Shown one piece after another: positions 1 through 64,000 of a stretch of 64,000 nucleotides of DNA. The stretch comes from a virus. Its lineage: Duplodnaviria; Heunggongvirae; Uroviricota; Caudoviricetes. The notes under the pieces are model-generated. The model did no database searches. It had not been told where the DNA came from and saw only the letters and a program-made list of their open reading frames with translations. The stretch's first letter is position 1; the number at the start of each line of letters is the position of its first letter. The stretch lies in the IMG/VR virus record IMGVR_UViG_3300035661_000046, positions 1-64,000 of that record; one strand, written 5' to 3'. Position numbers and translations under genes: made by a program.

Positions 1-300
1 AAGCTTTACTGAGTCTTCTAGTCAAGGTCAGACTGCTTCAAGTATTGCTAGTGCTTCTCTAAGCTTTACTGAGTCTTCTAGTCAAGGTCAGACTGCTTCA
101 AGTATTACTAGTGCTTCTCGAAGCTTTGCTGAGTCTTCTAGTCAAGGTCAGACTGCTTCAGGTACGGCTAATGCTTCTAGAAGCTTTGCTGAGTCTTCTA
201 ATCAATGTCAGACTACTTCAGGTACGGCTAATGCTTCTAGAAGCTTTACTGAGTCTTCTGGTCAAGGTCAGACTACAGCTGCAATAATAAGTTTAGGCAT
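1..300. repeat. 60-bp tandem direct repeat, 5 near-identical copies (continues upstream of the window), lying inside the coding sequence
   Basis: Copies at 1-60, 61-120, 121-180, 181-240 and 241-300 all start aagctttRctgagtcttct and differ by only a few SNPs. The period is 60 bp, i.e. 20 codons. Confidence 0.9.
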
Positions 301-1036
301 AAACTCCACAGCTGTTTCTAGTCAGGGTCAAATATCGGCCTCTACTTTATCTACTTTGTCTACAGTTAATTCTACTGAGTCTTCTAGTCAAGGTCAGACT
401 ACTACTGCAGCAACAAGTATTACGGTAAATACCTCAGTTAACTCCAGTCAAGGTCAGACTGCTTCAAGTACCGCCAATAGACTAATATCAGGGATAGAAG
501 CTTCTAGTCAAGGTCAGACTTCTTTAAGTAGCAGCGGACTTACTAGAGCTTCATCTGCTGCTTCTAGTCAAGCCCAGACTACCCTAAGTACAGATACTAT
601 AGCAGTTTCTAGTTCATTGGTCTCTACTCAAAGTCAAAGTTCACTTGCCTCCTTAAGTAGGACAGTATCTGTCTTTGAATCCTCTAGTCAAACTCAGTTT
701 AATACAAGCAATATAACTTTATCGGTATATTCTACTTGCACTACTGTTCAAACTCAGACCTCTGACATAGTAAATCAGTTATTAGTTAACGGCGTAATAT
801 CTAGCTCTCAAGCCCAAGAACTAAGCGCCCTAATAGCTCAGGGTATTAGAGGACTAGTTCTTGTTAATGGGTATGTGGTACCGGTTCCTGTAGGAGAAGA
901 TGGTCGGTATCTAGCATTATCTGTAGGAGTAGATGGAAGGCTTCATGCAGGAGTAATAGGTGCGAAGCACTTAATATTAGACCAAACAACTAGTAAAATT
1001 AGACAAGCTGCTACAGATGAAATCGTTATAGTATAA
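2..1036 (+). CDS. Ser/Thr-rich 20-aa-repeat protein (putative tail fiber/adhesin-like structural protein), 5' partial
   Basis: The frame is open from the window edge in the same frame as the tracked ORF 356..1036. The motif ESSSQGQT(A/T) recurs about 13 times with ~20-aa period, with no stop across 2..355. The C-terminal 100 aa are non-repetitive. Confidence 0.6.
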   Translation, partial: SFTESSSQGQTASSIASASLSFTESSSQGQTASSITSASRSFAESSSQGQTASGTANASRSFAESSNQCQTTSGTANASRSFTESSGQGQTTAAIISLGINSTAVSSQGQISASTLSTLSTVNSTESSSQGQTTTAATSITVNTSVNSSQGQTASSTANRLISGIEASSQGQTSLSSSGLTRASSAASSQAQTTLSTDTIAVSSSLVSTQSQSSLASLSRTVSVFESSSQTQFNTSNITLSVYSTCTTVQTQTSDIVNQLLVNGVISSSQAQELSALIAQGIRGLVLVNGYVVPVPVGEDGRYLALSVGVDGRLHAGVIGAKHLILDQTTSKIRQAATDEIVIV

Positions 1037-1130
1037 GGGTTACAAGCCTAGTTTGATAATCTTAGGTTAAACTAAGAAGATCTATGTGTAGGAATGCATA
1101 GATCTTACTAATCTAACAATAAGTGTAATA

Positions 1131-1781
1131 ATGGAAAATTTATCAGAAATAATTACCTCCATAGGTATTGAAACAGGTATGCTGCTAGGAGCGGTAGTAG
1201 GCGGTATTGTAATACATGGAATTAGTACTTTAAAAACAGCGTATAACAATAGAAAAGACGCAAAAAGAGAATCTATTCCAAGTATGGTAGAAACCGATGT
1301 AGAAATATATAAACTTCTATCTGAAATACTCCTGAAGTCAAAAGCCTCTCGCGCTTCAATATTTCAATTTCATAATGGTACTCACTACGTTAACTCCGCC
1401 TCACAAATGAAGATAAGTTGTACTCATGAGGTAGTAGCTGATGGTATTTCTAAAGAAGCAAAGAATATGCAGAACATGTTGATAAGTCAATATGCCAAGA
1501 TAGTCAATGATGTAATATCAAAGCCTTACACCGTTATAGAGGTGGGCTCTAGTGACTCTGAAGACTTTATTCAGATACTTAGATCACAGGGAGTAGAGTC
1601 CGCTGTATACGCCCCTTTCTGTAGAGGCACAGATATAGAAGGCTTTATAAGTCTTTCGTATTTAGATCCGCTAGTCTCAAACTTCCCCGGAGAGTCAAAG
1701 AGTAGTATTGATGGTGTACTTAGTAACATGCTTAGTGAGTGCTCATTAAAAATAGGGTACTTGCTTCGTAAACAACACTGA
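1131..1781 (+). CDS. hypothetical protein with an N-terminal transmembrane segment
   Basis: 216-aa ORF with a hydrophobic stretch GMLLGAVVGGIVIHGI near the N-terminus. No recognisable catalytic motif. Confidence 0.45.
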   Translation: MENLSEIITSIGIETGMLLGAVVGGIVIHGISTLKTAYNNRKDAKRESIPSMVETDVEIYKLLSEILLKSKASRASIFQFHNGTHYVNSASQMKISCTHEVVADGISKEAKNMQNMLISQYAKIVNDVISKPYTVIEVGSSDSEDFIQILRSQGVESAVYAPFCRGTDIEGFISLSYLDPLVSNFPGESKSSIDGVLSNMLSECSLKIGYLLRKQH

Positions 1782-1838
1782 TGTATACTTAATAAATGCG
1801 TAAACTTTTAGTTTTCATTTTATTTTCTATAGCCCTAC

Positions 1839-2282
1839 TTGTTACTGGGTATAGAGTCTCTGATAGCTCAGGTATTCCGCATAACCTTTTTAGAATACAA
1901 CAGGAGAATGGCAATGTTTGGTAGCCAAATAACAACATACGCAATAGGGATACTACTAGCCCTTGTAGTGGCTGAGGGGGCAGTGATTACTTATGAACAT
2001 CATAAAGTTACTACTTTAACCTCTCAAGTAGCGGTATACGCTGCAGCAGAGAAAACTTACCTTAAAGAGATTTCAGACTCTAATGCCTCTATTCTTGCTT
2101 ACCAAGATGAATCTAAAAAAAGGCAGGCTGATTCTACTGCCGCTCAAGAGGTTATTAAACCTCAAGTAGTTAAGTACGAGAAGAAAGCGATTGAAATTCT
2201 CAGTGCTAAGCCATCCACCTCAAATATTTGTACTTCTACAGAGCAACTATTTAACGATTACTTAGCTGGGAGAAGCCAATGA
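1839..2282 (+). CDS. putative i-spanin (Rz-like)
   Basis: N-terminal TM segment (YAIGILLALVVAEGAVI) followed by a charged, probably coiled periplasmic region. Its stop overlaps the start of a lipoprotein gene (ATGA overlap at 2279-2282). Confidence 0.5.
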   Translation: MLLGIESLIAQVFRITFLEYNRRMAMFGSQITTYAIGILLALVVAEGAVITYEHHKVTTLTSQVAVYAAAEKTYLKEISDSNASILAYQDESKKRQADSTAAQEVIKPQVVKYEKKAIEILSAKPSTSNICTSTEQLFNDYLAGRSQ

Positions 2283-2533
2283 AAATACTATTACTAGCCA
2301 TTCTTTTAACCTTGTCAGGCTGTGCTACAGTTCCTTCTCCTCCAGCAGAAGTAAAGGTGTTAGTACCAGTTCCTTGTGAGATTAAACCAATAGATAAACC
2401 TGCAATGCCTATGGATTCCATTCAGGTTTCTGACGACTTGTTTACTAAAGTTAAAGCGGCTCTTTCTGAGATTGAAACTAGAAAAGGATATGAGCTTAAA
2501 CTAGAGACTGCGGTGAAATCATGTCAGCCTTAA
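2279..2533 (+). CDS. putative o-spanin (Rz1-like outer-membrane lipoprotein)
   Basis: 84 aa with signal peptide MKILLLAILLTLSGC carrying a lipobox (L-S-G-C) and a proline-rich mature part (PSPPAEVKVLVPVPCE). Classic spanin pair architecture with the previous ORF. Confidence 0.55.
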   Translation: MKILLLAILLTLSGCATVPSPPAEVKVLVPVPCEIKPIDKPAMPMDSIQVSDDLFTKVKAALSEIETRKGYELKLETAVKSCQP

Positions 2534-2823
2534 TAGCCAGAGCTAATATAGACATAGGTGTGGGTGTATGTCCCTGCCATACCTCACCTGTATCGTATAC
2601 AACTATGTTTATAACTGGAGCTAGTACCGTTACTCTAGATGGGCAACCTATGGCAATAGTAGGTAGTATAGGTATTTCCAGCTGCGGACACGCAACTACT
2701 GCTCTGACAGGTAGTCCTATAAGCACAGCTAATGGGCAACCTATTCACAGAGTAGGGGATACTGGAAGTAACTGCGGAGCCTATACCGTTCTAACTGGTT
2801 CCTCTAATTCGGGTTCAAACTAA
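2521..2823 (+). CDS. hypothetical protein (Gly/Ser/Thr-rich)
   Basis: 100-aa ORF immediately downstream; coding call only. Confidence 0.35.
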   Translation: MSALIARANIDIGVGVCPCHTSPVSYTTMFITGASTVTLDGQPMAIVGSIGISSCGHATTALTGSPISTANGQPIHRVGDTGSNCGAYTVLTGSSNSGSN

Positions 2824-3492
2824 ATGGCAGTTAACGCAGCTTCAGTAATAAGCACAACGCTAAACACGTTTAGACCAGACATTTATACAGCTATAACTAC
2901 GATGGAAAACTTGTGCTATACAAGTCCGGATACAACCTCTGGTATATCTGCTGCCGATGCCGTGACGTTCTTTAAATCTGAGTTTACTCTACTTAATAAT
3001 GCATTAGTAGCATGGATGACTTCTAACCGACAGTCTAGTCTGAGTGACTTTATTCCTACTATATATTCATACTTAGTGATGATACAAGTGCAAGGTGTCT
3101 CAAATGCATCAGAAGCCTCTGTAGATGCTAGAAACGTATTTACCTGTAATGGGTACCTTCCATACATTCTAACGAAACCAGTGAGCTATTATAACCATAT
3201 AACCCTAGTTCAGACTCCTGCTCCTAACACCCCTACTTCAACTATATTTAACACAGACATAACTACAATAAACGGGGGGTTGACTGCGGAGACTAATACT
3301 ATATCTAGCGTATCTACTAATTGCAGAGGTATAGTTTCTGGACAGATTAATAAGTCTTTATTCCAAGACGTTCCTGTAACAGGTACTACTAGTAAATCTT
3401 TAATGGCTACTACTGTATTCACCACACATCACTATAAAGAAATATACGTCGGACTTAATGTAGGAAGCTTAACTCTACCTCCAGGAGTCTAA
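2824..3492 (+). CDS. hypothetical Thr/Ser-rich protein (possibly structural)
   Basis: 222-aa ORF that starts at the stop of the previous ORF. Last + strand gene before the strand switch. Confidence 0.45.
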   Translation: MAVNAASVISTTLNTFRPDIYTAITTMENLCYTSPDTTSGISAADAVTFFKSEFTLLNNALVAWMTSNRQSSLSDFIPTIYSYLVMIQVQGVSNASEASVDARNVFTCNGYLPYILTKPVSYYNHITLVQTPAPNTPTSTIFNTDITTINGGLTAETNTISSVSTNCRGIVSGQINKSLFQDVPVTGTTSKSLMATTVFTTHHYKEIYVGLNVGSLTLPPGV

Positions 3493-3532
3493 AAAAGAGG
3501 GGTAGTATACTCCACCCTTCTTTTCTTTATTA
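3493..3532. terminator. putative bidirectional terminator at the convergent gene junction
   Basis: Imperfect hairpin aagaggggtagtatactccacccttctt flanked by an A-run upstream and a T-run downstream. It lies where the + block meets the minus block. Confidence 0.3.
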
Positions 3533-3742
3533 CTTCCTCTTAACGTCTGAGTCTGTAACCTTTACTTCTCGGTCTCGGCATTCAACTTCGAATACTTTGA
3601 TTTCATTCAGAATCTTTTTCCTTCTTATAAGTCCTCTGCGGTATAGGCCAGTACCTGTGTTCTTTTCAAATACCTGATTAACCAAGGCTACTTTCTCCTC
3701 CTCGGTACCGTGCTCGATAACCTGTTTTCTCGTAGTAATCAT
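3530..3742 (-). CDS. hypothetical protein
   Basis: 70-aa ORF; first gene of the minus block. Confidence 0.4.
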   Translation of the reverse strand: MITTRKQVIEHGTEEEKVALVNQVFEKNTGTGLYRRGLIRRKKILNEIKVFEVECRDREVKVTDSDVKRK

Positions 3743-3743
3743 T

Positions 3744-4049
3744 TTATCCTCCTTTTTTTATAGCTTTAGATAAATCAGCTAATTCAAGTAAAGAACCTAT
3801 TACTGTCTCAATAGAGCTAGGAGAAGTTTTAGGTTCTTTATTCTCTATAATAGACAGTACAGCACTGATGGTAGTTTCAGCTCCAGTCAAACTTAACTCC
3901 CCTGCTAGTAAAGGGTGAGTTAAGTTTACCTTATATAGGCCTTCCGAAATCAGCTCTGGCTCAGACACAGTAAGAGATGCTAGTACTACTACTTTCTTTT
4001 CGTTCATAATATTTCCTTTATATGGTTGAGGGGAGATGATTCTCCCCAT
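3744..4049 (-). CDS. hypothetical protein
   Basis: 101-aa ORF, tightly packed with its neighbours. Confidence 0.4.
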   Translation of the reverse strand: MGRIISPQPYKGNIMNEKKVVVLASLTVSEPELISEGLYKVNLTHPLLAGELSLTGAETTISAVLSIIENKEPKTSPSSIETVIGSLLELADLSKAIKKGG

Positions 4050-4073
4050 ATGTATCTTATACCCTAGAATGGC

Positions 4074-4796
4074 CTAGTTATTCAGGTCTAGAGTAAAAGA
4101 TTCATTGAAAGCAGTACCCTCGTTGTACTTACGCTTTCCTTTAGGATTAGATAATACTCTGGTTGAACCAACGTAGTAATCTACGGGAGTGTGTGTATGA
4201 CCGTGCATCCAAAGTAAAGGTTTATACTTTCTCATAAGCCATTCTAAATCAGTGTGGTAAAAGATGTTACCAGGTTCATCTTTAAACTTATCATCTACTC
4301 CTTTAAAGGAGGGAGAGAAATGAGACATAATAACATTTACGGAATCTGGTCCTAAGGCAGTTAACGCGTTCTCCAAAAACTCAACAGCTAATCTATGCTC
4401 TTCAATCCACTCATCTATAGTTACTCCTCCAGCACAAAGAGTCTCCATGTTGCTACGAGGGGAATTTTCTATAGTAGAGATATCAGACCATAACGTTGTG
4501 CCGATGTAGTTTATTCCTCGTATAGTTACGAACTCATTATGTAGTAGGTGTAAGTTAGTGTCTTTGAATCTATCCTTGTACTCAGCTACTCTACTCTCTA
4601 CGGATCCTTCTTTATGCATGAACTCATGATTACCCATAATACCTAAAGTTTGTATAGGTAAATACTTATACGCATCCCAGTGGTGTGGGTAGTCAGAGAC
4701 ATCCCCTAGTAGTAATAGTAGGTCACCTACGGGCTCTAAACTACCATCCTTATTCACATCCTCATGTAAATCTGAGGCTAGTTGTACTATAGACAT
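4074..4796 (-). CDS. calcineurin-like metallophosphoesterase
   Basis: Motifs D-L-H-E-D near the N-terminus, GDVSD, GNHEF and GHTHTP match the metallophosphatase signature (GDxHG...GDxxD...GNHE...GH). Confidence 0.6.
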   Translation of the reverse strand: MSIVQLASDLHEDVNKDGSLEPVGDLLLLLGDVSDYPHHWDAYKYLPIQTLGIMGNHEFMHKEGSVESRVAEYKDRFKDTNLHLLHNEFVTIRGINYIGTTLWSDISTIENSPRSNMETLCAGGVTIDEWIEEHRLAVEFLENALTALGPDSVNVIMSHFSPSFKGVDDKFKDEPGNIFYHTDLEWLMRKYKPLLWMHGHTHTPVDYYVGSTRVLSNPKGKRKYNEGTAFNESFTLDLNN

Positions 4797-4799
4797 GCA

Positions 4800-5099
4800 T
4801 TACTCCCGAGTTTTATTTTCACACTCTCCCAGCAACCCGAAGAATGAGGCGCCATCAACATAGTCATCTTCATGAAAACTACCGCCTTGACTGCGTACCA
4901 TTTTTAAAAATATCATGAATGACCAACCATCAGCCTCTGATATGTTATTGCCCGTGTATGTGTTAAACAGGGCTACTGTCTTAGCCATGCTACGCTCTCC
5001 CTCAGGCTTGTCACGTAATTGAGCACGCTGCTCCATAGCCTCGATACCTTTACGTAAAATTCCTGGTGCTGAAGTTTGGTCTACTAATCTATTCGTCAT
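4800..5099 (-). CDS. hypothetical protein
   Basis: 99-aa ORF. Confidence 0.4.
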   Translation of the reverse strand: MTNRLVDQTSAPGILRKGIEAMEQRAQLRDKPEGERSMAKTVALFNTYTGNNISEADGWSFMIFLKMVRSQGGSFHEDDYVDGASFFGLLGECENKTRE

Positions 5100-5126
5100 T
5101 GTTATATCAATCCTTATAAAATTTTA

Positions 5127-5813
5127 TTATACTACAACTTGAGCTTCTCGATATTTCTTTTCTAACCATACTTGGCCTTTGCCTGTAACTCTAGTCTGGA
5201 AAGTAGGATGAGATTTACCTATATTATCAACGAAGGGTTTATGTTCTACTTCAACGAAAATCCCACGATCCTTGAATACTTGGTAAGGTCTGTTATTTCT
5301 CATAAGAATTCTATCAGTACGAAGCTGTTTGAAAAACGTGTTTCTTCCAACGCCTATAACAGCAGCAAACTCCCCTATCTCACATGAGCCATCTAGATTG
5401 CGGACTGCTATTGCAAATTCGACTTTAGGTTTATCAGCTTCAATCTGAGCCAAAGCTAGTTGCTTAGCCTCTACTTCGTCGGCCCAGGCACGCGCTGCCA
5501 ATACAGGATTACTAAAATCAGGCAAGGACTTGTTTACCATATTTTCTAATTCACGCCAGCGATCAATAATAGCAAGACGATACTTAGCAGAGTATCCTGC
5601 AATAATTAAATCACACTCTCGTCGTGGTAAGTTGAAGCAGGGTAGCATACGGCCAGAGCTGTCTTTGTACTGAGCCGAAAATACGGCGCAGTCAATATTG
5701 CACTCTGCTAGTATTTTTCGTATCTTTTCTAGAACATGACGATGCTCTGTTCCTGTCAGCTCTGCGATTTCCAAACTTGACATTGTTTTCTGTGTAGCCA
5801 ATGCTTGTGTCAT
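5127..5813 (-). CDS. Rha-family phage regulatory protein with KilA-C-like C-terminal domain (antirepressor-like)
   Basis: N-terminus MSSLEIAELTGTEHRHVLEKIRKIL is characteristic of the phage Rha regulatory family. The C-terminal half resembles KilAC/antirepressor domains. Confidence 0.5.
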   Translation of the reverse strand: MTQALATQKTMSSLEIAELTGTEHRHVLEKIRKILAECNIDCAVFSAQYKDSSGRMLPCFNLPRRECDLIIAGYSAKYRLAIIDRWRELENMVNKSLPDFSNPVLAARAWADEVEAKQLALAQIEADKPKVEFAIAVRNLDGSCEIGEFAAVIGVGRNTFFKQLRTDRILMRNNRPYQVFKDRGIFVEVEHKPFVDNIGKSHPTFQTRVTGKGQVWLEKKYREAQVVV

Positions 5814-5828
5814 TTTAAACTCCTAAAA

Positions 5829-6257
5829 TTAAAGATCAGAATCATCTAGTAAGTAATCCCCTGCAGCCATAATGTATGCATCTAGTAAAAAGACGTGTAT
5901 AACTCCGGAGGCTATAAAGATGCTAGTAAACATACCGCCTGCGTACCAAGAAGCTGCGCCTGCGATTAAAGTTAACCAAGTAGCAAACATAGAATCCCGT
6001 CTCATACTTTCCAAATTACTTTTAGCAAATTCTGTGAGAGGTGTTGTGCTTAAAACACGAGCACTACCCATATATAAGAGTGGGGCTGCTAACAAGATAA
6101 ATGTATTGCATACTTCCAGAAAAAGGTTGATACTTGGATAAAACACTGATATCATACCAGCGATAATACCTAAAACATAAAACATAAATGTGGACATACT
6201 AATACCTATTTCTGAAGTTAAAAAATTACCAAGATACAACTCTAAAGTTGAGATCAA
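5829..6257 (-). CDS. hypothetical multi-pass membrane protein
   Basis: 142 aa with 3-4 hydrophobic helices. Confidence 0.45.
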   Translation of the reverse strand: MISTLELYLGNFLTSEIGISMSTFMFYVLGIIAGMISVFYPSINLFLEVCNTFILLAAPLLYMGSARVLSTTPLTEFAKSNLESMRRDSMFATWLTLIAGAASWYAGGMFTSIFIASGVIHVFLLDAYIMAAGDYLLDDSDL

Positions 6258-6735
6258 GTGTAAGGTTTGTGGGTGTATATTCCACTCTACTAAAGCTCAA
6301 GTGCTAGCAGTATATAGAGGTGGAAGAAAAAAGAAAACATTAGAATCTTGTTCTCGTAAATGCTCGGCAGTTATCAAAGGCTCTAAGACTAGAAGTCTAC
6401 CAGAGATAATACTATATGGTATAATCTCGACTAAGTTCCCGGAGTTAGAAATAATACAGAATGATAGGACAGTACTAGATAATGGTCTAGAGATAGACCT
6501 ATACATACCTGCGTACACCTTAGCCATAGAAGTAAATGGGCCTACTCATTACGATAACATCTATGGAGAACTTCGCCTACTACGTACTGAACTTAACGAC
6601 ATGCGAAAGAAAGACAAGGCAGAGGAGTTAGGAATTACAATGAAAATTATAAACATTTCCTCTATACCAGAGAAAGAGCTTAGAACTTTCATTGCAACCT
6701 TTTTTGAGTTAGAGATTATACCAATCCTCGTCTGA
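6190..6735 (+). CDS. putative Zn-ribbon + DUF559/Vsr-like endonuclease-domain protein (possible free-standing endonuclease)
   Basis: CKVCGC...C...C zinc-ribbon at the N-terminus. The C-terminal LEIDLYIPAYTLAIEVNGPTHY fits the D...E-V-D/N-G..H pattern of DUF559/Vsr-like PD-(D/E)xK nucleases. It is a + strand gene inside the minus block and overlaps the 3' end of 5829..6257 in antisense. Confidence 0.3.
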   Translation: MDILIPISEVKKLPRYNSKVEIKCKVCGCIFHSTKAQVLAVYRGGRKKKTLESCSRKCSAVIKGSKTRSLPEIILYGIISTKFPELEIIQNDRTVLDNGLEIDLYIPAYTLAIEVNGPTHYDNIYGELRLLRTELNDMRKKDKAEELGITMKIINISSIPEKELRTFIATFFELEIIPILV

Positions 6736-6976
6736 CATTCCGACTGACGTGAAACTCAACCTCATCCAGATGAAACTTGATGGCCTGCCTCTTAGAACTA
6801 GTACAACGCTTCTGGCATACAACGAACTCGCCCTCACTAATTGTCGGAATACTAACGTCTAATACATATTCTACCAACAACCCTATTCGTTCTATGCGAG
6901 TTCTGATTACAGTATTGTTTGGTAAAGTTGATTGAGTAAGGATGTCATTCATTCTCACTATCCTCAACCCAATCAT
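6716..6976 (-). CDS. hypothetical protein
   Basis: 86-aa ORF; weak coding call. Confidence 0.25.
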   Translation of the reverse strand: MIGLRIVRMNDILTQSTLPNNTVIRTRIERIGLLVEYVLDVSIPTISEGEFVVCQKRCTSSKRQAIKFHLDEVEFHVSRNVRRGLV

Positions 6977-7079
6977 TTATACTTAAAACTGCTAAATCCT
7001 GTTTAGTACTGGCTAGTTCTTCTGTGGTTGGCTGGTACTTGGTAATTTCTTGTGACATAGTAATTCCTTTATTAGAGTT

Positions 7080-7115
7080 AAAAAATAAACCAATCCTGTA
7101 ATAAGGATTGGTTTA
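7080..7115 (-). terminator. rho-independent terminator (minus strand)
   Basis: 11-bp-stem hairpin aaaccaatcct/aggattggttt followed, in the minus sense, by a T-run. It sits just downstream of the stop of 7122..7400. Confidence 0.6.
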
Positions 7116-7121
7116 TGTCTA

Positions 7122-7400
7122 TTATAGGTACTGATCTAGTTCCTGTAGGGCATCCTCTTCTTCATACAAATCAATGTTACAAAGTAACTGATCCATTAAC
7201 TTATACCTATCAGAGATAACCCCTTCTGCTATCTCATAGATCGCAGTCATCCCTTGTATGAAGCTCGGGTCTTCCCCTAGGACATAGTGCTGTCCTGTTG
7301 AGGTTATAACTCCTACTTCAGAAGTCTCTTTTACTATTAGCATGTTTTTCAGCATATGTTGTACTTCTCTGTTTACCTCAACCGAGTAATTCATCATCAT
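7122..7400 (-). CDS. hypothetical protein
   Basis: 92-aa acidic ORF. Confidence 0.45.
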   Translation of the reverse strand: MMMNYSVEVNREVQHMLKNMLIVKETSEVGVITSTGQHYVLGEDPSFIQGMTAIYEIAEGVISDRYKLMDQLLCNIDLYEEEDALQELDQYL

Positions 7401-7424
7401 CCTTCTCCAATTCTACAATTAAGA

Positions 7425-7661
7425 CTAGTCTAAGTATGCGAACATTGGTAGGTCATCATGACCTGGACTAGCGAAACGCAGTCCCTCCAAAGCCGCGATA
7501 AACACGGAGTGGGGGCAGGCCAGCAGCCCGGACCTATGCTTGATGTCAAATTCAATTCCCGTATAAAATACGGGGGTTTCTATGGCATCAACGGCCCTTA
7601 TAATCTGCTGCTGAACGTCAAAAACTCTGTACCTAGTTTTCATAAAACTCTCCTTATTCAT
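7425..7661 (-). CDS. hypothetical protein
   Basis: 78-aa ORF. Confidence 0.4.
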   Translation of the reverse strand: MNKESFMKTRYRVFDVQQQIIRAVDAIETPVFYTGIEFDIKHRSGLLACPHSVFIAALEGLRFASPGHDDLPMFAYLD

Positions 7662-7962
7662 AGCGTTTCATCCAGAGTATGTGGCTGGCGAATCTCTGAG
7701 CTGAGCACGTCCACGGCGTGTGGCGTGTAAACTTCCACTCCTTCCACTCCACGGAGAGCGTCCACGGAACGAGGCGTGTAAACTTCCACGCCACGTTGTA
7801 AAGTCGTAGACTCCCATTTTTAGGGAAACTCATCTCCCTGCACCTCATAAAAGCCATAGCCCCACGGGCGTGTGCCAATAATAAGGTTTTCTCTCCTTTA
7901 CTTCTTATTTTGCGGCGTGTTGATGCCGCCTTCAGTAGTTTCGCTTGTTTCATGATAACCAT
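7654..7962 (-). CDS. hypothetical basic protein containing an internal direct repeat
   Basis: 102 aa, Lys/Arg/Trp-rich. The DNA carries a ~50-bp direct repeat (cgtccacgg...cgtgtaaacttccac twice, 7695-7795) encoding WKFTRxxPWT twice. Confidence 0.35.
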   Translation of the reverse strand: MVIMKQAKLLKAASTRRKIRSKGEKTLLLAHARGAMAFMRCREMSFPKNGSLRLYNVAWKFTRLVPWTLSVEWKEWKFTRHTPWTCSAQRFASHILWMKRYE

Positions 7963-8020
7963 CCATTAAACACAATGCTAATTATTGACGCAAGGCTTAC
8001 GCCCCGCATTAGACTAACTA

Positions 8021-8374
8021 CTAACTATTCATGTAGTCAATCCACTCTTGGTCTTTATATACTGCTACGTAGTCTACCTCTGTGCTGAACAGCTCACCCT
8101 CTTGCACGTATTGTGACATGTCTCCAGTCGCGCTTACTGCCCGCGCTAGGCAATCACTACCTACCAGCCTATGGAATGTGACTTTCATCTTACCAGCATA
8201 CCCATCGTTCTGGATACGGGTAAATAGCCCAGTTTCGACTACATCCGACATTTCAGCTTTGTCAGCCAGTAAGAACGCTAGCGACAATTCGCCTAGCTCC
8301 ATAGCACTTTCAATCATCTCTACAGTTCGTAGTCCCTGTGCTTTCAGGGCTTTGATTTCTTCGTACTTTAACAT
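8021..8374 (-). CDS. hypothetical protein
   Basis: 117-aa ORF with the extended -10 motif about 50 nt upstream. Confidence 0.5.
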   Translation of the reverse strand: MLKYEEIKALKAQGLRTVEMIESAMELGELSLAFLLADKAEMSDVVETGLFTRIQNDGYAGKMKVTFHRLVGSDCLARAVSATGDMSQYVQEGELFSTEVDYVAVYKDQEWIDYMNS

Positions 8375-8421
8375 TTCGCAACTCCTTTACTAAAGATATA
8401 AACCATTATGTTTCCATATAA

Positions 8422-8432
8422 TTCTTATACCA
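8422..8432 (-). promoter_or_regulatory. extended -10 promoter motif (minus-sense TGGTATAAGAA)
   Basis: + strand ttcttatacca lies about 50 nt upstream of the 8021..8374 start. It is one of at least 12 copies of this motif upstream of minus-strand genes. Confidence 0.5.
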
Positions 8433-8559
8433 AGACTGGATATCCTTATTGAAGCTAAAAAAGGAAGTACACTACGAGAAGCTAAAAAAAGCTAGAGGTA
8501 GTTTATTACCCCTAGCCCCAGCTATAACAGCTGTCTTGAAACCTTAAAACATAAACTTA

Positions 8560-9760
8560 AAAATTTCTGATGTCTGCAGCGCTAGCCTGGATGGCCCGTG
8601 ACTGTGTGCACGCCCGCACTACCTACCACTCTTACCCCTGACATCTCTGAAAGAGATGAGGTTAAAGTCCAAGAGTAACTCTTGGTTTACTACTCTAATA
8701 CTTTATGTTTTGTTTTGCTTAATAAACTTAAAAAATGTGTGTACATTGCGCGCCAGGTACCCGGAGACTGGGCCTCGGTTACCGGCTGTACATCCGTCGA
8801 AGACGGAATTGAATTCCCTAGAGTAACTCCAGGTTTACTACTAATAATAAATACTTTATTAAGACTTTGAAACTTTGAATAAACTCATGAGGAGATACTA
8901 TCTCTTCAGAAGACACGTATGAAAGTCCGTAAGTTTGGTGCAGCGCAACGTAGTGTAGCGTAACCAAGACTGGAGGATTTCAGTAGTGTAGTAAAATCTC
9001 TAGAGTAACTCTAGAACTATTGCTTAAGATACTTTATTCAATAAAACTAAGTTTGACGAACTCATTGAAGGTAGGTGCCCTTCTAGATCCACATCCGGCC
9101 GGCGCCTGCAGCTGACGCTCCTCAGGACGACGGGTCCTCCAGCATAGCTGGGGGTTGATATACCTGATAGTTACTATCAGTATTTTGTTTTAATACTTCG
9201 TCATTTGAAACAAGTGAAACTAGTTGACTAAACTCGATTGAGAGACGGAAAGACATGCATTTAAATGGACCATAGTCTCGTCTCTTCGAAACCAGGGACT
9301 GGGTCATCGCCGTCTACATCCGATTCCTTTGTAAAAGGAATAGTAAAGTGTAATTGTTACAATTACGATAATCAGTGTTAAGCCCACGCAACTTAAAACT
9401 AACCTAAATACTTTAGTCGTTGAAACTCTCCACTCTTACCCGGTGGAGATTAGGTTTACTACTGGCTTTCTATTTCTCGAATGTTACTACAAGTAACCTC
9501 TTTATAAGGGGCGTAGGTATCCAAGGATAGGATGTCAACTTGACCAGTACCTGATTGTACTACACAGATACCTACTTCAGGGTATTCTACTGCTGATGCT
9601 ATTATTGATCCAGTTGCCATCGCTATCTTATCCTTTTACAAAATTAATTAAAAAAAGAGTTTAAGTATCTTACCCGATAAATCTAGGTTTGTAATCTATG
9701 TCTAGATTACAGTTAAAAAAATAAGAGTAACTCTTATCCTGTAACTTACTGCAATGTGAA
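8560..9760. repeat. ORF-poor regulatory island with four copies of the palindrome AGAGTAACTCT and GC-rich hairpin blocks
   Basis: Palindromes at 8672-8682, 8820-8830 (one mismatch), 9002-9012 and 9724-9734. Each is followed by ggtttactact or AT-rich TACTTTAT. The blocks 8580-8650, 8745-8815 and 9075-9150 are locally GC-rich in an AT-rich genome. No ORF of at least 60 aa spans most of the island. Confidence 0.6.
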
Positions 9761-9868
9761 ATACTAAGATACTGAGAAGGAACGAGAGTCTATACGCAAG
9801 CTATTAGAGAACTATAACATAGTAGTCTAATAGGACATGGTACGGAGTCGAGTTTTTCTTCTCTAAAT

Positions 9869-9879
9869 ATCTTATACCA
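9869..9879 (-). promoter_or_regulatory. extended -10 promoter motif copy
   Basis: atcttatacca at the upstream edge of the non-coding island, between the HTH gene and the island. Confidence 0.4.
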
Positions 9880-9895
9880 GGAATTTGCAAATTAT

Positions 9896-10138
9896 TTAAA
9901 CTGCAACTTTAAGACGTTGCCCCGTCAAAGTGTGCAAGGGGATTTTTGTTGCGTTTGAAATCTTTATAACGTTGTGTAAGCCTGGGTTGTAATTACTATC
10001 ACTACCTAGCTCTATACGACGAATAGTACGAGAGGATACTTTAGTCATGGACGAGAACTCTGACACTGACAAGTTATTCTTAATACGGAATCCCAGAACT
10101 TTAGTTGACATTACTTTGCGAGCTTTTTCGATCTTCAT
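9896..10138 (-). CDS. XRE-family helix-turn-helix transcriptional regulator
   Basis: LGFRIKNNLSVSEFSSMTKVSSRTIRRIELG matches the XRE/Cro-CI HTH pattern (...LSQ.ELA...GVS...IS..E.G). It is adjacent to the palindrome array. Confidence 0.6.
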   Translation of the reverse strand: MKIEKARKVMSTKVLGFRIKNNLSVSEFSSMTKVSSRTIRRIELGSDSNYNPGLHNVIKISNATKIPLHTLTGQRLKVAV

Positions 10139-10169
10139 TTTTGTTATAGTGCTTTCTAATTTACATCAT

Positions 10170-10205
10170 TGAAAAAAGAAAGGGGTTGAAATTAACCCCT
10201 TTCCA
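10170..10205 (-). terminator. rho-independent terminator (minus strand)
   Basis: Hairpin aaaggggtt gaaa ttaacccctttc followed by a T-run in the minus sense, just downstream of 10228..10908. Confidence 0.6.
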
Positions 10206-10227
10206 CGTTACAGTGAAGTGCTACGAA

Positions 10228-10908
10228 TTAAGGTTTGACTGTGAATGTCAAAGTCCCATCCTCATTGCACATCACACTTTTAAGATTAGACAAAGGCACG
10301 TGTAACACCTCTGAACCAATCTGAAACAATATAGAACCAGCCTTTACTACTGTAGGTTTTTTCACTTCAGTATTTTCAGTCTCTGGAGATGTCTTTGGCG
10401 ATTTACCACGCAGTCCAGGGACTTTAGTGTGAGCAGAAACCTTTACAGGTTTGTTCACTGGATTGCTACGAGGACCAGTGGGTTGGTTACGGCTGTAACC
10501 TTCCACCGTGATAGGAGTGCGTCCTACTGCTGACTCAGTGGCCACAATGCCTCCTACGCTATCAGCAGGGATAGTTGTCATAGGACGACGGTTAGACTGC
10601 GGCTTTAATACCTCAGATGCAGTTAATCCACATAACACACCAAATATGTCAAGCGACTTAGAAAAATACCCAACAGTCTCACCTTTCATGGCGGAGCTGA
10701 TTGAGCCCCAGCTAATATCAACTCCATTGGACCGGCGGAAACGATCCATGGGTAGTCCTGAGCTTTTCATTGCTACCAGTAGATTGTGAGCCAGGTTGCT
10801 GCGCTCAGCGCTAGTAAGCTTGATACTCTTACTACCTACTGCCGCAGCCTTCGCCGCGTTAATTAAGTTCGGTGTTACTGATGCTGCTGCTGTACTTGTT
10901 ATAGTCAT
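10228..10908 (-). CDS. hypothetical protein
   Basis: 226-aa ORF with an Ala/Ser-rich N-terminus. Promoter motif at 10964-10974. Confidence 0.5.
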   Translation of the reverse strand: MTITSTAAASVTPNLINAAKAAAVGSKSIKLTSAERSNLAHNLLVAMKSSGLPMDRFRRSNGVDISWGSISSAMKGETVGYFSKSLDIFGVLCGLTASEVLKPQSNRRPMTTIPADSVGGIVATESAVGRTPITVEGYSRNQPTGPRSNPVNKPVKVSAHTKVPGLRGKSPKTSPETENTEVKKPTVVKAGSILFQIGSEVLHVPLSNLKSVMCNEDGTLTFTVKP

Positions 10909-10963
10909 GAGGATACTCCATAAGAAAGTTAAAGTTATAAGTAAAGATATGTTCTCTACATAA

Positions 10964-10974
10964 TTCTTATACCA
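10964..10974 (-). promoter_or_regulatory. extended -10 promoter motif copy
   Basis: ttcttatacca about 55 nt upstream of the 10908 start. Confidence 0.5.
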
Positions 10975-10995
10975 CAGTATAGGTAGATTTATGAA

Positions 10996-11274
10996 CTACC
11001 AAGTATCAATAGTATTTGGGCTAGGGACTCTTCTAATCATTCCATTTCTAAGTCTGACCTCATGATCTATCCCTACCTCATCTGCTAGAATAAGGCTACA
11101 TTCTATTTCTATCAAATCTCTCGATATAGTAGACACGGAGATGAGTACATCAGCTATAGCAGCGGCTATCCTCTCTCTCACTCTTTGCTTAGCCATTAAT
11201 ATTATCCTATCTCTTTCTGCAAGAGGCAGATGGAACAAGTCAATTCGCTCTTTTATTTCAAATCTTTCTATCAT
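10996..11274 (-). CDS. hypothetical protein
   Basis: 92-aa ORF. Confidence 0.4.
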   Translation of the reverse strand: MIERFEIKERIDLFHLPLAERDRIILMAKQRVRERIAAAIADVLISVSTISRDLIEIECSLILADEVGIDHEVRLRNGMIRRVPSPNTIDTW

Positions 11275-11392
11275 ATACGTTTTCCCTAAGTCTCATATTC
11301 TAACCCCGTTAGCTGCTGCAAATCCCAGTACTATAAACCCAATAGCCCCTACTATTACTAAGGCTGCGACAATAATCTCTGCGATTACATCC

Positions 11393-11575
11393 TTACTCAG
11401 TCGTTTTTTCAGCATTTAAAATCCTCTTCTTTCTTATACTCTTACGTTTTACTTCTACCTTCTCAATAAGAATAACTCCTGCTATAAATACCCAGGAGAG
11501 TACTAGCACCCCTATTACGAAAATAATAGGTGCCAGTACATACCAGGTGAACCATACTGCAAGTACTGTCAGCAT
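11393..11575 (-). CDS. small membrane protein
   Basis: 60 aa, almost entirely hydrophobic (two TM helices). Confidence 0.4.
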   Translation of the reverse strand: MLTVLAVWFTWYVLAPIIFVIGVLVLSWVFIAGVILIEKVEVKRKSIRKKRILNAEKTTE

Positions 11576-11585
11576 ACCTTTCCTT

Positions 11586-11876
11586 TTAATTAGTCAATTC
11601 AGATAAAGGCTCAATAAAATGACGGCACTTTTTAGAGTTGTTAGTCTGTAGACTTGTAGCTAATACAGGCTCTCCTCCCATCTCTAATAGGGATATTTTA
11701 CCTCTCCAAGATTGAGTTACTGGACTCATTTCACTCTGTATTAGAGTTACAAACTTTTTCATCTGAATCGACGTTTCCTCTGACGTTCCTGATATAATCT
11801 TCAACTCTACCCTGGTTGGAGTGATAGTTAATCTATTCCGTACGCCGGAAGTCTCTACCATAGTTATTTCATTCAT
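11586..11876 (-). CDS. hypothetical protein
   Basis: 96-aa ORF. Confidence 0.4.
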   Translation of the reverse strand: MNEITMVETSGVRNRLTITPTRVELKIISGTSEETSIQMKKFVTLIQSEMSPVTQSWRGKISLLEMGGEPVLATSLQTNNSKKCRHFIEPLSELTN

Positions 11877-12080
11877 TTTACATCACCTTATAAAGAACCA
11901 TACATGTTATCATTCCGATAGCTAATCCTATTCCTAGGTTAGTCAAACCGGTACCTATACTATCTAAACCTTCAACTATTCCCATAGCTATGCTATCTGC
12001 TGAGTAAGTTATGTGGTCTTCTATAACTTCAGTCTCTCTGTCGTCCAATTTACGTTCCTTTAATTAGTTAATAAAAATAA

Positions 12081-12213
12081 GCCTCTGAGTTGGCCTAGCA
12101 AAATAAATGAGTAAGAATGTACCTATTGGTCTTCTAGCGCAAAGAAGTCCATACTTCCCCGCCTGCCCGTCTCGCATCGGTACTCATTTATAGTACTAGG
12201 CCAACTCAGAGGC
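12081..12213. repeat. long inverted repeat (18-bp perfect arms extending to ~33 bp) enclosing a 67-nt GC-rich loop; candidate structured RNA or miniature mobile element
   Basis: gcctctgagttggcctag at 12081-12098 and its exact reverse complement ctaggccaactcagaggc at 12196-12213. The match extends through taaatgagta/tactcattta. The enclosed loop ccccgcctgcccgtctcgcatcgg is GC-rich, unlike the flanks. Confidence 0.6.
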
Positions 12214-12226
12214 CTACCGTATCATA

Positions 12227-12772
12227 CTATAAATACAGAGAAATAGTATCTTGCCAGTTTTCCCAATTACGTATTCTGTCAAACCCAGTCTCTTTAATAT
12301 TATGAGGCTGGTCATACAGTAAGGGTATCCAGTGTGGCGTCATAGCGCCTTTTTGGATGTTATCATCTATAAGAACTGAGCCTCTAACTAAAGTTTTATC
12401 TCTGGCGATAACCACTCTATCTACCCATTCTTTCCCTAGATACTTTTCTACCCACATCAATTTCTCCATTGCACAAGAAGTAGAGCCATACAAAGGAGCA
12501 GTACAAATAATAGGATTTAGTCCCATTTTCAACATCTCTTTTAATGCTGAAAGTCCAGCCTCAACAGGAGGTATAGTGCTAAAGAAATCAGGAGTGTACA
12601 TGATTCTTCTGATTTGAGCACTTACATCAGGAGGGTAGTCGTCTTCCACGTTTCGGCTTATTCTATTCTCAGGAGTAACAACTAAATCCTTATTCATAAC
12701 TTTCAGACTCATGTTGTAAAAGTGCTCCTCAAAGTTTGCCAAAGGACCGTCCATATCCACTAATATTGCCAT
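12227..12772 (-). CDS. 5'(3')-deoxyribonucleotidase (HAD superfamily, NT5C-like)
   Basis: N-terminus MAILVDMDGPLANFEEHF matches the NT5C/dNMP nucleotidase DxDGxLxDF motif I. Size (181 aa) fits. Confidence 0.7.
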   Translation of the reverse strand: MAILVDMDGPLANFEEHFYNMSLKVMNKDLVVTPENRISRNVEDDYPPDVSAQIRRIMYTPDFFSTIPPVEAGLSALKEMLKMGLNPIICTAPLYGSTSCAMEKLMWVEKYLGKEWVDRVVIARDKTLVRGSVLIDDNIQKGAMTPHWIPLLYDQPHNIKETGFDRIRNWENWQDTISLYL

Positions 12773-12773
12773 G

Positions 12774-13094
12774 CTATTCCTCTAATAAGTAAGTGTCTTG
12801 GATTAACTCTACTGCGACGCTATCATCTGAGCAGTAAAATAAAGTGGGGAAAATATCCAGAGGAAATTTCTCATTCATAAAGGCTTGACCAAAACGCAGG
12901 TGCCTGTATCTGGCAAACTTAGATACGCTAGTTGCCATTATATACTCTAAACAAAAATCATCGAATTCACTTTGAGTAATCCGCTTTTTAGATTTGGCCG
13001 TAAAGGATCCGTCTCCATTATCCACTATTTCGAATAGATCCGGAGAGTACTTCTCTAATAAATTTGAGTCCAATGGATGATACATTTTTGCCAC
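12774..13094 (-). CDS. hypothetical protein
   Basis: 106-aa ORF; promoter motif at 13129-13139. Confidence 0.45.
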   Translation of the reverse strand: MAKMYHPLDSNLLEKYSPDLFEIVDNGDGSFTAKSKKRITQSEFDDFCLEYIMATSVSKFARYRHLRFGQAFMNEKFPLDIFPTLFYCSDDSVAVELIQDTYLLEE

Positions 13095-13128
13095 CTCCTG
13101 AAATAAAAATAAAGTATTCTTTGTACTA

Positions 13129-13139
13129 TTCTTATACCA
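13129..13139 (-). promoter_or_regulatory. extended -10 promoter motif copy
   Basis: ttcttatacca about 35 nt upstream of the 13094 start. Confidence 0.5.
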
Positions 13140-13163
13140 GATAAGTGTGGGTTTTAGGAAAAG

Positions 13164-13198
13164 GTAAAAAAAGAAGCCTGCTATTACACAGGCTTCAG
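13164..13198 (-). terminator. rho-independent terminator (minus strand)
   Basis: Hairpin gaagcctg ctattaca caggcttc plus a T-run, immediately downstream of 13205..14002. Confidence 0.65.
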
Positions 13199-13204
13199 AA
13201 CTAC

Positions 13205-14002
13205 TTATTTATCAATGCCTTTAAACAACTGAGGTACTGCGCCATAAGTTGGTAGGGCACCATCCCATTTCTCAATGAACTTCAATTGAATATACTCACT
13301 GCCACCTTGCTTCTGGATAGCTTCAGCTTGTACTTTAATTACTTCGGCCTGGGCCTTAGCTGTAGCTATTGCCTGTTCACCACGAATAGTGATAGCCTGA
13401 AGGTTGTTCTGCTCAGTTAGGGCATTCTGCTCGGCAGTAACCTTACGTTCAATAGCTTGATTATAGGTGGGAGAGAATTGGAAGTTAGTAACCGCGATAT
13501 CATTAACAGATACGTAGTGGGTCTTAAGTTTAACCCGCATTAAAGCGATAATCTCTGTACGTACTATTTCCCGCTTGGTAATGAGTTCCTCTGCAGTATA
13601 CTTAGCTGTAACAGATTTCATAACTTCTTCAATAGAGGGTTTGATCGCCTTCTCTTCTAACGTCTCCATATCGCGGTAATTACGATACACTTCTGGAGCA
13701 TCTACAGCATCAACTGAGTAGATAACAGCCATACTGGAACTAACCATTTGTAAATCCTTAGTGCTAGCATCTAGGTTAGTAGCCGTATAGGTTACTGTTT
13801 TAGTATTGACCTCATGATCTTGATCAAAGAATGGGATCTTAAAATGAGCGCCTTCGGAGTAAATACCGGGCTCTACTGCACCCATTCTCGTTAGCACACC
13901 AGTCTGTCCAGCAGAAACAGTAAAGAAAGAACCCATTAATATTGTAACAGCTAATAAGGCTGCCATGATGGTACCGATTAAGACAATAGTGCTTTTATTC
14001 AT
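13205..14002 (-). CDS. SPFH/band-7 (prohibitin/HflC-like) membrane protein
   Basis: N-terminal TM segment (IVLIGTIMAALLAVTILMGSFF), a central SPFH-like region and a C-terminal Ala/Gln-rich coiled-coil (AEQNALTEQNNLQAI...AKAQAEVIKVQAEAIQKQ). Confidence 0.6.
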   Translation of the reverse strand: MNKSTIVLIGTIMAALLAVTILMGSFFTVSAGQTGVLTRMGAVEPGIYSEGAHFKIPFFDQDHEVNTKTVTYTATNLDASTKDLQMVSSSMAVIYSVDAVDAPEVYRNYRDMETLEEKAIKPSIEEVMKSVTAKYTAEELITKREIVRTEIIALMRVKLKTHYVSVNDIAVTNFQFSPTYNQAIERKVTAEQNALTEQNNLQAITIRGEQAIATAKAQAEVIKVQAEAIQKQGGSEYIQLKFIEKWDGALPTYGAVPQLFKGIDK

Positions 14003-14030
14003 ATAAACCTCTTTAAAAAATTAAACTACA

Positions 14031-14085
14031 AAAACCACCAATGAAATATAGTGCCATCGGTAGGTAAACCTGCTTCCTTAAGAAC
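14031..14085 (-). promoter_or_regulatory. ~45-bp conserved upstream element (copy 1), shared with the element at 16766..16810
   Basis: Minus-sense ...AGGTTTACCtACcGATGGcAC...CATTGGT... lies 30-85 nt upstream of the SPFH gene start. A near-identical block precedes 16124..16747. Confidence 0.4.
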
Positions 14086-14168
14086 CACTTTTAAAAGCAC
14101 TATGATACACTATTACTATATTCATGTATGCACTATGATGCTTTATTCTAATTACTCATGCTTTAGGA

Positions 14169-14384
14169 TTAGGTTTCGTACAGATCCCATGCGTTATCAT
14201 GCAATACTTTAGCGAACTCACTACCCAATGACTCTTGTTTAATATTAAAATTAAGCTTATGAGATAACGCAATTTTCTGGGCATTTGTACCAGAATATCC
14301 GCTATGCATATCAACTTCAGTCATTACCGAGCCATCTGGCATGTCGTAGAACTTAACTGTTGCGGACGGTTGTTTGTCGGTCAT
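14169..14384 (-). CDS. hypothetical protein
   Basis: 71-aa ORF. Confidence 0.4.
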   Translation of the reverse strand: MTDKQPSATVKFYDMPDGSVMTEVDMHSGYSGTNAQKIALSHKLNFNIKQESLGSEFAKVLHDNAWDLYET

Positions 14385-14423
14385 ATCTTACCTTTCGTTT
14401 ATAACAAACTTTAGTTTTAAAGG

Positions 14424-14663
14424 TTATTTATTATCTTTTGCATAATATTCCCTATATTGTGTTCTTGTACCTTTGAAAGTAACCGAGCCTTTACCGCATT
14501 TAAGACAGGATCTTATAAGAGTATGCGTAAAAGGAGGCTCTCCGAATACTAAGGAGTTTTTCCAAAGGTGATGACAAAATATTTGTCGTATAAATCTTTG
14601 TGCGGGTTTAAAGTTCATATGACATGGACTCCTTATGATCAACTGGCACGAGTTGCCATCCAT
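14424..14663 (-). CDS. hypothetical Cys/His-rich small protein
   Basis: 79 aa; overlaps the next ORF by 56 nt, so one of the two may be mis-called. Confidence 0.3.
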   Translation of the reverse strand: MDGNSCQLIIRSPCHMNFKPAQRFIRQIFCHHLWKNSLVFGEPPFTHTLIRSCLKCGKGSVTFKGTRTQYREYYAKDNK

Positions 14664-14805
14664 CAGGCACTTTCATCCCATCCTCAATCATAGTGCGGAG
14701 TTTAGCCTCAGCACCCTCTAACTTTCCAGAAATAACGCTGAATGGGTCTATTCTCAAGTCACCACATAAGCGGTACTGCGCCATAATTTCATCTATCTTA
14801 GTCAT
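14608..14805 (-). CDS. hypothetical protein
   Basis: 65-aa ORF. Confidence 0.35.
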   Translation of the reverse strand: MTKIDEIMAQYRLCGDLRIDPFSVISGKLEGAEAKLRTMIEDGMKVPDGWQLVPVDHKESMSYEL

Positions 14806-15029
14806 GATTTACCTTTCATCTCAGCATTCTCATCATCTTCTTCTAGCATCTTCTTAAAAAGATTATCGTAGTGCTCATAACATTCATGCTTGCTACATAG
14901 TCGAACACATGTCCGTCCATACCATCTTGTAGATGGCTGTTCCCCACACTTATCACAGGGTATTTCTATGTAAACAACTGAATCCCTATTGTCCATTGAT
15001 ATTACACACACCTTTCCTTTTATCCTCAA
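14802..15029 (-). CDS. small zinc-ribbon protein
   Basis: CDKCGEQ...C..LCSKHEC Cys-cluster. Confidence 0.4.
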   Translation of the reverse strand: MRIKGKVCVISMDNRDSVVYIEIPCDKCGEQPSTRWYGRTCVRLCSKHECYEHYDNLFKKMLEEDDENAEMKGKS

Positions 15030-15528
15030 GCCACAACTCTATTGCATTAGCGAACTCTTCGCCGGTAGCAGGTATATCGTTACGCTGTATACGCACCCAC
15101 GCAATCAGCTCAGCTGGTATCTCTTGTGCTGTCTTTTGTTCGGGTGCAAATTTTCTCACTTTTTCAATCATAACCTTTACTTCATACTCATATTTCAGAT
15201 ACCGTTCTCCCCAAGGTTCAGGAGGATGTCCTTCCCATACAAGCTCACTGCATGAATCTTCACCGCATTCCTCTTCGCATAAAGTCCAAGCTAATACTTC
15301 CCAATCACCATACATAAAAGACTGCTCTTCAGATTCCTCTTTATGCAGCCGCGCAATCTTGGATTTAAGCTCTTTGTTATCTGCTTCAAGCTCTTTGTTG
15401 CGCTTCACTATTGGTTCAACATCTTCGTACATACATAACTGCCCGACTGAGTGTTCAGTAAATACAATACGAGGCTTACCTAAATTTAATTGCATGTCAG
15501 ATGGAAAATATCTTGTAATCTCACTCAT
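14986..15528 (-). CDS. hypothetical acidic protein
   Basis: 180-aa Glu/Trp-rich ORF. Confidence 0.5.
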   Translation of the reverse strand: MSEITRYFPSDMQLNLGKPRIVFTEHSVGQLCMYEDVEPIVKRNKELEADNKELKSKIARLHKEESEEQSFMYGDWEVLAWTLCEEECGEDSCSELVWEGHPPEPWGERYLKYEYEVKVMIEKVRKFAPEQKTAQEIPAELIAWVRIQRNDIPATGEEFANAIELWLEDKRKGVCNINGQ

Positions 15529-16127
15529 AAGAAATACCCGTCCAATACCTTGCCAGTTAGTCTGTAGGCATAAATATGATTAGGCCACCATGAATACGAG
15601 CTTGCACTTTCTTTACCAACCATTACTTGCCCAGGTTCATCTTGAATCAGGTACTCGAACTCCAGCCCGTCAGGTAAGGGGCAATCGCCACCTAGCCATA
15701 TAGTCCACGGCTGGTTGGGTGTAATCCGCACGTTACTTGGGTTAATTGTGAATACGTCTGAGTTGCTGTCCGCAGTTTTCGAGGTCGTACCACCTTGGTA
15801 ATAATGCACCATTCCACTGCTAAACGAGCTGAAATAGCGGTCATCGTTTCCTGAGCAAAGACCAAGTGTAATAAGGGTGTCAACTGGTAGCTTAGTCCAG
15901 TTAATCTGCTTCGCCACTGACTTCATTCGTAGATTGTGGATGTGTGCACGGTTAGTGGGAGAGCGCCCCTTCGCACTATAAGTATAGATATATCTCCCTA
16001 TTTGCACCACAACCTGATGGGCGTGCGTGGCAGTAGATCTATATGCAACAAACTCTACTGGGGTTCCGGCTTCTGTCTCAATCGGTTCGCCAGCTATGGC
16101 TCGTTGTAAATCAAATTGGTTGTTCAT
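15525..16127 (-). CDS. hypothetical protein, tandem paralog B
   Basis: Shares N-terminus LQRAIAGEPIETEAGTPVEFVAYRSTA and C-terminus IYAYRLTGKVLDGYFL with the upstream gene. Confidence 0.55.
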   Translation of the reverse strand: MNNQFDLQRAIAGEPIETEAGTPVEFVAYRSTATHAHQVVVQIGRYIYTYSAKGRSPTNRAHIHNLRMKSVAKQINWTKLPVDTLITLGLCSGNDDRYFSSFSSGMVHYYQGGTTSKTADSNSDVFTINPSNVRITPNQPWTIWLGGDCPLPDGLEFEYLIQDEPGQVMVGKESASSYSWWPNHIYAYRLTGKVLDGYFL

Positions 16128-16747
16128 AATTTATACCCTTCAAGTAATTTTCCAGTTAGTCTGTACGCGTAAATAATATGATGAGTCCATAATAACCCTC
16201 TTGCGTTTTCTTTACACGTTATTTTTCGTCCTATTTCATTGTTAGCTATATATTCAAACTCCAGCCCATCAGGAATAGGACATTCACCACCTAACCACAC
16301 TGTCCACGGCTGCTCTGTAGAGATAGTAACATCAGCTATAGGTATCGATACTGTATCACAGCACGTGTATGAAGTGCCCCCATCCATAAATACGTTGATC
16401 AATATCTCTGGAACATTAACATTTATAGAGCTAAAAGCAAATTTTCCGCTATATTTAGTATCCAAAATCGTATCAACTGGCATCTTCGACCAATCAACTT
16501 GCTTCACCACTGACTTCATGTGAAGGTCAAAATAACAATTGGTAGCTCGACTAGGGTACCTTCCGTTTGCAGGATACATCAATATATCAGTTCCCACTTG
16601 TATGATTAGCTGCTTACCCGCCTCCGCAGTAGGTCGATAGGCAACAAACTCAACAGGTGTTCCAGCTACAGTTTCAATCGGTTCGCCGGCTATGGCTCGT
16701 ATTAAATCAAATTCATTATTCATTTGAAACCTCCTTAAAATTACCAA
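16124..16747 (-). CDS. hypothetical protein, tandem paralog A
   Basis: LIRAIAGEPIETVAGTPVEFVAYRPTA ... WTVWLGGECPIPDGLEFEY ... IYAYRLTGKLLEGYKL. Strong SD (AAGGAGGT) and the shared upstream element. Confidence 0.55.
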   Translation of the reverse strand: MVILRRFQMNNEFDLIRAIAGEPIETVAGTPVEFVAYRPTAEAGKQLIIQVGTDILMYPANGRYPSRATNCYFDLHMKSVVKQVDWSKMPVDTILDTKYSGKFAFSSINVNVPEILINVFMDGGTSYTCCDTVSIPIADVTISTEQPWTVWLGGECPIPDGLEFEYIANNEIGRKITCKENARGLLWTHHIIYAYRLTGKLLEGYKL

Positions 16748-16765
16748 TGGACTACTGTACCATCA

Positions 16766-16810
16766 GTGGGTAAACCTACTTATTTAAACACACCTCAATA
16801 CTCTTCATCG
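16766..16810 (-). promoter_or_regulatory. ~45-bp conserved upstream element (copy 2)
   Basis: accaatggactactgtaccatcagtgggtaaacctactt, homologous to 14031..14085. Confidence 0.4.
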
Positions 16811-17347
16811 TATAACCCCTCCATACTTAAAGTGTAACAGTATACTGCTTGGTGCTTGCTTATCACTGTTTACTTCCGTAAAAGGTATTCCATTATTCAG
16901 TAGCATCTCTTTTATTTCTGCATCCTTTTCAACAGCCTCTTGCTCAGTCTGCTTTCTACCTACAGGATCGTATACTTTATCTCTAATCAAGAAGTAGTTA
17001 TAATTATCGTAGGTGTCCCACAGCTCAAACATCAAACTCTTAAAAGTGTTAGGTAGATAGTCTGCAGTAACATAATTAATACCTAGTATTAACGGGGAGT
17101 CAGTTATAATGGTGTCTCTCTTACCTTGTAACCGAGCCATGCGTCTATTTTGATTACCAAGAATGTGCAACTGATCTGTTAGCAGATAATCGTTACCCTC
17201 CCACGTCAGATCCTTAGCATACTCGGTTACTTCTTCTACTTTCTGTCCATCCCATTTCATTAGAAAGAACAACCCGGCTCTCGTGGTGCTTTTACCGCAT
17301 CCAGGGCCCCCAAATAAGTTTATTACTTTAGTTTTGTTTTCATTCAT
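16805..17347 (-). CDS. P-loop NTPase/kinase (possible polynucleotide kinase-like)
   Basis: Walker A GGPGCGKST near the N-terminus of a 180-aa protein. Its start overlaps the stop of the upstream ligase gene, suggesting translational coupling. Confidence 0.45.
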   Translation of the reverse strand: MNENKTKVINLFGGPGCGKSTTRAGLFFLMKWDGQKVEEVTEYAKDLTWEGNDYLLTDQLHILGNQNRRMARLQGKRDTIITDSPLILGINYVTADYLPNTFKSLMFELWDTYDNYNYFLIRDKVYDPVGRKQTEQEAVEKDAEIKEMLLNNGIPFTEVNSDKQAPSSILLHFKYGGVIR

Positions 17348-18467
17348 AATCTCTTATTATTACTCCTACTGGAAACGTTGGAATTCTATTGTTAGTTAAA
17401 TCTTGAAATCTTACCGTTAAATGTTTGCCTACTAGTGAGTCTAACTCTGAAAATAACTTAGCCCGATACTCTCTTGTACCCTCCGGTCTCACATCAAAAG
17501 TTCTACCTTCTTTTGTAGCACAGGTAAATACCACTGTTCCCTCGTCTTCACCACTAGCCTCATTCCCCCCAACAATCAGGAACTCCTCTTCTTGAAAGTC
17601 TTTGAGTTTTTGAAGGTTTACGGATCTGTGCCCTACTATGTAAGAGGAGCCTATATTTCTAATCATAGTACCTTCATAACCATTATCCTGGTTACTACGA
17701 TGTACTATTAATAACTCCTCTTCATTATTTACAGTTACGGTGTTAACTTTATAGATATGAGTAGACTGGGTAAACCCTCGATTGTAGAATCTATTCCAAA
17801 AGGATAAGCTCGGATGTACTACGTCGTAGACATGGTATTCTAAAGTAGATAGTAACTCATGATCCGACCTCTCTCTCTTAATAGCAGCAACGATATCTTG
17901 AAGAGGTAATCCTTTTTTAAAGATCTCCCCATCAAAGGTCTCTCCTACTTCCATAAGTTTTAGCAGGTCTTGAGTTAAATGGCCTAGAGTATTAAAAGGC
18001 TTCCCTCCCCTAGACATGTACTGTATCTGGGTTTCACTCACTTTTGTAGCTAAGCATCTTACACCATTGAGTTTGGGTTGTGTTGCTGCTGGCCAGGAGA
18101 TGTTATGGCTACGCTTTGAGTAAGAATGAGCTAGCATCGGAAGCATGGTGCTAGCGCTACCTGTATTCTGGTTAAATGCGGCTGACTCTAAATAACCCTC
18201 ATCTAGCTTCTTGCACCACTTGGAGGATGCTTCTAGTAGAGCCTGTTCCAAAGCAGTAGTCTCATTCTTTCTACCTATATTCTTGCTCTTTATTTCAGAA
18301 GAGTAGGTTACGGTTTGCTTACCATCTAATAACCCTCGTGTGGTCTTTAATTTGTAACCTCCAGTGTCAGGCTCAACAACACGTATCTCCCACACCTTTG
18401 TGGAGCCAGTAGAGGTTAGTCCGAAAAGCTTAGGTAGCTGTCTGGGATTTTCTATATTCTCTGACAT
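17340..18467 (-). CDS. ATP-dependent nucleic-acid ligase family protein (DNA ligase-like)
   Basis: Nucleotidyltransferase motif I-like KLNGVR (a K-x-N-G variant of K-x-D-G) and FDGEIF/EGTMIR downstream motifs. 375 aa, comparable to small phage ligases. Confidence 0.5.
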   Translation of the reverse strand: MSENIENPRQLPKLFGLTSTGSTKVWEIRVVEPDTGGYKLKTTRGLLDGKQTVTYSSEIKSKNIGRKNETTALEQALLEASSKWCKKLDEGYLESAAFNQNTGSASTMLPMLAHSYSKRSHNISWPAATQPKLNGVRCLATKVSETQIQYMSRGGKPFNTLGHLTQDLLKLMEVGETFDGEIFKKGLPLQDIVAAIKRERSDHELLSTLEYHVYDVVHPSLSFWNRFYNRGFTQSTHIYKVNTVTVNNEEELLIVHRSNQDNGYEGTMIRNIGSSYIVGHRSVNLQKLKDFQEEEFLIVGGNEASGEDEGTVVFTCATKEGRTFDVRPEGTREYRAKLFSELDSLVGKHLTVRFQDLTNNRIPTFPVGVIIRDYE

Positions 18468-18468
18468 A

Positions 18469-18813
18469 TTAATCCTCTACTCTAACCACTGTAACCCCGT
18501 TGTGGGTGGTTGAGGGGTAGTGCAGATTAATCTTGTTATGCTTAAGTAAGAGTTTTACGATTTCACTAGAAGGCAACTCAGGAATCATATTGAATTGGTC
18601 GTACTCTCCACGCTCCATGCGTAGAATAGCAATATTTCTACCAGATTTTTTGTAGTAAGGATCACGATTACTGCAACGAGCTGTTGCAACTTTAATCTTC
18701 GTACCTTTCTTGTTTTCTTTATATGCTATAGTCAAGCCACCAAGTAAGTGTGGTTCAGTAGAGCCTTCTTCATAACGGCGAATATGTAAAAATTTAACGT
18801 CTGAACGATTCAT
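18469..18813 (-). CDS. hypothetical protein
   Basis: 114-aa basic ORF. Confidence 0.45.
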   Translation of the reverse strand: MNRSDVKFLHIRRYEEGSTEPHLLGGLTIAYKENKKGTKIKVATARCSNRDPYYKKSGRNIAILRMERGEYDQFNMIPELPSSEIVKLLLKHNKINLHYPSTTHNGVTVVRVED

Positions 18814-18885
18814 TGTATTTTTCCTTTTAATAAGTGAGACAAAAAATAACAGCCGTTGTTACGCGGCTGTTCTATAGTACTATAA

Positions 18886-19308
18886 TTATTCTAAATCTTC
18901 TAAAGTTTTTTGAATAATAGAAGAGTCTAGGTCAAAGGCATTAGCCACCCTACCTAATTTGAAGGTTATGCTACTTAAGTGTGGCTTAGTCGAGCGCATT
19001 CCCCAATTATCGTGGGTATCCTGTAGATGACTTATTAATTCTAAATGAGCATCTGGTACCAATCCTGCCCTTACTAAATCTTCCCAGATTTGCCCTTCTA
19101 TAGCACCTTTATGTGTTAACTCGGTGTACTCCTGTGTGGATATTAAGCATCCTGCCGCACACCGAAATCCATTATCGTGCTTATACACACAGAGTGTACC
19201 TCCTTCTACAGATCTACTTCCTTGAGTAATAAGATGAGTTGTAACATGATTAAATACTTGCTGAGGGGTTGCCTCTGCAAGTGTTGCTAGGGTTATAGGT
19301 TCTACCAT
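18886..19308 (-). CDS. hypothetical protein
   Basis: 140-aa ORF. Confidence 0.45.
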   Translation of the reverse strand: MVEPITLATLAEATPQQVFNHVTTHLITQGSRSVEGGTLCVYKHDNGFRCAAGCLISTQEYTELTHKGAIEGQIWEDLVRAGLVPDAHLELISHLQDTHDNWGMRSTKPHLSSITFKLGRVANAFDLDSSIIQKTLEDLE

Positions 19309-19505
19309 TTTATACCTCGTTGTTTACGGTTATTAAAGAATGCTTCTCTAGCATACCTAGTCATTGGCATATGATTACCACAGATAGTAAGTTTACCGGA
19401 GAGCATAACCACGCTGACTCCTTTGTTCTTAGGGCCACAGCAGGAAAATCTTCCGCCGTAATATGGCCATAGCTCCTCTAATACTGATGATATAGAGCCT
19501 CTCAC
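19302..19505 (-). CDS. hypothetical small Cys-containing protein
   Basis: 67-aa ORF. Confidence 0.35.
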   Translation of the reverse strand: MRGSISSVLEELWPYYGGRFSCCGPKNKGVSVVMLSGKLTICGNHMPMTRYAREAFFNNRKQRGIKW

Positions 19506-19789
19506 TCCTGTTTCTCCAAAGATAAGATACCGTCATATCTTAGTAGCTGATCAGATATTGCTTCTAGCATCATCTCATTTAACACTGCTGCATGTAATGC
19601 GTTACTGTATGCAATGCCCTCTTCTACGCCCTCAGCCAAACTACTTTCTAAAGTAATATTAAAATTCTCTTGAGAGCATCTCGTAAGCCTAGAGATTATA
19701 AACCCTGCTATCAAGCCTTGTCTTATATCTGGAGATATACCGTCTACTTCAATTGTTACACAAGAATACTGTGTCTCTACCTTTTCCAT
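19502..19789 (-). CDS. hypothetical protein
   Basis: 95-aa ORF. Confidence 0.4.
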   Translation of the reverse strand: MEKVETQYSCVTIEVDGISPDIRQGLIAGFIISRLTRCSQENFNITLESSLAEGVEEGIAYSNALHAAVLNEMMLEAISDQLLRYDGILSLEKQE

Positions 19790-19803
19790 TTAAAGCCCCT
19801 AAG

Positions 19804-20274
19804 TTAGTTAATGAATGAACCGCCTAGTATTGAAGACGATCCTTTAGCGTAGATATTACGACGAGGACGTTCTTTATAGTTACTTTTAGGAGGTTCCTTG
19901 TCACTACAACGATGAACAATCGTCGGAAGCCCTTCTATCCTAAATATCTGTTTTTCTACAGCAGCCTCTTCTGCTTTTCTTGCCTTTGTTGCAGCGTCTT
20001 TAATTAGACGCTCTAACATAAGAGATTCCGCGCTTCTAGTTACTAAAACAGATGCAGAATACCGTTTTAGGTTACTGTCTATTTCAAAGGTAACTTCTTC
20101 TAACTTCACCATTGTACGTAGTAGTAGAGTAGTGGCGTTTACATTTACCCCGATTCTATCACTAAGCTCCTCAATGGATAAACCATCATTCTTCATGAGC
20201 TCATTAAGTACCGACTGACGACGCTCTTCCGAGGTCTTAAATACATTTTTTCTTGTTTTACCGAGATTACTCAT
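19804..20274 (-). CDS. hypothetical protein (possible HTH-containing regulator)
   Basis: 156 aa. The N-terminal segment LSIEELSDRIGVNVNATTLLLRTM looks HTH-like. Promoter motif at 20316-20326. Confidence 0.4.
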   Translation of the reverse strand: MSNLGKTRKNVFKTSEERRQSVLNELMKNDGLSIEELSDRIGVNVNATTLLLRTMVKLEEVTFEIDSNLKRYSASVLVTRSAESLMLERLIKDAATKARKAEEAAVEKQIFRIEGLPTIVHRCSDKEPPKSNYKERPRRNIYAKGSSSILGGSFIN

Positions 20275-20315
20275 TTAGTCTCCTAACATAAAGTGAATTG
20301 TTTTCTTGCTATAGT

Positions 20316-20326
20316 TCTTATACCAA
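20316..20326 (-). promoter_or_regulatory. extended -10 promoter motif copy
   Basis: ttcttatacca about 45 nt upstream of the 20274 start. Confidence 0.5.
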
Positions 20327-20349
20327 AGAAACATTACATTATAGGAATG

Positions 20350-20380
20350 TAAAAAAAGCCGATGTGTAAATATCGGCTTT
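20350..20380 (-). terminator. rho-independent terminator (minus strand)
   Basis: Hairpin agccgat gtgtaaat atcggct followed by T7 in the minus sense, just downstream of 20403..20801. Confidence 0.65.
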
Positions 20381-20402
20381 AGGAGAAACTTAAGCTAGTT
20401 AC

Positions 20403-20801
20403 TTATTCGCAGTCGGACGCTTTACTATCTAAATATTCCTTATAAGCTTTCTTAATATGGTCCACAAGGGTGGGGTTCATATAGTCGTATTGATCAGGAA
20501 CATCTAAACAAACAAATTCTGTAAGGTCTGGAAAGCGGTTCATAAGCTCTAAACCCATCCACTGTTCCGCAACAATTACTTCATCCGCCCACTCAATTAG
20601 AACGTCCGTAACATCTATTAATGCATACTCTGACTCTAGCCCAGCTGCACGAGTGTTATAGTCGTATTCTTCCGCTAGAACACGAGACATAGTAGGAGAG
20701 CGCAGTAGTCCTGCGCTACAGACACAAAGGACTCGTTTGCTAGAACCTTGAAAATGATTGTGACAATTTGCTAATTTATTTCTCGAACTTGGTGTTGTCA
20801 T
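20403..20801 (-). CDS. low-molecular-weight phosphotyrosine phosphatase/ArsC-like phosphatase
   Basis: N-terminal P-loop C-x5-R-S (CVCSAGLLRSP) typical of LMW-PTP/arsenate reductase. 132 aa. Confidence 0.45.
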   Translation of the reverse strand: MTTPSSRNKLANCHNHFQGSSKRVLCVCSAGLLRSPTMSRVLAEEYDYNTRAAGLESEYALIDVTDVLIEWADEVIVAEQWMGLELMNRFPDLTEFVCLDVPDQYDYMNPTLVDHIKKAYKEYLDSKASDCE

Positions 20802-20879
20802 TTAAATATTCCTTTTACTGTCAGAAATCATTAACCTAACCTTGTCAAAGATAATGATGTGTAATACTAGTGTTGCAAG

Positions 20880-20964
20880 TGGTGCCCGAGGCCAGATTTG
20901 AACTGGCACGCTGTAAAGCAATGGTTTCTAAGACCATCGTGTCTACCAATTTCACCACTCAGGC
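20880..20964 (-). tRNA. tRNA-Leu (anticodon TAG), long variable arm
   Basis: Manual cloverleaf: acceptor GCCTGAG/CTCGGGC (one G-U), D-arm GTGAAATTGGTAGACAC, anticodon stem ATGGT/ACCAT with loop CTTAGAA, long variable arm, T-arm GCCAG TTCAAAT CTGGC, CCA encoded. 85 nt. Confidence 0.8.
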
Positions 20965-21057
20965 GTTACTGGTAATAAGGATTGGTGCTATTTCTAGAGT
21001 AGATCCACTGAGGGATCCTCCTAATTTATAACATCAATCCATATTACTATTAAAATG

Positions 21058-21128
21058 AGCGGGTGGGGAGAATCGAACTCCCATTTTAAGTTTGGAAAAC
21101 TTAAGCTCTACCATTAAACTACACCCGC
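21058..21128 (-). tRNA. tRNA-Gly (anticodon TCC)
   Basis: Acceptor GCGGGTG/CACCCGC, D-arm TAGTTTAATGGTAGAGC, anticodon loop TTTCCAA, T-arm GGGAG TTCGATT CTCCC. CCA not encoded. Confidence 0.75.
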
Positions 21129-21450
21129 GTCGATAATGCAAGGTAGCAAGTATCAACTTGCAAACTGCAACATATCAACAATAAGTTTTATCCCTCACCT
21201 GTTAAGCTCATTTATCCATCACAACAATATTCGACGAATCGATAGCGGGATAATGAGAAGGGTCAGAGATTCCATTAAGCTCGTTGAGGCTTGGCCTCAA
21301 CTATATGTGTGCTACCTTGCAGCCAGTGCCTCTTCCGTTATAGGAAACAGTAAAAAACCTATGGCCGAGGCTGTCGTAAGAGAGGGTACATGAACGATCA
21401 AGAACTTACCTCTCTCACGGTAGGACTGGCAACCTACTAAAACTATTATA

Positions 21451-22071
21451 CTACTCTAGAGCAGCTATTTCAATAGCTGTAGCACTTAACGCAACACAAA
21501 CTTTGTTACGATTAAGATCTGAGATGTCATCAGAGAGCTTAACTAAGGTGCGTTTTGCATCAACCTCAGCTTTCTTTACTAGTTCTATGAAAGACTCATC
21601 TAGAATGGCAATAGGATAACCAGCGCTACGTCCACTCATTAACGCATAAGAAGCTCTAGATGCATCAGCTACATTTACATCTAATCCTTCAAAAGTGCTA
21701 TAGGACATCTTACCTTCAGTGGAACCGGTAATCAGTTTATAAGCTGCCAAAGTTCTCTGAGCAGCATCTATTCTAGTCAGTTTACTTGTTATGCCATGCT
21801 CTAGATTGGCTGCAGCCACTTGGTCTTTTATGCGGACCAGGTCTGCCTGTAAATTAGTGATATTCGTAACAGCCTGAGCTGCTTCTAACGCATACTTAGT
21901 AACTAAAGCTTGAGAGTAGGAAGCCTTAGTAGTTACGTTGAAGTTAGTATCCTCTACTCGTTTTTTGAGTAGTGCAGTATTCTCAGAGATACTTGCGTTA
22001 ATACGCTCTACTACTTTGTGCCATCTATTTAAGGTTAAACTAATGCTTTTGCTTGGTGTCGTTGAATTCAT
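21451..22071 (-). CDS. hypothetical protein
   Basis: 206-aa ORF, Ala/Thr-rich and probably helical. Confidence 0.5.
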   Translation of the reverse strand: MNSTTPSKSISLTLNRWHKVVERINASISENTALLKKRVEDTNFNVTTKASYSQALVTKYALEAAQAVTNITNLQADLVRIKDQVAAANLEHGITSKLTRIDAAQRTLAAYKLITGSTEGKMSYSTFEGLDVNVADASRASYALMSGRSAGYPIAILDESFIELVKKAEVDAKRTLVKLSDDISDLNRNKVCVALSATAIEIAALE

Positions 22072-22109
22072 ATTTTATTCCTAAAATTTAAGTCAGAGTT
22101 GAATTGAGT

Positions 22110-22184
22110 TGGTGGGTCTGAGGAGTTTCGAAATCCTAACCCATGAATTATGAGTTCATTGCTCTTCCCTTGAGCTACAGACCC
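22110..22184 (-). tRNA. tRNA-Met (anticodon CAT; could equally be an Ile-lysidine tRNA)
   Basis: Acceptor GGGTCTG/CAGACCC, D-arm TAGCTCAAGGGAAGAGCA, anticodon stem ATGAA/TTCAT with loop CTCATAA, CCA encoded. The T-stem has one mismatch. Confidence 0.7.
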
Positions 22185-22193
22185 CTTGAAACT

Positions 22194-22270
22194 TGGTGCG
22201 CCCGACAAGAGTCTAACTTGTAACCCCCGATGTAGAAGATCGGTGCTCTATACAATTGAGCTACGGACGC
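22194..22270 (-). tRNA. tRNA-Arg (anticodon TCT)
   Basis: Acceptor GCGTCCG/CGGGCGC (one G-U), D-arm TAGCTCAATTGTATAGAGCA, anticodon stem CCGAT/ATCGG with loop CTTCTAC, T-stem ACAAG/CTTGT, CCA encoded. Confidence 0.75.
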
Positions 22271-22277
22271 ATATTTT

Positions 22278-22472
22278 TTATACTACAGAAAGAATCGGTC
22301 TAATATCTTCAACGTTCATTCCAGCTAACTCAGCTATTGCCTTAGCCTTATCAATGTTAGATACTCTGCTATTCCTAATCCAAGAATGTACTGCTCCATT
22401 GGAAACTCCTAGAAGGTTAGAGGTTTTTGTTACGCCGCCAATTTTTTCTACTGCTACTTTTATGTGGTTCAT
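22278..22472 (-). CDS. small Cro/YdaS-like HTH DNA-binding protein
   Basis: 64 aa; GVTKTSNLLGVSNGAVHSWIRN is a typical Cro/YdaS HTH. Confidence 0.5.
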   Translation of the reverse strand: MNHIKVAVEKIGGVTKTSNLLGVSNGAVHSWIRNSRVSNIDKAKAIAELAGMNVEDIRPILSVV

Positions 22473-22554
22473 TTGATAAATCTCCCTAGATGGTAGGGAT
22501 TATACTACTGCGTAAATAAAGATACAAGATATTTCTTTAGTAGCTTAAAAGTAG

Positions 22555-22590
22555 GCTAAAAATAAGGACGCACCAAGCATCCTTATTTGT
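22555..22590 (-). terminator. rho-independent terminator (minus strand)
   Basis: Hairpin aaggacgc accaa gcatcctt (one G-U) followed by a T-run in the minus sense, downstream of 22608..23048. Confidence 0.5.
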
Positions 22591-22607
22591 AACTACCTAA
22601 AAATTAC

Positions 22608-23048
22608 TTAAGCAGATACTGGTGCTGCTGGGGCTACTTCTGCAACTACTTCTGGTGCAACAAAGTCAGCAGGTACTTTTTGCAAGTCAGCTTTAGTATC
22701 ACGAGGAACTCCCATGCCTAAAGACTTAGCCAAAGGCAGAAAGTTTTGTGAAGCCAGACCATATTGAGTAGCACGTTTTACACCAGCCATCATATCTTTT
22801 AGACCAGCGATTTGTGATTCCAAGGTAGCAATGGTTGCAGCATTGCTTGTCAAGAATGCATCTTTGGTTGCCAACAGGTTAACGATCTCACCAGCCGCTT
22901 CATCAACAACTTTAGTACGGCGCTCAGTCATTTGACGATTCAAAGAAGTCTGGATGTCCAGAGGTAAGCCGCCGAAGTCAGCAACTTGCTGTTCGATATC
23001 TTTGTCAGCTAAACGAACTAAAGTAGCCATATCTATTGGAGCGTTCAT
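22608..23048 (-). CDS. hypothetical protein (coiled-coil, phasin/scaffold-like)
   Basis: 146-aa Ala/Gln/Leu-rich ORF. Promoter motif at 23144-23154. Confidence 0.45.
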   Translation of the reverse strand: MNAPIDMATLVRLADKDIEQQVADFGGLPLDIQTSLNRQMTERRTKVVDEAAGEIVNLLATKDAFLTSNAATIATLESQIAGLKDMMAGVKRATQYGLASQNFLPLAKSLGMGVPRDTKADLQKVPADFVAPEVVAEVAPAAPVSA

Positions 23049-23169
23049 GTGTATTTCCTTTTATTGAGTTAAAAAACTAAAAAATGAATTGACAGTTTTA
23101 CCTACTCTGACAAAGGTTAGCGAGAATGTATCTTCTCTAAATTTCTTATACCAAGTAAATTGACATTAT

Positions 23170-23373
23170 TTAATTATTAACGCAGAGTTCTCTCATTCTA
23201 GGTAATATCCTATTAAGCTTGGCTGTTTGTTCAACCCTACAAGAACTTATGTATACTGGATGAAAAGGTACTCCCGCATCAGACATATCTTCTGTATCCA
23301 GTACTGCAAATAAAGCTTTTACTAATCTTCTAAGTTCTTCAGGGTCATATTCTTCCAAATCTATATCATTCAT
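23170..23373 (-). CDS. hypothetical protein
   Basis: 67-aa acidic ORF. Confidence 0.35.
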   Translation of the reverse strand: MNDIDLEEYDPEELRRLVKALFAVLDTEDMSDAGVPFHPVYISSCRVEQTAKLNRILPRMRELCVNN

Positions 23374-24397
23374 AGGTAATCCTGTCTAAATAATCAAAGT
23401 ACCATTTACGAGCTTTATTACTAACTGCACTGCCTACGTCTTTAGGCTCTAACCCCGACTCAACTATAGTATCGGTTTCCTCTTTAAGAATATCATTGTA
23501 AACCCAACGAACAAAGTCTCCTGTGCTTTTAACGTCAATGGCACGGTTGGTTTCCTTCAAGAAGGCTATGCTTTGTAGAAGTCTATTCTCTGTTACACAT
23601 TTCTCTAAGAAAGCTTCTATGGAAGCTACCTTCTCTAAGTCTACTGCTGCTAGAGTCTTAACTTTAGATGAGGAGTGTTTTTCTCCTTTGACCTTAAACC
23701 ATAGTTCACTAGTCTCTAGCCCAGGAGTAACACAAGACCATACTATTCCTTCTCCTGTTCCTTCTATGCCAAATGCCTTGCCTACCGGACAGCACTCTTC
23801 TACTTTAGTAGTCAGTTCAATTAAGGTATTCTGAGACAAAGCAGGGTTTTCAAAGTCAATAGAAATTGAGAATGTAGGGAAGTCGTGTATTAAATACGTT
23901 GATCTCTCTGGATATGATTTCAAGTCAGGAAAGTCTGAAGGATTATACCAAGTATCTCCTGCCATTATCTTGAAGATTACAAACATCTTTTTAAGTTTAG
24001 AAATGGCTACTCCTGCTTGAATTGATCCTCCACACCATTCTCCAAATAGAGTTAGTGGGCCTCTATACTTTATGGTTGATGAAACAATAGATGCAATCTC
24101 ATAAAAGTGATCTCCGTAAGACCTACCCCAGAAAGCAAATCCAGCATTATCATTTTCTACAGATAGTATTCTTTCTCTACTTTGAAAAGTAAGTCCTCCT
24201 AAAGGTCCTATTACTACTGCGGCATTAGTACCATGAAGTTTTACTGTCCCCTCAAAGTCTAGAACAGGCAATTTCTTAGTACGGTCGTATTTAAGCTCTC
24301 CTGCACTATCTACCCCGATAAATCTTGTCCTGCGATCTACTTTCTGTATTACGGTTCTAAACTGCTCTATTGATGGAAATTTAATATGTTCTTGCAT
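23366..24397 (-). CDS. RNA ligase 2-like (Rnl2 family) nucleotidyltransferase
   Basis: Motif I KLHGTN (T4 Rnl2 has KIHGTN) about 55 aa from the N-terminus. Further motifs FGEWCG and KVKG. 343 aa against 334 aa for T4 Rnl2. Confidence 0.65.
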   Translation of the reverse strand: MQEHIKFPSIEQFRTVIQKVDRRTRFIGVDSAGELKYDRTKKLPVLDFEGTVKLHGTNAAVVIGPLGGLTFQSRERILSVENDNAGFAFWGRSYGDHFYEIASIVSSTIKYRGPLTLFGEWCGGSIQAGVAISKLKKMFVIFKIMAGDTWYNPSDFPDLKSYPERSTYLIHDFPTFSISIDFENPALSQNTLIELTTKVEECCPVGKAFGIEGTGEGIVWSCVTPGLETSELWFKVKGEKHSSSKVKTLAAVDLEKVASIEAFLEKCVTENRLLQSIAFLKETNRAIDVKSTGDFVRWVYNDILKEETDTIVESGLEPKDVGSAVSNKARKWYFDYLDRITYE

Positions 24398-24399
24398 AA

Positions 24400-25572
24400 T
24401 TAATCCTCTGTGATCATAGGTAAAAAATCTTCTCCGGGAAGCCCAAGAAAAGACATGCCTTGTTTTATAACAAACTCTTTATAGTTGTTTTCTCTTCCTA
24501 TGTATAAGTTCATCATCAACCCCATTACCTCATGGTGCTCGGTGTTAGCCTTAATAGCGTATTCTTTACGGCCTAGACCTTTATTCTCTTCATAGAAATC
24601 TTCTACGGTTTTTACTAAGTGATTGAACTTTGGAATAACCATATCTTCCATTTTAGAAAGCTCGGCTAGCACCCAAGCATCATCTGAGAAAGCAGAACGT
24701 ATATCATCTGATAACTCATTTACTACTAACGCAAATAATTTACTAGGGGTTTGAATAGAGTCTTTGGATTGGTGTAACTGAATGTAGGCTAGATTTTTGA
24801 CTTTAACTAAGTAGGAGGTAGAGTCTTCTCTCACCATCTCTATTACGTAACCCTCTCCTTTTTTCTCTTTGCGTATTTCAGAGACTAGTGTAGATTGGTC
24901 TACTTGATATAACCAAGTAGAGTCATATAAGTCCTGGTAATGTACAATCTGATCTATTAGTGTAGAGTACCTAGACATCATCAAATAATTACGAAGTTCA
25001 CTACCAAATAGTGTGCCTCCGGTAGTATGGTTTCTCACAGATAATATAGTTAACTTGTCCTCAGAATATGGAACCACTATGCGATTGGTAGGGGAAGTAT
25101 ATTCTAAGTTTACAGTAATACCCTCCTCCGCAGCTAGAAGTAATTCCGATTTAAATCGTCTGTTCTCTTCCAGGTCTAACCAAGTCATTGCCGCTATAGC
25201 TTGGCTAGAGAATAAGTCTGCTTTGGATTTAAGTCGTAGTTGACCTTTATATAAATAAGTAGAGATCAAGGAGCCATCAAGCTTGTCCATCATTGTACCT
25301 ACTATACACAGAGTGTGGTCTACACCACCTTCTTCATAATTAAAAAATTTCTGGGGAGGCAGGCTGACAAGAACGGGGTTATTAATATCAGTAACATTAA
25401 ACATTGTGCCTCGGCAATCTAAGGCTCCAGGCTTTTGGAACTGTGTCCAAGAGGCTAATCGGTAGTTGAAGATGTTATATAGCTGGTCTTCTAGTACCAC
25501 CTCTTTGCGGTAGAAACTTTCATCTTCATTTACTAAAGCTATTAACGTTTTATACATGTAAGCCTCTCTCAT
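24400..25572 (-). CDS. RNA ligase 1-like (T4 RnlA/gp63 family)
   Basis: Motif I DKLDGSL (T4 Rnl1 has KEDGSL) at about residue 96. 390 aa against 374 aa for T4 Rnl1. Directly adjacent to the Rnl2-like gene. Confidence 0.6.
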   Translation of the reverse strand: MREAYMYKTLIALVNEDESFYRKEVVLEDQLYNIFNYRLASWTQFQKPGALDCRGTMFNVTDINNPVLVSLPPQKFFNYEEGGVDHTLCIVGTMMDKLDGSLISTYLYKGQLRLKSKADLFSSQAIAAMTWLDLEENRRFKSELLLAAEEGITVNLEYTSPTNRIVVPYSEDKLTILSVRNHTTGGTLFGSELRNYLMMSRYSTLIDQIVHYQDLYDSTWLYQVDQSTLVSEIRKEKKGEGYVIEMVREDSTSYLVKVKNLAYIQLHQSKDSIQTPSKLFALVVNELSDDIRSAFSDDAWVLAELSKMEDMVIPKFNHLVKTVEDFYEENKGLGRKEYAIKANTEHHEVMGLMMNLYIGRENNYKEFVIKQGMSFLGLPGEDFLPMITED

Positions 25573-26000
25573 CTATGGTGCTTTGCTGTATACAACAAAG
25601 TTATTTCACTAGCGGTTACTGTATTTACCATCGTTATGTGTTTAGTAGGAACCCATCCTGTAGGGCCATCATCTATCTTAGTAAGATAATCCCCCATAGG
25701 TAACACGCATACTCCTTCAGGAATTCTATCTTCGTCCAAAGGTAGGTATACTATTTCCATGTTGTTATATCTAGGCATAATATGTAGATAGTGTAAGCCC
25801 ACTGGGTGTATAGTAACACCATCTTCTAAATAGTTAAGTATGTATTCATGTACGCTATTAATAGCAGTGACAAAGTCCTTTCCAAGATTTGAAAGGGTAT
25901 GGTTATATAACGCTGGTATTATAGCCGATATACTTCCAGTAGACGGCTCCTGCGTCATACAAATGTAATAGGAATATCTAGGGTCTTCGTTAAAGTTCAT
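25569..26000 (-). CDS. hypothetical protein
   Basis: 143-aa ORF. Confidence 0.45.
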   Translation of the reverse strand: MNFNEDPRYSYYICMTQEPSTGSISAIIPALYNHTLSNLGKDFVTAINSVHEYILNYLEDGVTIHPVGLHYLHIMPRYNNMEIVYLPLDEDRIPEGVCVLPMGDYLTKIDDGPTGWVPTKHITMVNTVTASEITLLYTAKHHR

Positions 26001-26074
26001 TCTTACTCCTTATTAAATGAAAATCCCAGATGATTAGTCTGGGATTGTGTGGTGGAAAGTATTTGATTCGAAAG

Positions 26075-26308
26075 TTACTCTTTATGTGCATCAGCCAGCT
26101 TAGCTAAACCTTCTCCTACTCCATCGGCAAAATTTCTGTTATGGCACTCAATAAGCATAACTTTTGCTTTTCTAATAGTAGCTGCTCGGTGTCTATTCTG
26201 TTCAGCACAGAACTCGGTTACAACGTTTCTAGTCGGGGTAGATAACTCATCATACACGGCTATCTTCTGATCTAGAATATGCAATATAAAACTTAGTTCT
26301 TCATCCAT
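26075..26308 (-). CDS. hypothetical protein
   Basis: 77-aa ORF. Confidence 0.4.
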   Translation of the reverse strand: MDEELSFILHILDQKIAVYDELSTPTRNVVTEFCAEQNRHRAATIRKAKVMLIECHNRNFADGVGEGLAKLADAHKE

Positions 26309-26523
26309 TACGACGTCACCACAAGTTTAAAATCTGGATTTAACCAATATGGGACTTGTTCATATAGTGGTTTTTGCGTGGGAGTTATCGGTCCAATGGT
26401 CGGATTAGACATAGTTAGGTTATGTACCTCTATTCGTAGGGCAGTAACCTCTGCTCTTAGCTTAGATAACTCCTGTTTCATATCATTGACTTCTTCAGTA
26501 TCAAATACTTTTTCGTGTGGCAT
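26308..26523 (-). CDS. hypothetical protein
   Basis: 71 aa; coiled N-terminal half. Confidence 0.4.
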   Translation of the reverse strand: MPHEKVFDTEEVNDMKQELSKLRAEVTALRIEVHNLTMSNPTIGPITPTQKPLYEQVPYWLNPDFKLVVTS

Positions 26524-26541
26524 GTAATACTCTTTCTATAT

Positions 26542-26619
26542 TGGCACTCCCGTAGTGAATCGAACACCACTCAGTCTGGTTTGGAGCCAAACTCGCCTCG
26601 CCTTGGAACATGCGGGAGC
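26542..26619 (-). tRNA. probable tRNA-Trp (anticodon CCA) with an atypical, extended D-arm
   Basis: Acceptor GCTCCCG/CGGGAGT (G-U at 1:72), anticodon stem TTTGG/CCAGA (one G-U) with loop CTCCAAA, T-arm TGGTG TTCGATT CACTA, CCA encoded. The D-arm region (TGTTCCAAGGCGAGGCGA) does not fold canonically. Confidence 0.45.
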
Positions 26620-26679
26620 ATTGTTTAAGTCTTCTTACTAATGCTACTATGGAGCTGGCTCCATTTAAACTCCTAATTC

Positions 26680-26754
26680 TGGCAGTGGATACAGGGATTG
26701 AACCTGTGCATGACGGGATCAAAACCCGTTGCCTTTCCTCTTGGCTAATCCACA
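26680..26754 (-). tRNA. tRNA-Gln (anticodon TTG)
   Basis: Acceptor TGTGGAT/ATCCACT (1:72 mismatch), anticodon stem ACGGG/CCCGT with loop TTTTGAT, T-arm ACAGG TTCAATC CCTGT, CCA encoded. Confidence 0.7.
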
Positions 26755-26759
26755 CCTGT

Positions 26760-27056
26760 TCAAACTAATTTAGCAAAACGTCTAACTAAAAACATTAACC
26801 ATTTAGGGGCGTAAATTATAGCTGTAACCTGTGCCGGTAATACCTTCACGCCATTCATTCTAACGTGAAAAAACTCACTATAAGCATCCTGTGTTAATGA
26901 GAATACCGCCTCTGTTTCCGACCGGTTTAATTCATAAAATGCACAGTTAGTTATATACTGCCCCTTCTCCTCGGGGGTAGTCGTTGGTTTATAAACTAGG
27001 TCTATGATGTGTTTAGCACTAAGCCTATCAGTAAACGGTATTTTTTTCTCTATCAT
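26760..27056 (-). CDS. hypothetical protein
   Basis: 98-aa ORF. Confidence 0.45.
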   Translation of the reverse strand: MIEKKIPFTDRLSAKHIIDLVYKPTTTPEEKGQYITNCAFYELNRSETEAVFSLTQDAYSEFFHVRMNGVKVLPAQVTAIIYAPKWLMFLVRRFAKLV

Positions 27057-27244
27057 AAGGTTCTCATTACTAGACTATAGGAAAAGTAATAGCATAAGAC
27101 ATTCAAACACTCCCTTGATTATTACTAATTAATTATAGTGGAAGTATAGATAACGATCATAGTGGACGAATGTAGCTGCTTTACCAGCAGCTACACCTCA
27201 TTAACGGTCTACACTTCCTTCTAAACTATAAGGATTGTTACATT

Positions 27245-27469
27245 TTACTCGAATGCGCTATTATCAGCAAGGCTATCTTCTAAGTCATGTATATCCCCTA
27301 GTATTCTAATAGGCTCTGCTCTACCTACTACATATACCTCTATTACTGGTCTGAATCTACCACCTTCTTTTATAGGAGTCCCACACACAAGGTGTGTAAT
27401 TTGTTTAGCCATAATTGCTACAGAGGTAGGTATCGCCGTATCTGCTAGTACATATCCAATAATTTTCAT
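27245..27469 (-). CDS. hypothetical protein
   Basis: 74-aa ORF. Confidence 0.4.
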   Translation of the reverse strand: MKIIGYVLADTAIPTSVAIMAKQITHLVCGTPIKEGGRFRPVIEVYVVGRAEPIRILGDIHDLEDSLADNSAFE

Positions 27470-27492
27470 AGTCTATTCCTTTATTCAAACAT

Positions 27493-27524
27493 TAAAAAAC
27501 CCAGAGAAGTTTCCTAGTCTGGGT
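27493..27524 (-). terminator. rho-independent terminator (minus strand)
   Basis: Hairpin cccaga ctaggaaacttc tctggg followed by T6 in the minus sense. It sits downstream of the tRNA-like gene and upstream of 27245..27469. Confidence 0.65.
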
Positions 27525-27695
27525 ATCATTAGTTGCAAGTTAAAGTTGAACCTCTTTACTCCGAGTAATACCCTCCAATGTCCAGTGGATAATCTTGTGA
27601 GGGCCAAAACTGATTATTTAAGAGTGAGAGGTTCATGCTTTTTATTTTAATACACTTTTTTACGTTTTTCAACCATTTGTGAAAATAGTTTCAAG

Positions 27696-27768
27696 TGCCC
27701 TCAGAACGAATTGAACGCTCGACCTCTTGATTATAAATACAAGTGCTCTACCGCTGAGCTATGAGGGT
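27696..27768 (-). tRNA. aberrant tRNA-like gene (18-nt anticodon arm giving an 8-10-nt loop; A1:C72 mismatch; no encoded CCA)
   Basis: Canonical D-arm TAGCTCAGCGGTAGAGCA, variable loop AGGTC, T-arm GAGCG TTCAATT CGTTC and a 6-bp acceptor. The anticodon arm CTTG-TATTTATAAT-CAAG is one nt too long. A perfect extended -10 (TGGTATAAT) lies about 15 nt upstream. Confidence 0.5.
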
Positions 27769-27782
27769 TGCTCTACTTAGTT

Positions 27783-27792
27783 ATTATACCAG
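27783..27792 (-). promoter_or_regulatory. extended -10 promoter (minus-sense TGGTATAAT) driving the tRNA-like gene
   Basis: + strand tattatacca, whose reverse complement tggtataata matches the TGnTATAAT consensus exactly. It lies between the NAMPT stop and the tRNA-like 5' end. Confidence 0.55.
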
Positions 27793-27795
27793 TTA

Positions 27796-29199
27796 CTAGA
27801 AGATAATGGAACTATTTTTCCTAACCGCATCAAAAGAGACACTCTTAACGAAACCTGGACGGTATACCTGAGTAAGCATATCCCTACCTCGGTTCTTCCC
27901 GGGTGTGATTCTATCACTATAGAAGCCAATACGATCATCCAAGAAAGTAGAAACTATTCCTCGTTTAGATGCCTTACCAGGATCAGTTTTAGGATCCTTG
28001 TACACATCTACTTCTACCCCATTCACGGTTACACTAGAGCATTTCATAGCCCACTTGAAGGTATCACGGTCTAAACGCTGCAGCAAGGCTCCGCCCATAC
28101 CAAAGGCTATATTATCAATAGAGAACATCTCTTTCAGCATCGCAGTTAAGATTTCTTCGATAGAGTCCATATTAACACCATCTCCTTGAATAATACGCAC
28201 GTTATTAAGTACCTTATAACCCTTAGAGTTTATGGTGTACCCGAATGACTTCTGTAAAGAGCGCAAGCAATACATAACCATGCTCTTTGGATTTCCTGAG
28301 TCGGGACGAAGTACTACTGTAGCACCAGAGTCAATAACCTCTTGTTTTAAATCACGACCCCAGATGACGTCTACTGCGTTATACATGTCGTAGGCATCTA
28401 CTACTACAGCAAAGTAAGCCCCAGGAACACCAAACTGCTTAATCATGTTAGAATAAGCTGCCTGCTCATAAGGCCGACCCCAGCTTGTTATAGTCGAGTG
28501 CTCTGCTGCAGGAATACTACCGGAAACAAAACCTTTAGCGTCATAGTTTCTGCGAAGCCAAGGTGTTGCTGCAATAGTATCAGAACCCATGAAGTTAACT
28601 AAGTGTGCTGCACCACCAACCTGGGATGTTTCATAGGATGAACAACCGCGACTTCCGAAGTCATGTAACTTGAAATTAATCTGACTGTCAGGATCATCAC
28701 TAGAAATAACAAGCCCGCGATAAATCATATCTTTAATCGTCTTACTTACTGTAGAGACAGTGCTGCCATACCAGATAGCTCGTAGTATCTGAGTTTCATA
28801 ATGGCCTGGTGCCCAGAATACTTTAGGGTCGATAGAATCTATACGAGCTACTGGCAAGTTAATAGGTACGTTAATACCTTCTTCTATAGCATGTATAGAA
28901 ATAGGTGCAAAACCACCATGCTCTTTAACAATGTATTCCCAAGCATCCTTCTTGAAAGGTACACCTTGCATTGCAAATTCTTCTGCAGCTTCCTCTACGT
29001 TGTCGAGCGTCGCTGGAGTAGAGAGATACTCCTTGATGTAACCTTGAAGACCAAACATTTGAGTCTTGTAAACACCTTGGATGGTTGAGCCTCGAGCTTC
29101 TACATAGGAACTCATGCTCGTTGTCCCTTTAGGGAACTGGTCTGGGTGACTTGGTTTATAGCTATCCGTATCCAAGATTGGATTGTAAGTTTGTTTCAT
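27796..29199 (-). CDS. nadV: nicotinamide phosphoribosyltransferase (NAMPT/NadV)
   Basis: N-terminus MKQTYNPILDTDSYKPSH is the hallmark of NadV/NAMPT (NPIL.TDSYK.SH). 467 aa is typical for the family. Confidence 0.85.
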   Translation of the reverse strand: MKQTYNPILDTDSYKPSHPDQFPKGTTSMSSYVEARGSTIQGVYKTQMFGLQGYIKEYLSTPATLDNVEEAAEEFAMQGVPFKKDAWEYIVKEHGGFAPISIHAIEEGINVPINLPVARIDSIDPKVFWAPGHYETQILRAIWYGSTVSTVSKTIKDMIYRGLVISSDDPDSQINFKLHDFGSRGCSSYETSQVGGAAHLVNFMGSDTIAATPWLRRNYDAKGFVSGSIPAAEHSTITSWGRPYEQAAYSNMIKQFGVPGAYFAVVVDAYDMYNAVDVIWGRDLKQEVIDSGATVVLRPDSGNPKSMVMYCLRSLQKSFGYTINSKGYKVLNNVRIIQGDGVNMDSIEEILTAMLKEMFSIDNIAFGMGGALLQRLDRDTFKWAMKCSSVTVNGVEVDVYKDPKTDPGKASKRGIVSTFLDDRIGFYSDRITPGKNRGRDMLTQVYRPGFVKSVSFDAVRKNSSIIF

Positions 29200-29211
29200 A
29201 TTATAGAACCC

Positions 29212-30267
29212 CTATAAAAAGTAATTGATGATATGAAGGTGATCTTCATAAAATTTGTGACTTAATTCTGGCAAAGCTGAGAATGGAACCCAGAATGCCT
29301 TCTTTGCATCGTCGCTACCTTTAACCTTGGGTAGCCCAGGAGTTAGGTCAGAGCCATCTAACCTAAATAAGAACGCATGAGTAATAGTTCTACCTCTAGA
29401 AGATCGGCCTGGAGAATCGAATACTTTAGAATCTCCTTTATTGGCATGATCTAGAACAGGTAGAGGGACTTTTAAACGAGTCTCCTCTCTTAACTCACGT
29501 AAAGCACAAGAGTATAACGTTTCGTTAGGATCAATGAAGCCCCCAGGTAAGGCATACAGTCCTTTGCCGGGAAATCCTCCTCGCTCTATTAAAAGAACAT
29601 GGCCATTCTTTATTACTACTGCGTCTGTTGTTACAAAGATTGGAGTATGTGGAGAACCTGCCCAAGCTTCTTTATATTCTCTAATAAAGGAGTCTTCTTC
29701 AAGCAGTAGATAGTACTCTTCTGAAAAAGCAAACTCTCTTAGAAAAGCTTCTGTACCCGTAGGTACTCTACTATAAACCGCAGCCTCACGCATTTTAGAA
29801 AGAGTATTTTCGTTAAAATACATACTCCGTAAAAGGCTGGCATTTATATCACCTGCTAGGCTACCAACTTCAACGTGAGGCCCCCATTGAGGGAATTCTA
29901 GTAAATATCCTGTATCTTCTTTTAGATGGCCTATTAGTTTTGGATTCTTAGCCTCAAGCAGTGAAACTACGTCGTTAACCTCCTCTTGGACTGATTCCAA
30001 CCATCGGTTGTTGGCATACAGGTAATCCTTTACTGCAACAAAGAATACTCTACTAGCAGAGTCCGGATCTAGAGAGCTAGTTATCATATTGATTCGCTCT
30101 TCATCACTAAAGGGATTTTTTAGACTCCTAGAGGACCTAGAGGACCCTAATACTATTATCACCTTGTCTGCTATATTCAGGGCCTCAAGCATAGTCGCCA
30201 TATGACCATTATGAAAGATCTGAAATCTTCCGATCATTATTAAAACTTCGTGTTTCTTATTTGACAT
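29212..30267 (-). CDS. natV: bifunctional NMN adenylyltransferase / Nudix hydrolase (NadM-Nudix, NatV-like)
   Basis: The N-terminal nucleotidyltransferase carries H-x-G-H (GRFQIFHNGH). The C-terminal Nudix box is GGFIDPNETLYSCALRELREETRL. Directly downstream of nadV, as in vibriophage KVP40. Confidence 0.8.
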   Translation of the reverse strand: MSNKKHEVLIMIGRFQIFHNGHMATMLEALNIADKVIIVLGSSRSSRSLKNPFSDEERINMITSSLDPDSASRVFFVAVKDYLYANNRWLESVQEEVNDVVSLLEAKNPKLIGHLKEDTGYLLEFPQWGPHVEVGSLAGDINASLLRSMYFNENTLSKMREAAVYSRVPTGTEAFLREFAFSEEYYLLLEEDSFIREYKEAWAGSPHTPIFVTTDAVVIKNGHVLLIERGGFPGKGLYALPGGFIDPNETLYSCALRELREETRLKVPLPVLDHANKGDSKVFDSPGRSSRGRTITHAFLFRLDGSDLTPGLPKVKGSDDAKKAFWVPFSALPELSHKFYEDHLHIINYFL

Positions 30268-30296
30268 TTGGAAAACCCTTCTATATGTCTGGTTTA

Positions 30297-30590
30297 TTAA
30301 TTGCGGTATCCTTCTACTACTATCCCCGAGATCAACTTTAGATCATCTTCGTGTTCTATAATGTTACAGTCATCGTCAATCTGACAATCAGTATCTGCGA
30401 ACGAATCCTCAGCCAATATACTTCTTATCAAATCAGCCTTTGTGGGATAGTCTTGGTATAATTCCGCTTCGGACTCGAAGTGCCCGTGGGTAATGGTCAT
30501 ATAGTTATCTGAGGCCATTACAGTGTAATACTCGTTATTATCAGATAATTCTGTTATTTTTACCAAACTAATAAACAATATATTTGACAT
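30297..30590 (-). CDS. hypothetical acidic protein
   Basis: 97-aa ORF. Confidence 0.4.
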   Translation of the reverse strand: MSNILFISLVKITELSDNNEYYTVMASDNYMTITHGHFESEAELYQDYPTKADLIRSILAEDSFADTDCQIDDDCNIIEHEDDLKLISGIVVEGYRN

Positions 30591-30604
30591 GGCTATGCCC
30601 CTTC

Positions 30605-30949
30605 TTAATTTACGTTAAAACGACGAGTGGTTACTAAAGCTGGATGCTTAACTTTCATAAAAAGTATATGACCTAGCACAGTCAGCGCTTCTGTTTTACT
30701 AATCATATGCTCTAGTTCTAAACTTACGTTTTCCGGCAGCACTAGTATATCTATCTCTGGATTGTAACCCTTACGTAGAAGTAAGGATTCTAACTCAGAA
30801 TAAATAGAGTAATCAGAGTAATCAGTCTCTACTACTAGAGACGGCGGAGTAGAGGAAGTAGTAGTATTAACTATCCAAGTGTTACCTTTAGTCTTTACCT
30901 GTTTAAGGAAGTTGGGTCGCTTCTTTACTTTAAGTATTGGTCTAGCCAT
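30605..30949 (-). CDS. hypothetical protein
   Basis: 114-aa ORF. Confidence 0.4.
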   Translation of the reverse strand: MARPILKVKKRPNFLKQVKTKGNTWIVNTTTSSTPPSLVVETDYSDYSIYSELESLLLRKGYNPEIDILVLPENVSLELEHMISKTEALTVLGHILFMKVKHPALVTTRRFNVN

Positions 30950-31230
30950 TATTCTATGTACTCCCCTCTGTAAGATGGCAAGTTAGCGTTTAATCCTAAA
31001 ACCTTAAGTGCCTTCAAGGTGCCTCCATATATTTCTGTAACCCCAGGCGTATTCTTTGGTTTATAAGAGTACTTTCTAAACAACCCTTTCTTAACAAGAG
31101 ACTCTATCTCCGGGGTTACACTATGGTTAGGTCCAGTTGCGAAATAGTTGCGGTATACCCCACCACCTTCTATAGATCCCGTGAAACATTGTATCAATAC
31201 ATCTTTCTCTTCTTTAGTTATTTCTATCAT
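30949..31230 (-). CDS. hypothetical protein
   Basis: 93-aa ORF. Confidence 0.4.
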   Translation of the reverse strand: MIEITKEEKDVLIQCFTGSIEGGGVYRNYFATGPNHSVTPEIESLVKKGLFRKYSYKPKNTPGVTEIYGGTLKALKVLGLNANLPSYRGEYIE

Positions 31231-31724
31231 AAAACCCCCGTACTAGTTAGTCTACCATATTCAGCTAGACAACAAGCGTCTGCTTCATGGTCTGTTTTAA
31301 AAGTAATACCTGTAATACACGTTGCTGCAGCCATACTAAATTCTTTATCCAACTTTTGCTTTCTACTAGGATTAGAGAAACCTTTGGTTTTAACTAAATG
31401 TTTAGCTAACCGTATCTTCCAATCAATAGCTCGATGTAGGTTCACGTCGTACCCTACTGACTGGAATGCGTAGTAGATAGCCCCAATAAGCATCAATATA
31501 TCCTCAGAGGCTGGATTAGTTACTCCTTGATAAGCAGCATACCTTTCCATAACTAAGACTCCTGAGCCTACATGGTAGTCACATAGATTAGATAAGTATT
31601 CTGCAGTCTCACAGATGCCTAAATCCTTAGGAGTAACTACCTCTGAATGAAGAAGGCTGCCTACAGTATCCAGTGTAGCAAAACCTAGGTTAGTAAAACC
31701 AGGATCTATCCCCACGTATAACAT
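31227..31724 (-). CDS. RuvC-like Holliday-junction resolvase
   Basis: N-terminus MLYVGIDPGFTNLGFA (RuvC has ILGIDPGSRVTGYGV), internal VMERYAAY (catalytic Glu) and C-terminal DHEADACCLAEYG (RuvC has DAADALAIA). Confidence 0.55.
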   Translation of the reverse strand: MLYVGIDPGFTNLGFATLDTVGSLLHSEVVTPKDLGICETAEYLSNLCDYHVGSGVLVMERYAAYQGVTNPASEDILMLIGAIYYAFQSVGYDVNLHRAIDWKIRLAKHLVKTKGFSNPSRKQKLDKEFSMAAATCITGITFKTDHEADACCLAEYGRLTSTGVL

Positions 31725-31990
31725 TATTCATACCCCGTTATTTCACGAAGTTCATAACCAGGATCACCCTCCTCGAAAGTAGGAGCAGTAGCCTTAGCTG
31801 TGTTAGTTACGTATAACCAACGTGCAGTACGTGTACTTTGTAAAGCACAACCCTCTACGGTTGCAGGAATAAAATTACAATTACCGCACCCACACTTTCT
31901 AGTTCTGAGAAACTTCTTATTATTAGCCAAATCCTCAAAATACTCTAGAGGGTACAAGCTATCTGTAAAGTCTTCTACTTCTTGTTCCAT
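31724..31990 (-). CDS. small Cys-rich (zinc-binding) protein
   Basis: CGCGNC...C motif; 88 aa. Overlaps the start of the RuvC-like gene. Confidence 0.4.
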   Translation of the reverse strand: MEQEVEDFTDSLYPLEYFEDLANNKKFLRTRKCGCGNCNFIPATVEGCALQSTRTARWLYVTNTAKATAPTFEEGDPGYELREITGYE

Positions 31991-32563
31991 TATCTATTTC
32001 CTATTTTATTTATCATTGTTAATAAATCTTCTTGCGAAGAACCCCGATGTACTACTACCAAGTCTCCCCAGTTTGGCCCTATCTCTGCTTCAACTCCAAT
32101 TGGTAGGTCTAGCCAGTCAAAGGTTTCAACAGGGTAGTCTTCCATGTAATAGAAGGCTGTCTCTAGGACTTCAGCTGCGTGTTGTAGAGGACATTCTATT
32201 TCAATTGAGTCATAGACGGTACAGATGCACTTTGCACCAAACTTCTTTATAGCGTTATTTAAAGCTGTAAACACCACCAACCCTAATGTCGACGATGTAG
32301 ACTGTACCCTAACATTCTGAGAATTTCTTAATGCAGCATTATACACTGCAGTCTTCTTATACATTGGCAAAGTACCAAACTCCATCTTACGCTGTGCAAA
32401 AGGAGTATACACAAACTGGTTGTGCTTTGCCATTGCATGTGCATCTTCTACATATTTCTTAATAAGAGGGTATGTATCGAAGTACATGTTAATTAAAGTC
32501 TGAGCTTCTTCTTTAGAGATTCCCAGGTTCATTGCGACTCCTGCTACAGAGGAGCCGTATAAG
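31990..32563 (-). CDS. family A DNA polymerase, polymerase subunit, exon 2 (C-terminal part incl. motif C)
   Basis: GSSVAGVAMNLGISKEEAQTLINMYFDTYP corresponds to Pol I [37 protein letters not shown] is the motif C (HDE) region. The frame is open upstream of the tracked Met back to the predicted 3' splice site at 32563. Confidence 0.7.
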
Positions 32564-32827
32564 CACTTAGTCTACTACTTTCGTAATAGAGTGGACTATA
32601 CCATTACCCTTTTCTAAAACACGCTTTTACGAGGGTATTCGCCGTATTATACCTAGTTAAAGGTATCGCAGCAAGATCTGTTCTAGATCTTCTGTCAGTC
32701 TCTGAACCATTTATACCAATCCCTTGGTATTCTGGCTGCTGATTGCCATACCTAGTATCTAGGGTTAGGGTTCCAGCAATTGAGCGAATTTTTAATACAG
32801 CATTACTACCGTATGGCACCTAAGTTA
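32564..32827 (-). mobile_element. group I intron (ORF-less, 264 nt) in the DNA polymerase gene
   Basis: It interrupts Pol A between motif B and the following helix. Predicted P1: exon ggcaU paired with intron GUGCC (U-G at the splice site). The intron starts taacttag and ends ...ctaagtG. It shares four conserved blocks with the rtcB intron, including a P7-like AUAGUCC element. Confidence 0.65.
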
Positions 32828-33783
32828 ATGCCGAATGTTAACGCTTTTGCTGCTTGTCTATAACCCTTATACTCCTTATATAAGGGATGTCCGGGATTAT
32901 CGACGATAGAGATAAACTCATCGTAGTCTAACCTTCGCATTGCACTAGCCGAGAAGGAGTGGAAATCCTTACCTTCTTCAATAGCCTTAAGTAAAGTAGG
33001 ATCCTTACATAGCGCTCCTAGAATCTTTACTTCGGCACTAGAGAAGTCTAAAGCAATAAACACATTGCCATCTGCTACCTTAAAGCATCTACGTACATTA
33101 TACCCATGCTTAGGTCTAGGTAACTGAGTTAAGTTAGGGTTATCACCAGTTATACGGAAACTACTAGTTCCGTGTAGGTTATAAGAAGGATGTACTCTAC
33201 CATCAGGCTTAACGTGGTCTTCTACGTAAGTCTTAATAAAAGTACGGTGAGCACTAGCAATGTCATTGCGTTTTGCTATATCTGCCAAGTAAGGGATTCT
33301 AGCAGATTTAACCAAGGCGGCTAATGCATCACCATCAGTAGAAGGAGATCCTGTCTTAGTTAAGAAAGGTGGAGTCAATCCTAACTCTCCGTATAAGAAA
33401 TCGCCTAGTGCAGCTCCAGAGTCTAAGTCTACCGGATGACCAATCGCAGTAAAAATAGAATGTTCCAAAGAAGCAATCTCTGCTTCCATTTGACGATTCA
33501 TTTGTCTATTAAGCTCGATGTCATACTCAATGCCATTGAGTTCTAAGTCACAGATAAACTCAAAAGCTGGCATTTCGTATTTGCGTATTGCTTCTAGTAT
33601 AGAAGGAATCTTACCCTTTGTTAATTTCCCATGAGTAGAAGTTACATACAGGGGTTGCTCAATAATTCTGGGAAAAGTAGCAGCCAGTATTTCTGAGGTT
33701 GTAATGCAGTCTATACCCGCGTACAGTAGCAAGTCTTCAACTGGATAATCTTCATATGTGTTATATATCGGTTTTTGTTCCAT
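32828..33783 (-). CDS. family A DNA polymerase, polymerase subunit, exon 1 (palm/fingers incl. motifs A and B)
   Basis: Motif A ALDFSSAEVKIL (DYSQIELR-like) and motif B RQAAKALTFGI(LYG). The tracked ORF reads into the intron and stops after ...FGINLGAIR. Confidence 0.7.
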
Positions 33784-34123
33784 TGGCTTTTTTATGCTCC
33801 TGTACTATTTCCTGAAACCTATCTAAAATTAAAGCGTCTCTAGTAGCCAAGTTGCTTAGCTCATTTTCCAACTCAGAAAGCATCTCTTCGGTATCTTCAG
33901 CTAAACCCATTAAAGTAGGCTCCATAAATCTAAGAGTATCTAGCTGAGCTTTAATACCACTAGCCTGAGCTAGGATATGTGCACTCTCCACTATGATGTT
34001 CTCTGCTTCTCTACTACCCAAGCTTTTTACTAAAGCAAGGATTACTTCATGAGGATCAATATCATCTTCTCCTGCTGTTACCTCTACTGCGTCCTCTACT
34101 TCTACTGGTTTAAACTTACTCAT
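33761..34123 (-). CDS. hypothetical acidic protein lying between the exonuclease and polymerase genes
   Basis: 120 aa; ATGA-type overlap with the exo gene stop, and a 23-nt overlap with the pol start. Confidence 0.45.
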   Translation of the reverse strand: MSKFKPVEVEDAVEVTAGEDDIDPHEVILALVKSLGSREAENIIVESAHILAQASGIKAQLDTLRFMEPTLMGLAEDTEEMLSELENELSNLATRDALILDRFQEIVQEHKKANGTKTDI

Positions 34124-35366
34124 CTATCTCATCCTCACTTTCATTATTATTAACTAACTTAGTTAATTTTGGTAGTTTATCTTCATAACCCCCAAGACCT
34201 GTATGTGGTATCCAATCCCATACAGCTCGTTTAAGACCATAGTTCTTATTAAGTCCAGAGTTTATGTTATGAAGAATTAGCATCGTGTCGAACACGATTC
34301 CTTGTATTCTAACACCGGTACAGCACATAGTGTATAAAACATCAAACTTTATGTTATGCCCGACTTTCTTAATGTCAGGGTTTAGTAGAATCTTTGCAAT
34401 ATATTCCCAGGCTATGTGTGGATGGAACCACGTATTTTCTCTATGCCACAGAGGTATTACTAAAGCTTCAATATACCCCTCTGCCGTTCTATACCCAAAC
34501 TGAGCAGTTATTATCTTTGCTGAGTTAGAGAAAGGATCTAGGCCGGTAGTTTCTAAGTCGAAGCTTATTACAGAAGTACTAGGCAGGTTTGAAAGAATAT
34601 TAGTGAAGGTAACTACCTCACTTATAGATCTGGCTATTTTGATATGTTTAGAATACCTCTCTAACGCATCTGCCAGTTTAGGAACCACCAGAGCTCCTCT
34701 AGCTAGCCTACTAGCCTTCTCGAAGTCCCGATCTATCACTTCTAAGAAATCCGTCCCCCACATCTGTCCTGATGAGTTCTGACGTATCATAGTAGTTACT
34801 TTAGGATGCAAAGTGATTACCACGTTAGAGACAAAGTCATTACTGTGTATTTCTCCTCGGTTAGCCGTGTTACTCACTGTACTAAACCCAAGTTCCTTAG
34901 TCACCGCCGTGGTTAGACTTATTATTACTTTTGGGTTAGCCCTACGTATCTCTTCTAGTAAGTACGGGGCACATCTTCTAAGCACTGTCTGAGCGGGGGC
35001 TTTACCCTTGTTTATATCTAAGCCTTTTATCTCGCACTTAGTCAAGTTAGTAGTACGGTAAGAAAGCTTTGAAAAATGCTTAATAGCTAAGTAGTTAATA
35101 ATGTTACTGTGGATTTGGTTTATTTCATCTCCCGTGTAGAAACCCTCAGTAAAGGCTCGGTGATCCTGTATTATTAAGATGTCTACGGGAGTGTGATTGA
35201 GAAGTACTAGGTCAGGAGTTTTACATTTCAGTGTACACACTTTGTTACAGTAGCTAGTAGAGATCTGAGAGAAATCCTCTTTCTGAATTATTGCTGATTT
35301 TACCGCAGGAGTTATCTTAGGTCTGTTGTATAAATCTGATAAAGGTAAATCTATTAATTTTGCCAT
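34116..35366 (-). CDS. 3'-5' proofreading exonuclease protein (DnaQ-like domain of a split family A polymerase)
   Basis: Exo I VISFDLETTGLDP, Exo II GHNIKFDVLY and a YxxxD-like region near the C-terminus. It is encoded as a separate ORF from the polymerase domain. Confidence 0.65.
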   Translation of the reverse strand: MAKLIDLPLSDLYNRPKITPAVKSAIIQKEDFSQISTSYCNKVCTLKCKTPDLVLLNHTPVDILIIQDHRAFTEGFYTGDEINQIHSNIINYLAIKHFSKLSYRTTNLTKCEIKGLDINKGKAPAQTVLRRCAPYLLEEIRRANPKVIISLTTAVTKELGFSTVSNTANRGEIHSNDFVSNVVITLHPKVTTMIRQNSSGQMWGTDFLEVIDRDFEKASRLARGALVVPKLADALERYSKHIKIARSISEVVTFTNILSNLPSTSVISFDLETTGLDPFSNSAKIITAQFGYRTAEGYIEALVIPLWHRENTWFHPHIAWEYIAKILLNPDIKKVGHNIKFDVLYTMCCTGVRIQGIVFDTMLILHNINSGLNKNYGLKRAVWDWIPHTGLGGYEDKLPKLTKLVNNNESEDEIDE

Positions 35367-35470
35367 ATTGTTGTTTTTCTAAAAAAGTTAGTATCTCACA
35401 TAAGGAAGTCGAAGTAAATCCCGAGGTTTTAATACAAGGATCACCTCGAGTATACAGATGTTCCTATAGT

Positions 35471-35480
35471 ACTTATACCA
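35471..35480 (-). promoter_or_regulatory. extended -10 promoter motif copy upstream of the exonuclease gene
   Basis: acttatacca about 105 nt upstream of the 35366 start. Confidence 0.4.
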
Positions 35481-35489
35481 TGTAATCAA

Positions 35490-36090
35490 AGAGTTATGAC
35501 TACTTGCACTGTAATTTTGTCCAGCCTGGACATGGCATGTCCCATCTAGAAAACACTTTGTCCACCTGTTTTCTTAATCAAATCATAGACTTACCTCACT
35601 TCTGGACAAAAAGACACGTGGACATTCAAAACAATATAACAAGTATTAAAAATAAGAATATCACTATAAGAATATTTCAAGGACAAAAGACAATCAGACA
35701 TTCAAAATATAAGCTACTTTGTGGAGAATGAAATACCACTATGAATTATGAATTATTGTTAACACCCTCTCTTATATATATAAATATACTTTTTAATTAA
35801 CTATATATATAAGGGATGGCTTTTTAGCCCAAAACAAATTTTTATGGCTAGAATATATTTCTCACAAAGTGTCTTATATTTTGAATGTCTGGTTGTCTTT
35901 TGTCTTGAAATATTTTTTATAGTGATATTCTTTTTTTTAATACTTGTTATATTGTTTTGAATGTCCACGTGTCTTTTTGTCCAGAAGTGAGGTAAGTCTA
36001 TGATTTGATTAAGAAAACAGGTGGACAAAGTGTCTTTTCGATGGGACATGGCATGTCCAGGCTGGACAAAATTATGCCTTTTTCTTTATA
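35490..36090. repeat. ~600-bp palindrome: ~215-bp inverted-repeat arms (over 90% identical) flanking a ~150-bp AT-rich core; candidate replication origin
   Basis: Arm 35505-35720 is the reverse complement of 35865-36085 (tttgtccagcctggacatg.catgtccca ... cagacattcaaaatataag). The arms carry repeated TGTCCA/TGGACA and GACATTCAAAA motifs. The core has nested TATATATA palindromes. It lies between the polymerase and primase-helicase genes. Confidence 0.7.
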
Positions 36091-36384
36091 AGCTATTGTT
36101 TATTAAAGATAAATAGTTTTGAGAAATGTCCGTCGCTGGGCACTTCCACCACGCGCTATATCAGTATTGGCAGTGCTTTTCAGAACTAAGGCAGTATTTC
36201 TTATTCTTCCAGCTTATCGTCTATACCTACAGCTTTTCTAAGTCGACAGGATACTATTAAGAGAATAGTGGTAGGAGCCTCTAAATGATCCTAGGATCGA
36301 TTTATTTACTTTTAATGGATACTTACATAGGTTTACCAAACTAACCCTCCTACGGCCTTTTCTCCTCTATATTTAAAGTGCACC

Positions 36385-36423
36385 TAAAAAAGAAACCCCG
36401 CCTGGTGTGGGCGGGGTTTTAGT
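36385..36423. terminator. strong rho-independent terminator (bidirectional geometry)
   Basis: GC hairpin aaaccccgcc tggtgtg ggcggggttt with an A-run before and a T-run after. In the minus sense it lies downstream of 36445..36753. Confidence 0.75.
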
Positions 36424-36444
36424 ACTACAGAAACTTATGCTTGT

Positions 36445-36753
36445 TTAAGCAGGTCGGTGAATCTTAGCTTTCTTGGCATATACTGCACGAGGAGTAAAAC
36501 TAAAGTTCACAGAGAGTAATCCTCTATCATAAGCAGCACGAACAGCATAGAACTCATCATCTGCAGTAACAACTCCTAACAGAGGAGGAACGCCCCATTT
36601 CTCATTCCAGTTATCTGGATAGATCTTATATAGATTCTTACCAGATATTGGGTATGGACCAATTCCTAAGTTTGGTTTAAAGGGTCTACGAACAGCTGGA
36701 GTAGACGACTGAGTTTGATTCTGGTTTCTATTAGTATGGTTATTTGTTTTCAT
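36445..36753 (-). CDS. hypothetical protein
   Basis: 102 aa, Asn/Gln-rich N-terminus. Confidence 0.45.
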   Translation of the reverse strand: MKTNNHTNRNQNQTQSSTPAVRRPFKPNLGIGPYPISGKNLYKIYPDNWNEKWGVPPLLGVVTADDEFYAVRAAYDRGLLSVNFSFTPRAVYAKKAKIHRPA

Positions 36754-36759
36754 GTTGTC

Positions 36760-39573
36760 TTAAGTCAAATCAAAGAAGTTGGCAATATTCTGCACCGTTT
36801 CAGGAGCAGTATCTAAGTCTAATACAGTTACGCGTCTTTGTACAGAGTTTAATCCTAAATTTTTCTTACACTCTGCAACAAAATACTTTTCTTCTCGTAA
36901 GGCGCCTAATATTGCACCCTTAGAGAAGTCCTCTCTTGGGCCACGCTGTTCTGCTTGTACTATGTTAAACACAGCGGGAAACCAGATGTATAGTTTATTA
37001 CCCTCTTTACGCATATGATCCACGGTAATCTTGGGCCGCTCTCCTACTTGTAAAGTCTCTACAAAGTTAAAGAACTGTAAAACCATATCCTCTTTCTCCT
37101 GCTCAATCGTATCCTCTTTAGATATATTTGAGACGTATGTTGTAAAATCAAAAGTAGGAAAATACTTCTCTGCAAACTGCTTTGCAAAATACCCCACTGA
37201 TGCCCAGTTTTTAGAAGTTCTAGATTTACATCCCCCCTGCTTGATAAAACTTTCAAACTCTAATATTTCCTGTATAAGTTCGACCTTATCTACTTTTGTA
37301 GAATCCACTATCCACTTGGCTCCTATTGCAGAAAGGTCAGCCTTCATGTCTTCTATAACAGCATACGACTCAACTGTCTCCCTACCATGAATAGGAATTC
37401 GGATTGGGACACATCTCTGCCTTGTAGCACTATCAGCAAACTGGTCTTGGCCAACAAAGATAAAGTTAGACTTAACCAGCTGACTGCGTATTCCAAAACC
37501 TTCTCTTGTACCCATATCTCTAGAAGCACGATGGAACCAAGTGCGGAATGTACCCTGTAAGTCTACCGTTTCTCTATCGCTACGAATCTCATCGAGAATC
37601 ATAGGCAAGGATGCATAGTATGCAATCTTACGACTATATCCAACACCTGACTTAAAGGTAGGCACTGTACCAAACCCAGACTCTTCCATGTTAAACAGAG
37701 ATAATAACCAACGAGCTATATGAGTCTTACCTTCTCCTTGTCTACCCCAAAAGAATAGAAAAGGAATAGATCCATACTTACGGTGAATGAAATCAGAATA
37801 CACATTCATCTTTATCCAGCCCATCATGGTTAGAACCATACCGATGTCACCTAAGTTCCTAGCAAGTTGAAGTACAAAAGTCTTTTCCATCTCCTCTACT
37901 TCATCAGGGTCCATGCTGCAGTTTATGAATGGAATATCTAGCCTATCCTCTGCTTTAGAAGTAGCACCTGTATCTAGCGACACTGGCTTAATACCTGCTG
38001 CTGTACCACCTAGCCACATAATACCATCTTTATCAGGCTCAATGATTTTACCTGTTTCTGAGATGAAGCAGTTGCGGAATAACCACCCTTTGAACTCAGG
38101 AATTCTACCTACAGTAGTCGGTAAGTGAACTTCATTCTCCTTGCCTGTAGCGTAGATATAGTCCCATAGGGTAGCTAAGTCATCTTCTCTACCGTAGAAG
38201 GATGCATCTATAGCGTTAGCAAGCAGAGCCTTAAAGGCTTTAAGAGATACCTTAACTTCAGAAGTAACTCGGATAGACCTACTCTTTCTACCATCCTCTC
38301 GAATAATCTGAACCTCACGTTCTCTCATCTCTCCTTGAATAAAGATATTCTTTAGATCGACTTTGAAGTTGGTTAGTTTATTCTCGATAGGTAAGCCATC
38401 CTTCCAGCGAATTTTATAGTAGCAGTTATTCCTGAGAATAATATTGCCACGCCCTTCTACCTCTACTTCCGAACCTTCTGAGTCTGTATTTGTACTAGAG
38501 GTATTAACCACAGCTCCAAATACTTTTATTACTTCCGGTAGACTACTAAGACCTTTCTTAAGACACTCATCAATGTCTTTAACGCCGTCTAGTCCGATCT
38601 TAACCTGCACTAATGACTTTAGCTTTGGACGGACCTTCTCCATTTTCGCACGGTACTTATCCCCAGCATCATCAGAGTCAAAGATGGTAATGATATTCTT
38701 ATCCGATAGGTGATCCACTACCCATTGAACTTGAGCTCCACTAAGTTGCCCAATAGAACCGATAACACCGTACATGGAAGAGGCAGGGTCTTCCATAACA
38801 CTTAATAAGTCATTCTCTCCCTCAACCATTATTACAGTATCTTTTGTAGAGATTGTATCCTGGCCGTAGAAGGTATGCTGGTTAAGCTGAAACTTATTAG
38901 GTAGTTGATACTCCTTTACCTTCATTGGGTCTTTGAAAGTAAAGTGGGAGACTCGGCCTTTTACTAAATGAGCGTAAATAAATACTCGGTGTGGAAGAAA
39001 ATCTCCAGTGCCTTTCTTATTTACTAACCCTGTTTGAATTAGTAAGTCTTGACTAAAACCAAGACTATCTAAGTACTGAACTAGCTTACCGTCTGACCAA
39101 CCAACTTTCATATTGGTTAGTGTGGATAGAGAGTGCTTTCTCACGTCAGTCTGATACTCAAGAGGTGTCATGCTCAATAACTCTTGCATTGGCTTATTAG
39201 ACTCATCTACTAAACAGTTATGATAGTAGTCTGCTGCTAGATTGAAAATCTCCTGTGCAGGAGAATAGTCATTTGGTATTTGAATACTAAAGTCTTTTGC
39301 TATCTTTAACGCTGCTTCTCTGGGAGTTAGCGATAAGAGCTTACCTACAAATCCTATTGCGTCCCCTGTCTCATCACAGCTAAAGCACTTATAGAAAGCA
39401 GGCTCTTCCTCACTTTCTTCGTCTTTGACCTTAAAGCAATCATTATGACCGCAGAAAGGGCAAGACTTATCCTCTAATTGATATGTGTTTGTGCCACACT
39501 CTACTACCTCCGAATTAGCATATTTAGAAATCACCTCTTTGAGGTCTACGTTTGATTTTATTACTTCGAACAT
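36760..39573 (-). CDS. bifunctional DNA primase-helicase
   Basis: N-terminal zinc-binding CPFCGHNDCF...CFSCDETGD (primase Zn-ribbon). TOPRIM motifs IMVEGENDLLSV and FDSDDAGDKY. C-terminal Walker A GRQGEGKTHIARWL and Walker B-like ILDEIR. 937 aa. Confidence 0.75.
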   Translation of the reverse strand: MFEVIKSNVDLKEVISKYANSEVVECGTNTYQLEDKSCPFCGHNDCFKVKDEESEEEPAFYKCFSCDETGDAIGFVGKLLSLTPREAALKIAKDFSIQIPNDYSPAQEIFNLAADYYHNCLVDESNKPMQELLSMTPLEYQTDVRKHSLSTLTNMKVGWSDGKLVQYLDSLGFSQDLLIQTGLVNKKGTGDFLPHRVFIYAHLVKGRVSHFTFKDPMKVKEYQLPNKFQLNQHTFYGQDTISTKDTVIMVEGENDLLSVMEDPASSMYGVIGSIGQLSGAQVQWVVDHLSDKNIITIFDSDDAGDKYRAKMEKVRPKLKSLVQVKIGLDGVKDIDECLKKGLSSLPEVIKVFGAVVNTSSTNTDSEGSEVEVEGRGNIILRNNCYYKIRWKDGLPIENKLTNFKVDLKNIFIQGEMREREVQIIREDGRKSRSIRVTSEVKVSLKAFKALLANAIDASFYGREDDLATLWDYIYATGKENEVHLPTTVGRIPEFKGWLFRNCFISETGKIIEPDKDGIMWLGGTAAGIKPVSLDTGATSKAEDRLDIPFINCSMDPDEVEEMEKTFVLQLARNLGDIGMVLTMMGWIKMNVYSDFIHRKYGSIPFLFFWGRQGEGKTHIARWLLSLFNMEESGFGTVPTFKSGVGYSRKIAYYASLPMILDEIRSDRETVDLQGTFRTWFHRASRDMGTREGFGIRSQLVKSNFIFVGQDQFADSATRQRCVPIRIPIHGRETVESYAVIEDMKADLSAIGAKWIVDSTKVDKVELIQEILEFESFIKQGGCKSRTSKNWASVGYFAKQFAEKYFPTFDFTTYVSNISKEDTIEQEKEDMVLQFFNFVETLQVGERPKITVDHMRKEGNKLYIWFPAVFNIVQAEQRGPREDFSKGAILGALREEKYFVAECKKNLGLNSVQRRVTVLDLDTAPETVQNIANFFDLT

Positions 39574-39647
39574 TTTTTATTACCATTATCCATTAACTTT
39601 GAACTGTAATAATACACTACCCTGCATGAGCGGTAAAGCTTATTACT

Positions 39648-40235
39648 TTACCTGATAACAGGATCAAACTCTCTAGACCCATGTTGATCCACTGGTTTGA
39701 ACGTTTTATTACTCATTAGCACTTTGACTTCCTCATAGCTTATTGGTGCATAATTATGACAATCGACTCCAACATCAAGCGACAGAGAGTTAGGATCATC
39801 TGGTAATGTTCCGTGGCTATGACCATATAAATGCCAAGCTCCGAAGTGAGATTTATTCCATACCTTCATGGCATAATGAAGCAATACTATTCTCTGTTTG
39901 CCAGAATGGCAATCCGAGTCTATAACGTCTATTTCTAGTATATTGTGAATGCTATATAGGATTCTTTCTATATTTTTCCACTTGTGTATTACTTTATCGT
40001 GGTTGCCTAGAATTAAAACCTTTCTACCGTTAAGTCTGGCGAGCACCTCTTTTGTTTCATCCTCTTTACCAAAGGAGATATCCCCGACCATATACACAGT
40101 GTCCTGGTTAGTAACCTTGTTATTCCAATTAGTCACCAGTGCTTCATTCATTTCCTCTACACTGGAATACGGTCTATTGGAGTGTTTGATTACGTTCTTA
40201 TGAAAGAGATGTAAATCGCTGGTGAAAAATTCCAT
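39648..40235 (-). CDS. metallophosphoesterase (calcineurin-like; possible SbcD/Mre11-like nuclease partner)
   Basis: Motifs DLHLFH, GDISFG, LILGNHD and GHSHG. 195 aa. Confidence 0.6.
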   Translation of the reverse strand: MEFFTSDLHLFHKNVIKHSNRPYSSVEEMNEALVTNWNNKVTNQDTVYMVGDISFGKEDETKEVLARLNGRKVLILGNHDKVIHKWKNIERILYSIHNILEIDVIDSDCHSGKQRIVLLHYAMKVWNKSHFGAWHLYGHSHGTLPDDPNSLSLDVGVDCHNYAPISYEEVKVLMSNKTFKPVDQHGSREFDPVIR

Positions 40236-40236
40236 A

Positions 40237-41115
40237 TTACACTTTCTTTATCTCAAAATATTTCTTGGTAGATTTCTCTAACGCAAGATGCTCTTTACCT
40301 TTACATGGTACCTTAAAGTCACAGTACTGACATGCACTACCTGCAATATGTTTAAAATACCCCATTTCAATTACCTTATCTACTGCACAATCAATCGCAT
40401 ACTGAAAGCGGGCTTTAAGCCTAGTCTCAATCTCTTGACGAGAATGATACTGATCCAATCTTACATCACCCTCTCTTATGTAGTGAATACCTGCTTGAGC
40501 CCCCGCAATCGGTTGTACTCCATGATGGAATAATACCTTATACCCATTAAGCTGGTCTTCATAACAGCGTAGTCCAGAGATAGCCATAGCACCGGTTTTG
40601 TGGTCAATGATAATTACGTCGTTATTTGTTAACTCAATAATCAAGTCAATAACACCACGAATATACACATCCTTGGCAAAGAACCCGGTAGGCTTCCAGT
40701 CTTTATCGACGCCCATCTTCAACTCAGTAAGTACTCTTTTTATTGAGTGCTTCTTGGATAAGTTTTCCAGACGCTCTTTGAACTGCACAATGTTATACTC
40801 TAGAGTTAGAACTTTCTCTGCCCACTCTGCTTCTCCGAGTTTATCAACATACTCTTCTTTAGCTAAAGCAAAGCTTTTATCCACGTCTCTTCCTAGTGCT
40901 ACATGCTCTAGAATCAAGTGAGCAGCTTTACCAACCTCAGTAATTATACTGACTGGTGGATTTTCTACTTTCTCCTTTATTACATATTTGAGAAAGAATT
41001 GCCAAGGACATTTATCTAAGAGCTTAATCTTAGAAATTGACCAAGGTCCTAATCCTGCCGCAGAAATTTCTACCGGTAGGACATCGGGTATTGTTATTAT
41101 TTTTGAAGTAGTCAT
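40237..41115 (-). CDS. Cas4/RecB-family PD-(D/E)xK exonuclease with Fe-S cysteine cluster
   Basis: One N-terminal Cys (CPWQFF) plus C-terminal C-x2-C-x5-C (CQYCDFKVPC) as in Cas4-like nucleases. Central IIDHKTG (D...D/E-x-K core). Confidence 0.55.
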   Translation of the reverse strand: MTTSKIITIPDVLPVEISAAGLGPWSISKIKLLDKCPWQFFLKYVIKEKVENPPVSIITEVGKAAHLILEHVALGRDVDKSFALAKEEYVDKLGEAEWAEKVLTLEYNIVQFKERLENLSKKHSIKRVLTELKMGVDKDWKPTGFFAKDVYIRGVIDLIIELTNNDVIIIDHKTGAMAISGLRCYEDQLNGYKVLFHHGVQPIAGAQAGIHYIREGDVRLDQYHSRQEIETRLKARFQYAIDCAVDKVIEMGYFKHIAGSACQYCDFKVPCKGKEHLALEKSTKKYFEIKKV

Positions 41116-41122
41116 TTTATTA

Positions 41123-41659
41123 TTAGTGTTTAAATCGGTTATTTAATTCTTCTAGATATTTGGCAACAGACTCTAATCCTTCATCTGTAATCTCATCTTC
41201 GAAGTCGTAGTCTTCATCCATAAAATCGGATATGTCAGGGTTTACCTGGGTTGTTACTCGTTTACCTTTAGCGATTCTTATTGCAGTAACCTCTTCCATT
41301 CGCGCCAGCAGAATTTCTATATCTTCTTCTGAGAAGCCGTCCGGATACTCATCTATTCCCCGAGCAAGCAGATACTTTAGATATAGGAATTCAAACGTAC
41401 CAAATATAGGAGTTACAAATAAGATACCAGACTTTATAAATCTGGCATAGGGGACAGGTAAGTAAGGATCTATCTCCATAGTTTGTTTATCTTCATTACG
41501 TAGAAGTTTTGCAGGCAGGGCTACTAAAAAAGAATCTTCACTCTCCTCTAGTATCATACACATCAAAGAGGATCCTGCTATTGTATTTAATATTACAATT
41601 CGAGGTCTATTTAGGTCTTCACCCATTAGCTCTAGTTCTGAAGTATAGATATCATCCAT
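41123..41659 (-). CDS. hypothetical acidic protein
   Basis: 178-aa ORF with a highly acidic C-terminus. Confidence 0.45.
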   Translation of the reverse strand: MDDIYTSELELMGEDLNRPRIVILNTIAGSSLMCMILEESEDSFLVALPAKLLRNEDKQTMEIDPYLPVPYARFIKSGILFVTPIFGTFEFLYLKYLLARGIDEYPDGFSEEDIEILLARMEEVTAIRIAKGKRVTTQVNPDISDFMDEDYDFEDEITDEGLESVAKYLEELNNRFKH

Positions 41660-41737
41660 TTTATTGCCTTAATTATTATTATTGAGTTTTAGCTAAAAAA
41701 GAAAAGAGGGACTTTCATCCCCCTTTAATGTTACATC

Positions 41738-42574
41738 TTACAACGAGTACTGCTTGGCCATACCATCTTGAGCACCAGAAGTATCTTCTGCAGTGTGTTC
41801 AATAAGCACGGTGCCTTCATCCGGGGCCTCTAATGCAACTTGGTTCTGCTTGTTAGACATAACCATTTTGTGGAAGTTTTCCAAATGCTCTTTACGGTCA
41901 GCAGTAGTACGACGGAAGAGTTCCTCTAAGAAACCAAGGACTTCAGGAGCCGTATTACCAGCAGGTTCAACCAATAAAGATTCAACGTTTTTGTAAGCCT
42001 TACTTGTTTCTGTGTGAAGCTCGTATACCTTGCGGAATGGAGCAACACCAGCTTTCTTCATCATAGCAGCCCAGTCACGGCCTGCAGAGTAGTTAGTCTT
42101 ACTGAAGTTAACCATGAACAACTCAGATAGGTCTTCAGCAATAACCAAAGCAGTTTTACTTTTACCACACGCAGATTTACGAGCTTCTTCATCAAACTTA
42201 CTGAACTCACAGTCACGGCATTTCTTACCGATGTAACCAACTTCAGCATCAGGACTGCTGCAAAGCAGCTTAGCTTCATTTTGATCAGGAGACCAGTACT
42301 GACGAGTATCCCACATACGGATTACGTGTACCTTAGTTGGGTTTTCTAGGATCTTATCTCCAACAATCATAGAACCAATGGTAGCTGCCTTAGGAAGTTT
42401 AGTACGATCACTTGTACCTTGCATTACCTTCAGGGTTTCCGCACGCCATTCGATAGGACGATCACTGATACCTTCAATTACTTCTCCCATACGAGCTACT
42501 AAAGCAGTAGCTTTATCCTTAACGTTCTTAGGAAGTGTTCCAGCGATTTCTTGTAATTTTTCTAAGTTTATCAT
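41738..42574 (-). CDS. hypothetical protein with Cys cluster (possible ssDNA-binding/recombination protein)
   Basis: 278 aa; CSSPDAEVGYIGKKCRDCEF...SACGK, a four-Cys cluster. Position next to the nuclease module. No definitive motif. Confidence 0.35.
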   Translation of the reverse strand: MINLEKLQEIAGTLPKNVKDKATALVARMGEVIEGISDRPIEWRAETLKVMQGTSDRTKLPKAATIGSMIVGDKILENPTKVHVIRMWDTRQYWSPDQNEAKLLCSSPDAEVGYIGKKCRDCEFSKFDEEARKSACGKSKTALVIAEDLSELFMVNFSKTNYSAGRDWAAMMKKAGVAPFRKVYELHTETSKAYKNVESLLVEPAGNTAPEVLGFLEELFRRTTADRKEHLENFHKMVMSNKQNQVALEAPDEGTVLIEHTAEDTSGAQDGMAKQYSL

Positions 42575-42784
42575 TATTTTTTGCTTTCTTGTTTCTATCA
42601 GTTATTGTTACATGAGACTAAAATATACGACTTGTTTTCTACTACATCACGAAGTTCATTATAACTTAATTTCCAAGTTTCAGCTATTCTATCCGATACA
42701 ATTCCTTTACTGTATTCTTCAAGATCCTTATCCGTTAAGGTGACGCTACCCGACTTTTCAAGCATAAAATGATCCCCGTAATTT

Positions 42785-42794
42785 ACTTATACCA
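42785..42794 (-). promoter_or_regulatory. extended -10 promoter motif copy in the divergent control region
   Basis: acttatacca in the 42600-43070 intergenic region, where the minus block meets the + strand sigma-factor gene. Confidence 0.4.
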
Positions 42795-42807
42795 CATAAA
42801 TGCGATT

Positions 42808-43005
42808 TCATGATTCTGTGTTCTCCATCTTAATTGTTATGGCTAGTCTATTAGTAGCCAGGAACTCTGCCTTCTTTATTCCTGGATTCATTACTGCCGC
42901 AAGAATACCATCTAAGGCATCAATCTCATCCTTATCATTAGGTTTAGAGGCTTCCAGAAACAATGTTCTTAAATCACCTTTTGCTATAACGTCTATCTTT
43001 ATCAC
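42808..43005 (-). CDS. hypothetical small protein
   Basis: 65 aa. Its composition is more protein-like than the overlapping + strand ORF 42800..43030. Confidence 0.3.
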   Translation of the reverse strand: MIKIDVIAKGDLRTLFLEASKPNDKDEIDALDGILAAVMNPGIKKAEFLATNRLAITIKMENTES

Positions 43006-43073
43006 TCTAACTTCTCCTTTTATTAATTAATAATGATTATATTCTAGCATCTATATTATAAGTATGCAACTAT

Positions 43074-43928
43074 TTGTTGAACTTTAATAAAAGTGTGCTA
43101 TATTCTAGTAATCACATTATAGAGGACAAAATGGATTTATCAAAATATTATGAACAAATATGCAAACACCCAATACTAACTAGAGAAGAAGAGTTTATTC
43201 TGTGTAGCAAGTACGTATCTCCAGACACCCCTGAAGAAGACAAAGCAGGTATACGAGACACTATTATAAATGCAAATCTAAGATTCGCTTTTAAGACAGC
43301 TAAGAACTATTCCAGAAACGATCCTTCCATGTTTGAATATTTAATCTCGGCAGGAAATGAAGGTCTATTAGTAGGGCTAGAGAAGTATAACCCTACTAGA
43401 GATGTACGCTTCCTAAGCTATGCAGGGTGGTGGGTAGTTCAGCGCATTCTAAATGAAATGTCTCAGATGAGAATAGTGTCCCTACCTATATGGAAGCAAC
43501 AGCTATCCTCTAGAATTCTTAAATTTAAAGACGCAAATGAAACAGCTACCTTTGAAGATATAAAAGCTGCATTCCCAGACATATCTGAAAAGTACATTAG
43601 AGAGTTGCATGAGACCAGGTACCTGACCTACTACATTGAAGATATGGATGAGCATAACTTCCTTATTAATCCAATAGAAGCTCAAGTAGAGAAAGCTATG
43701 GATAATGAGCTACTAGGTAAAGCTATGCAAGAGATGTCTCAGATTCACAGAGATATACTTATTTTTTCATTTGGTTTTCACGAAGAGAATGGAAAAGAAA
43801 TGTCTCCTATTTCAATAGCTAAAAAATTAGGTATAACTAGGGATCAGTTTAAAGAATATAAAAAAGAAGCTATGGATATTCTGAGAGATAAGCTAAATGT
43901 AGAAATAGAAGTAGAAGACCCAGATTAA
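43074..43928 (+). CDS. sigma-70-family RNA polymerase sigma factor
   Basis: Region 2-like YLISAGNEGLLVGLEKYNPTRDVRFLSYAGWWVVQRI and region 4-like HTH SIAKKLGITRDQFKEYKKEAM. 284 aa. It is the only convincing + strand gene within the minus block. Confidence 0.75.
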   Translation: MLNFNKSVLYSSNHIIEDKMDLSKYYEQICKHPILTREEEFILCSKYVSPDTPEEDKAGIRDTIINANLRFAFKTAKNYSRNDPSMFEYLISAGNEGLLVGLEKYNPTRDVRFLSYAGWWVVQRILNEMSQMRIVSLPIWKQQLSSRILKFKDANETATFEDIKAAFPDISEKYIRELHETRYLTYYIEDMDEHNFLINPIEAQVEKAMDNELLGKAMQEMSQIHRDILIFSFGFHEENGKEMSPISIAKKLGITRDQFKEYKKEAMDILRDKLNVEIEVEDPD

Positions 43929-44037
43929 TACCTGAGTCTTCTATGAGCTTAGCCTTTAGTTACCGGGCCAAGAATCCCAATCCCAACCAGAAGATAATTT
44001 CATTGGTCATGCCTTATTATTATCCAAGTGTCTAGAT

Positions 44038-44739
44038 TTAATCCCCTCTAGGCTCTTGCGGTTGATTACGTCTGAAAGCTTCCATCTCTGCTTTCGTACG
44101 TCGGTTTCTCTTCTGCTTAATCACTTCAGGTATAATTACCACCTCTGCTACTAAAGGTATGACAGGAGTTTCTTTCATACGGTCTAGCTCCATTTGTGCT
44201 TTAGTCCGTCTAGTTCTCTTAGTCTTGCTGTCAATAGCTACCGGTGGCTCAATACCTGCTTGATTTTGCAGATTCCCTTTTATTACAAGTGCTTCTCCTA
44301 TTTTCTTTAGTGATACTCGATCTCCTCCAACATTAAGGATTGCAGTCCCATTGGAGACATCAGAGATACCTCTTGAAGAGCCTCCTCTCTCCCCGGAATT
44401 GGCTGCAGTAGAACTGTTGTCTGACTCCATAAAGACCTTCTCTTCACCATCGACTGAGGTATTATAGGTTCGAATAACTCGTTCAGCTCTACCTCTGACA
44501 CGTGGGACGATTTCATATGTAATACTTCCTTTTAAGAATTGTTCTACCTCTCTGGATATCTCCTGAGGGGGTACTTGGTCTATAACTAGAATATTAGGTA
44601 CTTGATCTGAACGTACCCAGCTTGGATATGCAACATTGCCGTGTGTGAAATATCTAACAAATCGTCCTGCTCCCTCCTTATTTGCAAAGAAAAACCAATG
44701 ATTTTCTGTCGGGTGTTTCCCTAAATAAATCGGACTCAC
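44038..44739 (-). CDS. hypothetical protein with C-terminal basic repeats
   Basis: 233 aa; the C-terminus repeats KRTRRTKAQMELDRMKE and KRNRRTKAEMEAFRRNQ. Confidence 0.45.
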   Translation of the reverse strand: MSPIYLGKHPTENHWFFFANKEGAGRFVRYFTHGNVAYPSWVRSDQVPNILVIDQVPPQEISREVEQFLKGSITYEIVPRVRGRAERVIRTYNTSVDGEEKVFMESDNSSTAANSGERGGSSRGISDVSNGTAILNVGGDRVSLKKIGEALVIKGNLQNQAGIEPPVAIDSKTKRTRRTKAQMELDRMKETPVIPLVAEVVIIPEVIKQKRNRRTKAEMEAFRRNQPQEPRGD

Positions 44740-44797
44740 CTCTAACCTCCTTGATTAAATTGTTATACTTGAGCCCATCCTAGACACGGATGAACTC

Positions 44798-45871
44798 TTA
44801 TAACGCGTCATAGTTAAAATGTTTAAGTTTAGGTTCTTGACGAGTAAATACTATGGTCGTATCCTCTTGCTCGGTACTAAAGATAAATAACCCTGCTGCG
44901 GGATCAACCTTAATAAGGTTAGAGGACTCTACTGGGAAAACCTCATCTTCTTTACCGGAGGTTACATTATCATCATACTCTCCGTATAAGGTAACACCAC
45001 CTGCTATAGGCGAGTTGCGTATCAGGTTACCATGTAGCGTATCATAGATAACCTCCTTACCATCTCGCACGACTTTACCCTTATACAATCCTGAGTCATC
45101 TGTTTCAGGCTTAATATTCAACACGCTCATTGCTTGAGTGGCCGTTTCCCCATACCGATTCATCTCCTCTACTAAGGCTTTTAACATGTCAAAACTGAAC
45201 TCAGAGAAGAATCCAGATGCGACAATTATACCTTTCATATTTTCTTTATTAAGTAAGTTGTCTTCACAATACTCCGTAATGAAGCCTATATCTAGCCCTT
45301 TAAAGGATAGAGAATAGTATATACGTCCTGGGCGGTTATGCATATAACTATCTACTTTATACTTATCGTTACAGGTTAGAATGAATAGTTTCTTACTAGC
45401 ATAAACACCATCAAAAATTGTTAATAATTGTTTTTGCTCATCTCGATCATACACTTTTTCAAACTCATCAAAGATGACAATTGTTGGTTGGGAGATAGAC
45501 TGTAAGAAAGTATTAAAACCTTCACCGTATATAGGCTGGTTTATCACTATGGTGATTACGTTGTGTTCTGTACGCCCCATATTGGATAGTAACTTTGATA
45601 GCACTGTCTTACCAGAACCTTTAGAGCCTTCTAGAAGAACACCTGTTGAGGAGGGGCGAGCCAAGAAAGTATCCATAATACGATTAGCCTTTTGCTCGGT
45701 ATCCCCGTACATCTTAGTCGGTAATACAAAGTCATCTATTAAATCTAGATGATATCCTGCTGGCGTAACCCCTACTGTGTATGTCCCTACTGGCAACGTA
45801 GGTTGCATGGATAGTTGCTCAGAATCAGCAGGAGTAAATTTATGGCCACTGCGTAAATAAACTTGAGTCAT
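44798..45871 (-). CDS. AAA+/P-loop ATPase
   Basis: Walker A EGSKGSGKTVLS and Walker B IVIFDEFEKV. 357 aa. Confidence 0.55.
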   Translation of the reverse strand: MTQVYLRSGHKFTPADSEQLSMQPTLPVGTYTVGVTPAGYHLDLIDDFVLPTKMYGDTEQKANRIMDTFLARPSSTGVLLEGSKGSGKTVLSKLLSNMGRTEHNVITIVINQPIYGEGFNTFLQSISQPTIVIFDEFEKVYDRDEQKQLLTIFDGVYASKKLFILTCNDKYKVDSYMHNRPGRIYYSLSFKGLDIGFITEYCEDNLLNKENMKGIIVASGFFSEFSFDMLKALVEEMNRYGETATQAMSVLNIKPETDDSGLYKGKVVRDGKEVIYDTLHGNLIRNSPIAGGVTLYGEYDDNVTSGKEDEVFPVESSNLIKVDPAAGLFIFSTEQEDTTIVFTRQEPKLKHFNYDAL

Positions 45872-45943
45872 TTTTTGATCTTTCTTTGAAAAATTAGGTT
45901 AGTGTTACCTTGAGACAATAGAATTTCTTTTATTGCCTATATT

Positions 45944-45953
45944 AGTTATACCA
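45944..45953 (-). promoter_or_regulatory. extended -10 promoter motif copy
   Basis: agttatacca about 75 nt upstream of the ATPase start. Confidence 0.4.
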
Positions 45954-45955
45954 GA

Positions 45956-47599
45956 TTATTTGCTAATAATTGCATCACGTAACCAAGAGGGTAAATATGA
46001 CTTATTCTTAGCAATAAATTGAGGGAAACGAGAGTCCAGAAGAATAGTTACTCCGAAGTCTTTTTCACTACGATTGACACGGCCTACTTGCTGACCGAAT
46101 ACTATTAAGGCTTGATAGTTATACCAAGCAAAATCATTCTTAACTTTGTAGTTCCAAAAAGCATCACTTGTATTACCGTATGGCACTCTAAGAATAATCT
46201 GAAACCTAGCTCTGTCATCTTTGAAGTCAACACCTTGCTGACACACAGGAGATACTAATATACCATTACCTTCACTTGCATAGAATTCAGATAGGGTGTT
46301 AACAAAGGTTTCCGGGTCATGAGTAATAACTCTTTTATTACCGGCTTTTCTTAAAGCCTGAACTAATTCTCTAGCTGTATCATAAGAGGGTGCATGAATA
46401 AGACCTTTAACATCTGGGAACTTGCTGCATACGGTATTTATTTTTTCGATTATTTCATCAAAGTTCTCTCTCCACATTTTGTGTGAAGTATCTACCATAT
46501 ACTCAGGCTTCATATAAATAGGTCTACTAGACAAAGGGAAGCTGGAGCCTACCTTTATAAATACTGCTTCATCTGGATTTATACCTGCATACTTGCAGAA
46601 TAGATTCTTATTGTATATAGTACCTGACATAAGGATATTCGTCTGCCCATAATTAAAGATAAGACTGTGAGCAGAATTACCGATTAAGTCTGGGATGAAC
46701 TCAAATCGAGTTTGACGAAGTTTAAAATTCTCGGTTATCTTTACTGCAAACTTAGTCATGTTCTTTGCAGCTTCCCCCAGCTTCTCTAATCTTTTCAAGT
46801 AAGCAGTATGCTCTGCCAGAGGCTCTACTCCTTTACCCCTTGCTGGTACAAAAGCTGGCTTACTAAAAAACTCTTGCCATTCTTCTAGTGTAGAAAACCT
46901 ATCAAACTCTTCTCTTTCTTCAGTACTAAAAAATTTGTTTACTGCGTGTTTAATGCTGGTAAAATCTCTTATTATACCTTCAACGTCGTGAGCCTCATCA
47001 ATCATCAATACTCGACGGGAATCAAACTTACCCGCGAAGTGTGTTTGAAAGATAAAAGAATGGAGGTTGTGAACAATAGTAGGAGAACCCCCTGCTACCT
47101 CAATGGCTTGCTGGTAAGGGCACCCGTGAACACGCTCTTCACATTCATGATGTATCTTAGGTACCTCTTTACAAGGACCGGTAGCACACGTTTCCATTCC
47201 TGCTGATATTCTAGGAGAGTTACCTGAAGCTATTATCTTATGTATAGAAACCCGATATGCTTGCATTAAATCTCTGGTTGATTCCGGTGCATCAGGAGAT
47301 AGATATGTACAAGGGTATGCCGACCTACCTTTCATCATAGAGATATACTCCGAGAAGTCATCGTAGTATTGGTTCTGTAAAGACTTGCGAGGAGTTAGCA
47401 AGTGAGCATTTCCAAGCCATCTTGCAATAGTCATTGCTATCGCAGACTTACCAGATCCAACTGGAGCTTCTAAAATTATGAACTTCACTTTCTTTTCTAT
47501 TGCTTCTTGTATCTGACTTAGAACTGCTGCCTGAGTTTTTCTAGGTGTCAATAATGGAAAAAAACTGAGGATAGATTCTTTTTTAGTTGGTATTGTCAT
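45956..47599 (-). CDS. XPD/Rad3/DinG-family Fe-S DNA helicase (DEAH box)
   Basis: Walker A APVGSGKS and DEAH box VLMIDEAHDV. Four-Cys Fe-S domain YPCTYL...CATGPCKEV...CEERVHGCPY between the motifs, as in XPD/DinG. 547 aa. Confidence 0.7.
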   Translation of the reverse strand: MTIPTKKESILSFFPLLTPRKTQAAVLSQIQEAIEKKVKFIILEAPVGSGKSAIAMTIARWLGNAHLLTPRKSLQNQYYDDFSEYISMMKGRSAYPCTYLSPDAPESTRDLMQAYRVSIHKIIASGNSPRISAGMETCATGPCKEVPKIHHECEERVHGCPYQQAIEVAGGSPTIVHNLHSFIFQTHFAGKFDSRRVLMIDEAHDVEGIIRDFTSIKHAVNKFFSTEEREEFDRFSTLEEWQEFFSKPAFVPARGKGVEPLAEHTAYLKRLEKLGEAAKNMTKFAVKITENFKLRQTRFEFIPDLIGNSAHSLIFNYGQTNILMSGTIYNKNLFCKYAGINPDEAVFIKVGSSFPLSSRPIYMKPEYMVDTSHKMWRENFDEIIEKINTVCSKFPDVKGLIHAPSYDTARELVQALRKAGNKRVITHDPETFVNTLSEFYASEGNGILVSPVCQQGVDFKDDRARFQIILRVPYGNTSDAFWNYKVKNDFAWYNYQALIVFGQQVGRVNRSEKDFGVTILLDSRFPQFIAKNKSYLPSWLRDAIISK

Positions 47600-47845
47600 T
47601 TGGCCGTTTAACCTTATTATTTTGAAAAAAGTTGGATCCTACAAAGCATCTAACCCGCATAAGGGAATAGCGGATCTCGTAAGCAAAACCGAGCTGTCAT
47701 GCTGAGTAGAATCCAATGAAAATGGGAATGTTCATCTGCGAGTAGTCCAGCTGTTTAACTGAAGTACAACCAATGATTACATTCCCAGGGGGTACGAAGG
47801 AGGAAATACTCCTTCATATATATCTTATACCAATTTCTAGGTAGG

Positions 47846-48031
47846 TTACTTAATACCCCCTGTGATCAGGTAGTAGGTAGACATTACTATTACTATGAAT
47901 GAGACCATTGTTATTGCCATTTTAAAATAGGTATCTACCCATTCTCGCGCATCCTCCGAAAGATTACGATACATAACGTACAACACTGCTACACTTGATA
48001 CTAACAAGACTACTGCTATTATTCTATCCAT
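47846..48031 (-). CDS. small membrane protein
   Basis: 61 aa with two hydrophobic helices. Confidence 0.4.
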   Translation of the reverse strand: MDRIIAVVLLVSSVAVLYVMYRNLSEDAREWVDTYFKMAITMVSFIVIVMSTYYLITGGIK

Positions 48032-48117
48032 ACTACGTTACCTCCTGCTAAACAGTAAATTTATTTTTAGATTGGTGAAATAAAAGTCTGGTTGTTTATA
48101 CCTAGACTTTTGTGTTC

Positions 48118-48783
48118 TTACTTAAGTGTAGTATTTTCTATAATTTTTGGTATGTTATTGCTTGCATCTTCTTTGGTAATAAATGTTCTTAATGGTGTTG
48201 GATCGAAATCAGGTATTTCAGCTTTTATCTTTTCTACTTGAGCAGGATTAGGTTCAAAACTAACATCAGTTTCTACAGGAATACCTTTTTGTTTAGCTTC
48301 CTTTATTTCAGAAACAGCAACATCACCCCCACCATAATAAACAAGAGTCCCATTTTTCTTAGCAATATCTACCATATAAGACTCGCCTTCTGGTGAAAGT
48401 ACTTTCCATGAATTATTTGTATTTGGAACAAAAAGTGTTTTGTCACAATATCGGTCTGACCCATATTCTTTTCCTGCTTCCATAACTATACCATAGGTTG
48501 CTACGCCTAAGTCGTGAGCCACTTTATAAATAACCCCTATTCCATCACTAGTTGCCCCACAAACGATAACAACATTGTCCTTCCCGTTTAGAGTAATTTC
48601 TTTTTCAATTCTTTCTTTACTATCTTTTAATAATTTTTCTTGATCCTTATATCCCAATCCAGAAAAACCACCAAAAACTATAACTTTTTTACTGCCTATC
48701 TCTTCCTCTAATTCTTTAAATGTACCAATTGTTTTTGAATTATACTCATCACTAACTACCTTTTGATACTTTGCAAAATCCAT
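48118..48783 (-). CDS. Rossmann-fold nucleotide-binding protein (possible LOG/SLOG/DprA-like family)
   Basis: Gly-rich loops VIVFGGFSGLG, VVIVCGATSDGIGVI and VYYGGGDVAVSEIKEA resemble the LOG/SLOG superfamily. This is a weak, pattern-only call. Confidence 0.3.
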   Translation of the reverse strand: MDFAKYQKVVSDEYNSKTIGTFKELEEEIGSKKVIVFGGFSGLGYKDQEKLLKDSKERIEKEITLNGKDNVVIVCGATSDGIGVIYKVAHDLGVATYGIVMEAGKEYGSDRYCDKTLFVPNTNNSWKVLSPEGESYMVDIAKKNGTLVYYGGGDVAVSEIKEAKQKGIPVETDVSFEPNPAQVEKIKAEIPDFDPTPLRTFITKEDASNNIPKIIENTTLK

Positions 48784-48853
48784 TTTAAAACTCCTAATAA
48801 AGTAAGGGGAGTATTACCCATACTTTATTTATACCATTTTTCAGAGGCGTTAT

Positions 48854-49486
48854 TTAGTTGTTAACCTGGCTTTCTAATAGATTGCGTTCTGTTACTGTGT
48901 TTCTATTAATCGCAGCCTCTTCCGTAAACTTTCCAGGATACCTAGCCTTAAGCTTGGCTATGTTAATCTCAGCCGCTTTTTCCATATCTACTTCAGCCAA
49001 GGCAGAGAATTCACGCAGACCAGTGTGTAATGTGAATAACTGCATATCGATCTGAGCATGGAATTCTTCTACACTACCTTGGCTTGGTACACTACTACTA
49101 AATTCATTTGATACAAAAAGAGCTAATTTCCCAGCGTCTAAAGAGCAACTTAGGAGCAGCACCAGTATACCCTCATTATCTACAAGCCCATCTTTTGAAA
49201 GTGCAGAAGCAAGAGATAGGTTAGAGTAAACTGGAATAGATTCTAGTGTTAGTGCGTCCGATTTTATACAATAGCTAAGTAACGCAATGTACCAAAGAAT
49301 ATCCCCAACTTCTTCCGTTACATTAGTGGTGTCTAACGCAGTACTATACCAGATGTTTCTTTTGTAGGCGTCGATTAGCTCACCTAATTCAGTGACAATA
49401 CCCGTAACTGCATGAAGGCGATTCATTTCTAAACCTTTATCATTATTGGTCCGCATTGCTAGGTCTTGGTATTCTTTAAAATCCAT
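48854..49486 (-). CDS. mazG: MazG-like nucleoside triphosphate pyrophosphohydrolase (tandem MazG repeats)
   Basis: First repeat TGIVTELGELIDAYKR...EEVGDILWYIALL. Second repeat ends ALAEVDMEKAAEINIAKLKARYPGKF (MazG has NIAKLxRRYP). Confidence 0.7.
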   Translation of the reverse strand: MDFKEYQDLAMRTNNDKGLEMNRLHAVTGIVTELGELIDAYKRNIWYSTALDTTNVTEEVGDILWYIALLSYCIKSDALTLESIPVYSNLSLASALSKDGLVDNEGILVLLLSCSLDAGKLALFVSNEFSSSVPSQGSVEEFHAQIDMQLFTLHTGLREFSALAEVDMEKAAEINIAKLKARYPGKFTEEAAINRNTVTERNLLESQVNN

Positions 49487-49489
49487 TTT

Positions 49490-49843
49490 CTATTTCTCCG
49501 TTGTTTTTCGTACTCGTTTAGGAACTACTGCGTTGTTTAGGACATCACGCAAAACATCCGCATTAGCCATAATGAACTTGTTGATATCCACTATAGAGAT
49601 GGCGCGGAAGGTGTCATCTTCATCTTCCGCTCTTTCTTCTATATACACATATGCAGAATCCTCTGTAACATCCTGAGCCATAGAAGTGTCTAGTTCTACA
49701 AACCCTAATGCGGCCTCAATATTTAGCATTTCCTCATGCTTTAAGTACTTTTCTTTTGTTTCATGTAGACTACCATCTGATGCTTTATGCATTATAACTC
49801 GTGCCATTTGAATCTCCTTATTAAGTAATCTAACATTATACAC
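49490..49843 (-). CDS. hypothetical acidic protein
   Basis: 117-aa ORF. Confidence 0.4.
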   Translation of the reverse strand: MYNVRLLNKEIQMARVIMHKASDGSLHETKEKYLKHEEMLNIEAALGFVELDTSMAQDVTEDSAYVYIEERAEDEDDTFRAISIVDINKFIMANADVLRDVLNNAVVPKRVRKTTEK

Positions 49844-49844
49844 G

Positions 49845-50036
49845 TCAAAGCATAATATTGTTACGCATTCTTTCTATCTCTAAGAAGAACTCATGAGTCT
49901 CTAAGTCCTCCCCTATAAGATCTTTTACTTTACGTGGTTTATCTTGAACACGCACTTCATTAATCTTCATCCTTTTCCGCTTTAGTTTATTGCGTGCTAC
50001 TATGGTACTAAATTTAACGTGATTAGTAGATTTCAT
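49845..50036 (-). CDS. hypothetical basic protein
   Basis: 63-aa Lys/Arg-rich ORF. Confidence 0.35.
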   Translation of the reverse strand: MKSTNHVKFSTIVARNKLKRKRMKINEVRVQDKPRKVKDLIGEDLETHEFFLEIERMRNNIML

Positions 50037-50060
50037 ATGGTGCCTTTTAGGTATATAAAG

Positions 50061-50621
50061 TTAATCGACTTCTATTTCTGTTTCTGTTAATAGAATCTTT
50101 TCTACGTTAGGAACCCCAAGATCAGCAATTGCTTCCTCCTTAGATCTATAGAACTTTTTAGAAATGTAAATATTTCCAAAGTGTTCACCCTTAGCAGCCC
50201 ATCTCCATGCTTTGACTTTATTCTTAGGCTTTTCCCAAAAAAGGTTTTCGGGCTTGACTCTCCAATCAGGATAATCACCGTAACACGCGCTAACTCCTAC
50301 CGTACCTTCCAATACTGATAAACCTTTTACTACGAAACCCTTTTCGTAACACCCGTCACTAGTTTTTATGTAAATCTCATCTCCTTTATACAAATCTTTT
50401 CCTAATAGATTAATAATAGGAACTGCGGTAAGCTGCATATAGGAAGACTGCGTACAAACCATATCTACTACTTGGCCGTGCTCATTCCAAACGTGTAGCT
50501 GGTTATCAATAACACCAGCGAGCATAGGAGAGCCTATATTAAAAATAGTGAGATTTTCAATCTCATCCCCTCGGTTAGTACTTATCTTGTTGCCTTTGTT
50601 TACTAAATCTAAACTGAACAT
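50061..50621 (-). CDS. hypothetical protein
   Basis: 186 aa; overlaps the upstream exonuclease gene by 47 nt. Confidence 0.45.
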   Translation of the reverse strand: MFSLDLVNKGNKISTNRGDEIENLTIFNIGSPMLAGVIDNQLHVWNEHGQVVDMVCTQSSYMQLTAVPIINLLGKDLYKGDEIYIKTSDGCYEKGFVVKGLSVLEGTVGVSACYGDYPDWRVKPENLFWEKPKNKVKAWRWAAKGEHFGNIYISKKFYRSKEEAIADLGVPNVEKILLTETEIEVD

Positions 50622-51213
50622 TTGTAAAGCCTTTCTTAATTAATCTAGTAATCTTGTACGTTGCTAGCCGCAACAAGCTAGTATTAGCTTTATACAAAGC
50701 TTGTAGGTTCTTAGCCTCATGAATAGCATCGTCTAACGCATTATGTCGAATTCCGACAAAAGTAACACTTCTTGGTCTCACCAACGCTATATTTCGGTAT
50801 GTGCGATAGCAGCGATTATTTCTATAATCCCAGGGTAGCTTTTCTTTTGTTACTAAATACGCATTTTTTAGAATAACGTTATCGAAATCAGATCCATTAC
50901 CCCAAACTTTTACATCGTTGCTATTATCCTCTAAAAATTTAGCGAACTCGGTTAGGGCCTGAGTCAACTCCATACCTGGATCAGTAAACACTTTTCTAGC
51001 ATCTTCGGACTGTTTACCCCACCAATACATAGTAGCTTGTGATGTAGTAAATCCAAGGCCTTTACAAGAGGCTCGATCTATTACTCGGTAAAAAGTTGGC
51101 CCAAGTGGGCCACCCGATTTATTTAAGAGCACAGCCCCAATACTTAAAATCTGGCTATTGTTTCCAGTGTCAGTGGTTTCTAAGTCTATTACACAATCTT
51201 CATACCTAATCAT
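50575..51213 (-). CDS. DEDDh 3'-5' exonuclease (DnaQ/RNase T/DexA-like)
   Basis: Exo I CVIDLETTD, Exo II WGNGSDFDNVILK and Exo III HNALDDAIHEAK. 212 aa. Confidence 0.7.
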   Translation of the reverse strand: MIRYEDCVIDLETTDTGNNSQILSIGAVLLNKSGGPLGPTFYRVIDRASCKGLGFTTSQATMYWWGKQSEDARKVFTDPGMELTQALTEFAKFLEDNSNDVKVWGNGSDFDNVILKNAYLVTKEKLPWDYRNNRCYRTYRNIALVRPRSVTFVGIRHNALDDAIHEAKNLQALYKANTSLLRLATYKITRLIKKGFTNVQFRFSKQRQQDKY

Positions 51214-51232
51214 TGTTCACCTTTAATATAAC

Positions 51233-51267
51233 TAAAAAAAAAAGAAAGGCGAGGATTACTCGCCCTT
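51233..51267 (-). terminator. rho-independent terminator (minus strand)
   Basis: Hairpin gggcgag taatc ctcgcc followed by about 13 T in the minus sense, downstream of 51276..51584. Confidence 0.7.
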
Positions 51268-51275
51268 CGTGCTAC

Positions 51276-51584
51276 TTACCCACCATTTTGGTAGCAGGCA
51301 TTCTGGGAGCTTTTGGCTACCCATTCCGTACTCTGAGATGCAGTGCTTGGATCAATAGTACCAACTACATACCATAGAATAGACTGCTGGGTGTTAAAGG
51401 GATATTTCTCGATTTCCCTTTGAACATCCTGGTATATTTGCGGAAACGTTTCCACATGTCTATTAACCATTGCATACTTCGTATACTTGTAAACTAATTC
51501 ACAAGTACCATCCTGCATTGCAAAAGTAGTAGACTGACAGAATAACAAGATTATAGATACTACTACAAGAATGCGTGTTTTCAT
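51276..51584 (-). CDS. secreted/periplasmic hypothetical protein
   Basis: Signal peptide MKTRILVVVSIILLFCQSTTFA. 102 aa. Confidence 0.5.
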   Translation of the reverse strand: MKTRILVVVSIILLFCQSTTFAMQDGTCELVYKYTKYAMVNRHVETFPQIYQDVQREIEKYPFNTQQSILWYVVGTIDPSTASQSTEWVAKSSQNACYQNGG

Positions 51585-51602
51585 AACAACTCCTTAACAA
51601 AT

Positions 51603-51968
51603 TTAGTGTACCGCATTAGAACCTGGAAATTCCAGTGCATTACCCTCCTGCTCGGCAATAAATCGGTCAGAGGCTTCACTAACTATCTCCTTTGCTGCCT
51701 GCAGTACGGCACCATCCTCCCCAGATGCCATACTATTTAGTAAAACTATCATCTGCATCTTATTCACTGCCTCCTCTAAGAATGTTTTTATTTGGCTTCC
51801 CTCGGCTACCAAAGATCTCATCTCTTTCAATGTAACCAAATCGGCCGCGATAAATACGGGTTTGACGATATCACTGAACTCGTCCGCCGCCTTAGATAAA
51901 GATTCTTCAGCTTCGTACACCTTGTTACATGCCTCGACAAACTTCTTCATATCTACTAGGGTTTTCAT
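51603..51968 (-). CDS. hypothetical protein
   Basis: 121 aa, helical. Promoter motif at 52011-52020. Confidence 0.45.
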   Translation of the reverse strand: MKTLVDMKKFVEACNKVYEAEESLSKAADEFSDIVKPVFIAADLVTLKEMRSLVAEGSQIKTFLEEAVNKMQMIVLLNSMASGEDGAVLQAAKEIVSEASDRFIAEQEGNALEFPGSNAVH

Positions 51969-52010
51969 TTTGGAACTCCTTAATTAATAAATGGTTGTTT
52001 ACTACATATT

Positions 52011-52020
52011 ACTTATACCA
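52011..52020 (-). promoter_or_regulatory. extended -10 promoter motif copy
   Basis: acttatacca about 45 nt upstream of the 51968 start. Confidence 0.45.
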
Positions 52021-52044
52021 GGTTAGGTAATACTAGTTGAATGC

Positions 52045-52713
52045 TCAAGTCCAAAGCCTATTTCTTATACTGATTAGCTGTTTAAGCTTTTCCGTGTCTT
52101 CTTCATAATACGATGTCTCTAGGTCAAAGTGCAAGCTATCTTCTTCGTAAGGGTCTTTTCTTGTTGGCCTTGTATCTTTCCACCATAAGTATAGACTTGC
52201 TATTTTTTCCTGCTCTTGTTGGTAAGTCTCTCCTAGCACTCCCTCAGAATCTACAGGCTTCTCATATAAGTACTTAAGCCCTAGCTCTCTAGACCTTATA
52301 GACTTGAATCGAAGAAGTTTAAACCTATACCTCCAGTATTTACCCGCCTCTTCTCTATTACACCAAAGATATAACGCGGCAGTCTCTACTTCTACAAAGT
52401 CTACTAAGGCTTCAAAGCATCCATGAAGCATTCTAGTGTCCACTTCGTGGTATATACCCTTCTTAAGCCTAGTCTCTAGTAAGTGAGTTTTATCAAAGAA
52501 TCTATTTTTCATGTATACTCTTAGGCTATCAAGAGTAGAATATGGTAACCGAACTATATCCTCTATCGTACCGAATCCAGTGGTTAGGAGCCAGTAGACT
52601 AGAGGATTCTCCTTCCTACTTTTTAATTCCCACTCCTGCCATTCAGAAAAAGTCCCAAACTTAGGTCGTGGAGACATTTTGAATAGCTTGCGGACTGCAT
52701 CTGAAACTTCCAT
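52045..52713 (-). CDS. hypothetical protein
   Basis: 222 aa, Trp/Tyr-rich. Confidence 0.45.
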   Translation of the reverse strand: MEVSDAVRKLFKMSPRPKFGTFSEWQEWELKSRKENPLVYWLLTTGFGTIEDIVRLPYSTLDSLRVYMKNRFFDKTHLLETRLKKGIYHEVDTRMLHGCFEALVDFVEVETAALYLWCNREEAGKYWRYRFKLLRFKSIRSRELGLKYLYEKPVDSEGVLGETYQQEQEKIASLYLWWKDTRPTRKDPYEEDSLHFDLETSYYEEDTEKLKQLISIRNRLWT

Positions 52714-52726
52714 ATATTACTCCTGT

Positions 52727-52760
52727 AAAATAAAAAAAGAGCTACAACGTGTAGCTCTTT
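52727..52760 (-). terminator. rho-independent terminator (minus strand)
   Basis: Hairpin gagctac acgtt gtagctc followed by T-rich tttttttatttt in the minus sense, downstream of nrdB. Confidence 0.7.
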
Positions 52761-52780
52761 TGGTTTAAGGCCTACTACTA

Positions 52781-53806
52781 CTACTCTACTACACTTATTC
52801 TCGCAGTATCAAATGCAGCCCAGGTGTCGTCCCAAGTTCCTTGAGTTGCTGCACGACTATACTCTGTAGCTCTAGCTTCAAAGAAGTTAGCATGTTCAAC
52901 GCCATTTAACATGTGATCAACCCAAGGTAACGGATTCTTTTTAATCTTAAAAATAGGCTTAAGACCGAGACCTAGTAAACGACGATCTGCTATAAAGCGA
53001 ATATAAAGCTTAACTTCTTCAGGAGTTAATCCAGAAACACCACCCATCTCGAAAGCTAAGTCAATGAAGGCATCTTCCTGAGCTACAATATCTTCACAGG
53101 CGGTATAAATGTCACCTTTAAGTTTGCTATTCCATATCTTACGATTTTCCTGAATGAAGGTTTTAAATAGCATAGACATTCCTTCAACGTGCAAAGACTC
53201 ATCTCGCACCGACCATGTAATAATCTGACCCATGTTCTTAAGTTTGTTCTGACGAGGGAAGTTCAGTAGAATAACAAAGGAACTGAATAGCTGAATACCC
53301 TCAATGAAGCCAGAGACCACTGCAAGAGACTTCGCCATCTCATGAGGATTCTCTACAGTAAACCCTGCTAAGAAGTCATGCTTATTCTTCATAGCTTCAT
53401 ACTGTAAGAAGGCTTGGTACTCAACCTCTGGCATACCTAGAGTATCCAGTAATAAAGAGTACGCATCCATGTGAACGCTCTCCATATTACCAAAAGCTCC
53501 AAGCATCATACGTATCTCAGGTATCTTACCAAAGACTCGCATAAACTTATCCGCATATGAATCAGAAACATCACAATCAGCCTGAACAAAGAATCGGAAA
53601 ATCTGTGTAATCAAATTCTTTTCTTCTACTGTTAGTAGTGTTTCCCAGTCTTTTACATCATCTGCCATAGGTACTTCTTCTGGCAACCAGTGTATTTGGT
53701 TTTGCATCTTATAAGCTTCATACGCAAAAGGGTATTGGAAAGGCTTATAGAAGGCCCGTGGTATTAACAAGTTATGACCCTTACTCATCATTGGCACCCC
53801 AAGCAA
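52781..53806 (-). CDS. nrdB: ribonucleotide reductase small subunit (class I R2)
   Basis: Di-iron ligand context VRDESLHVEGM (E-x-x-H) and a ferritin-like helical layout. Overlaps the nrdA stop by 19 nt. 341 aa. Confidence 0.75.
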   Translation of the reverse strand: MLGVPMMSKGHNLLIPRAFYKPFQYPFAYEAYKMQNQIHWLPEEVPMADDVKDWETLLTVEEKNLITQIFRFFVQADCDVSDSYADKFMRVFGKIPEIRMMLGAFGNMESVHMDAYSLLLDTLGMPEVEYQAFLQYEAMKNKHDFLAGFTVENPHEMAKSLAVVSGFIEGIQLFSSFVILLNFPRQNKLKNMGQIITWSVRDESLHVEGMSMLFKTFIQENRKIWNSKLKGDIYTACEDIVAQEDAFIDLAFEMGGVSGLTPEEVKLYIRFIADRRLLGLGLKPIFKIKKNPLPWVDHMLNGVEHANFFEARATEYSRAATQGTWDDTWAAFDTARISVVE

Positions 53807-55581
53807 TCGCCTGCATCAAATGAACTAAAGGTTGGCTGCTGTTCTTCAATTATTTCTCTCTCTACTTTCTGGCTTACTTTATCAGCCCTTCTTAAACTCT
53901 TACTTCTACAGTAATACAAACTCTTTAATCCCTTCTTCCAAGCATAAATATGTATGTCTAAAAGCTGTGACTTATGTACGTTAGCAGGTAAATACACATT
54001 GGTGGAAATAGCCTGATCCACGAAAGGTTGACGAACGGATGCATGTTCAATAATCCATAAAGGATCTATCTCCATAGCCGTCTTAAATACATCTTTCTCA
54101 TACTCTGTCAAGAAGTCAAGGCTTTGCACAGAGCCTTCATTCGTAGTAATAATACTCCATACTTCTGCAGTGTTCATTCCTTTTTCTTCTAACAATTTCT
54201 CTAGGAACTTATTTCTAACAGAAAAACTACCTGACAGTGTTTTCTGAGTGAAAGCATTAGCCGACATAGGCTCCATTGCAGGAGAAGACTCCGCTAGAAT
54301 AATAGAAGTAGAAGCAGTTGGGGCAATCGCACTTACGTTAGCATTTCTAACCATCACTCCGTATTTAGCTGCATCTGGACAAGGACCTTTTTCTAAGGCT
54401 AATACATGAGTAGCAGCATCACACGCGTCGTTGATGTGTTTACCAATACGTAAATTAACAGACTTAGCCATAGCAGAACCGTATGGAATCATCTTAGACT
54501 GCAGGTATGAGTGGAACCCCATTACTCCAATTCCAATACTTCTTTCTTGGGATGCAGAGAACTTAGCTTTAACCATACCTTCTGGAGCAGTATCAACAAA
54601 TATTTGTAATACATTATCAGTAAACCGGACACAGTCTTCTATGAATAATAGATCCTTCTTCCACTCATCAAAGTACAATTGGTTTATCTGAAACAGGCAA
54701 CAAACCGCAGTACGCAATTTAGACGTAGCTAAAGTTATCTCACTACAGAGGTTGGAAGTTTTGACCACCAACCCTTCTTTCTTATGAAACTCTGGTATGT
54801 TGCGATTAACCTCATCTATAAATAGTAAATAAGGTTCTCCTGTCTCCAACCGAGCTATAAGTATTCTCTGAAATAATGCTCGTGCATTTACAGTTTTAAT
54901 AACCGCTTTAGTTTTAGGGCAGATTAGATCAAAATCCTCATTAGCAATAACCGCATTCATAAAGGCATCTGTAATAACTACGCCTTGATGTAGGTTAAGT
55001 GTTTTACGATTAGAGTCCCCTCCTGTAGGGCGGCGAATTTCTATAAACTCTTCGATTTCCGGGTGATTAATATCCAAGTAAACAGCAGCAGAACCTCTAC
55101 GTTGATTACCTTGAGATACAGCCATGGTAGAAGAATCCATAACCTTTAGGAAAGGTACTATACCGCTAGTAGTCCCTCCCCCATTTCTAACCTTAGCTCC
55201 GATACCTCTTAGGTTACCCCAATAGCTACCTATGCCGCCCCCCTCCATAGCTAGAAATGCATTCTCTTTATAAAGGCTATAAATATCGTTAATACTATCT
55301 TCAACCTCGTTCAAAAAGCAGGATATAGGCATTCCCCTAGTAGTTCCGAGATTAGAGATTACCGGGGTAGCAGGTATACACCAATGACTAGAGAAGTAGG
55401 TATACATTCTCTGAGCATGGGCTAAATTATCAGATCCAGCCACTGCTATACGACCAAACATTTCCTGAAAGGATTCTCCATTATGAACATACCTATCCTT
55501 AAGTGTTTGCTTACCAAATTCCGTAAACAGGGAATCTTTATCATTATCTAAAATTAAACCGTTATATTCTTGGTTATTCAT
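53788..55581 (-). CDS. nrdA: ribonucleotide reductase large subunit (class I R1, without ATP-cone)
   Basis: Active-site region KTSNLCSEITL (the RNR NxCxE motif), a C-terminal redox pair DAGDCLGCQ, and glycine-rich loops. 597 aa. Confidence 0.75.
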   Translation of the reverse strand: MNNQEYNGLILDNDKDSLFTEFGKQTLKDRYVHNGESFQEMFGRIAVAGSDNLAHAQRMYTYFSSHWCIPATPVISNLGTTRGMPISCFLNEVEDSINDIYSLYKENAFLAMEGGGIGSYWGNLRGIGAKVRNGGGTTSGIVPFLKVMDSSTMAVSQGNQRRGSAAVYLDINHPEIEEFIEIRRPTGGDSNRKTLNLHQGVVITDAFMNAVIANEDFDLICPKTKAVIKTVNARALFQRILIARLETGEPYLLFIDEVNRNIPEFHKKEGLVVKTSNLCSEITLATSKLRTAVCCLFQINQLYFDEWKKDLLFIEDCVRFTDNVLQIFVDTAPEGMVKAKFSASQERSIGIGVMGFHSYLQSKMIPYGSAMAKSVNLRIGKHINDACDAATHVLALEKGPCPDAAKYGVMVRNANVSAIAPTASTSIILAESSPAMEPMSANAFTQKTLSGSFSVRNKFLEKLLEEKGMNTAEVWSIITTNEGSVQSLDFLTEYEKDVFKTAMEIDPLWIIEHASVRQPFVDQAISTNVYLPANVHKSQLLDIHIYAWKKGLKSLYYCRSKSLRRADKVSQKVEREIIEEQQPTFSSFDAGDCLGCQ

Positions 55582-55617
55582 ATTGCCTCATTATTATTGT
55601 TCTATTAGAAAATACTA

Positions 55618-55971
55618 CTAGTTTCCGTACATCAACTTCTTAAACTCTACTGCATTCTTTACTCGTTCTTCCCGCCATTCTTTAAAAATACTACTATACT
55701 CCGTACCTGTATCTTGATTACGAGAAATGTAAGCATCTATTTCTTCTTCCGTCATTGGCCTAACCGAGGATAGGTCTTGTAGGTTTTTAAAGTCAGTCGC
55801 CCCTCTTCTTAAATAAGAAAGGCCTCCATCCGTATATACATCTCCACACTTGCACTTTACGAAGTCATGTCTGTGAGTACTCTCAATTATATCGTTACAA
55901 CGAAGGCATTTAACTCTGTTTGCAGTCAGGAGGTAAAAGTCTTCAAACCTTTGCTGATCACTTAAATCCAT
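55618..55971 (-). CDS. zinc-ribbon protein of unknown function
   Basis: CLRCNDI...HRHDFVKCKCGD four-Cys cluster. 117 aa. Confidence 0.4.
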   Translation of the reverse strand: MDLSDQQRFEDFYLLTANRVKCLRCNDIIESTHRHDFVKCKCGDVYTDGGLSYLRRGATDFKNLQDLSSVRPMTEEEIDAYISRNQDTGTEYSSIFKEWREERVKNAVEFKKLMYGN

Positions 55972-56000
55972 TATACACTTTCCTTATTAAAAACTACAGA

Positions 56001-56492
56001 TTAAATACTAGGTAAAGATGATTTTAACAGCACATCCAGGAATACTACCTCTACTCCAGCTTCGCTAAACATCTCTAGTGTCATCTTAAAACTTTCGCCA
56101 TAAGTGGCATCGTTAAAGTCGGGGCTGACCTCCACTACAACCTTGATTATACCAGACTGAATGATGGCTCTTGCACACTCCTGGCATACAAAAAGAGTGG
56201 TAACAAAAATACTGCAACCCTCAGTAGAGGTTCCCACCTTGGCTGCAGCGTATATTGCATTTCTCTCAGCGTGTTCACTAAAGAAGTACTTAGTAGGGCG
56301 AAGATGTCTCTCTTCCACATCATCGTTGACCTTTCTAGGGAATCCATTATACCCGGTTGATCTGATTCCCCAGTCAGGCCCAGCTATTAATGCCCCTACT
56401 TTTCTACTTCTATCTTTACTAAGCTTGCTTACACTCTTTGCTATTTCCATGAAGTGAGATAGTTTTTCTATGCTCGCACTCACTCTTAGCAC
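56001..56492 (-). CDS. dCMP deaminase
   Basis: Zinc-binding motifs HAERNA (H-A-E) and CQECARAI (PCxxC-type) in a 163-aa cytidine/deoxycytidylate deaminase fold. Confidence 0.75.
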   Translation of the reverse strand: MLRVSASIEKLSHFMEIAKSVSKLSKDRSRKVGALIAGPDWGIRSTGYNGFPRKVNDDVEERHLRPTKYFFSEHAERNAIYAAAKVGTSTEGCSIFVTTLFVCQECARAIIQSGIIKVVVEVSPDFNDATYGESFKMTLEMFSEAGVEVVFLDVLLKSSLPSI

Positions 56493-56893
56493 TTAACCTT
56501 TTCTGCGTGCTGCCAGTATCTCCACTGAGTTTGTAAGGACTCAGTAGTGCCATCTATAAATGCGGCAACCTTATTATTGTGAGTATCAAACTCTTTAAAC
56601 CTACGCAGATATTTACAATCGGGGTAGTAATCATCCCACACCTGAATTACTTCCCCTACTTTAAATTCAGAGTAAGGAGTCCACTCTGCTATAATATCAA
56701 TACTAGAACTATGCTGATTATAATATTTACCTGTGGAGGTCCATTCTCTTACTAATTCTTCACCTGTCAGTAAGGTCATAGTTCCAACACAGTTAAACAC
56801 ACACCCGTTTCTAAGACCAGTTCTAATAATAGTAACTTTATCTCCACCCCTTGTAACGTAAACCTTACCTTCTTCTAATGTAATTGTGTTCAC
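56486..56893 (-). CDS. hypothetical protein
   Basis: 135-aa ORF. Confidence 0.45.
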   Translation of the reverse strand: MNTITLEEGKVYVTRGGDKVTIIRTGLRNGCVFNCVGTMTLLTGEELVREWTSTGKYYNQHSSSIDIIAEWTPYSEFKVGEVIQVWDDYYPDCKYLRRFKEFDTHNNKVAAFIDGTTESLQTQWRYWQHAEKVKC

Positions 56894-57075
56894 TATAAAC
56901 CTTTCTTCAATGTTTTAAAAACAGCTCGTTCTACTTTACTAGTGAGCTTTGTGTACTCAGAGTGTACAGTAATATGTCGCACTCGTGGTTTCTTTTTAGG
57001 ACCAGCCTTGGTTGTAACCCGCATTATAGTATCTATTCTGCGGTTTTTATAAATGACGGTTACTACTTCCATTTA

Positions 57076-57891
57076 CTAAAATCTCCTACTTGGGTTATTG
57101 TGATTTGAACCTAGAATATTAAGTCTTATACGCTCCGCTTCTGAAAAAAGCTGAGACGCAGTATTTTCTCTTCGAGCTCTTCCTAGTGATTGCGCGGTTA
57201 TTCTACCATCTGGTAAAACAGGGCTAACTCTTGGCGGAGGTGGTGGAGGAGGAATATGGTCTCTGGTATAGTGGTAAGCATTTTCAAAATAGTAAGTAAT
57301 AGGCCCAGTGCCCCAATAACCATCCGTATACCCCTCAGAGGTAGTATGAATAGAAACGCCAGGGGGAGTGCGGAATGGAATAGTAGTACTAGCACCTGTA
57401 CCAGCGTAATACGGAGTAAAGTTTCTGTTAAGGTTCACTGTAGTAGAATCTATCTCCATAAATCCTAAAGGCAGTGACTGCTGCTGCCAATACCTATTTT
57501 TTTCTTTTAGTATCCCTACTGATAGTAGACTTACACTGAACCCTATTACGTTCAACCACTCTACTTCGGGGACTTCAATCTTAACTTCTTCCTCAACTAT
57601 ACTGGCTATTAGAAGTTTTCTCTTTACCTTATAGATTAAGACCCCAAGCCTCTCTCGTAAAAGAAATCTTACAAGCCTACTCTCTCTAGCAGCTGCTGCA
57701 TTGATGTAGTATGCTACTCCTTTATTTTTACTATTAAAGCAGGCAATGGGATTCTCATCTAGATAGAAGGTAGCAGTATCACCTGCTATGAACAAGTGAG
57801 TTTGTTTAGTGTGAAATGGCTCCCAATACTTCAACCCTTGAATTAATTTCGGCCCTATACTTTTCCCATAATTTTGAAAATCAGGATTCAT
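57076..57891 (-). CDS. hypothetical protein with a poly-proline tract
   Basis: 271 aa; contains PPPPPPPR. Confidence 0.45.
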   Translation of the reverse strand: MNPDFQNYGKSIGPKLIQGLKYWEPFHTKQTHLFIAGDTATFYLDENPIACFNSKNKGVAYYINAAAARESRLVRFLLRERLGVLIYKVKRKLLIASIVEEEVKIEVPEVEWLNVIGFSVSLLSVGILKEKNRYWQQQSLPLGFMEIDSTTVNLNRNFTPYYAGTGASTTIPFRTPPGVSIHTTSEGYTDGYWGTGPITYYFENAYHYTRDHIPPPPPPPRVSPVLPDGRITAQSLGRARRENTASQLFSEAERIRLNILGSNHNNPSRRF

Positions 57892-57892
57892 T

Positions 57893-58672
57893 TTATACGG
57901 CTACTTTCCCCTTTATAGCAGGATGAGATTGGTAATCTTCTAAATAAACATCGTCGAAAGTAAAAGAGAAAATATCTGTCACTTCTGGGTTTAAATAGAT
58001 CTTGGGTAAAGGTAAAGGCTCACGAGAGAGCTGCTCTGCAACCTGTGTTAGATGGTTGTTATATATATGAGCATCCCCTAGTGTGTGAATAAACTCACCA
58101 ACTTTTAGACCGCAGACTTGAGCAATCATGTGAGTTAATAATGCGTATGATGCTATATTGAAAGGTACCCCCAGGAAAGTATCAGCACTACGCTGGTATA
58201 GCTGGCAGCTTAATTCCCCATCATATACGTAAAATTGCATCAAAAGATGACAGGGAGGTAACGCCATTTCTAGGAGCTTAGGGGGATTCCATGCCGAAAC
58301 AATTAGTCTACGAGAATCAGGATTAGTTTTAATTTGATCAATCACCTCAGAGATCTGGTCTACCCCACCAAAGTCTCTCCACATAGACCCATAGACAGGC
58401 CCGAGGTCACCCTTTTCATCTGCCCAACTATTCCATATAGTAACACCGTTGTCTGTTAAATACTTAATGTTTGTATCACCAGATAGAAACCATAACAGCT
58501 CATGTACGATAGACTTGAAGTGTACTTTCTTAGTAGTAACCAACGGGAAGCCTTCTCGTAGGTCATACCGAGTCTGATAGCCAAAAACGGAAGTAGTGCC
58601 AGTGCCTGTTCTATCATCCTTACCTTTACCTTGTGTTATAACGTGTCTTAGTAGATCTTGATATTGTTTCAT
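57893..58672 (-). CDS. thyA: thymidylate synthase (ThyA)
   Basis: N-terminus [38 protein letters not shown] aligns with E. coli ThyA [38 protein letters not shown]. 259 aa. Confidence 0.9.
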
Positions 58673-58688
58673 TCTCGTTCCTTATAAT

Positions 58689-58722
58689 CTAAAAAGAGAC
58701 CGGTTAAGGTCTCTATTTTTTG
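58689..58722. terminator. bidirectional rho-independent terminator
   Basis: Hairpin agagacc ggttaa ggtctct with an A-run before and a T-run after. Confidence 0.6.
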
Positions 58723-58732
58723 TTTGTTATAA

Positions 58733-58840
58733 TTTAAGTCCTAAGATTTTAGCTATGATAACTACTAGTACATATAGTAGCACTGGTATTACTAGGGCTA
58801 CAAGTAGTACTACCCCTATGCCGCCAAATAAGCCCATGTA
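58733..58840 (-). CDS. tiny hydrophobic peptide (possible holin/antiholin-like membrane peptide)
   Basis: About 35 aa (MGLFGGIGVVLLVALVIPVLLYVLVVIIAKILGLKL), below the ORF-track cutoff. Adjacent to the lysozyme region. Confidence 0.25.
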
Positions 58841-58956
58841 AATCTCCTTTAATGAGTTGGTCTCTCGGTCATTGCTAGGTAGAATATTTTAACTATCGCT
58901 GCTAAGAATAACAATACTACAGGCGCTATTATAACAGCTAATATAAAGGTAATCAT

Positions 58957-59232
58957 TTATTTCACCCACACTTTCTCGTATCTACTAGGCAAACCTTCTG
59001 CCGGTATTGGGTGTTTAATTCCTTTGTAATCCACCAAGTAGACTGGCTCTTTAGAGCTACTGGAATACATAACTTCAGGCATTGTCCACTCAACGTACAG
59101 CGCTGAAGAAATGCCTGCCGCACCCATTACTAACAATACTACTAATACGTACACACTTTTCATACTATATACTCCTATATTTATTAAGCTCTCGCTCGTA
59201 AAGCCGTAAGTACTCAGGATTTTCTTTCCCAT
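58957..59232 (-). CDS. membrane protein (holin candidate)
   Basis: 91 aa with a TM helix VLVVLLVMGAAGISSAL. Overlaps the 3' end of the SLT gene. Confidence 0.35.
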   Translation of the reverse strand: MGKKILSTYGFTSESLINIGVYSMKSVYVLVVLLVMGAAGISSALYVEWTMPEVMYSSSSKEPVYLVDYKGIKHPIPAEGLPSRYEKVWVK

Positions 59233-59779
59233 TCTTTACAGCGGTAATACCAGAGTTATACGCCATAATAGCTCTCCGTTTAGAGTGGCCAAGTTGGGTA
59301 TAATACTGGTGTAAAATCGCTACTCCATGCTTCATGTTCAAGTACGGGTCAAACCTAGCTTCGACGGGTTCTTTTATTCCATTGGCAGAATAATTAATAC
59401 CCATCAAACCCTGTGCGATACCATTATTCGCCCTAGGGTTCATACCAGACTCAATCCCTGCTAGGGCTATTACGTCCTTTACTGTAGGAAAGCCTGGATA
59501 CATATTAGCTACCTTACTGGCAGTTGACACGATATTCCTGGCTTCACTAAGGGAAAGGTGGTACTTAGCGGAGACCACCCTGCTGAGTTTGTAGATATTA
59601 TCTTCCACTTTCTTTTTCTTTACTACCGCTTTACGCTCAACCTTATCTGCTTCCACTATAAGGATTGGTCTAGTAATTGCAGGAGTATAAGTAGCATCAG
59701 GCTTACTTAGAGGAAATATGGTAGACCCTAGAAGCAGCACTGATACTAATAGAAGGGTGGATAACAACTGCCTTACCAT
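59165..59779 (-). CDS. lytic transglycosylase (SLT-domain endolysin / cell-wall hydrolase)
   Basis: N-terminal signal/anchor MVRQLLSTLLLVSVLLLGSTIF and SLT catalytic region ALAGIESGMNPRANNGIAQGLMGINY (E-S...GLMQ-like). Confidence 0.65.
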   Translation of the reverse strand: MVRQLLSTLLLVSVLLLGSTIFPLSKPDATYTPAITRPILIVEADKVERKAVVKKKKVEDNIYKLSRVVSAKYHLSLSEARNIVSTASKVANMYPGFPTVKDVIALAGIESGMNPRANNGIAQGLMGINYSANGIKEPVEARFDPYLNMKHGVAILHQYYTQLGHSKRRAIMAYNSGITAVKNGKENPEYLRLYERELNKYRSI

Positions 59780-60033
59780 TAGGCAGCAGCCTTTAACTCA
59801 TGGACGGCATACAAGGACAACCGACGTTCCATATACGCTAATATATCCTGGAATGGATACTCTAAGACGAATCGCAAGGTTTCATGTTGACGACCATCTT
59901 CTGCCAACATTCTATATGCTTCTCTATGTTGAGGATTACTAGGATCAAACATGACGATAGGTTTTTGAACACCTATTAAGCCACGTAATTTGTTCACCCC
60001 TGGTACTTCGTGTTGAGCCGTTTGAAGTTGCAT
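59779..60033 (-). CDS. hypothetical protein
   Basis: 84-aa ORF. Confidence 0.4.
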   Translation of the reverse strand: MQLQTAQHEVPGVNKLRGLIGVQKPIVMFDPSNPQHREAYRMLAEDGRQHETLRFVLEYPFQDILAYMERRLSLYAVHELKAAA

Positions 60034-60117
60034 GATTTTTCCTTTTCTATTAGGGTTATAAGGGTAGGAGTGTATAGTTCTCCATATATATGTTGTACCA
60101 TATTATGACCCTTAAAT

Positions 60118-60399
60118 TTACTCTCCGTGATACTGCCACAACACAGCGTTGCAGTAGGCATGAACCGCCCCTATTGTCATTCCTGTATCATGGCTATGAT
60201 GTAAGTGAGTAGGGTGATTGAAGAACCCTTCTGGGAATAGTCGTCTATTAACGTAAAGGTTACTGACCTTTTTTGCAGGAGAGTCTTTCAGAGGGGCACC
60301 ACAGTGATAACAATTACCCTCCTGTATCTTGATGTACTCCTCTCTAACAGCACGCCTTTCCTGGAGAGGAGTATTACTATAATTTACTGGTAGTTCCAT
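60118..60399 (-). CDS. endonuclease VII-like (HNH-type) junction-resolving nuclease
   Basis: CYHCGAP...HLHHSHDTGMTIGAVHAYCN matches the T4 endo VII N-terminal motif C-x2-C...H-x-D-H-x-x-G...C-N. Confidence 0.55.
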   Translation of the reverse strand: MELPVNYSNTPLQERRAVREEYIKIQEGNCYHCGAPLKDSPAKKVSNLYVNRRLFPEGFFNHPTHLHHSHDTGMTIGAVHAYCNAVLWQYHGE

Positions 60400-60623
60400 T
60401 AGTTTTCCTTCACTTAATTAAATATCCAGCCATAAAGGATATTCCTATGAAGAAGATAACAAGCCCTATTGCTGGAGATACGAAATCAAATTCACTTATG
60501 GGCGTACCGAAGTGAAATATTAAGCCTACCCATACTATGATTCCAATACTACATAAAACCCAACTTGAAATAAACATTATTTCTTCCTTTTCTTTATAAC
60601 AACACAGTAATCACATCCAGCCA

Positions 60624-60926
60624 TCAGTTCTCTCCTTTGTTAAGAATCATTGGTGAGCCTGGCTCATACTTAAGCAGCCGAACATTCATTTTAAACGCTG
60701 CTGTCTTCCACATCTCCCAGTTGTTAATTGCAAGCTTAAGCTGACGACGCAGAGTGGCGATCTCATCGTCTTTTTCTTTTAAAGCCTTTTCTATCATCTC
60801 TTTGAGCTTTGCTTCTGCCTCAGAAAATCTAGTCATTGGGTTATCGGAATAGAATGAGCTTTTAACTAATTCGTGACAGTAGCTAACCTCTTCTACTTGC
60901 TCCATTATCTGCTCCACTTTACTCAC
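60624..60926 (-). CDS. hypothetical coiled-coil protein
   Basis: 100-aa ORF. Confidence 0.4.
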   Translation of the reverse strand: MSKVEQIMEQVEEVSYCHELVKSSFYSDNPMTRFSEAEAKLKEMIEKALKEKDDEIATLRRQLKLAINNWEMWKTAAFKMNVRLLKYEPGSPMILNKGEN

Positions 60927-60929
60927 TGC

Positions 60930-61112
60930 TCACTCCATTCCTACTACTCCAAAGCCCGCAAACATAACTGCTATAGCAAACACGCTAAAAGCTGCAGATG
61001 CATCCCCTAAAAAATGACTAACTATTCCAGAGCAAACACACCCAGCTATAGTTGATAGTCCCCATTGAGTTCGTACGCTATTACTCATTGTGCTCCTCTC
61101 ATTGCCGCCCAC
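60930..61112 (-). CDS. small membrane protein
   Basis: 60 aa, hydrophobic. Confidence 0.35.
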   Translation of the reverse strand: MGGNERSTMSNSVRTQWGLSTIAGCVCSGIVSHFLGDASAAFSVFAIAVMFAGFGVVGME

Positions 61113-61306
61113 ATTGCTTTGGTACTCGTCTTAGTAAGTCTACTTATATAGCTTTCATCAGTTTCTCCATAACGCTTTCCTTGCTTAGACGCTGCTAGAA
61201 AAGCATGAGACGCTGCGTTATATCCCGCTCTGCATTTGTCACAGCTACATTCATATCCGTGGTATCCTTTTCTGCTCATTCCTACTCCTTTCGCTTTATT
61301 AAGCAT
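61085..61306 (-). CDS. small Cys-containing protein
   Basis: 73 aa; CSCDKC. Confidence 0.35.
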   Translation of the reverse strand: MLNKAKGVGMSRKGYHGYECSCDKCRAGYNAASHAFLAASKQGKRYGETDESYISRLTKTSTKAMWAAMRGAQ

Positions 61307-61359
61307 TGCTTTTACCTCTTTTCAAGTTCAGATTTGACGAAAGTCGGTCCGCGTAATGT

Positions 61360-61614
61360 TTAACTTCGTTCATCCTGATCACCAATACTATTTAAAGTAG
61401 TAAGTAAAGTCATGCTTTTGTACCATTTAGAAACCGGCCTGGACCATACTGTTTGGTTTCCAATATTGATGTAGTTAACCGTCGGAGGATATTCCTCCTT
61501 TGCACTGGTCATATTGCTTATGAACAAGACGCGATATATATTGCCGTTAGTGTGGCGCCAAAGAGAGCCTACTGGAATATCTACTAACTGTAGTAGAGTA
61601 GTGTCAAGATTCAT
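61360..61614 (-). CDS. hypothetical protein
   Basis: 84-aa ORF. Confidence 0.4.
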   Translation of the reverse strand: MNLDTTLLQLVDIPVGSLWRHTNGNIYRVLFISNMTSAKEEYPPTVNYINIGNQTVWSRPVSKWYKSMTLLTTLNSIGDQDERS

Positions 61615-61681
61615 TTAATTTCCTTTATTAATATACAAGAGTACACAATTACTAGTACTACCAACATTGCTAGTAATATGC

Positions 61682-62044
61682 TCATGATACTTCCTTGAAG
61701 TCTACCGATTCACTATAGTACCCGTTGCTAGAACCATACCAACGAATATCAACATACCCTTTTACAGTAGCTAACTTGTAGAATGTCCAAGTCGAAGTAC
61801 CATATATCCTATCGCAATCCTCAGGGTAATCATTGCTAACCGATTCTTCTGCTAGAAGTATTGGTGATCCCACTAAATCAGTAAGGTCCCCTACTATATC
61901 TTCTACTGTTACTGACTCACAGCAGTCCTGTTCATGGTACAACTTGTATTGCTTACCGTTTGTTGTTGTAAATCTTATTTCTTCATCATCAACGTTTTCA
62001 ACACTGGTCATGGTTTGACCTATTAAATCTGTAAATTCCACCAT
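61682..62044 (-). CDS. hypothetical acidic protein
   Basis: 120-aa ORF. Confidence 0.45.
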   Translation of the reverse strand: MVEFTDLIGQTMTSVENVDDEEIRFTTTNGKQYKLYHEQDCCESVTVEDIVGDLTDLVGSPILLAEESVSNDYPEDCDRIYGTSTWTFYKLATVKGYVDIRWYGSSNGYYSESVDFKEVS

Positions 62045-62051
62045 GTTATTT

Positions 62052-63012
62052 CTATCCTTTTACGCACATCACTTGTTTTAGAGTATGAAGCACTGTTACT
62101 AAGTCATCCTGATTACTCATTACTGTCTCAATATCTTTATATGCCCCGGGAGTTTCATCTATTACACTTTCGTCTTTCCTACATTCAACACCTGCTGTAG
62201 CTAGCTTGTGATCCTCTATGGTAAATGTAGCTCTAGCTTTTGCACGGCTCATTGCCCGTCCAGCTCCATGAGAGCAAGAGCAGAAGGAGTCTATATTACC
62301 CTTACCTTCTACTATATAAGATCTAGTCCCCATGCTGCCTGGAATTATACCTAAGTCCCCATTACGAGCGCGTACTGCACCTTTACGAGTTATCCATAAA
62401 TTCCTACCAAAGTGATTTTCCTTAGCTACGTAATTATGATGACAATTAATAGCCTCTTTGGTTACTGTGAACTCCTTAGGAATGTGTCTGGATATTGCAG
62501 CTAATACTGAAGCCAGCATTGCCTTTCTATTCTCTAAAGCGTAGTCTTGAGCCCAATGAACAGCCTCGATATAATCATTGAAGTCCTCGTCCCCTTCTGG
62601 TAAGTAAGCTAGATCACCATCTGGTAAGTTGATGTAATACATCTCCATCTTCTTCTTGGCCTTCTCAATGAAGTAATTCCCAATCATATTACCGATACCT
62701 CTGGAGCCAGAGTGTAACATCACCCATACAGAGTCTACTTCATCCAGACAAATTTCTATGAAGTGGTTACCTGAACCCAAGGTACCCAATTGACGACTAG
62801 CCTTACCGATACCATCCCTGGCTATATCTGGATGTTTACCTAGAATTGGTCCTAAGTCTTGCAATAGAGAAAATCCTTGATAGTCTTTATGAGAACCACC
62901 TGTCCCCATAGGTATGTCTCGTTCTATTTGTTTACGAATTGTTTCTAATGAATCTGGTAGGTCGGCCGCAGTTAAACTTAGGCGTACTGCTACCATTCCA
63001 CATCCTAAATCG
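62052..63012 (-). CDS. rtcB: RtcB RNA ligase (3'-phosphate/5'-OH), exon 2
   Basis: In frame upstream of the tracked Met the sequence reads DLGCGMVAVRLSLTAADLPDSLETIRKQIE, matching E. coli RtcB DIGCGMNALRTALTAEDLPENLAELRQAIE. Later conserved blocks include MLHSGSRGIGN and CSCSHGAGR. Confidence 0.8.
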
Positions 63013-63316
63013 CGTTATTCCATTATTTCTAATGGCGTGGACTATACCATCTCTAAGGTCACTGAGTTTTATAGTCTCTACCTTAGGCTCGCCGTGTTAA
63101 TACTACACCTACCATACTTATATGAAGTATACCGTATTCCTAAATGAAAGGTAAGCAGGTAGGGTGTAGTATTCTGCACAAGTGTCTATAAAACACAGTG
63201 CAAGTCTCTGAACCATTTGACAATATCACTACTGCCTCTGGCTGCTGATTGCCCTCGACTATACGTTAGGGTTTCCAGCAATTGAGCGAGTTTTAAAGGG
63301 GCCGATTTTTTAGTTA
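63013..63316 (-). mobile_element. group I intron (ORF-less, ~304 nt) in rtcB, homologous to the DNA polymerase intron
   Basis: It separates ...IIPAAVGV from DLGCGM... (the two are contiguous in RtcB homologs). Predicted P1: exon aggggU paired with intron GCCCCU (U-G at the splice site). The intron starts taactaaaaaatcg and ends in G. It shares the blocks gtggactatacca, gtctctgaaccattt, ctggctgctgattgcc and agggtt.ccagcaattgagcga with the pol intron. Confidence 0.65.
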
Positions 63317-63534
63317 ACCCCTACTGCTGCCGGTATTATAGCTTTATCCGTAGCTATAACTGTTCCAATAGTACTTCCCTTACCTCCGTGAACGTCAGGC
63401 ATAACTGATACTTGTTTGTAGATAAAAGGAAGCCTGGACAAATTCTTAAGCTGAGTTAAAGCTTCATCTTCTATAGTATCTGTCCAGATTTTTATTGGTT
63501 TACCACCGTCTACTATTACTTGTTTAATACTCAT
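63317..63534 (-). CDS. rtcB: RtcB RNA ligase, exon 1
   Basis: LPFIYKQVSVMPDVHGGKGSTIGTVIATDKAIIPAAVGV aligns with E. coli RtcB MPFIFKHIAVMPDVHLGKGSTIGSVIPTKGAIIPAAVGV. Confidence 0.8.
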
Positions 63535-63555
63535 TATTGTTCCCTCAATTTAGGT

Positions 63556-63954
63556 TTAAGTTCTATTACATAACTCTTCTGGAATGTCTACGTTTTCTCC
63601 AAAATGATTAACAGCAAGACACCTCATAGCTGCTATAAGAAGAGTCTTACCTTCAGCGGAAACCATAGGCTTATCCGGATCTAAACCATAATTTATTATA
63701 GCAGTCCAGGTTATACCATTTGGAGTCATACCATTAGTAGTAGTTATTAAATGTTTTTCTATAATAGGTCCACCTTGACAATGAGAAGTAGAAGGGAAGT
63801 ACGAAGTATGTACTCCGAACGTCTTATTTAAAACTCGGACTAAATGGGGGTACTTATTACCACTAAAAATCTTTACTTCTTCCGGACCATATTCTATTTG
63901 AGCCACTACCCATTCTAATGCAGACTCTGTTAACTCTCGTGTTTTAACTAACAT
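63556..63954 (-). CDS. hypothetical protein (tandem paralog, copy 1)
   Basis: 132 aa; the C-terminus GENVDIPEEL resembles the C-terminus of the next, partial, gene. Confidence 0.45.
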   Translation of the reverse strand: MLVKTRELTESALEWVVAQIEYGPEEVKIFSGNKYPHLVRVLNKTFGVHTSYFPSTSHCQGGPIIEKHLITTTNGMTPNGITWTAIINYGLDPDKPMVSAEGKTLLIAAMRCLAVNHFGENVDIPEELCNRT

Positions 63955-63959
63955 TTACT

Positions 63960-64000
63960 AACTCTTCTGGAATGTCCATTTCGCTACCAAACTTACTCTC
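63960..64000 (-). CDS. 3' end of a paralogous gene (partial; continues beyond the window)
   Basis: Minus-strand translation ...ESKFGSEMDIPEELV* has the same C-terminal motif, and the DNA resembles 63541-63600. Confidence 0.35.

Follow-up and report, generated by a model that had tools for sequence, protein, structure and literature searches.

The interval 27796..30267 of the window, by which we mean the whole 64-kb stretch of DNA that was analysed, very probably carries a NAD+ reconstitution operon of the NARP2 type belonging to a large uncultured phage. Two open reading frames, both on the minus strand, fill this interval exactly, in line with the two genes proposed by a sequence-only reading: natV (29212..30267, read 30267..29212; 351 aa), predicted to encode a NadM-type NMN adenylyltransferase fused to a Nudix ADP-ribose pyrophosphatase, and nadV (27796..29199, read 29199..27796; 467 aa), predicted to encode a nicotinamide phosphoribosyltransferase (Nampt). 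That reading had placed the Nudix fusion directly downstream of the NadV gene; on the minus strand, however, natV is the upstream and nadV the downstream gene, and the two are separated by 12 nt. Ribosome-binding sites are present 10 nt ahead of the natV ATG (GAAGGG) and in front of nadV (AGGGG). At this distance the genes appear to be translationally close-coupled, and their packing also suggests that they are co-transcribed.

The sequence is that of a phage genome, as is evident from the gene content of the window and from its strand bias, with 95 of the 113 ORFs on one strand. Encoded in the window are a primase-helicase, an intron-split PolA, RuvC, RNR, ThyA, RNA ligases, Rha/ANT and NinX, together with seven tRNAs, and no structural genes were found within the 64 kb. 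The RNA ligases are of three kinds (Rnl1, Rnl2 and RtcB), the DNA ligase of the phage is ATP-dependent, and nucleotide metabolism is represented by the large and small subunits of RNR, thymidylate synthase, dCMP deaminase and NT5C. With 42.6% and 40.2% GC, respectively, nadV and natV differ little from the window as a whole (39.3%), and a recent foreign acquisition of the two genes was therefore rejected.

NadV matches characterised nicotinamide phosphoribosyltransferases over its full length. The NadV signature NPILDTDSYKPSH, which had already been recognised in the sequence-only reading, occupies residues 6-18 of the 467-aa ORF (nt 29146-29184), and domain searches identified the Pfam families NAPRTase (2.7e-56) and NAMPT_N (1.8e-18) as well as the NCBIfam model PRK09198 (523 bits against a cut-off of 405; 4.8e-157). 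Full-length alignments were obtained with Nampt of Xanthomonas campestris (PDB 7yqo; 2e-130) and with human NAMPT (about 1e-103), and the loop between the first two strands is four residues longer in NadV than in the Xanthomonas enzyme. All 16 active-site residues that were checked against human NAMPT are conserved, including the catalytic histidine: D12, Y14, F181, R184, D207, H234, R298, D300, G339, D340, G369, G370, R378, K386, K401 and K409 of NadV correspond to D16, Y18, F193, R196, D219, H247, R311, D313, G353, D354, G383, G384, R392, K400, K415 and K423 of the human enzyme, numbered from the 2gvg alignment. The roles of these 16 residues are those which we take to apply from NAMPT structures. 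According to the alignment, His234 (28498..28500, minus strand) is the counterpart of human His247, the catalytic histidine that is autophosphorylated. By homology to these characterised enzymes, NadV is thus predicted to act as a nicotinamide phosphoribosyltransferase.

PRK09198 is described as 'nicotinate phosphoribosyltransferase', and this name, also used in several phage records, would fit a PncB-like enzyme that feeds the Preiss-Handler route instead of nicotinamide salvage. We consider such a specificity extremely improbable and rejected it, as NadV contains the NAMPT_N domain, the solved structures most similar to it are without exception nicotinamide phosphoribosyltransferases, and D207 is the conserved equivalent of human D219, the residue that selects nicotinamide over nicotinate. 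In addition, neither a NAD synthetase nor a deamidase was detected within the window.

NatV can be aligned end to end with NadM-Nudix enzymes and consists of an N-terminal HxGH nucleotidyltransferase and a C-terminal Nudix domain, a fusion that the sequence-only reading had noted. Pfam places CTP_transf_like at residues 10-67 (6e-12) and NUDIX at residues 216-347 (3.9e-18), and the NCBIfam match to PRK05379.1-2 (359 bits) spans positions 10-351 of 354. The best NCBIfam model, NF003786, scored 359.3 bits, which is below its equivalog cut-off of 397; as the whole model is covered by the match, the low score reflects divergence of the protein and not a missing part. Residues 5-350 align with residues 6-337 of Synechocystis slr0787 (PDB 2qjo; 4e-87), and residues 6-349 with residues 7-343 of Francisella NadM-Nudix (PDB 2qjt; 1.8e-61). 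The HxGH motif, the ATP-binding signature of the nucleotidyltransferase domain, is present as H19-N-G-H22 (30202..30213, minus strand; residues 19-22) and aligns with GRFQPFHLGH of slr0787. The ISSTxxR counterpart of the NMNAT domain, INASLLR (residues 141-147; 29827..29847, minus strand), aligns with FSSTAIR of slr0787 and is degenerate, similar to FNATEFR of Francisella NadM. The Nudix box (Gx5Ex7REUxEExGU; residues 243-265; 29473..29541, minus strand; GFIDPNETLYSCALRELREETRL) is nearly identical to that of slr0787 and retains the catalytic glutamates of REx2EE; the alignment to the Nudix domains of slr0787 and Francisella NadM-Nudix, which we take to be ADP-ribose pyrophosphatases, also includes the downstream DxPxRSxRGRxITH segment. 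The family matches of both proteins far exceed what chance would produce. Every catalytic residue that was checked on alignment is kept in both proteins, and, judged from its characterised homologs, NatV would be a bifunctional NadM-type NMN adenylyltransferase and Nudix ADP-ribose pyrophosphatase.

Nudix enzymes accept a broad range of nucleoside-diphosphate-X compounds. Viral Nudix domains acting on NAD+ or ADPr derivatives have been discussed, and the Nudix domain of NadM has been read as a regulator of NAD+ levels (PMC9503650). The Nudix domain might accordingly be the main part of the module and remove NAD caps from RNA or destroy ADP-ribose-derived immune signals, e.g., those of Thoeris, with NAD+ synthesis being secondary. 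The end-to-end alignment with the Nudix domains of slr0787 and Francisella NadM-Nudix makes this very unlikely, and nothing in the analysis points to another substrate.

Phage NAD+ reconstitution has been described for several gene sets, among them the NadV/NatV pair of phage KVP40, which makes NAD+, abolishes type I Thoeris and DSR2 defence and was named NARP2 (bioRxiv 10.1101/2024.02.11.579819). The assignment of the present pair to this type follows from a NadV of the Nampt type, the lack of Adps in the window and the absence of the clamp residues that are found in Namat. As Namat and Nampt are homologous and usually carry the same annotation, and as the 2019 phage records matching NadV are mostly of the Namat type, NadV might instead be a Namat, which joins nicotinamide to the ADPR-pyrophosphate made by Adps in NARP1. 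The transferases of the NARP1 phages G1 (Staphylococcus) and PJN02 (Bacillus) are indeed homologous to NadV (about 30-32% identity) and lead to the same end product, NAD+. At both loci, however, a PRPS-like Adps is encoded directly upstream of the transferase, whereas the upstream neighbour of NadV is the Nmnat NatV. A tblastn search of the 64-kb window with two Adps sequences as queries did not detect Adps (best E 0.39), and Pfam scans of about 100 ORFs of the window did not identify any Adps/Prs (PRPS-like) family. NadV scored 439 bits against Xanthomonas Nampt, compared to 204 bits against the SPbetaL1 Namat 9W5X/9W5W (PMC12774641). In the selectivity-clamp helix of SPbetaL1 Namat, F392 and Y396 are the aromatic residues that form the adenine clamp (PMC12774641). 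Both Namats in the clamp alignment have F and Y/F at these columns, where NadV has A371 and R375; the clamp site reads GSFxYQY/F in Namats of NARP1 and GGALLQR in NadV. In a neighbour-joining tree, NadV grouped within the Nampt clade, with NadV of KVP40 and DSS3_MAL1, and apart from the two Adps-linked Namats. In addition, 94% of the phages with a NARP2-type Nampt also carry Nmnat, and no phage has been reported to possess both NARP1 and NARP2 (bioRxiv 10.1101/2024.02.11.579819). A NARP1 assignment is thus already contradicted by the evidence; it was rejected on the lack of Adps in the window, the clamp residues, the scores and the tree, and we give it almost no credence. NARP3, which consists of PnuC and the NadR-like Bas30_86, likewise ends in NMN adenylylation to NAD+ (PMC13464706). 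However, the PnuC transporter and the fused NMNAT-RNK NadR that characterise this system have no counterpart here, as none of the scanned ORFs of the window matched the PnuC or NadR families.

The sequence-only reading had named the KVP40 pair as the model for this locus, and the comparison agrees with it: the two KVP40 proteins match the present ones in kind and in domain architecture (Nampt; NMNAT fused to Nudix), with identities of 45% over 424 aa for NadV and 36% over 351 aa for NatV, and the HxGH motif of its NatV is located at the same place as in the natV product. Together with the full-length matches to characterised enzymes, this similarity points to the same pathway logic, in which nicotinamide and PRPP would be converted to NMN and then to NAD+ and ADP-ribose be recycled via the Nudix domain. 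The two loci differ in their organisation. In KVP40, NatV (KVP40.0162) and NadV (KVP40.0264) are encoded 43 kb apart (94507-95532 and 138214-139707), compared to the 12 nt observed here, and KVP40 also has nadR and pnuC, whereas the window contains neither pnuC nor a full nadR. KVP40 is a T4-like member of the Straboviridae, whereas the present phage is unrelated to any isolate at the DNA level, and megablast of 27600-31300 against isolated phages gave no match.

The closest phage homologs were found in natV-nadV operons of roseophages (DSS3_MAL1, DSS3P8, MD18) and of large Xanthomonas, Ralstonia and Rhizobium phages, and the identity of NatV and NadV to proteins of any isolated phage is at most 49% (46%/46% for the DSS3_MAL1 pair and up to 48.7% for NadV of RsoM2USA). 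These operons have the same gene order, natV followed by nadV, adjacent or nearly so; natV directly preceded nadV in all five relatives that were fetched, and the order also occurs in many isolates, among them RTH11, LucasX, DLP_6, Cp1R7A-A1 and B1VFA. They differ from the present locus in that identity stays below 50%, similarity at the DNA level is lacking and the upstream small ORFs are not in common. In DSS3_MAL1, two ligase genes adjoin the pair, one for an RNA ligase and one for an ATP-dependent DNA ligase, and a 102-aa ORF separates natV from nadV. A scan of IMG/VR with NatV returned only four loci with 38-39% identity and no close relative. Among solved structures, Xanthomonas campestris Nampt (7yqo) and slr0787 (2qjo) were the best matches, full length and with all motifs; both are bacterial housekeeping enzymes of salvage that are encoded on the chromosome, in contrast to the phage-borne pair described here.

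The KVP40-type pathway has already been published and occurs in hundreds of phage records, and the idea is thus not new. The present operon opens no new question and adds to an experimentally tested pathway a further, divergent NARP2 operon of compact organisation, found in a large uncultured phage. Its value lies mainly in annotation: the public JGI gene call for natV is truncated to 326 aa and starts past the HxGH motif, which is thereby lost, so that automated pipelines would annotate the product simply as a Nudix protein and overlook the pathway.

By analogy to the characterised enzymes, a host NADase effector of the TIR, SIR2 or SEFIR type would cleave NAD+ to nicotinamide and ADP-ribose, and the Nudix domain of NatV would then split ADP-ribose into AMP and ribose-5-phosphate. 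The latter would be converted to PRPP by the host Prs, a phage copy of which was not found within the window. NadV would join nicotinamide and PRPP to NMN, driven by ATP via phosphorylation of His234, and the N-terminal HxGH domain of NatV would finally adenylylate NMN with ATP to yield NAD+. A counter-defence role of the pair in this phage is suggested by its homology to the KVP40 pair.

The same chemistry may also serve a general auxiliary metabolic module that, independently of any defence system, enlarges the NAD(P) pool for nucleotide and DNA synthesis of the phage. The KVP40 genes were originally seen in this way, and NARP2 of KVP40 raises NAD+ even in infected cells that lack a defence system (bioRxiv 10.1101/2024.02.11.579819), so that the selective benefit of the pair could lie in supplying NAD+ in general. 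Nucleotide-metabolism genes whose products require reducing power are abundant in the window, and the module is not a separate island but is embedded within a co-directional string of replication and nucleotide-metabolism genes. However, cancellation of Thoeris and DSR2 has been demonstrated for the KVP40 pair (bioRxiv 10.1101/2024.02.11.579819), other likely counter-defence functions, i.e., tRNAs and the three kinds of RNA ligase, flank the module, and, with the DNA ligase being ATP-dependent, no NAD+-consuming phage enzyme was found within the 64-kb window. We therefore regard a purely metabolic purpose as possible but rather unlikely; the metabolic and the counter-defence purpose are not mutually exclusive.

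A 180-aa P-loop kinase (16805..17347, minus strand; Pfam AAA_28) resembles the ribosylnicotinamide-kinase (RNK) domain of NadR and is located 10 kb downstream of natV-nadV. It is a candidate accessory gene of the NARP2 module, and it recalls the riboside-kinase half of the NadR of NARP3, from which it differs in being stand-alone and remote from the pair. As a nicotinamide riboside kinase, it would provide NatV with NMN independently of PRPP and form, together with Nampt, a three-enzyme hybrid of NARP2 and NARP3 within a wider counter-defence stretch that includes the seven tRNAs, Rnl1, Rnl2 and RtcB. We consider this doubtful. In its favour, homologs of the kinase are encoded near nadV in Myxococcus phage Mx1 (1.4 kb) and at a further locus, L003 (3.3 kb), and 13 of the 60 listed phage records with the kinase are among about 118 listed natV records, compared to ~0.14 expected, a co-occurrence that is confounded by the shared ancestry of jumbo phages. 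The identity to the kinase domain of KVP40 NadR is 26%. Counting against a nicotinamide riboside kinase, the sequence profile of the protein identified a deoxynucleoside kinase and not NadR in the PDB, its homologs are named thymidylate kinase in RefSeq, and its gene abuts a DNA ligase both here and at locus L008, where no NARP2 gene occurs within 10 kb of the kinase. The protein could thus also be a dNMP kinase, which was otherwise not identified in the phage. The combination of NARP2, tRNAs, three RNA ligase types and a kinase similar to the RNK domain of NadR represents a modest lead on bundled phage countermeasures against metabolite-depleting and tRNA-cleaving defences.

From the DNA polymerase to nadV, the intergenic gaps range from -23 to +29 nt, with the exception of the polymerase intron. 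The position of natV-nadV within the replication gene string makes expression in early to middle infection probable, along with that of the DNA polymerase, RuvC and the tRNAs located downstream. The module had also been credited with a promoter of its own, which was dropped: the region 26400-32600 contains 16 sigma-70-like matches, compared to 15.8 +/- 4.5 in shuffled sequences, and the only good match to a promoter, which agrees at 10 of 12 positions (27672..27644), is situated 3' of the tRNA-Ile gene. The scan for promoters and terminators in this region yielded sites no more common than in shuffles, and the coding strand was devoid of terminators.

The tRNA gene that had been described ahead of the module does exist, but it follows nadV. 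It encodes tRNA-Ile with the anticodon UAU (27695..27768, minus strand; identified by ARAGORN; Rfam tRNA, 53.8 bits) and lies on the same strand 27 nt after the nadV stop codon. The tRNA is probably co-transcribed with nadV and is not part of the enzymatic pathway. Similarly, the three small ORFs that had been placed behind the module are present at 30297..31230 (minus strand; 93, 114 and 97 aa), but they directly precede natV, tightly packed and co-directional. No Pfam or NCBIfam match was obtained for any of the three, the PHROG matches were marginal only, and none of the five related loci has homologs of them beside natV or nadV. For the 97-aa ORF, 5.8 billion proteins contained no more than two clusters of homologs, and one homolog is located on another phage contig without natV after it. 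Because family matches are lacking and the 97-aa homolog occurs in a context without NARP2, the small ORFs were rejected as functional parts of the module, and they are probably unrelated passengers. A search for shared regulatory motifs in 26000-33000 yielded short repeats at chance level with one exception, in that the regions comprising ribosome-binding site and start codon of natV and of the 97-aa ORF are alike (AGAAGGG-N9/10-ATGTCAAATA).

Two minus-strand open reading frames (ORFs) take up all of 27796..30267: natV (30267..29212, 351 aa) and nadV (29199..27796, 467 aa), which are spaced by 12 nt and each carry a purine-rich ribosome-binding site before the ATG. The analysis identifies natV-nadV as a genuine, intact NARP2 operon, comprising a nicotinamide phosphoribosyltransferase (Nampt) and an NMNAT-Nudix fusion (Nmnat), in a new, divergent phage. 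The functional interpretation of the sequence-only reading, an NAMPT plus NMNAT-Nudix module, was thus upheld; its description of the layout was reversed. The domain search it had proposed returned NAMPT_N and NAPRTase for NadV as well as cytidylyltransferase-like and NUDIX domains for NatV, and the signature peptide NPILDTDSYKPSH was located at residues 6-18 of NadV.

NadV scored above the cut-off of the NCBIfam equivalog PRK09198 (523 vs 405 bits) and aligned with the Xanthomonas campestris Nampt (7yqo, 2e-130); its alignment with human NAMPT (about 1e-103) spans the whole protein. After mapping to human NAMPT numbering via the 2gvg alignment, the catalytic residues, on which the sequence-only reading had made the module depend, were found to be kept at 16 of 16 checked positions, including His234 (human H247), Asp207 (D219), Phe181 (F193) and Tyr14 (Y18); the roles of these active-site residues are those known from NAMPT structures. 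JGI metagenome contigs also encode this same NadV.

In NatV, HNGH occupies residues 19-22 and a complete Nudix box residues 243-265. Both solved NadM-Nudix enzymes, Synechocystis slr0787 (2qjo, 4e-87) and Francisella NadM (2qjt, 1.8e-61), align with it end to end. The NCBIfam model was covered as a whole with 359 bits, below the equivalog cut-off of 397, and the ISSTxxR-type motif reads INASLLR, resembling FNATEFR of the Francisella enzyme. The public JGI gene call on a contig with the same DNA (L001, 461..1441) starts at Met25 and yields 326 aa; as this start lies downstream of HxGH, NUDIX is the sole annotation recorded. The 351-aa start is based on the ribosome-binding site, the alignment with 2qjo from residue 5 onwards, and the gene call on a 96%-identical variant contig (L015), in which natV begins at the full-length start.

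Two kinds of phage transferase have been described: Namat, which takes ADPR-pyrophosphate from Adps (NARP1), and Nampt, which takes PRPP and partners with Nmnat (NARP2) (bioRxiv 10.1101/2024.02.11.579819). With the Xanthomonas Nampt, NadV scored 439 bits, and with human NAMPT 350 bits, as opposed to 204 bits with the SPbetaL1 Namat (9W5X/9W5W). In an alignment with the Adps-linked Namats of Bacillus phage PJN02 and Staphylococcus phage G1, the two Namats carried the clamp-helix aromatics F392 and Y396 as defined in PMC12774641 (GSFTYQY, GSFSYQF); the corresponding positions in NadV are A371 and R375 (GGALLQR), as in NadV of Vibrio phage KVP40. A neighbour-joining tree grouped NadV with those of KVP40 and DSS3_MAL1 and three metagenomic Nampts, with the Namats apart. 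Neither tblastn (best E 0.39) nor Pfam scanning of about 100 ORFs revealed an Adps/Prs gene in the window. The Nampt-leaning scores, missing clamp aromatics, tree placement and lack of Adps in the window contradict a NARP1 assignment. Since the window also contains no PnuC or fused NadR gene, the pair is not NARP3.

From characterised homologs we infer a four-step pathway with the logic reported for KVP40: NadV would form NMN from nicotinamide and PRPP, boosted by ATP via phospho-His234; the N-terminal domain of NatV would convert NMN and ATP to NAD+; its Nudix domain would split ADP-ribose into AMP and ribose-5-phosphate; and host Prs would return the latter to PRPP. Phage NadV and NadM had already been proposed to counter NADase effectors, and NadV was noted in every NadM phage (Iyer et al., 2022). 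As the KVP40 pair abolishes type I Thoeris and DSR2 defence (bioRxiv 10.1101/2024.02.11.579819), a counter-defence role of natV-nadV is well founded by homology. A general supply of NAD+, which sequence analysis does not separate from counter-defence, is the less probable role, although the KVP40 pair raises NAD+ during infection also in cells without a defence system (bioRxiv 10.1101/2024.02.11.579819).

Compared with the KVP40 proteins, NadV is 45% and NatV 36% identical. In KVP40, natV (94507-95532) and nadV (138214-139707) lie 43 kb apart, with a NARP3-like nadR-pnuC pair (113614-116214) between them; therefore, the compact operon of the window is unlike the prototype genome, and the experimental "KVP40 NARP2 operon" is no natural operon there. 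The compact order natV to nadV is common among phages, occurring in all five relatives fetched and in many isolates. NatV homologs were present in 481 phage records, and NadV or Namat homologs in 2019. The highest identities were 48.7% for NadV (Ralstonia phage RsoM2USA) and, among the matches listed, 46% for NatV (DSS3_MAL1). Megablast gave no DNA-level match of the module region to isolated phages, and the primase-helicase is 33-36% identical to those of Vibrio phages D69, D148 and D181 and Salmonella phage Arash. The phage belongs to an unclassified, distant lineage, and its natV-nadV pair is a further case of an already described pathway.

Transcription runs through three small ORFs (31230..30297), then natV, nadV and finally tRNA-Ile(UAU) (27768..27695, minus strand), and this minus-strand order reverses three earlier statements on layout: the fusion gene is real but precedes nadV rather than following it, the tRNA said to precede the module comes after nadV, and the small ORFs said to follow it come before natV. 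The proposed own promoter was not borne out, as sigma-70-like sites (16) matched shuffled sequence (15.8 +/- 4.5) and the best promoter-like match lay 3' of the tRNA; the same scan predicted no terminator on the coding strand. From the DNA polymerase to nadV, genes overlap or are at most 29 nt apart, save for one 273-nt gap corresponding to a group I intron. The plus, minority strand carries a gene at 43074..43928 for a 284-aa sigma-70 region 2 protein; the phage may thus have its own promoter specificity, and host-type promoter scans may be uninformative.

The three small ORFs may be co-transcribed with the module. Pfam, NCBIfam and PHROG searches assigned them no family, and none of five related loci had homologs beside natV/nadV. 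The 97-aa ORF adjoining natV has only two homolog clusters among 5.8 billion proteins, and its 71%-identical homolog lies on contigs with unrelated small ORFs next to it, not natV. Nothing ties the three ORFs functionally to natV/nadV, and they were rejected as functional parts of the module.

An AAA_28 kinase (17347..16805, minus strand, 180 aa), overlapping the end of the ATP-dependent DNA ligase gene, was considered as a candidate nicotinamide riboside kinase tied to the module; however, sequence profiles favour deoxynucleoside kinases, Foldseek was ambiguous, and in a close relative (L008) the ligase-kinase pair occurs with no NARP2 gene inside 10 kb. Two further minus-strand genes of the window (4074..4796 and 13205..14002) code for a calcineurin-like metallophosphoesterase and an SPFH/Band-7 protein; according to a 2026 preprint, there are phage phosphatases that counter an NAD+-degrading RES defence.

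Directly downstream of the NAD+ module, seven minus-strand tRNA genes (Leu-UAG, Gly-UCC, Met, Arg-UCU, Trp, Gln, Ile-UAU) span about 7 kb (20880..27768). Among them, less than 8 kb from the module, lie minus-strand genes for a T4-type RNA ligase 1 (25572..24400) and an RNA ligase 2 (24397..23366). These ligases, an apparently split RtcB ligase at about 62-63.9 kb and the tRNAs look like a kit for tRNA repair and replacement against tRNA-cleaving defences (anticodon nucleases) beside NARP2.

The group I intron (32572..32837, minus strand; Rfam RF00028, 67.9 bits, E 4e-15) interrupts the gene for the family-A DNA polymerase between ORFs 33783..32806 and 32532..31990. The N-terminal polymerase ORF (34116..35366, minus strand) carries a uracil-DNA-glycosylase-superfamily and a 3'-5' exonuclease domain and is followed by two more ORFs and the intron before the polymerase domain ends. 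At the intron site, L015 carries about 670 inserted nt encoding a LAGLIDADG-like ORF that the window lacks. An RtcB RNA ligase gene also appears split (62052..63954, minus strand), with Pfam RtcB matches in two ORFs: 62052..62996 covers model positions 52-426, while another ORF close by matches at 2e-15. A second, related intron is suggested here by 95 nt (63203..63297) that share 76% identity with a portion of the L015 polymerase-intron region.

Follow-up and report, generated by a model that had tools for sequence, protein, structure and literature searches.

Two open reading frames (ORFs) on the minus strand of this viral genome each carry part of a family A DNA polymerase (PolA), and the question that the locus raises is whether they give rise to two proteins, to one protein by way of recoding, or to one protein as the exons of a single gene. 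In our view it is very probable that they are the exons of one PolA gene that is split by a group I intron of 264 nt without an ORF. The window, i.e. the whole stretch of DNA that was analysed, measures 64 kb, and the relevant features are the following:

34116..35366, minus strand: gene for a 3'-5' exonuclease domain fused to a UDG-like domain (DNA_pol_A_exo1 3.1e-12, UDG 1.5e-5)
32806..33783, minus strand: ORF of 325 aa, containing DFSSAEVKIL, with the C-terminal end ...RQAAKALTFGINLGAIR followed by a stop codon
31990..32532, minus strand: ORF of 180 aa, with the N-terminus MNLGISKEEAQ and containing TVYDSIEIE
32828..33783, minus strand: PolA exon 1, 956 nt (ORF list, Pfam DNA_pol_A profile 4-217, sequence)
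32828..32832, minus strand: exon strand of P1, GGCAU (Rfam alignment; covariation with the guide in homologues)
32815..32819, minus strand: internal guide sequence GUGCC, the 3' strand of P1 (sequence, Rfam alignment, pair counts)
32564..32827, minus strand: group I intron, 264 nt, ORF-less (Rfam RF00028, RNAalifold, pair counts, MFE z-score)
32604..32819, minus strand: mechanically called ORF of 71 aa inside the intron; no Pfam match, not a gene
31990..32563, minus strand: PolA exon 2, 574 nt including the stop codon (Pfam DNA_pol_A profile 229-381)

Both reading frames were found as the preliminary description had given them, the first with motif A and the start of motif B and the second with motif C (ORF list, sequence), and inspection of the sequence likewise bore out that the frame is open 5' of the Met at 32532, where it reads LYGSSVAGVA. 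Exon 1 codes for the N-terminal portion of the polymerase domain and for motif A, breaks off halfway through motif B, after RQAAKALTFG plus two nucleotides of an Ile codon, and has GGCAU as its 3' end. Exon 2 starts with a C, the third base of that Ile codon, continues with LYGSSVAGVAMNLGISKEEAQ... and carries motif C and the C-terminus. The insertion point follows the second base of the codon that corresponds to position 764 of E. coli Pol I (...FGI|LYG). Pfam places the 3'-5' exonuclease domain of the polymerase in the separate upstream gene, outside the intron-split gene. The sequence of the locus is 100% identical in two separate assemblies (JGI 3300035182 and Logan SRR11723145), and a megablast search of the locus against the INPHARED phages gave no match, the phage having no deposited isolate.

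The proposed joining of U32828 to C32563 removes 264 nt and yields a product of 509 aa that reads ...TFGILYGSSVAGVAMNLGISKEEAQ, with RQAAKALTFGILYGSS at the predicted junction (predicted junction peptide: ALTFGILYGSSVAGVAMNLGISK). That this join restores motif B was upheld by the suggested comparison with PolA profiles, in which the spliced product gives one continuous match to Pfam DNA_pol_A (PF00476; profile 4-381 of 381, 221.7 bits), whereas the unspliced halves match separately, with 121.1 bits (4-217) and 73.3 bits (229-381), and leave positions 218-228 uncovered. The spliced product also matches the Taq large fragment (1.5e-48), the motif B segments aligning without a gap (RRAAKTINFGVLYGMS in Taq against RQAAKALTFGILYGSS), and ten uninterrupted homologues (L003-L012; 52-62% identity) read RQxAKxxTF[GS][IL]LYG with no indel relative to it; the intron-less site in L003-type polymerase genes is TTCGGNAT^HYTNTAYGG. 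The motifs of the spliced product are DFSSAEVKIL (A), RQAAKALTFGILYG (B, the O-helix) and TVYDSIEIE (C), of which the last keeps the catalytic Asp and has Tyr for His and Ser for Glu, likewise in 12 of 12 homologues of the clade.

An arrangement in which polypeptides of 325 and 180 aa assemble without RNA splicing, the second starting at ATG 32532, could draw on the SD-like AGGAG located 5 nt upstream of this ATG and on the fact that the exonuclease domain is already a separate gene. That AGGAG, however, encodes Ala-Gly-Val of the conserved frame, and the Met is not conserved. Moreover, the ten motif B residues LYGSSVAGVA, including the invariant O-helix Tyr, are absent from both fragments, the first of which would bear the non-homologous tail NLGAIR, the homologues are continuous at the junction and a complete ribozyme exactly fills the gap, and we therefore consider a two-chain polymerase barely credible. 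Programmed frameshifting and read-through are ruled out by 11 in-frame stop codons in the unspliced frame, and an intein is ruled out by the closed intervening frame and the presence of a ribozyme. This leads back to a single split PolA gene, the two exons of which are in the same frame because the intron comprises 3 x 88 nt.

The covariance-model check with Rfam Intron_gpI (RF00028) had the outcome that was anticipated, namely a match over the full length of the model (positions 1-253 of 253) at 32572..32837 on the minus strand, at 67.9 bits (E = 4.2e-15), the gathering score being 50 bits. It is, as described earlier, the second group I intron of the stretch: the rtcB intron at 63316..63013 was confirmed with 49.8 bits (E = 1e-9) and is approximately 74% identical to the polymerase intron. 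The polymerase intron folds into P1 (GGCAUu:gGUGCC), P2 (AUACGG:CUGUAU), P3 (AUUCGCU:GGCGAAU), P4 (UGCUGG:UCAGCA), P5/P5a (CCUAG:CUAGG), P6 (GCCA:UGGU), P6a (AUACCAA:UUGGUAU), P7 (G(A)GACU:AGUCC), P7.1 (10 bp), P7.2 (AUACCU:AGGUAU), P8 (CCCU..AGGG), P9.0 (ACU:AGU, 3 bp) and P9 (CUAUUAC:GUAGUAG, with a GAAA loop). Its minimum free energy has a z-score of -3.94, a stability that 0 of 200 shuffles reach.

Further support for this fold comes from RNAalifold and from pair counts on a MAFFT alignment of five related introns (alignment A1). For the 73 pairs in 13 helices, 95.7% of the base-pair cells are paired, versus 32-38% with slid partners, and double-sided changes occur in 32 pairs versus 3-11 when slid; the observed values were matched in 0 of 500 shuffles. 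The conserved core from P3 to P9, including the P3/P7 pseudoknot, is present (pair counts, related introns), and compensatory changes cover P1, P2, P6a, P7, P7.1, P7.2, P9 and P9.0, the P7 pair 140/318, for instance, changing from GC to AU in L104 (IMGVR_UViG_3300019776_000919). Homologous introns occupy the identical codon position in L104, L072, L098 and the phages PR1 and PM135, and in each the P1 guide matches its own exon (e.g. GUAU:GUAC in L104, GGGAU:GUCCC in L072 and GGGAU:GUUCC in L098 intron B), the column pair 6/23 of P1 being CG, UA, GC and GU in four same-site homologues. L017 is misaligned in P1 of the MAFFT alignment and its P1 was checked by eye (UUCGGU:GCCGAA).

The intron is of the IA type, since it contains both P7.1 (10 bp, with covariation in 8 of 11 pairs) and P7.2 (5-6 bp, with covariation in 2 pairs). 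In phage IA2 introns these two helices lie between P7 and P3' and are linked by G-U-A (PMC3428280); in the polymerase intron the linker is a single G (or CG) and not GUA, and an assignment to subgroup IA2 is tentative.

The splice sites follow from P1 and from the 3' end of the intron, both of which are present at exactly the positions predicted in the preliminary description. P1 pairs exon GGCAU (32832..32828) with intron GUGCC, the wobble of U32828 with G marking the 5' splice site, and the last base of the intron is the terminal guanosine (omega G), G32564. This is the sole G of the 3' tail that yields an in-frame junction (G32566 was checked as an alternative), and the 3' splice site is fixed there because P9.0 directly precedes the terminal G and covaries. 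In silico, the ligated mRNA reads GGC AUC UUA UAC GGC, with the predicted junction GGCAU|CUUAUAC (junction sequence GGCAUCUUAUAC). P10 is weak, with 2 contiguous pairs only, and P9.0 faces competition from an alternative pairing between the 3' tail CUAAGU and loop L1 (ACUUAG).

Since AU|C and the junction AUU|UUA, shifted by 1 nt, both encode Ile-Leu, the protein alignments cannot separate them, and the choice is made solely by the terminal-G rule and P9.0. The shifted version of the intron, with its 5' site after U32827 and its 3' site after C32563, would gain from the ability of U32827 to pair with G and thereby extend P1 (columns 9/20). Yet it would end in C instead of the G that is universally conserved at the end of group I introns, the covariation of P9.0 puts G32564 right after the helix, and the corresponding G is found in all homologues (L104, L072, L098 intron B, PR1 and PM135), which makes the shift highly improbable. 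We thus retain U32828 and C32563 as the joined bases.

Catalysis, splicing in vivo and the route by which the intron was acquired are what we infer from these data. Once transcribed, the intron would fold such that exon GGCAU and guide GUGCC form P1, after which a free guanosine bound in P7 would attack the bond after U32828. The terminal G32564, placed by the 3-bp P9.0 and the short P10, would then enter the same site, and the freed 3'-OH of U32828 would join C32563. Translation of the ligated mRNA would yield the polymerase domain of 509 aa, its O-helix (RQAAKALTFGILYG) being intact, whereas on unspliced RNA it would stop after 7 codons of the intron and leave an inactive fragment.

The intron could also be a decayed relic that no longer splices, the polymerase being a pseudogene or replaced by another polymerase elsewhere in the genome. 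In favour of this, the endonuclease gene was lost or never present, a state through which mobile introns usually pass as they decay, and the visible part of the genome is 64 kb. Nevertheless, every core helix is intact and canonically paired, the Rfam score is above threshold, both exons are free of stops and frameshifts and keep their catalytic motifs, they are 52-62% identical to intact homologues over the full length, and the surrounding replication genes (exonuclease, primase-helicase) are intact. We deem a relic very unlikely and the split gene probably functional.

The intron had been described as 264 nt long and ORF-less, and this stands, the only intronic ORF, of 71 aa, having no Pfam match. 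That this ORF (32604..32819) lies inside the intron was correct, but the 5' splice junction falls outside it: the ORF begins with a GTG within the guide sequence, 8 nt into the intron, and from there runs through the catalytic core, and it is therefore wholly intronic. As it shows no similarity to the endonucleases of related introns either, it was ruled out as a gene. A tblastn search for counterparts of the ORFs that related introns carry (LAGLIDADG, HNH and small ones), centred on those families, found none in the 64-kb window (best E = 0.17); collaborative homing, by a cognate endonuclease encoded outside the intron, was set aside because this search brought up no homologue of the same-site endonucleases. 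Because there is no homing endonuclease gene the intron is not mobile on its own, and it is either a derivative that lost such a gene or the ancestral form of the same-site introns that bear one.

The family of introns at this site is widespread and comprises those of IMG/VR contigs as well as those of the T5-like phages Providencia phage vB_PreS_PR1 (KY363465) and Proteus phage PM135 (MG030347), where the insertion position is identical. The cores of the PR1 and PM135 introns are homologous to that of the window (82% and 72% identity over the core, blastn), and both introns have the same P1 design and begin with UAAC; the host polymerases are only about 25% identical to that of the window. 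They measure approximately 1.1 kb and contain a gene for a 261-aa LAGLIDADG endonuclease, probably in the P8 loop by analogy with L072 and L098 intron B, whereas the intron of the window has 264 nt and no ORF; in GenBank they are represented only by two 'DNA polymerase' CDSs and a hypothetical protein. The first polymerase intron of L104 is orthologous, located at the same site and ORF-less (257 nt, ~76% identity), in a polymerase that is 54-58% identical to that of the window. A further group I intron, within the Val codon that precedes YDS in motif C, is present in L104 and absent from the window.

Among cultured phages the nearest relatives are Salmonella phage Arash (OQ632216) and Vibrio phage D69 (OZ195729), whose polymerases belong to the same lineage (46-52% aa identity) and have unannotated introns in the same motif B segment that are group I by Rfam (58.9 and 45.3 bits, respectively); the Arash paper makes no mention of an intron. 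These are inserted 6 nt upstream of the site in the window, between the second and third bases of the Phe762 codon (accuU|...G|cgg), and differ from the intron of the window in guide sequence and peripheral lineage (~60% identity). P6 of the D69 intron contains a small Cys-rich ORF, and a remnant of this ORF persists in Arash. Taken together, the O-helix segment has at least 4 insertion positions within 14 nt:

Codon 760: L098 intron A; codon 762: Arash, D69
Boundary 763/764: L017, L030
Codon 764: the window, L104, L072, L098 intron B, PR1, PM135

L098 carries two O-helix introns at once, with a 12-nt mini-exon in between. That the O-helix is a landing hot-spot for introns, and that the intron may spread without an endonuclease of its own, are readings that we jointly regard as rather doubtful; the ORF-less intron of the window, with its paralogue in rtcB of the same genome, might spread within and between genomes by reverse splicing or by means of endonucleases provided in trans by co-infecting phages.

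As for annotation, the polymerases of the phage in the window, Arash, D69, PR1 and PM135 should each be recorded as one spliced gene, in place of the two 'polymerases' (nu/theta in Arash) and a hypothetical protein of the current records. Polymerase phylogenies and position-762 typing are used in virioplankton surveys, and both are distorted by mis-split PolA genes because the intron sits two codons after residue 762.

Group I introns have been known in phage polymerase genes since 1990, and the intron described here is an element of a type that is ordinary for phages, already well known in these genes, and raises no new mechanistic question. The introns of phage T4 td, nrdB and sunY and of cyanophage psbA are of the same ribozyme class and likewise sit in conserved codons of essential phage genes, albeit in other host genes than that of the window. 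An exact 29-mer from P7/P7.1 had no match in IMG/VR; a looser P4-P6 core pattern was found in >119 contigs. In a survey of upstream peptides, the counts of which are indicative only (64 of 86 peptides were scanned with Pfam, near-duplicates having been dropped by hand), the window's P4-P6 core was met again in viral contigs, preceded by exons that this core follows or interrupts, among them psbA-type (Photo_RC) ones, upstream of which it lies. Uncultivated phages thus share one intron core family that has colonised genes for PolA, rtcB, psbA, capsid and ribonucleotide reductase. The phage PolA introns described before are located at site 674 (SPO1, SP82, Bastille, Pf-WMP3), 676 (phiL7) and 881 (PhiI, W31) (PMC3428280). 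They are self-splicing and, like the intron of the window, of the IA type, with P7.1 and P7.2, and sit in highly conserved PolA segments, but they all carry HNH endonuclease genes where that of the window carries none, and its site, codon 764 in motif B, is none of those three, by which the O-helix is added to the list of PolA intron sites. The core family of the window's intron is also present at those sites in the IMG/VR contigs L108 and L019.

The family A DNA polymerase domain is encoded in two open reading frames, which the preliminary description had read as exons separated by a group I intron and for which, as for the splice, its coordinates were exact:

32806..33783, minus strand: ORF of 325 aa, with motif A (DFSSAEVKIL), ending in ...RQAAKALTFGINLGAIR*
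31990..32532, minus strand: ORF of 180 aa, starting MNLGISKEEAQ and containing TVYDSIEIE

The frame is open 5' of the Met of the second ORF (it reads LYGSSVAGVA), and excision of 32827..32564 (264 nt), i.e. the predicted junction, indeed fuses ...GGCAU to CUUAUACGGC..., yielding a polymerase of 509 aa that reads ...RQAAKALTFGILYGSSVAGVAMNLGISKEEAQ.... At the profile level the spliced product is a single Pfam DNA_pol_A match (positions 4-381 of 381, 221.7 bits), as anticipated; the unspliced ORFs score 121.1 bits (4-217) and 73.3 bits (229-381), with 218-228 uncovered. Motif B is likewise continuous: in a comparison with solved structures the spliced product aligned to Taq polymerase without gaps over the junction (RRAAKTINFGVLYGMS vs RQAAKALTFGILYGSS, E = 1.5e-48), and the 10 uninterrupted IMG/VR homologues (L003-L012, 52-62% identity) read RQxAKxxTF[GS][IL]LYGS... 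(L003: RQNAKALTFGILYGSSVNGIA), with zero indels relative to that product. In the established E. coli Pol I numbering of the O-helix (R754, K758, F762, Y766), the intron interrupts the codon that corresponds to residue 764, after its second base. A two-chain enzyme made without splicing is disfavoured, as it would lack ten motif B residues, the invariant Tyr included. The exons lie in a common genomic frame (264 = 3 x 88), and because the intron holds 11 stop codons in that frame, read-through or frameshifting across it is ruled out. Motif C (32194..32214, minus strand) reads TVYDS(I/V)E where the canonical form is (V)HDE, i.e. the catalytic Asp is kept, His has become Tyr and Glu has become Ser; this form is retained in the window and in 12 of 12 clade homologues (L001-L012), Arash and D69 among them.

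The group I assignment was confirmed when the entire window was screened against Rfam with gathering thresholds: Intron_gpI matched over its full length at 32572..32837 (minus strand), with 67.9 bits (curated threshold 50) and E = 4.2e-15. In the Rfam alignment P3, P4, P5, P6, P7, P8 and P9 are all in place, and the additional hairpins P7.1 and P7.2 arise from an insertion between P7 and P3'. As proposed, P1 pairs GGCAU of the exon with GUGCC of the intron and places U32828·G at the splice site. The intron RNA by itself folds at -83.5 kcal/mol (z = -3.94 relative to dinucleotide shuffles, 0 of 200 of which equal it), and its minimum-energy fold recovers P2, P3, P4, P5, P6, P6a, P7.1, P7.2, P8 and P9. 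With exons and intron core both intact, a dead intron or a polymerase pseudogene is disfavoured.

The P4-P6 core sequence was found in more than 119 IMG/VR contigs, and the introns closest to that of the window split polymerase genes at the same place.

Related polymerase introns in IMG/VR contigs
L104 (IMGVR_UViG_3300019776_000919): window's codon position (aguaU|...cuG|cuuauacgga); 257 nt; no gene; polymerase 54-58% identical
L072: window's codon position; about 1.1 kb; P8 loop with a LAGLIDADG endonuclease
L098, intron B: window's position, codon 764; 1101 nt; P8 loop with a LAGLIDADG endonuclease
L017: boundary of codons Gly763 and 764, 2 nt upstream of the window's position; 229 nt; no gene
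L030: boundary of codons Gly763 and 764, 2 nt upstream of the window's position; HNH endonuclease

In each case the guide sequence (the intron strand of P1) fits its own exon: GGCAU:GUGCC in the window, GUAU:GUAC in L104, GGGAU:GUCCC in L072, GGGAU:GUUCC in L098B, UUCGGU:GCCGAA in L017 and UUUGGU:GCCAAA in L030. Five of these introns were aligned with the endonuclease loops cut out, for which RNAalifold predicted 70 pairs, 30 of them with compensatory changes. After addition of the P7 pseudoknot and P9.0 to this structure, standard pairs occupied 95.7% of the pair cells (32-38% with partners slid by 1-3 columns) and both sides had changed in 32 pairs (3-11 when slid), values attained in 0 of 500 shuffles.

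The claim that the intron ends in G also held. P9.0, three pairs just 5' of the terminal G, covaries (CG/GC/UA and UA/AU/CG/GC) and thereby independently sets the 3' splice site at G32564. A junction displaced by 1 nt (AUU|UUA) would yield the same protein, but is disfavoured because the intron would then terminate in C, against both the terminal-G rule and P9.0. CUAAGU, the hexamer that precedes the terminal G, is fully complementary to ACUUAG in L1, by the guide sequence (32565..32571 and 32820..32826, minus strand), a pairing that competes with P9.0; in L072 an analogous helix of 7 bp (AUCUAUA:UAUAGAU) is present, with no clear counterpart in L104 or L098B. Fold, P1, terminal G and frame restoration are all demonstrated in silico. 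Ordinary guanosine-initiated self-splicing, which would re-form the O-helix, is the best-supported mechanism, and we infer that the intron is catalytic and is spliced in vivo.

Two of the contigs carry further introns. In L098 (IMGVR_UViG_3300035311_000122, 4594..3149) two group I introns, with a 12-nt mini-exon (CACAUUCGGGAU) between them, interrupt motif B of a single polymerase gene; intron A (333 nt, Rfam score 84.7 bits) lies in codon 760, and the product after both splices reads RQAAKAITFGILYGSGPSK. In L104, the closest relative with the same motif B intron, a second group I intron (11780..12078, 78.5 bits) lies in motif C, within the Val codon before YDS; it is absent from the window.

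The window intron had been described as ORF-less, and it indeed has no endonuclease gene. The observation and interpretation of the preliminary description were correct overall, and only a minor detail failed: the 71-aa ORF at 32604..32819 lies inside the intron but spans no junction, being wholly intronic; it extends across the catalytic core and matches no Pfam family. The LAGLIDADG, HNH and small ORFs of the same-site introns have no homologue in any part of the 64-kb window. The polymerase intron is, as had been stated, the second in the window, the other one residing in rtcB:

63534..63317, minus strand: rtcB exon 1, 5' of the intron
63013..63316, minus strand: rtcB intron, 304 nt; P1 GGGGU:GCCCC; Rfam 49.8 bits (E = 1e-9), just below the 50-bit gathering score
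63012..62052, minus strand: rtcB exon 2, 3' of the intron

Splicing gives a 392-aa RtcB reading ...AIIPAAVGVDLGCGM. The two introns are paralogous (about 74% identical), and two contigs (L126 and L115) have related rtcB introns at the same motif. For viral contigs with the shared core, a Pfam scan of 64 non-redundant peptides encoded directly 5' of it returned DNA_pol_A (7), Photo_RC (psbA; 7), RtcB (2), ribonucleotide reductases (2), dUTPase (1) and several capsid families; the intron family is promiscuous in its target genes.

A gene of its own (34116..35366, minus strand) encodes the polymerase's 3'-5' exonuclease domain, fused to a UDG-like domain, and an unassigned 120-aa ORF (33761..34123, minus strand) lies between it and the polymerase-domain gene, overlapping both; this arrangement of three genes recurs in Vibrio phage D69. 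The exonuclease and primase-helicase genes are separated by a non-coding gap, in which lies a 212-nt inverted repeat (35512..35723 and 35863..36074, 93% complementary, 139-nt spacer), whose arms are the mechanical ORFs 35504..35731 (plus strand) and 35801..36049 (minus strand) and which may be a replication origin or regulatory palindrome. NAD salvage genes (27796..30267, minus strand) adjoin the replication module, encoding a nicotinamide phosphoribosyltransferase (Pfam NAPRTase and NAMPT_N) and, judged by eye, a NadR-like adenylyltransferase-Nudix protein. In Salmonella phage Arash the NAMPT gene likewise adjoins the polymerase, and the gene order is therefore conserved.

Arash (51.7% identity) and Vibrio phages D69, D181 and D148 (46.5%) are the nearest cultured relatives, and in all four the polymerase match is in two pieces. 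Arash (OQ632216) has a group I intron of 271 nt (L001 3945..4215; 58.9 bits) in a region for which GenBank gives 'DNA polymerase nu' and 'DNA polymerase theta', the labels of the two exons, and a hypothetical protein, and the word intron is absent from the paper describing this phage. The D69 (OZ195729) intron (L002 ~3915..4429; about 515 nt, 45.3 bits, E = 3e-10) contains a small Cys-rich ORF, the first codons of which are retained in Arash. Both introns interrupt the Phe762 codon after its second base (accuU|...G|cgg), 6 nt upstream of the insertion point in the window. When deposited phages were searched with the window intron by sensitive blastn, the T5-like Providencia phage PR1 (KY363465; L134 ~2449..3564) and Proteus phage PM135 (MG030347; L135) were found, in which the polymerase gene is interrupted (SFGI|LYGSGPSK) exactly where it is in the window, by an intron that carries a 261-aa LAGLIDADG gene whereas that of the window has none; their annotation holds just two polymerase CDSs and a hypothetical protein. 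Unannotated polymerase group I introns are thus present in four published phage genomes (Arash, D69, PR1 and PM135).

Since SPO1 (1990), phage family A polymerase genes have been known to harbour group I introns. The window intron belongs to this well-known kind of element, and its chief value is in annotation. Since PR1, PM135 and the IMG/VR contigs have introns there, the motif B site is common and under-annotated and does not amount to a new phenomenon; a modest lead is that insertion sites cluster in the segment encoding the O-helix. In a 2025 survey nearly half of the Bastillevirinae polymerase genes were split, with two or three introns in some of them (PMC11878797). In one paper three PolA insertion sites are given, 674 (SPO1, SP82, Bastille, Pf-WMP3), 676 (phiL7) and 881 (PhiI, W31), all with IA2 introns and all with HNH endonucleases (PMC3428280). 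The motif C intron of L104 lies near site 881 of PhiI and W31, and the motif B site of the window differs from all three.

Follow-up and report, generated by a model that had tools for sequence, protein, structure and literature searches.

Two insertions in the viral DNA analysed here (a stretch of 64,000 nucleotides from a larger genome, hereafter the window) interrupt a replication gene and an RNA-repair gene, and they contain the same sequence blocks in the same order. The question that this locus raises is whether they are copies of one intron that spread from gene to gene within this genome, as an earlier note on the sequence had claimed, or introns that arrived at their sites separately.

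Group I introns in the polymerase and rtcB genes

Both insertions were confirmed as group I introns at exactly the coordinates given in the earlier note, a 264-nt intron in the family A DNA polymerase gene (pol; 32564..32827, minus strand) and a 304-nt intron in rtcB (63013..63316, minus strand). The pol and rtcB introns matched Rfam RF00028 with 67.9 bits (E 4e-15) and 49.8 bits (E 1.6e-11), respectively, the latter being 0.2 bit below the gathering score of 50. A scan of the whole 64-kb window with Rfam (E <= 0.1) found no third intron. Both introns are ORF-less and, as had been proposed, lack an endonuclease gene; no endonuclease-like ORF of at least 40 aa was found within either of them.

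The pol intron splits the Ile codon of motif B (FGI^LYG) past the second base, with splice sites TTCGGCAU^UAACUUAG...CUAAGUG^CUUAUACGG. Numbered as in E. coli, the codon is that of Ile/Leu-764 (Klenow motif RRSAKAINFGLIYG). The rtcB intron splits the Val codon of VGV^DLGCGM, also past the second base, with splice sites GUAGGGGU^UAACUAAAA...GAAUAACG^CGAUUUAGG. P1 is GGCAU/GUGCC in the pol intron and AGGGGU/GCCCCU in the rtcB intron. In both, a U·G pair marks the 5' splice site and the terminal nucleotide is G. The rtcB intron also has a P10 of 6 bp (AAAUCG/CGAUUU). The minimum free energy folds of the two introns reproduced the group I domain order, with P2, P3, P4-P6a, P7.1, P7.2, P8 and P9 in the pol intron (z -4.9) and P3-P6a, P7.1, a long P7.2 and P9 in the rtcB intron (z -4.3); P7.1 and P7.2 sit between P7 and P3' in each. 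Among 27 family members, 94.7% of the P4-P6a cells were paired, whereas shuffles gave 79.6% and slid partners never more than 46.6%; double-change cells numbered 82 compared to 26.6 in shuffles, and the pairing of P4 was kept at 97.5%. Judged from sequence and predicted fold, both are endonuclease-less introns of subgroup IA type, presumably self-splicing.

On the minus strand, the polymerase-domain exon 1 (32828..33783, from the ORF list) ends with ...AKALTFG + AU, and exon 2 (31990..32563, from the reading frame and with the stop codon included) starts with C UUA UAC GGC (..LYGSSVAGVAMNLG..). The rtcB exon 1 (63317..63534, minus strand, from the ORF list) encodes MSIKQ...AIIPAAVG + GU, and exon 2 (62052..63012, minus strand, from the reading frame) runs from C GAU UUA GGA UGU GGA AUG to the stop codon. 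When joined, the pol exons read AKALTFGILYGSS, which is PolA motif B, and the rtcB exons read PAAVGVDLGCGM, which is the RtcB active site. Each spliced protein gave one unbroken Pfam match (DNA_pol_A 4-381/381 and RtcB 1-426/426). They aligned without gaps over the junction to Taq polymerase at motif B and to T. thermophilus RtcB, respectively, and likewise to uninterrupted phage homologues. In this phage group, the polymerase is in any case encoded by separate ORFs.

The intron-less alleles that the earlier note had suggested looking for were found in both genes. The pol intron is absent from all 10 closest pol relatives (10/10), and in the relative L125 the uninterrupted motif B reads AKALTFGILYGSSV. 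The rtcB intron is absent in 79 of 80 viral-contig relatives, which read VGVDIGCG uninterrupted. The tblastn alignment of phage PolA genes to the window polymerase stopped at residue 319, which is the pol splice site, in more than 20 contigs, and intron-bearing RtcB relatives were split at residue 74 in eight loci.

Each intron would fold on the pre-mRNA, where its internal guide sequence and the last 5-6 exon bases would pair to form P1 with the U·G, and two guanosine-dependent transesterifications, the standard group I chemistry, would then excise it. Splicing would restore the codons of PolA motif B (O-helix) and of the RtcB VGVD-GCG metal site. Without splicing, the reading frame would run into a stop within the intron, after 8 codons in pol and after 3 in rtcB. 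The missing endonuclease ORF, the rtcB score just under the Rfam gathering score and a polymerase already lying in separate ORFs would also suit non-splicing remnants, in genes that have become pseudogenes or whose fragments are expressed separately. That one or both insertions have decayed in this way has very little probability, given that the core helices, the U·G pair, the terminal G and P10 are all intact and that the exons retain the frame and the conserved catalytic motifs exactly over the junction. Moreover, both interruptions lie mid-codon within catalytic motifs, so that separate fragments could not function.

The shared blocks and the intron subfamily

The homology of the two introns held up, with blastn identities of 76% over 101 nt and 88% over 26 nt. 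Four shared blocks follow one another in the same order on the minus strand of each and make up the catalytic core of the ribozyme. Block 1 (AAATTCGCTCAATTGCTGGAA) covers, by the Rfam alignment, the 5' strands of J2/3-P3-J3/4-P4 (32771..32791 in pol, 63273..63293 in rtcB) and carries a 1-nt indel between the introns (GGAACCC vs GGAAACCC). Block 2 (GGCAATCAGCAGCCAG) covers J5/4-P4' and the P6 5' strand (32732..32747 and 63238..63253), block 3 (AAATGGTTCAGAGACT) covers P6'-J6/7 and the P7 5' strand (32697..32712 and 63203..63218), and block 4 (ATGGTATAGTCCAC) covers J8/7-P7' (32591..32604 and 63037..63050). From the end of block 4 to the 3' splice site there are 27 nt in the pol intron and 24 nt in the rtcB intron, rather than the 8-15 nt reported earlier. 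The stretches between the blocks are helices maintained through compensatory changes. Within the window, the blocks occur only at the two introns and are not a repeat found in non-intron contexts; a 15-mer with up to 2 mismatches and a 16-mer with up to 3 were equally confined to them.

The relatives were recruited through a 15-mer common to both window introns. The resulting sample favours neither intron but is incomplete. Among the matches listed, this block 3 15-mer was found in approximately 44 intron-bearing viral contig loci, and the core was present in approximately 44 of the 119 viral-contig loci fetched, in addition to Providencia, Proteus and Bacillus phages. Among the 41 distinct cores in the matches listed, CTCAATTG occurred in 40 and AATCAGCAGCCAG in 36. 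The approximately 60-70 nt common to both introns thus represent the catalytic core that defines a single, widespread subfamily of phage introns.

The blocks coincide with the most conserved stretches of the RF00028 consensus (AAUUGCGGGAAA, AAUCCGCAGCC, GUUCAaAGACUA and AUAUAGUC), as would be expected if the two introns were no closer to each other than any two group I introns and generic core constraint explained the likeness. This is very unlikely, as the window blocks are identical over 14-17 nt at places where both depart from the Rfam consensus (GCUGG vs GCGGG, CAGCAGCCAG vs CCGCAGCCAA, GGUAUAGUCCAC vs GAUAUAGUCUAA). In addition, a clearly different core (GGTGAACTCAGGGAAACCCC...GGGCAATCCTGAGCCAAGC) is found in the group I introns of the Arash and Vibrio D69 pol genes, which interrupt the same motif at a distance of 6 nt. 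The block matches off the consensus and the unlike core of Arash and D69 therefore indicate a distinct subfamily that holds both window introns, and the sequence relationship supports their membership. The results also support the occurrence of this subfamily, across phages, in at least three genes, of which one serves replication and one RNA repair.

Closest relatives of the introns at their own sites

Providencia phage vB_PreS_PR1 (KY363465) contains an unannotated intron at the window pol site, TTCGGGAT^TAAC...TGTG^CTTATATGG, with the same insertion point (GGN AT^C TTA TAY GG) and the same UAAC start. The same intron is also present in many T5-like viral contigs and in the metagenome contig L216. 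The identity to the window pol intron is 82% (PR1) and 80% (L216) over 129 nt of the 5' half, P7.1 with compensatory changes included, and in L216 the 3' end is 85% identical over the last 48 nt. The P8 loop of these motif-B relatives contains a 261-aa LAGLIDADG ORF; in the window intron, P8 is a 31-nt hairpin. At the rtcB site, unannotated introns were found in Bacillus phages CM1 (LC785692) and vB_BsuM-Goe20 (OM728301) and in the contigs L045/L047, L040, L030/L086 and L118. They agree with the window rtcB intron in the insertion point (GGG GT^C GAY), the UAAYUAAUCGG start, the lack of P2 and the long P8, and are 78-88% identical to it in both halves. The Goe20 junctions read GGGGT^TAACTAATCGG...^CGATATCGG; CM1 has the same 5' junction and a 3' junction of ...GTA^CGACATAGG, with an A preceding the exon. 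The closest of the listed matches, L045/L047, reached identities of 87.6% across 137 nt and 85% across 68 nt. In most rtcB-site relatives P7.2 contains an HNH gene, whereas that of the window intron is a 75-nt hairpin; L030/L086, too, are ORF-less. The introns are far more conserved than the host exons, since the PR1 and window polymerases are only 26.5% identical in amino acid sequence, as compared to 82% for their introns, and the RtcB proteins of L045 and the window are 52% identical, as compared to 87.6% for theirs.

The two window introns are much less alike. Their identity was 67.6% over the 5' core and 31% at 49 variable columns, where the family median was 43% and 87% of all pairs scored higher. 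Among the listed relatives they ranked each other 27th and 36th of 40, and they were never nearest neighbours in 1000 bootstraps. The score between them was 59.9+31 bits, compared to 174 for pol against L216 and 250 for rtcB against L045. Among the matches listed, the nearest neighbour of the rtcB intron was L045 in 953 of 1000 bootstraps. That of the pol intron was unstable (L006 in 416, L060 in 220, L035 in 199 and L007 in 119 of 1000), all four being PolA motif-B introns, of which L006 and L007 lie 2 nt upstream of the window site. In the neighbour-joining tree the rtcB-site introns were not monophyletic, L030 and L040 falling elsewhere; the tree is based on approximately 100 nt of partly constrained core and therefore does not resolve deep branching within the family. 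The architecture differs as well, with P2 present in the pol intron and none in the rtcB intron, and P7.2 and P8 also unlike; the distinctive P8 common to all rtcB-site introns is not found in the pol intron.

These findings do not support the claim of a single lineage homing into both genes inside this genome. Had one copy moved between pol and rtcB, in either direction, through reverse splicing or through an endonuclease cutting off target, in this phage genome or in recent ancestors of it, the two introns would be intragenomic paralogues. Such a move could account for the four core blocks in the same order, for the UAACU start of both introns and for the C with which both 3' exons begin. 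The process is also known in the family, as L051 shows genuine within-genome spread, with 99.3% identity over 153 nt between the introns of two genes, and in L112 the cores in two genes on the same contig are 88% identical. Nevertheless, such an origin is highly unlikely here. Nothing in the window resembles L051, the shared blocks are family-wide, UAAC also opens the PR1, L216, CM1 and Goe20 introns, and the endonucleases of the relatives differ, being LAGLIDADG (pol) and HNH (rtcB). Occurrence in both a replication gene and an RNA-repair gene is supported across phages, but spread between the two within this genome is not; the low identity at variable columns and the far closer same-site relatives in unrelated phages stand against it. 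With a family-wide core and the closest relatives at the same site in unrelated phages, this is therefore an ordinary case with no jump within the genome.

The two introns are very probably different site-specific lineages of one subfamily, each a separately acquired ORF-less self-splicing intron. The pol intron would belong to a PolA motif-B lineage with a LAGLIDADG gene in P8 of other members, and the rtcB intron to an rtcB lineage without P2, with the distinctive long P8 and with an HNH gene in P7.2 of other members. As for the route and order of acquisition, we infer that each most likely entered the phage lineage separately, by endonuclease-driven homing from a co-infecting phage with the cognate intron-plus allele, and that the endonuclease ORF was then lost rather than absent from the start.

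Published phage introns and nuclease-like ORFs in the window

Group I introns in PolA genes have been described at site 674 (SPO1, SP82, Bastille and Pf-WMP3), 676 (phiL7) and 881 (PhiI/W31) (PMC3428280). The window pol intron resembles them in being IA-type with P7.1 and P7.2, in lying in a conserved PolA motif and in having a UAA-type stop soon after the 5' splice site, but its motif B site is none of these three (PMC3428280). The published PolA introns code for HNH nicking enzymes; the window intron, by contrast, is ORF-less, and its same-site relatives encode LAGLIDADG enzymes. A survey of Bastillevirinae introns does not mention rtcB (PMC11878797), and the rtcB site therefore seems undescribed in the literature searched.

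In collaborative homing, an ORF-less intron is paired with a free-standing endonuclease that cuts its insertion site (PMC3984707), as for the psbA intron of cyanophage S-PM2 with F-CphI (PMC6083498) and T3/PhiI-type cases (PMC3984707). The window similarly combines ORF-less introns with free-standing nuclease-like ORFs, one with a weak EndoVII-type motif (60118..60399) and one (6190..6735) that matches phrog_559, a VSR-like 'HNH endonuclease' family whose members are encoded by introns of TerL genes in Bastillevirinae. Known endonuclease genes of this kind adjoin the target gene, whereas the window candidates are separated from an intron-bearing gene by 1.65 kb with six ORFs in one case and by more than 25 kb in the other. 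Neither adjoins an intron site in the window, no homologue of either was found among the fetched intron loci, and nothing ties these two ORFs, named in the earlier note as candidate trans-acting mobility factors, to either site.

Phage T4 carries three related group IA2 introns, in the different nucleotide-metabolism genes td, nrdB and nrdD (sunY) of one genome. As in the window, several related IA-type self-splicing introns occupy different essential genes within a single phage, variants with and without an ORF exist, their distribution among relatives is patchy, and the introns are more conserved than the exons. For such introns, Sandegren & Sjoberg (listed in the references of PMC10448857) reportedly spoke in 2004 of a 'recent transfer of old introns'. 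The window differs from T4 in its host genes, PolA motif B and rtcB, in that neither intron has an endonuclease gene, and in its phage group, which is Arash-like with genomes of approximately 170-185 kb.

Two group I introns inside catalytic motifs

When the minus-strand intervals 32564..32827 (264 nt), in motif B of the family A DNA polymerase (PolA) gene, and 63013..63316 (304 nt), in the active site of the RtcB RNA-ligase gene, were searched with Rfam model RF00028, both were recognized as group I introns; the earlier note had read them as introns. The pol intron scored 67.9 bits and passed the curated cutoff (gathering score 50). The rtcB intron scored 49.8 bits (E 1.6e-11) when its region was searched alone, and thus narrowly missed the strict gathering criterion by 0.2 bit; in the whole-window scan its E value was 1.1e-09. 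No third group I intron was found in the whole-window Rfam scan at E ≤ 0.1.

The splice sites that had been read from the sequence were found to be correct, and the junctions restore conserved motifs in frame. In the pol gene, the 5' exon end ...UUCGGCAU pairs with intron GUGCC to form P1 (GGCAU/GUGCC), the intron ends in ...CUAAGUG, and the 3' exon begins CUUAUACGG. In the rtcB gene, P1 forms between the 5' exon end ...AGGGGU and GCCCCU, the last intron bases are ...AAUAACG, and the 3' exon CGAUUU forms a 6-bp P10 with AAAUCG, which immediately precedes the guide sequence. In both introns, P1 has U·G at the 5' splice site and the last base is G. The predicted ligated exons read ...TTCGGCATCTTATACGG... 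and ...GTAGGGGTCGATTTAGG... and translate as AKALTFG-I-LYGSS and PAAVG-V-DLGCGM for pol and rtcB, respectively. The spliced pol protein gave one unbroken Pfam DNA_pol_A match (positions 4-381 of 381) and aligned gap-free over the junction with Taq polymerase (AKTINFGVLYGMS); the spliced RtcB gave one unbroken Pfam RtcB match (positions 1-426 of 426) and aligned gap-free over the junction with T. thermophilus RtcB (GGVGFDINCGV). Unspliced RNA would end at UAG, the eighth codon past the splice site, in pol and at UAA, the third codon past it, in rtcB. We infer that both introns splice, because P1, P10, the terminal G and the core are intact and both interruptions lie mid-codon inside catalytic motifs. 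A pol splice site at 32572 (GUAGUAG^), suggested by the end of the Rfam alignment, was rejected: it would put TKC into motif B, and it is also ruled out by the F-G-x-x-Y-G spacing in every homologue.

When 27 family members were aligned, 94.7% of the cells in P4, P5, P6 and P6a were paired, compared to 79.6% in shuffles and at most 46.6% with slid partners. Covariation was computed for P4-P6a: 9 pairs had double changes, the double-change cells numbered 82 compared to 26.6 in shuffles, and double compensatory changes occurred in all seven P6a pairs. P3, P7.1, P7.2, P8 and P9 were visible in MFE folds of the introns and the P7 pseudoknot strands GACUG/UAGUC were identified by eye, completing the conserved core helices P3-P9.

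Between the P7 5' strand and P3', the folds contained two hairpins, P7.1 and P7.2, at 32669..32694 and 32649..32666 in the pol intron and at 63174..63203 and 63099..63173 in the rtcB intron (all on the minus strand). In subgroup IA2, a G-U-A linker joins P7.1 and P7.2 (PMC3428280). This linker was absent from both introns, being CG in pol and effectively none or A in rtcB. Because P7.1 and P7.2 are present but the G-U-A linker is missing, we call both introns IA-type or IA2-like, and not IA2 proper. The architectures differ: a P2 hairpin, a short P7.2 and a P8 of 31 nt in the pol intron, as against no P2, a P7.2 of 75 nt and a long P8 (CCUAAGGUAGAGACU...CUCAGUGACCUUAG) in the rtcB intron. The long P8 was found in almost all fetched rtcB-site introns, was divergent in one of them (locus L040), and was found in no fetched pol-site intron.

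Shared core blocks and the relationship of the two introns

Blastn aligned the two introns in two segments, 101 nt at 76% identity and 26 nt at 88% (91 bits in all); local blastn was used for this comparison, as a global MAFFT alignment misplaced the 3' halves owing to the 75-nt P7.2. The shared blocks listed in the earlier note exist in both introns, with a 1-nt indel in the first. The last one, which had been placed 8-15 nt from the 3' splice site, actually ends 27 nt (pol) and 24 nt (rtcB) before it. According to the Rfam alignment and the folds, the blocks are J2/3-P3-J3/4-P4, J5/4-P4'-P6, P6'-J6/7-P7 and J8/7-P7', and the four jointly form the catalytic core. Between them lie P5/P5a, P6a, P7.1, P7.2, P8 and P9. 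Since these stretches are helices, the divergence elsewhere in the introns is the expected look of a shared fold with free helices. When the whole window was searched, the 15-mer AATGGTTCAGAGACT (up to 2 mismatches allowed) and the 16-mer GGCAATCAGCAGCCAG (up to 3 mismatches allowed) were found in the two introns only; therefore, the blocks are not a dispersed repeat, an alternative that the earlier note had raised.

The same note read the blocks as the signature of one lineage that homed into two genes within this genome. The introns were compared with their relatives over the 5' core (105 columns, 41 distinct sequences among the matches listed). The comparison was limited to this part because a 3'-half pattern (P3'-P8-P7') missed most ORF-containing pol introns, in which the ORF lies in P8; 3' ends were compared by blastn for the closest relatives only. 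The pol and rtcB introns were 67.6% identical over the 5' core, and their mutual ranks were 27 and 36 of 40 among the relatives listed. At the 49 variable columns they were 31% identical, below 87% of all pairs, and the rtcB intron was 84% identical to that of the viral contig L045. Among the matches listed, L045 was the nearest neighbor of the rtcB intron in 953 of 1000 bootstraps. The nearest neighbors of the pol intron were L006, L060, L035, L007, L071 and L107, all of them PolA motif-B introns. The two window introns were nearest neighbors in 0 of 1000 bootstraps (best ranks 4 and 13).

Over longer stretches, the rtcB intron scored 250 bits against L045/L047 (87.6% identity over 137 nt, 85% over 68 nt) and about 176 bits against the Bacillus phages CM1 and Goe20. 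The pol intron matched the T5-like Providencia phage vB_PreS_PR1 (PR1) with 82% identity over 129 nt, and a compensatory change (G-C to U-A) separates its P7.1 from that of PR1. Its match to locus L216 reached 174 bits, with 80% identity over 129 nt and 85% over the final 48 nt. Among viral contigs, PR1 was the only match to a P7.1-specific pattern, which in metagenomes matched L216 and, by chance, L215. Relatives in the pol lineage have a LAGLIDADG gene in P8 (PR1_122, Pfam LAGLIDADG_3, E 3e-08; L216), and those in the rtcB lineage an HNH gene in P7.2 (CM1 and Goe20, phrog_2255; L045).

As positive control, L051/L115 had introns of two genes that were 99.3% identical over 153 nt; the identity runs from P2 onward, and the guide sequences in P1 differ. 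These subfamily introns lie on one contig at L051 1983-2109 and 4196-4345 (IMGVR_UViG_3300048837_000333; likewise L115), one at PolA motif B and the other in a gene reading ...DSCFINALVGWG^ (probably helicase Walker A). Two introns on one contig were also found in L112 (88% identical) and L084 (78% identical). These pairs are evidence of recent transposition or conversion within the genomes of those phages. For the window, the spread of one intron inside the genome is contradicted by the comparative sequence data. That a phage genome can hold several related IA-type introns is classical, as in T4 td, nrdB and nrdD. Shared core blocks in two introns of one genome do not alone indicate intragenomic spread; the informative signal comes from the peripheral helices and from same-site relatives elsewhere.

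Insertion sites, intron-less alleles and intron history

With the pol intron region as query, introns were found among GenBank phages in Providencia and Proteus T5-like phages, and with the rtcB intron region in Bacillus Herelleviridae and in Staphylococcus, Enterococcus and Alteromonas phages. A scan of IMG/VR viral contigs with the 15-mer common to both introns gave at least 119 loci, of which about 44 among the matches listed have the intron, as picked by blastn and a CTCAATTG...GG block, the others being chance matches. Insertion contexts were taken from the flanking sequence. The window pol site, GGN AU^C UUA UAY GG in PolA motif B, was found in PR1 and more than 20 contigs among the matches listed, with the polymerase alignment ending at residue 319. 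A motif-B site 2 nt upstream, GGU^AUU, was found in L006, L007 and L082 among the matches listed. The window rtcB site, GGG GU^C GAY, was found in L045/L047, L040, L030/L086, L118, CM1 and Goe20. A further insertion site lies in a gene reading ...CFINA(L/M)VGWG^, probably a helicase Walker A motif as judged from sequence only. The claim that one intron family occupies a replication gene and an RNA-repair gene thus holds for the phage subfamily, and what fails is its spread inside this genome.

A different group I intron type was found in motif B at UU^C GGN in Salmonella phage Arash (L001 3934-4205) and Vibrio phage D69 (L002 3902-4420), the closest GenBank polymerase relatives, whose records list the pieces of the split polymerase as distinct CDSs, either 'DNA polymerase nu/theta' or hypothetical. 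That these phages have the pol intron of the window was rejected, as the core type differs and the site is 6 nt upstream. Together, the Arash/D69, L006-type and window-type sites make three offset insertion points in an 8-nt stretch of motif B. In the rtcB-site introns of CM1 (L003 about 3330-3345) and L118, the frame needs the 3' exon CGAC/CGAT right after ...AGUA, so that the intron would end in A in place of the canonical G, unless the gene has one additional Tyr codon. The rtcB of Goe20 (L005 3600-4685) has a second interruption downstream, with a 261-aa LAGLIDADG ORF (Pfam LAGLIDADG_3, E 1e-09), so that the gene is in three pieces; the record labels only the last piece as rtcB.

Intron-less alleles of both genes were found. 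The pol site was uninterrupted in 10/10 closest pol relatives, and the closest viral-contig relative (L125, 62% amino-acid identity) reads AKALTFGILYGSSV without interruption. The rtcB site was uninterrupted in 79 of 80 RtcB relatives, reading VGVDIGCG, and RtcB of Bordetella phage PHB04 aligned in one piece at 68%. The intron-less target sequences were CTCACCTTCGGCATTTTGTACGGC (L125 pol) and GTAGGCGTCGATATCGGCTGCGGT (rtcB). Close relatives are therefore intron-less and unrelated phages have the intron at the exact site, the presence/absence polymorphism of a mobile intron. An intron-encoded homing endonuclease, a further mark of mobility, was found in neither window intron, both of which lack an endonuclease-like ORF, as the earlier note had stated.

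RtcB was only 52% amino-acid identical to that of L045, and Pol was 26.5% identical to that of PR1; in both cases the intron was far better kept. This pattern is the classical one of old introns that spread horizontally from phage to phage by homing into strongly conserved catalytic motifs. Because the introns outconserve their host genes and the closest host-gene relatives are intron-less, we infer two independent acquisitions at cognate sites. The LAGLIDADG and HNH genes may have been lost after acquisition, or the variants acquired may already have been ORF-less; ORF-less rtcB-site introns also occur in L030/L086.

A bolder reading, which we consider rather unlikely, is that the subfamily is an actively site-switching lineage, with the same ribozyme chassis at PolA motif B, the rtcB metal site and the probable helicase Walker A, with 99.3% identical cores at two sites of one genome in L051/L115, and with mobilization in trans as a weaker add-on. 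In the core tree (relatives among the matches listed), the main rtcB clade, which comprises the window, L045/L047, CM1, Goe20 and L118, nests among pol-site introns, and L030/L086 and L040 are placed outside it. If site-switching were true, a PolA motif-B intron that transposed ectopically and had its guide retargeted would be the ancestor of the rtcB lineage and of the window copy within it, and the family would be a rare traceable series of target-gene change by group I introns.

Free-standing nuclease-like ORFs and gene annotation

Two free-standing ORFs had been proposed as trans-acting mobility factors. The ORF at 60118..60399 (minus strand, 93 aa) has a CxxC...HHSHD...H..CN motif and matched phrog_14729 (function unknown, E 1.6e-35); its Pfam Endonuclease_7 match was sub-threshold (20.6 bits, cutoff 23.6). 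It lies 1.65 kb from rtcB and has no link to the introns. The ORF at 6190..6735 (181 aa) is on the plus strand, opposite to its neighbors, adjoins an Ant/Rha antirepressor-type gene (5127..5813) and lies more than 25 kb from either intron. It had no Pfam match and matched phrog_559 ('HNH endonuclease', E 2e-16) as well as two PHROGs labelled 'homing endonuclease'. In a Bastillevirinae survey, phrog_559 is a VSR-like endonuclease whose gene lies within TerL introns (PMC11878797), and because of this description and the match, the ORF is plausibly a free-standing homing-endonuclease-like gene. No homologue of either ORF was found by tblastn in any of 214 fetched loci, the intron loci among them. 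Free-standing endonucleases that mobilize ORF-less introns are documented as collaborative homing (PMC3984707; F-CphI in PMC6083498). In the documented cases the endonuclease gene abuts its target, whereas the window candidates lie at distances of 1.65 kb and over 25 kb. Mobilization of ORF-less introns in trans by such an ORF would be the weaker add-on to the site-switching reading, and these data give no support to a trans-acting role for either.

Motif B of the window polymerase, which we take to lie around residue 764 in E. coli PolA numbering, is not one of the published PolA intron sites. These are 674 (SPO1, SP82, Bastille, Pf-WMP3), 676 (phiL7) and 881 (PhiI, W31) (PMC3428280). Unannotated examples of PolA motif-B introns are common in sequence databases. 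The searchable literature gave no description of a group I intron in phage rtcB and nothing relevant on introns in T5-like polymerase genes, PR1 or Demerecviridae. The Arash paper does not mention introns, and rtcB goes unmentioned in the 2025 Bastillevirinae survey (PMC11878797), yet Goe20, a bastillevirus, has two rtcB interruptions. Neither PolA motif B nor the active site of rtcB thus appears to have been described as an insertion site, and both would be new to the catalogue of phage introns. An intron host here, rtcB is itself an RNA ligase gene.

Both window genes need to be annotated as spliced, giving a polymerase-domain protein of 509 aa and an RtcB of 392 aa; gene callers otherwise give four fragments, for which the GenBank records of Arash, D69, PR1, CM1 and Goe20 provide precedent. 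The window polymerase (31990..35366, minus strand) is in pieces even apart from the intron, in a layout like that of Vibrio phage D69: a UDG-like and 3'-5' exonuclease ORF (34116..35366, minus) and a 120-aa ORF of unknown function (33761..34123, minus), which overlaps both neighbors and precedes the polymerase domain. Six tRNA genes (Rfam tRNA, 53.8-68.3 bits) were found at 20883..27768 on the minus strand, the strand of rtcB and pol, so that a phage-encoded tRNA set accompanies the RNA ligase gene in the window.
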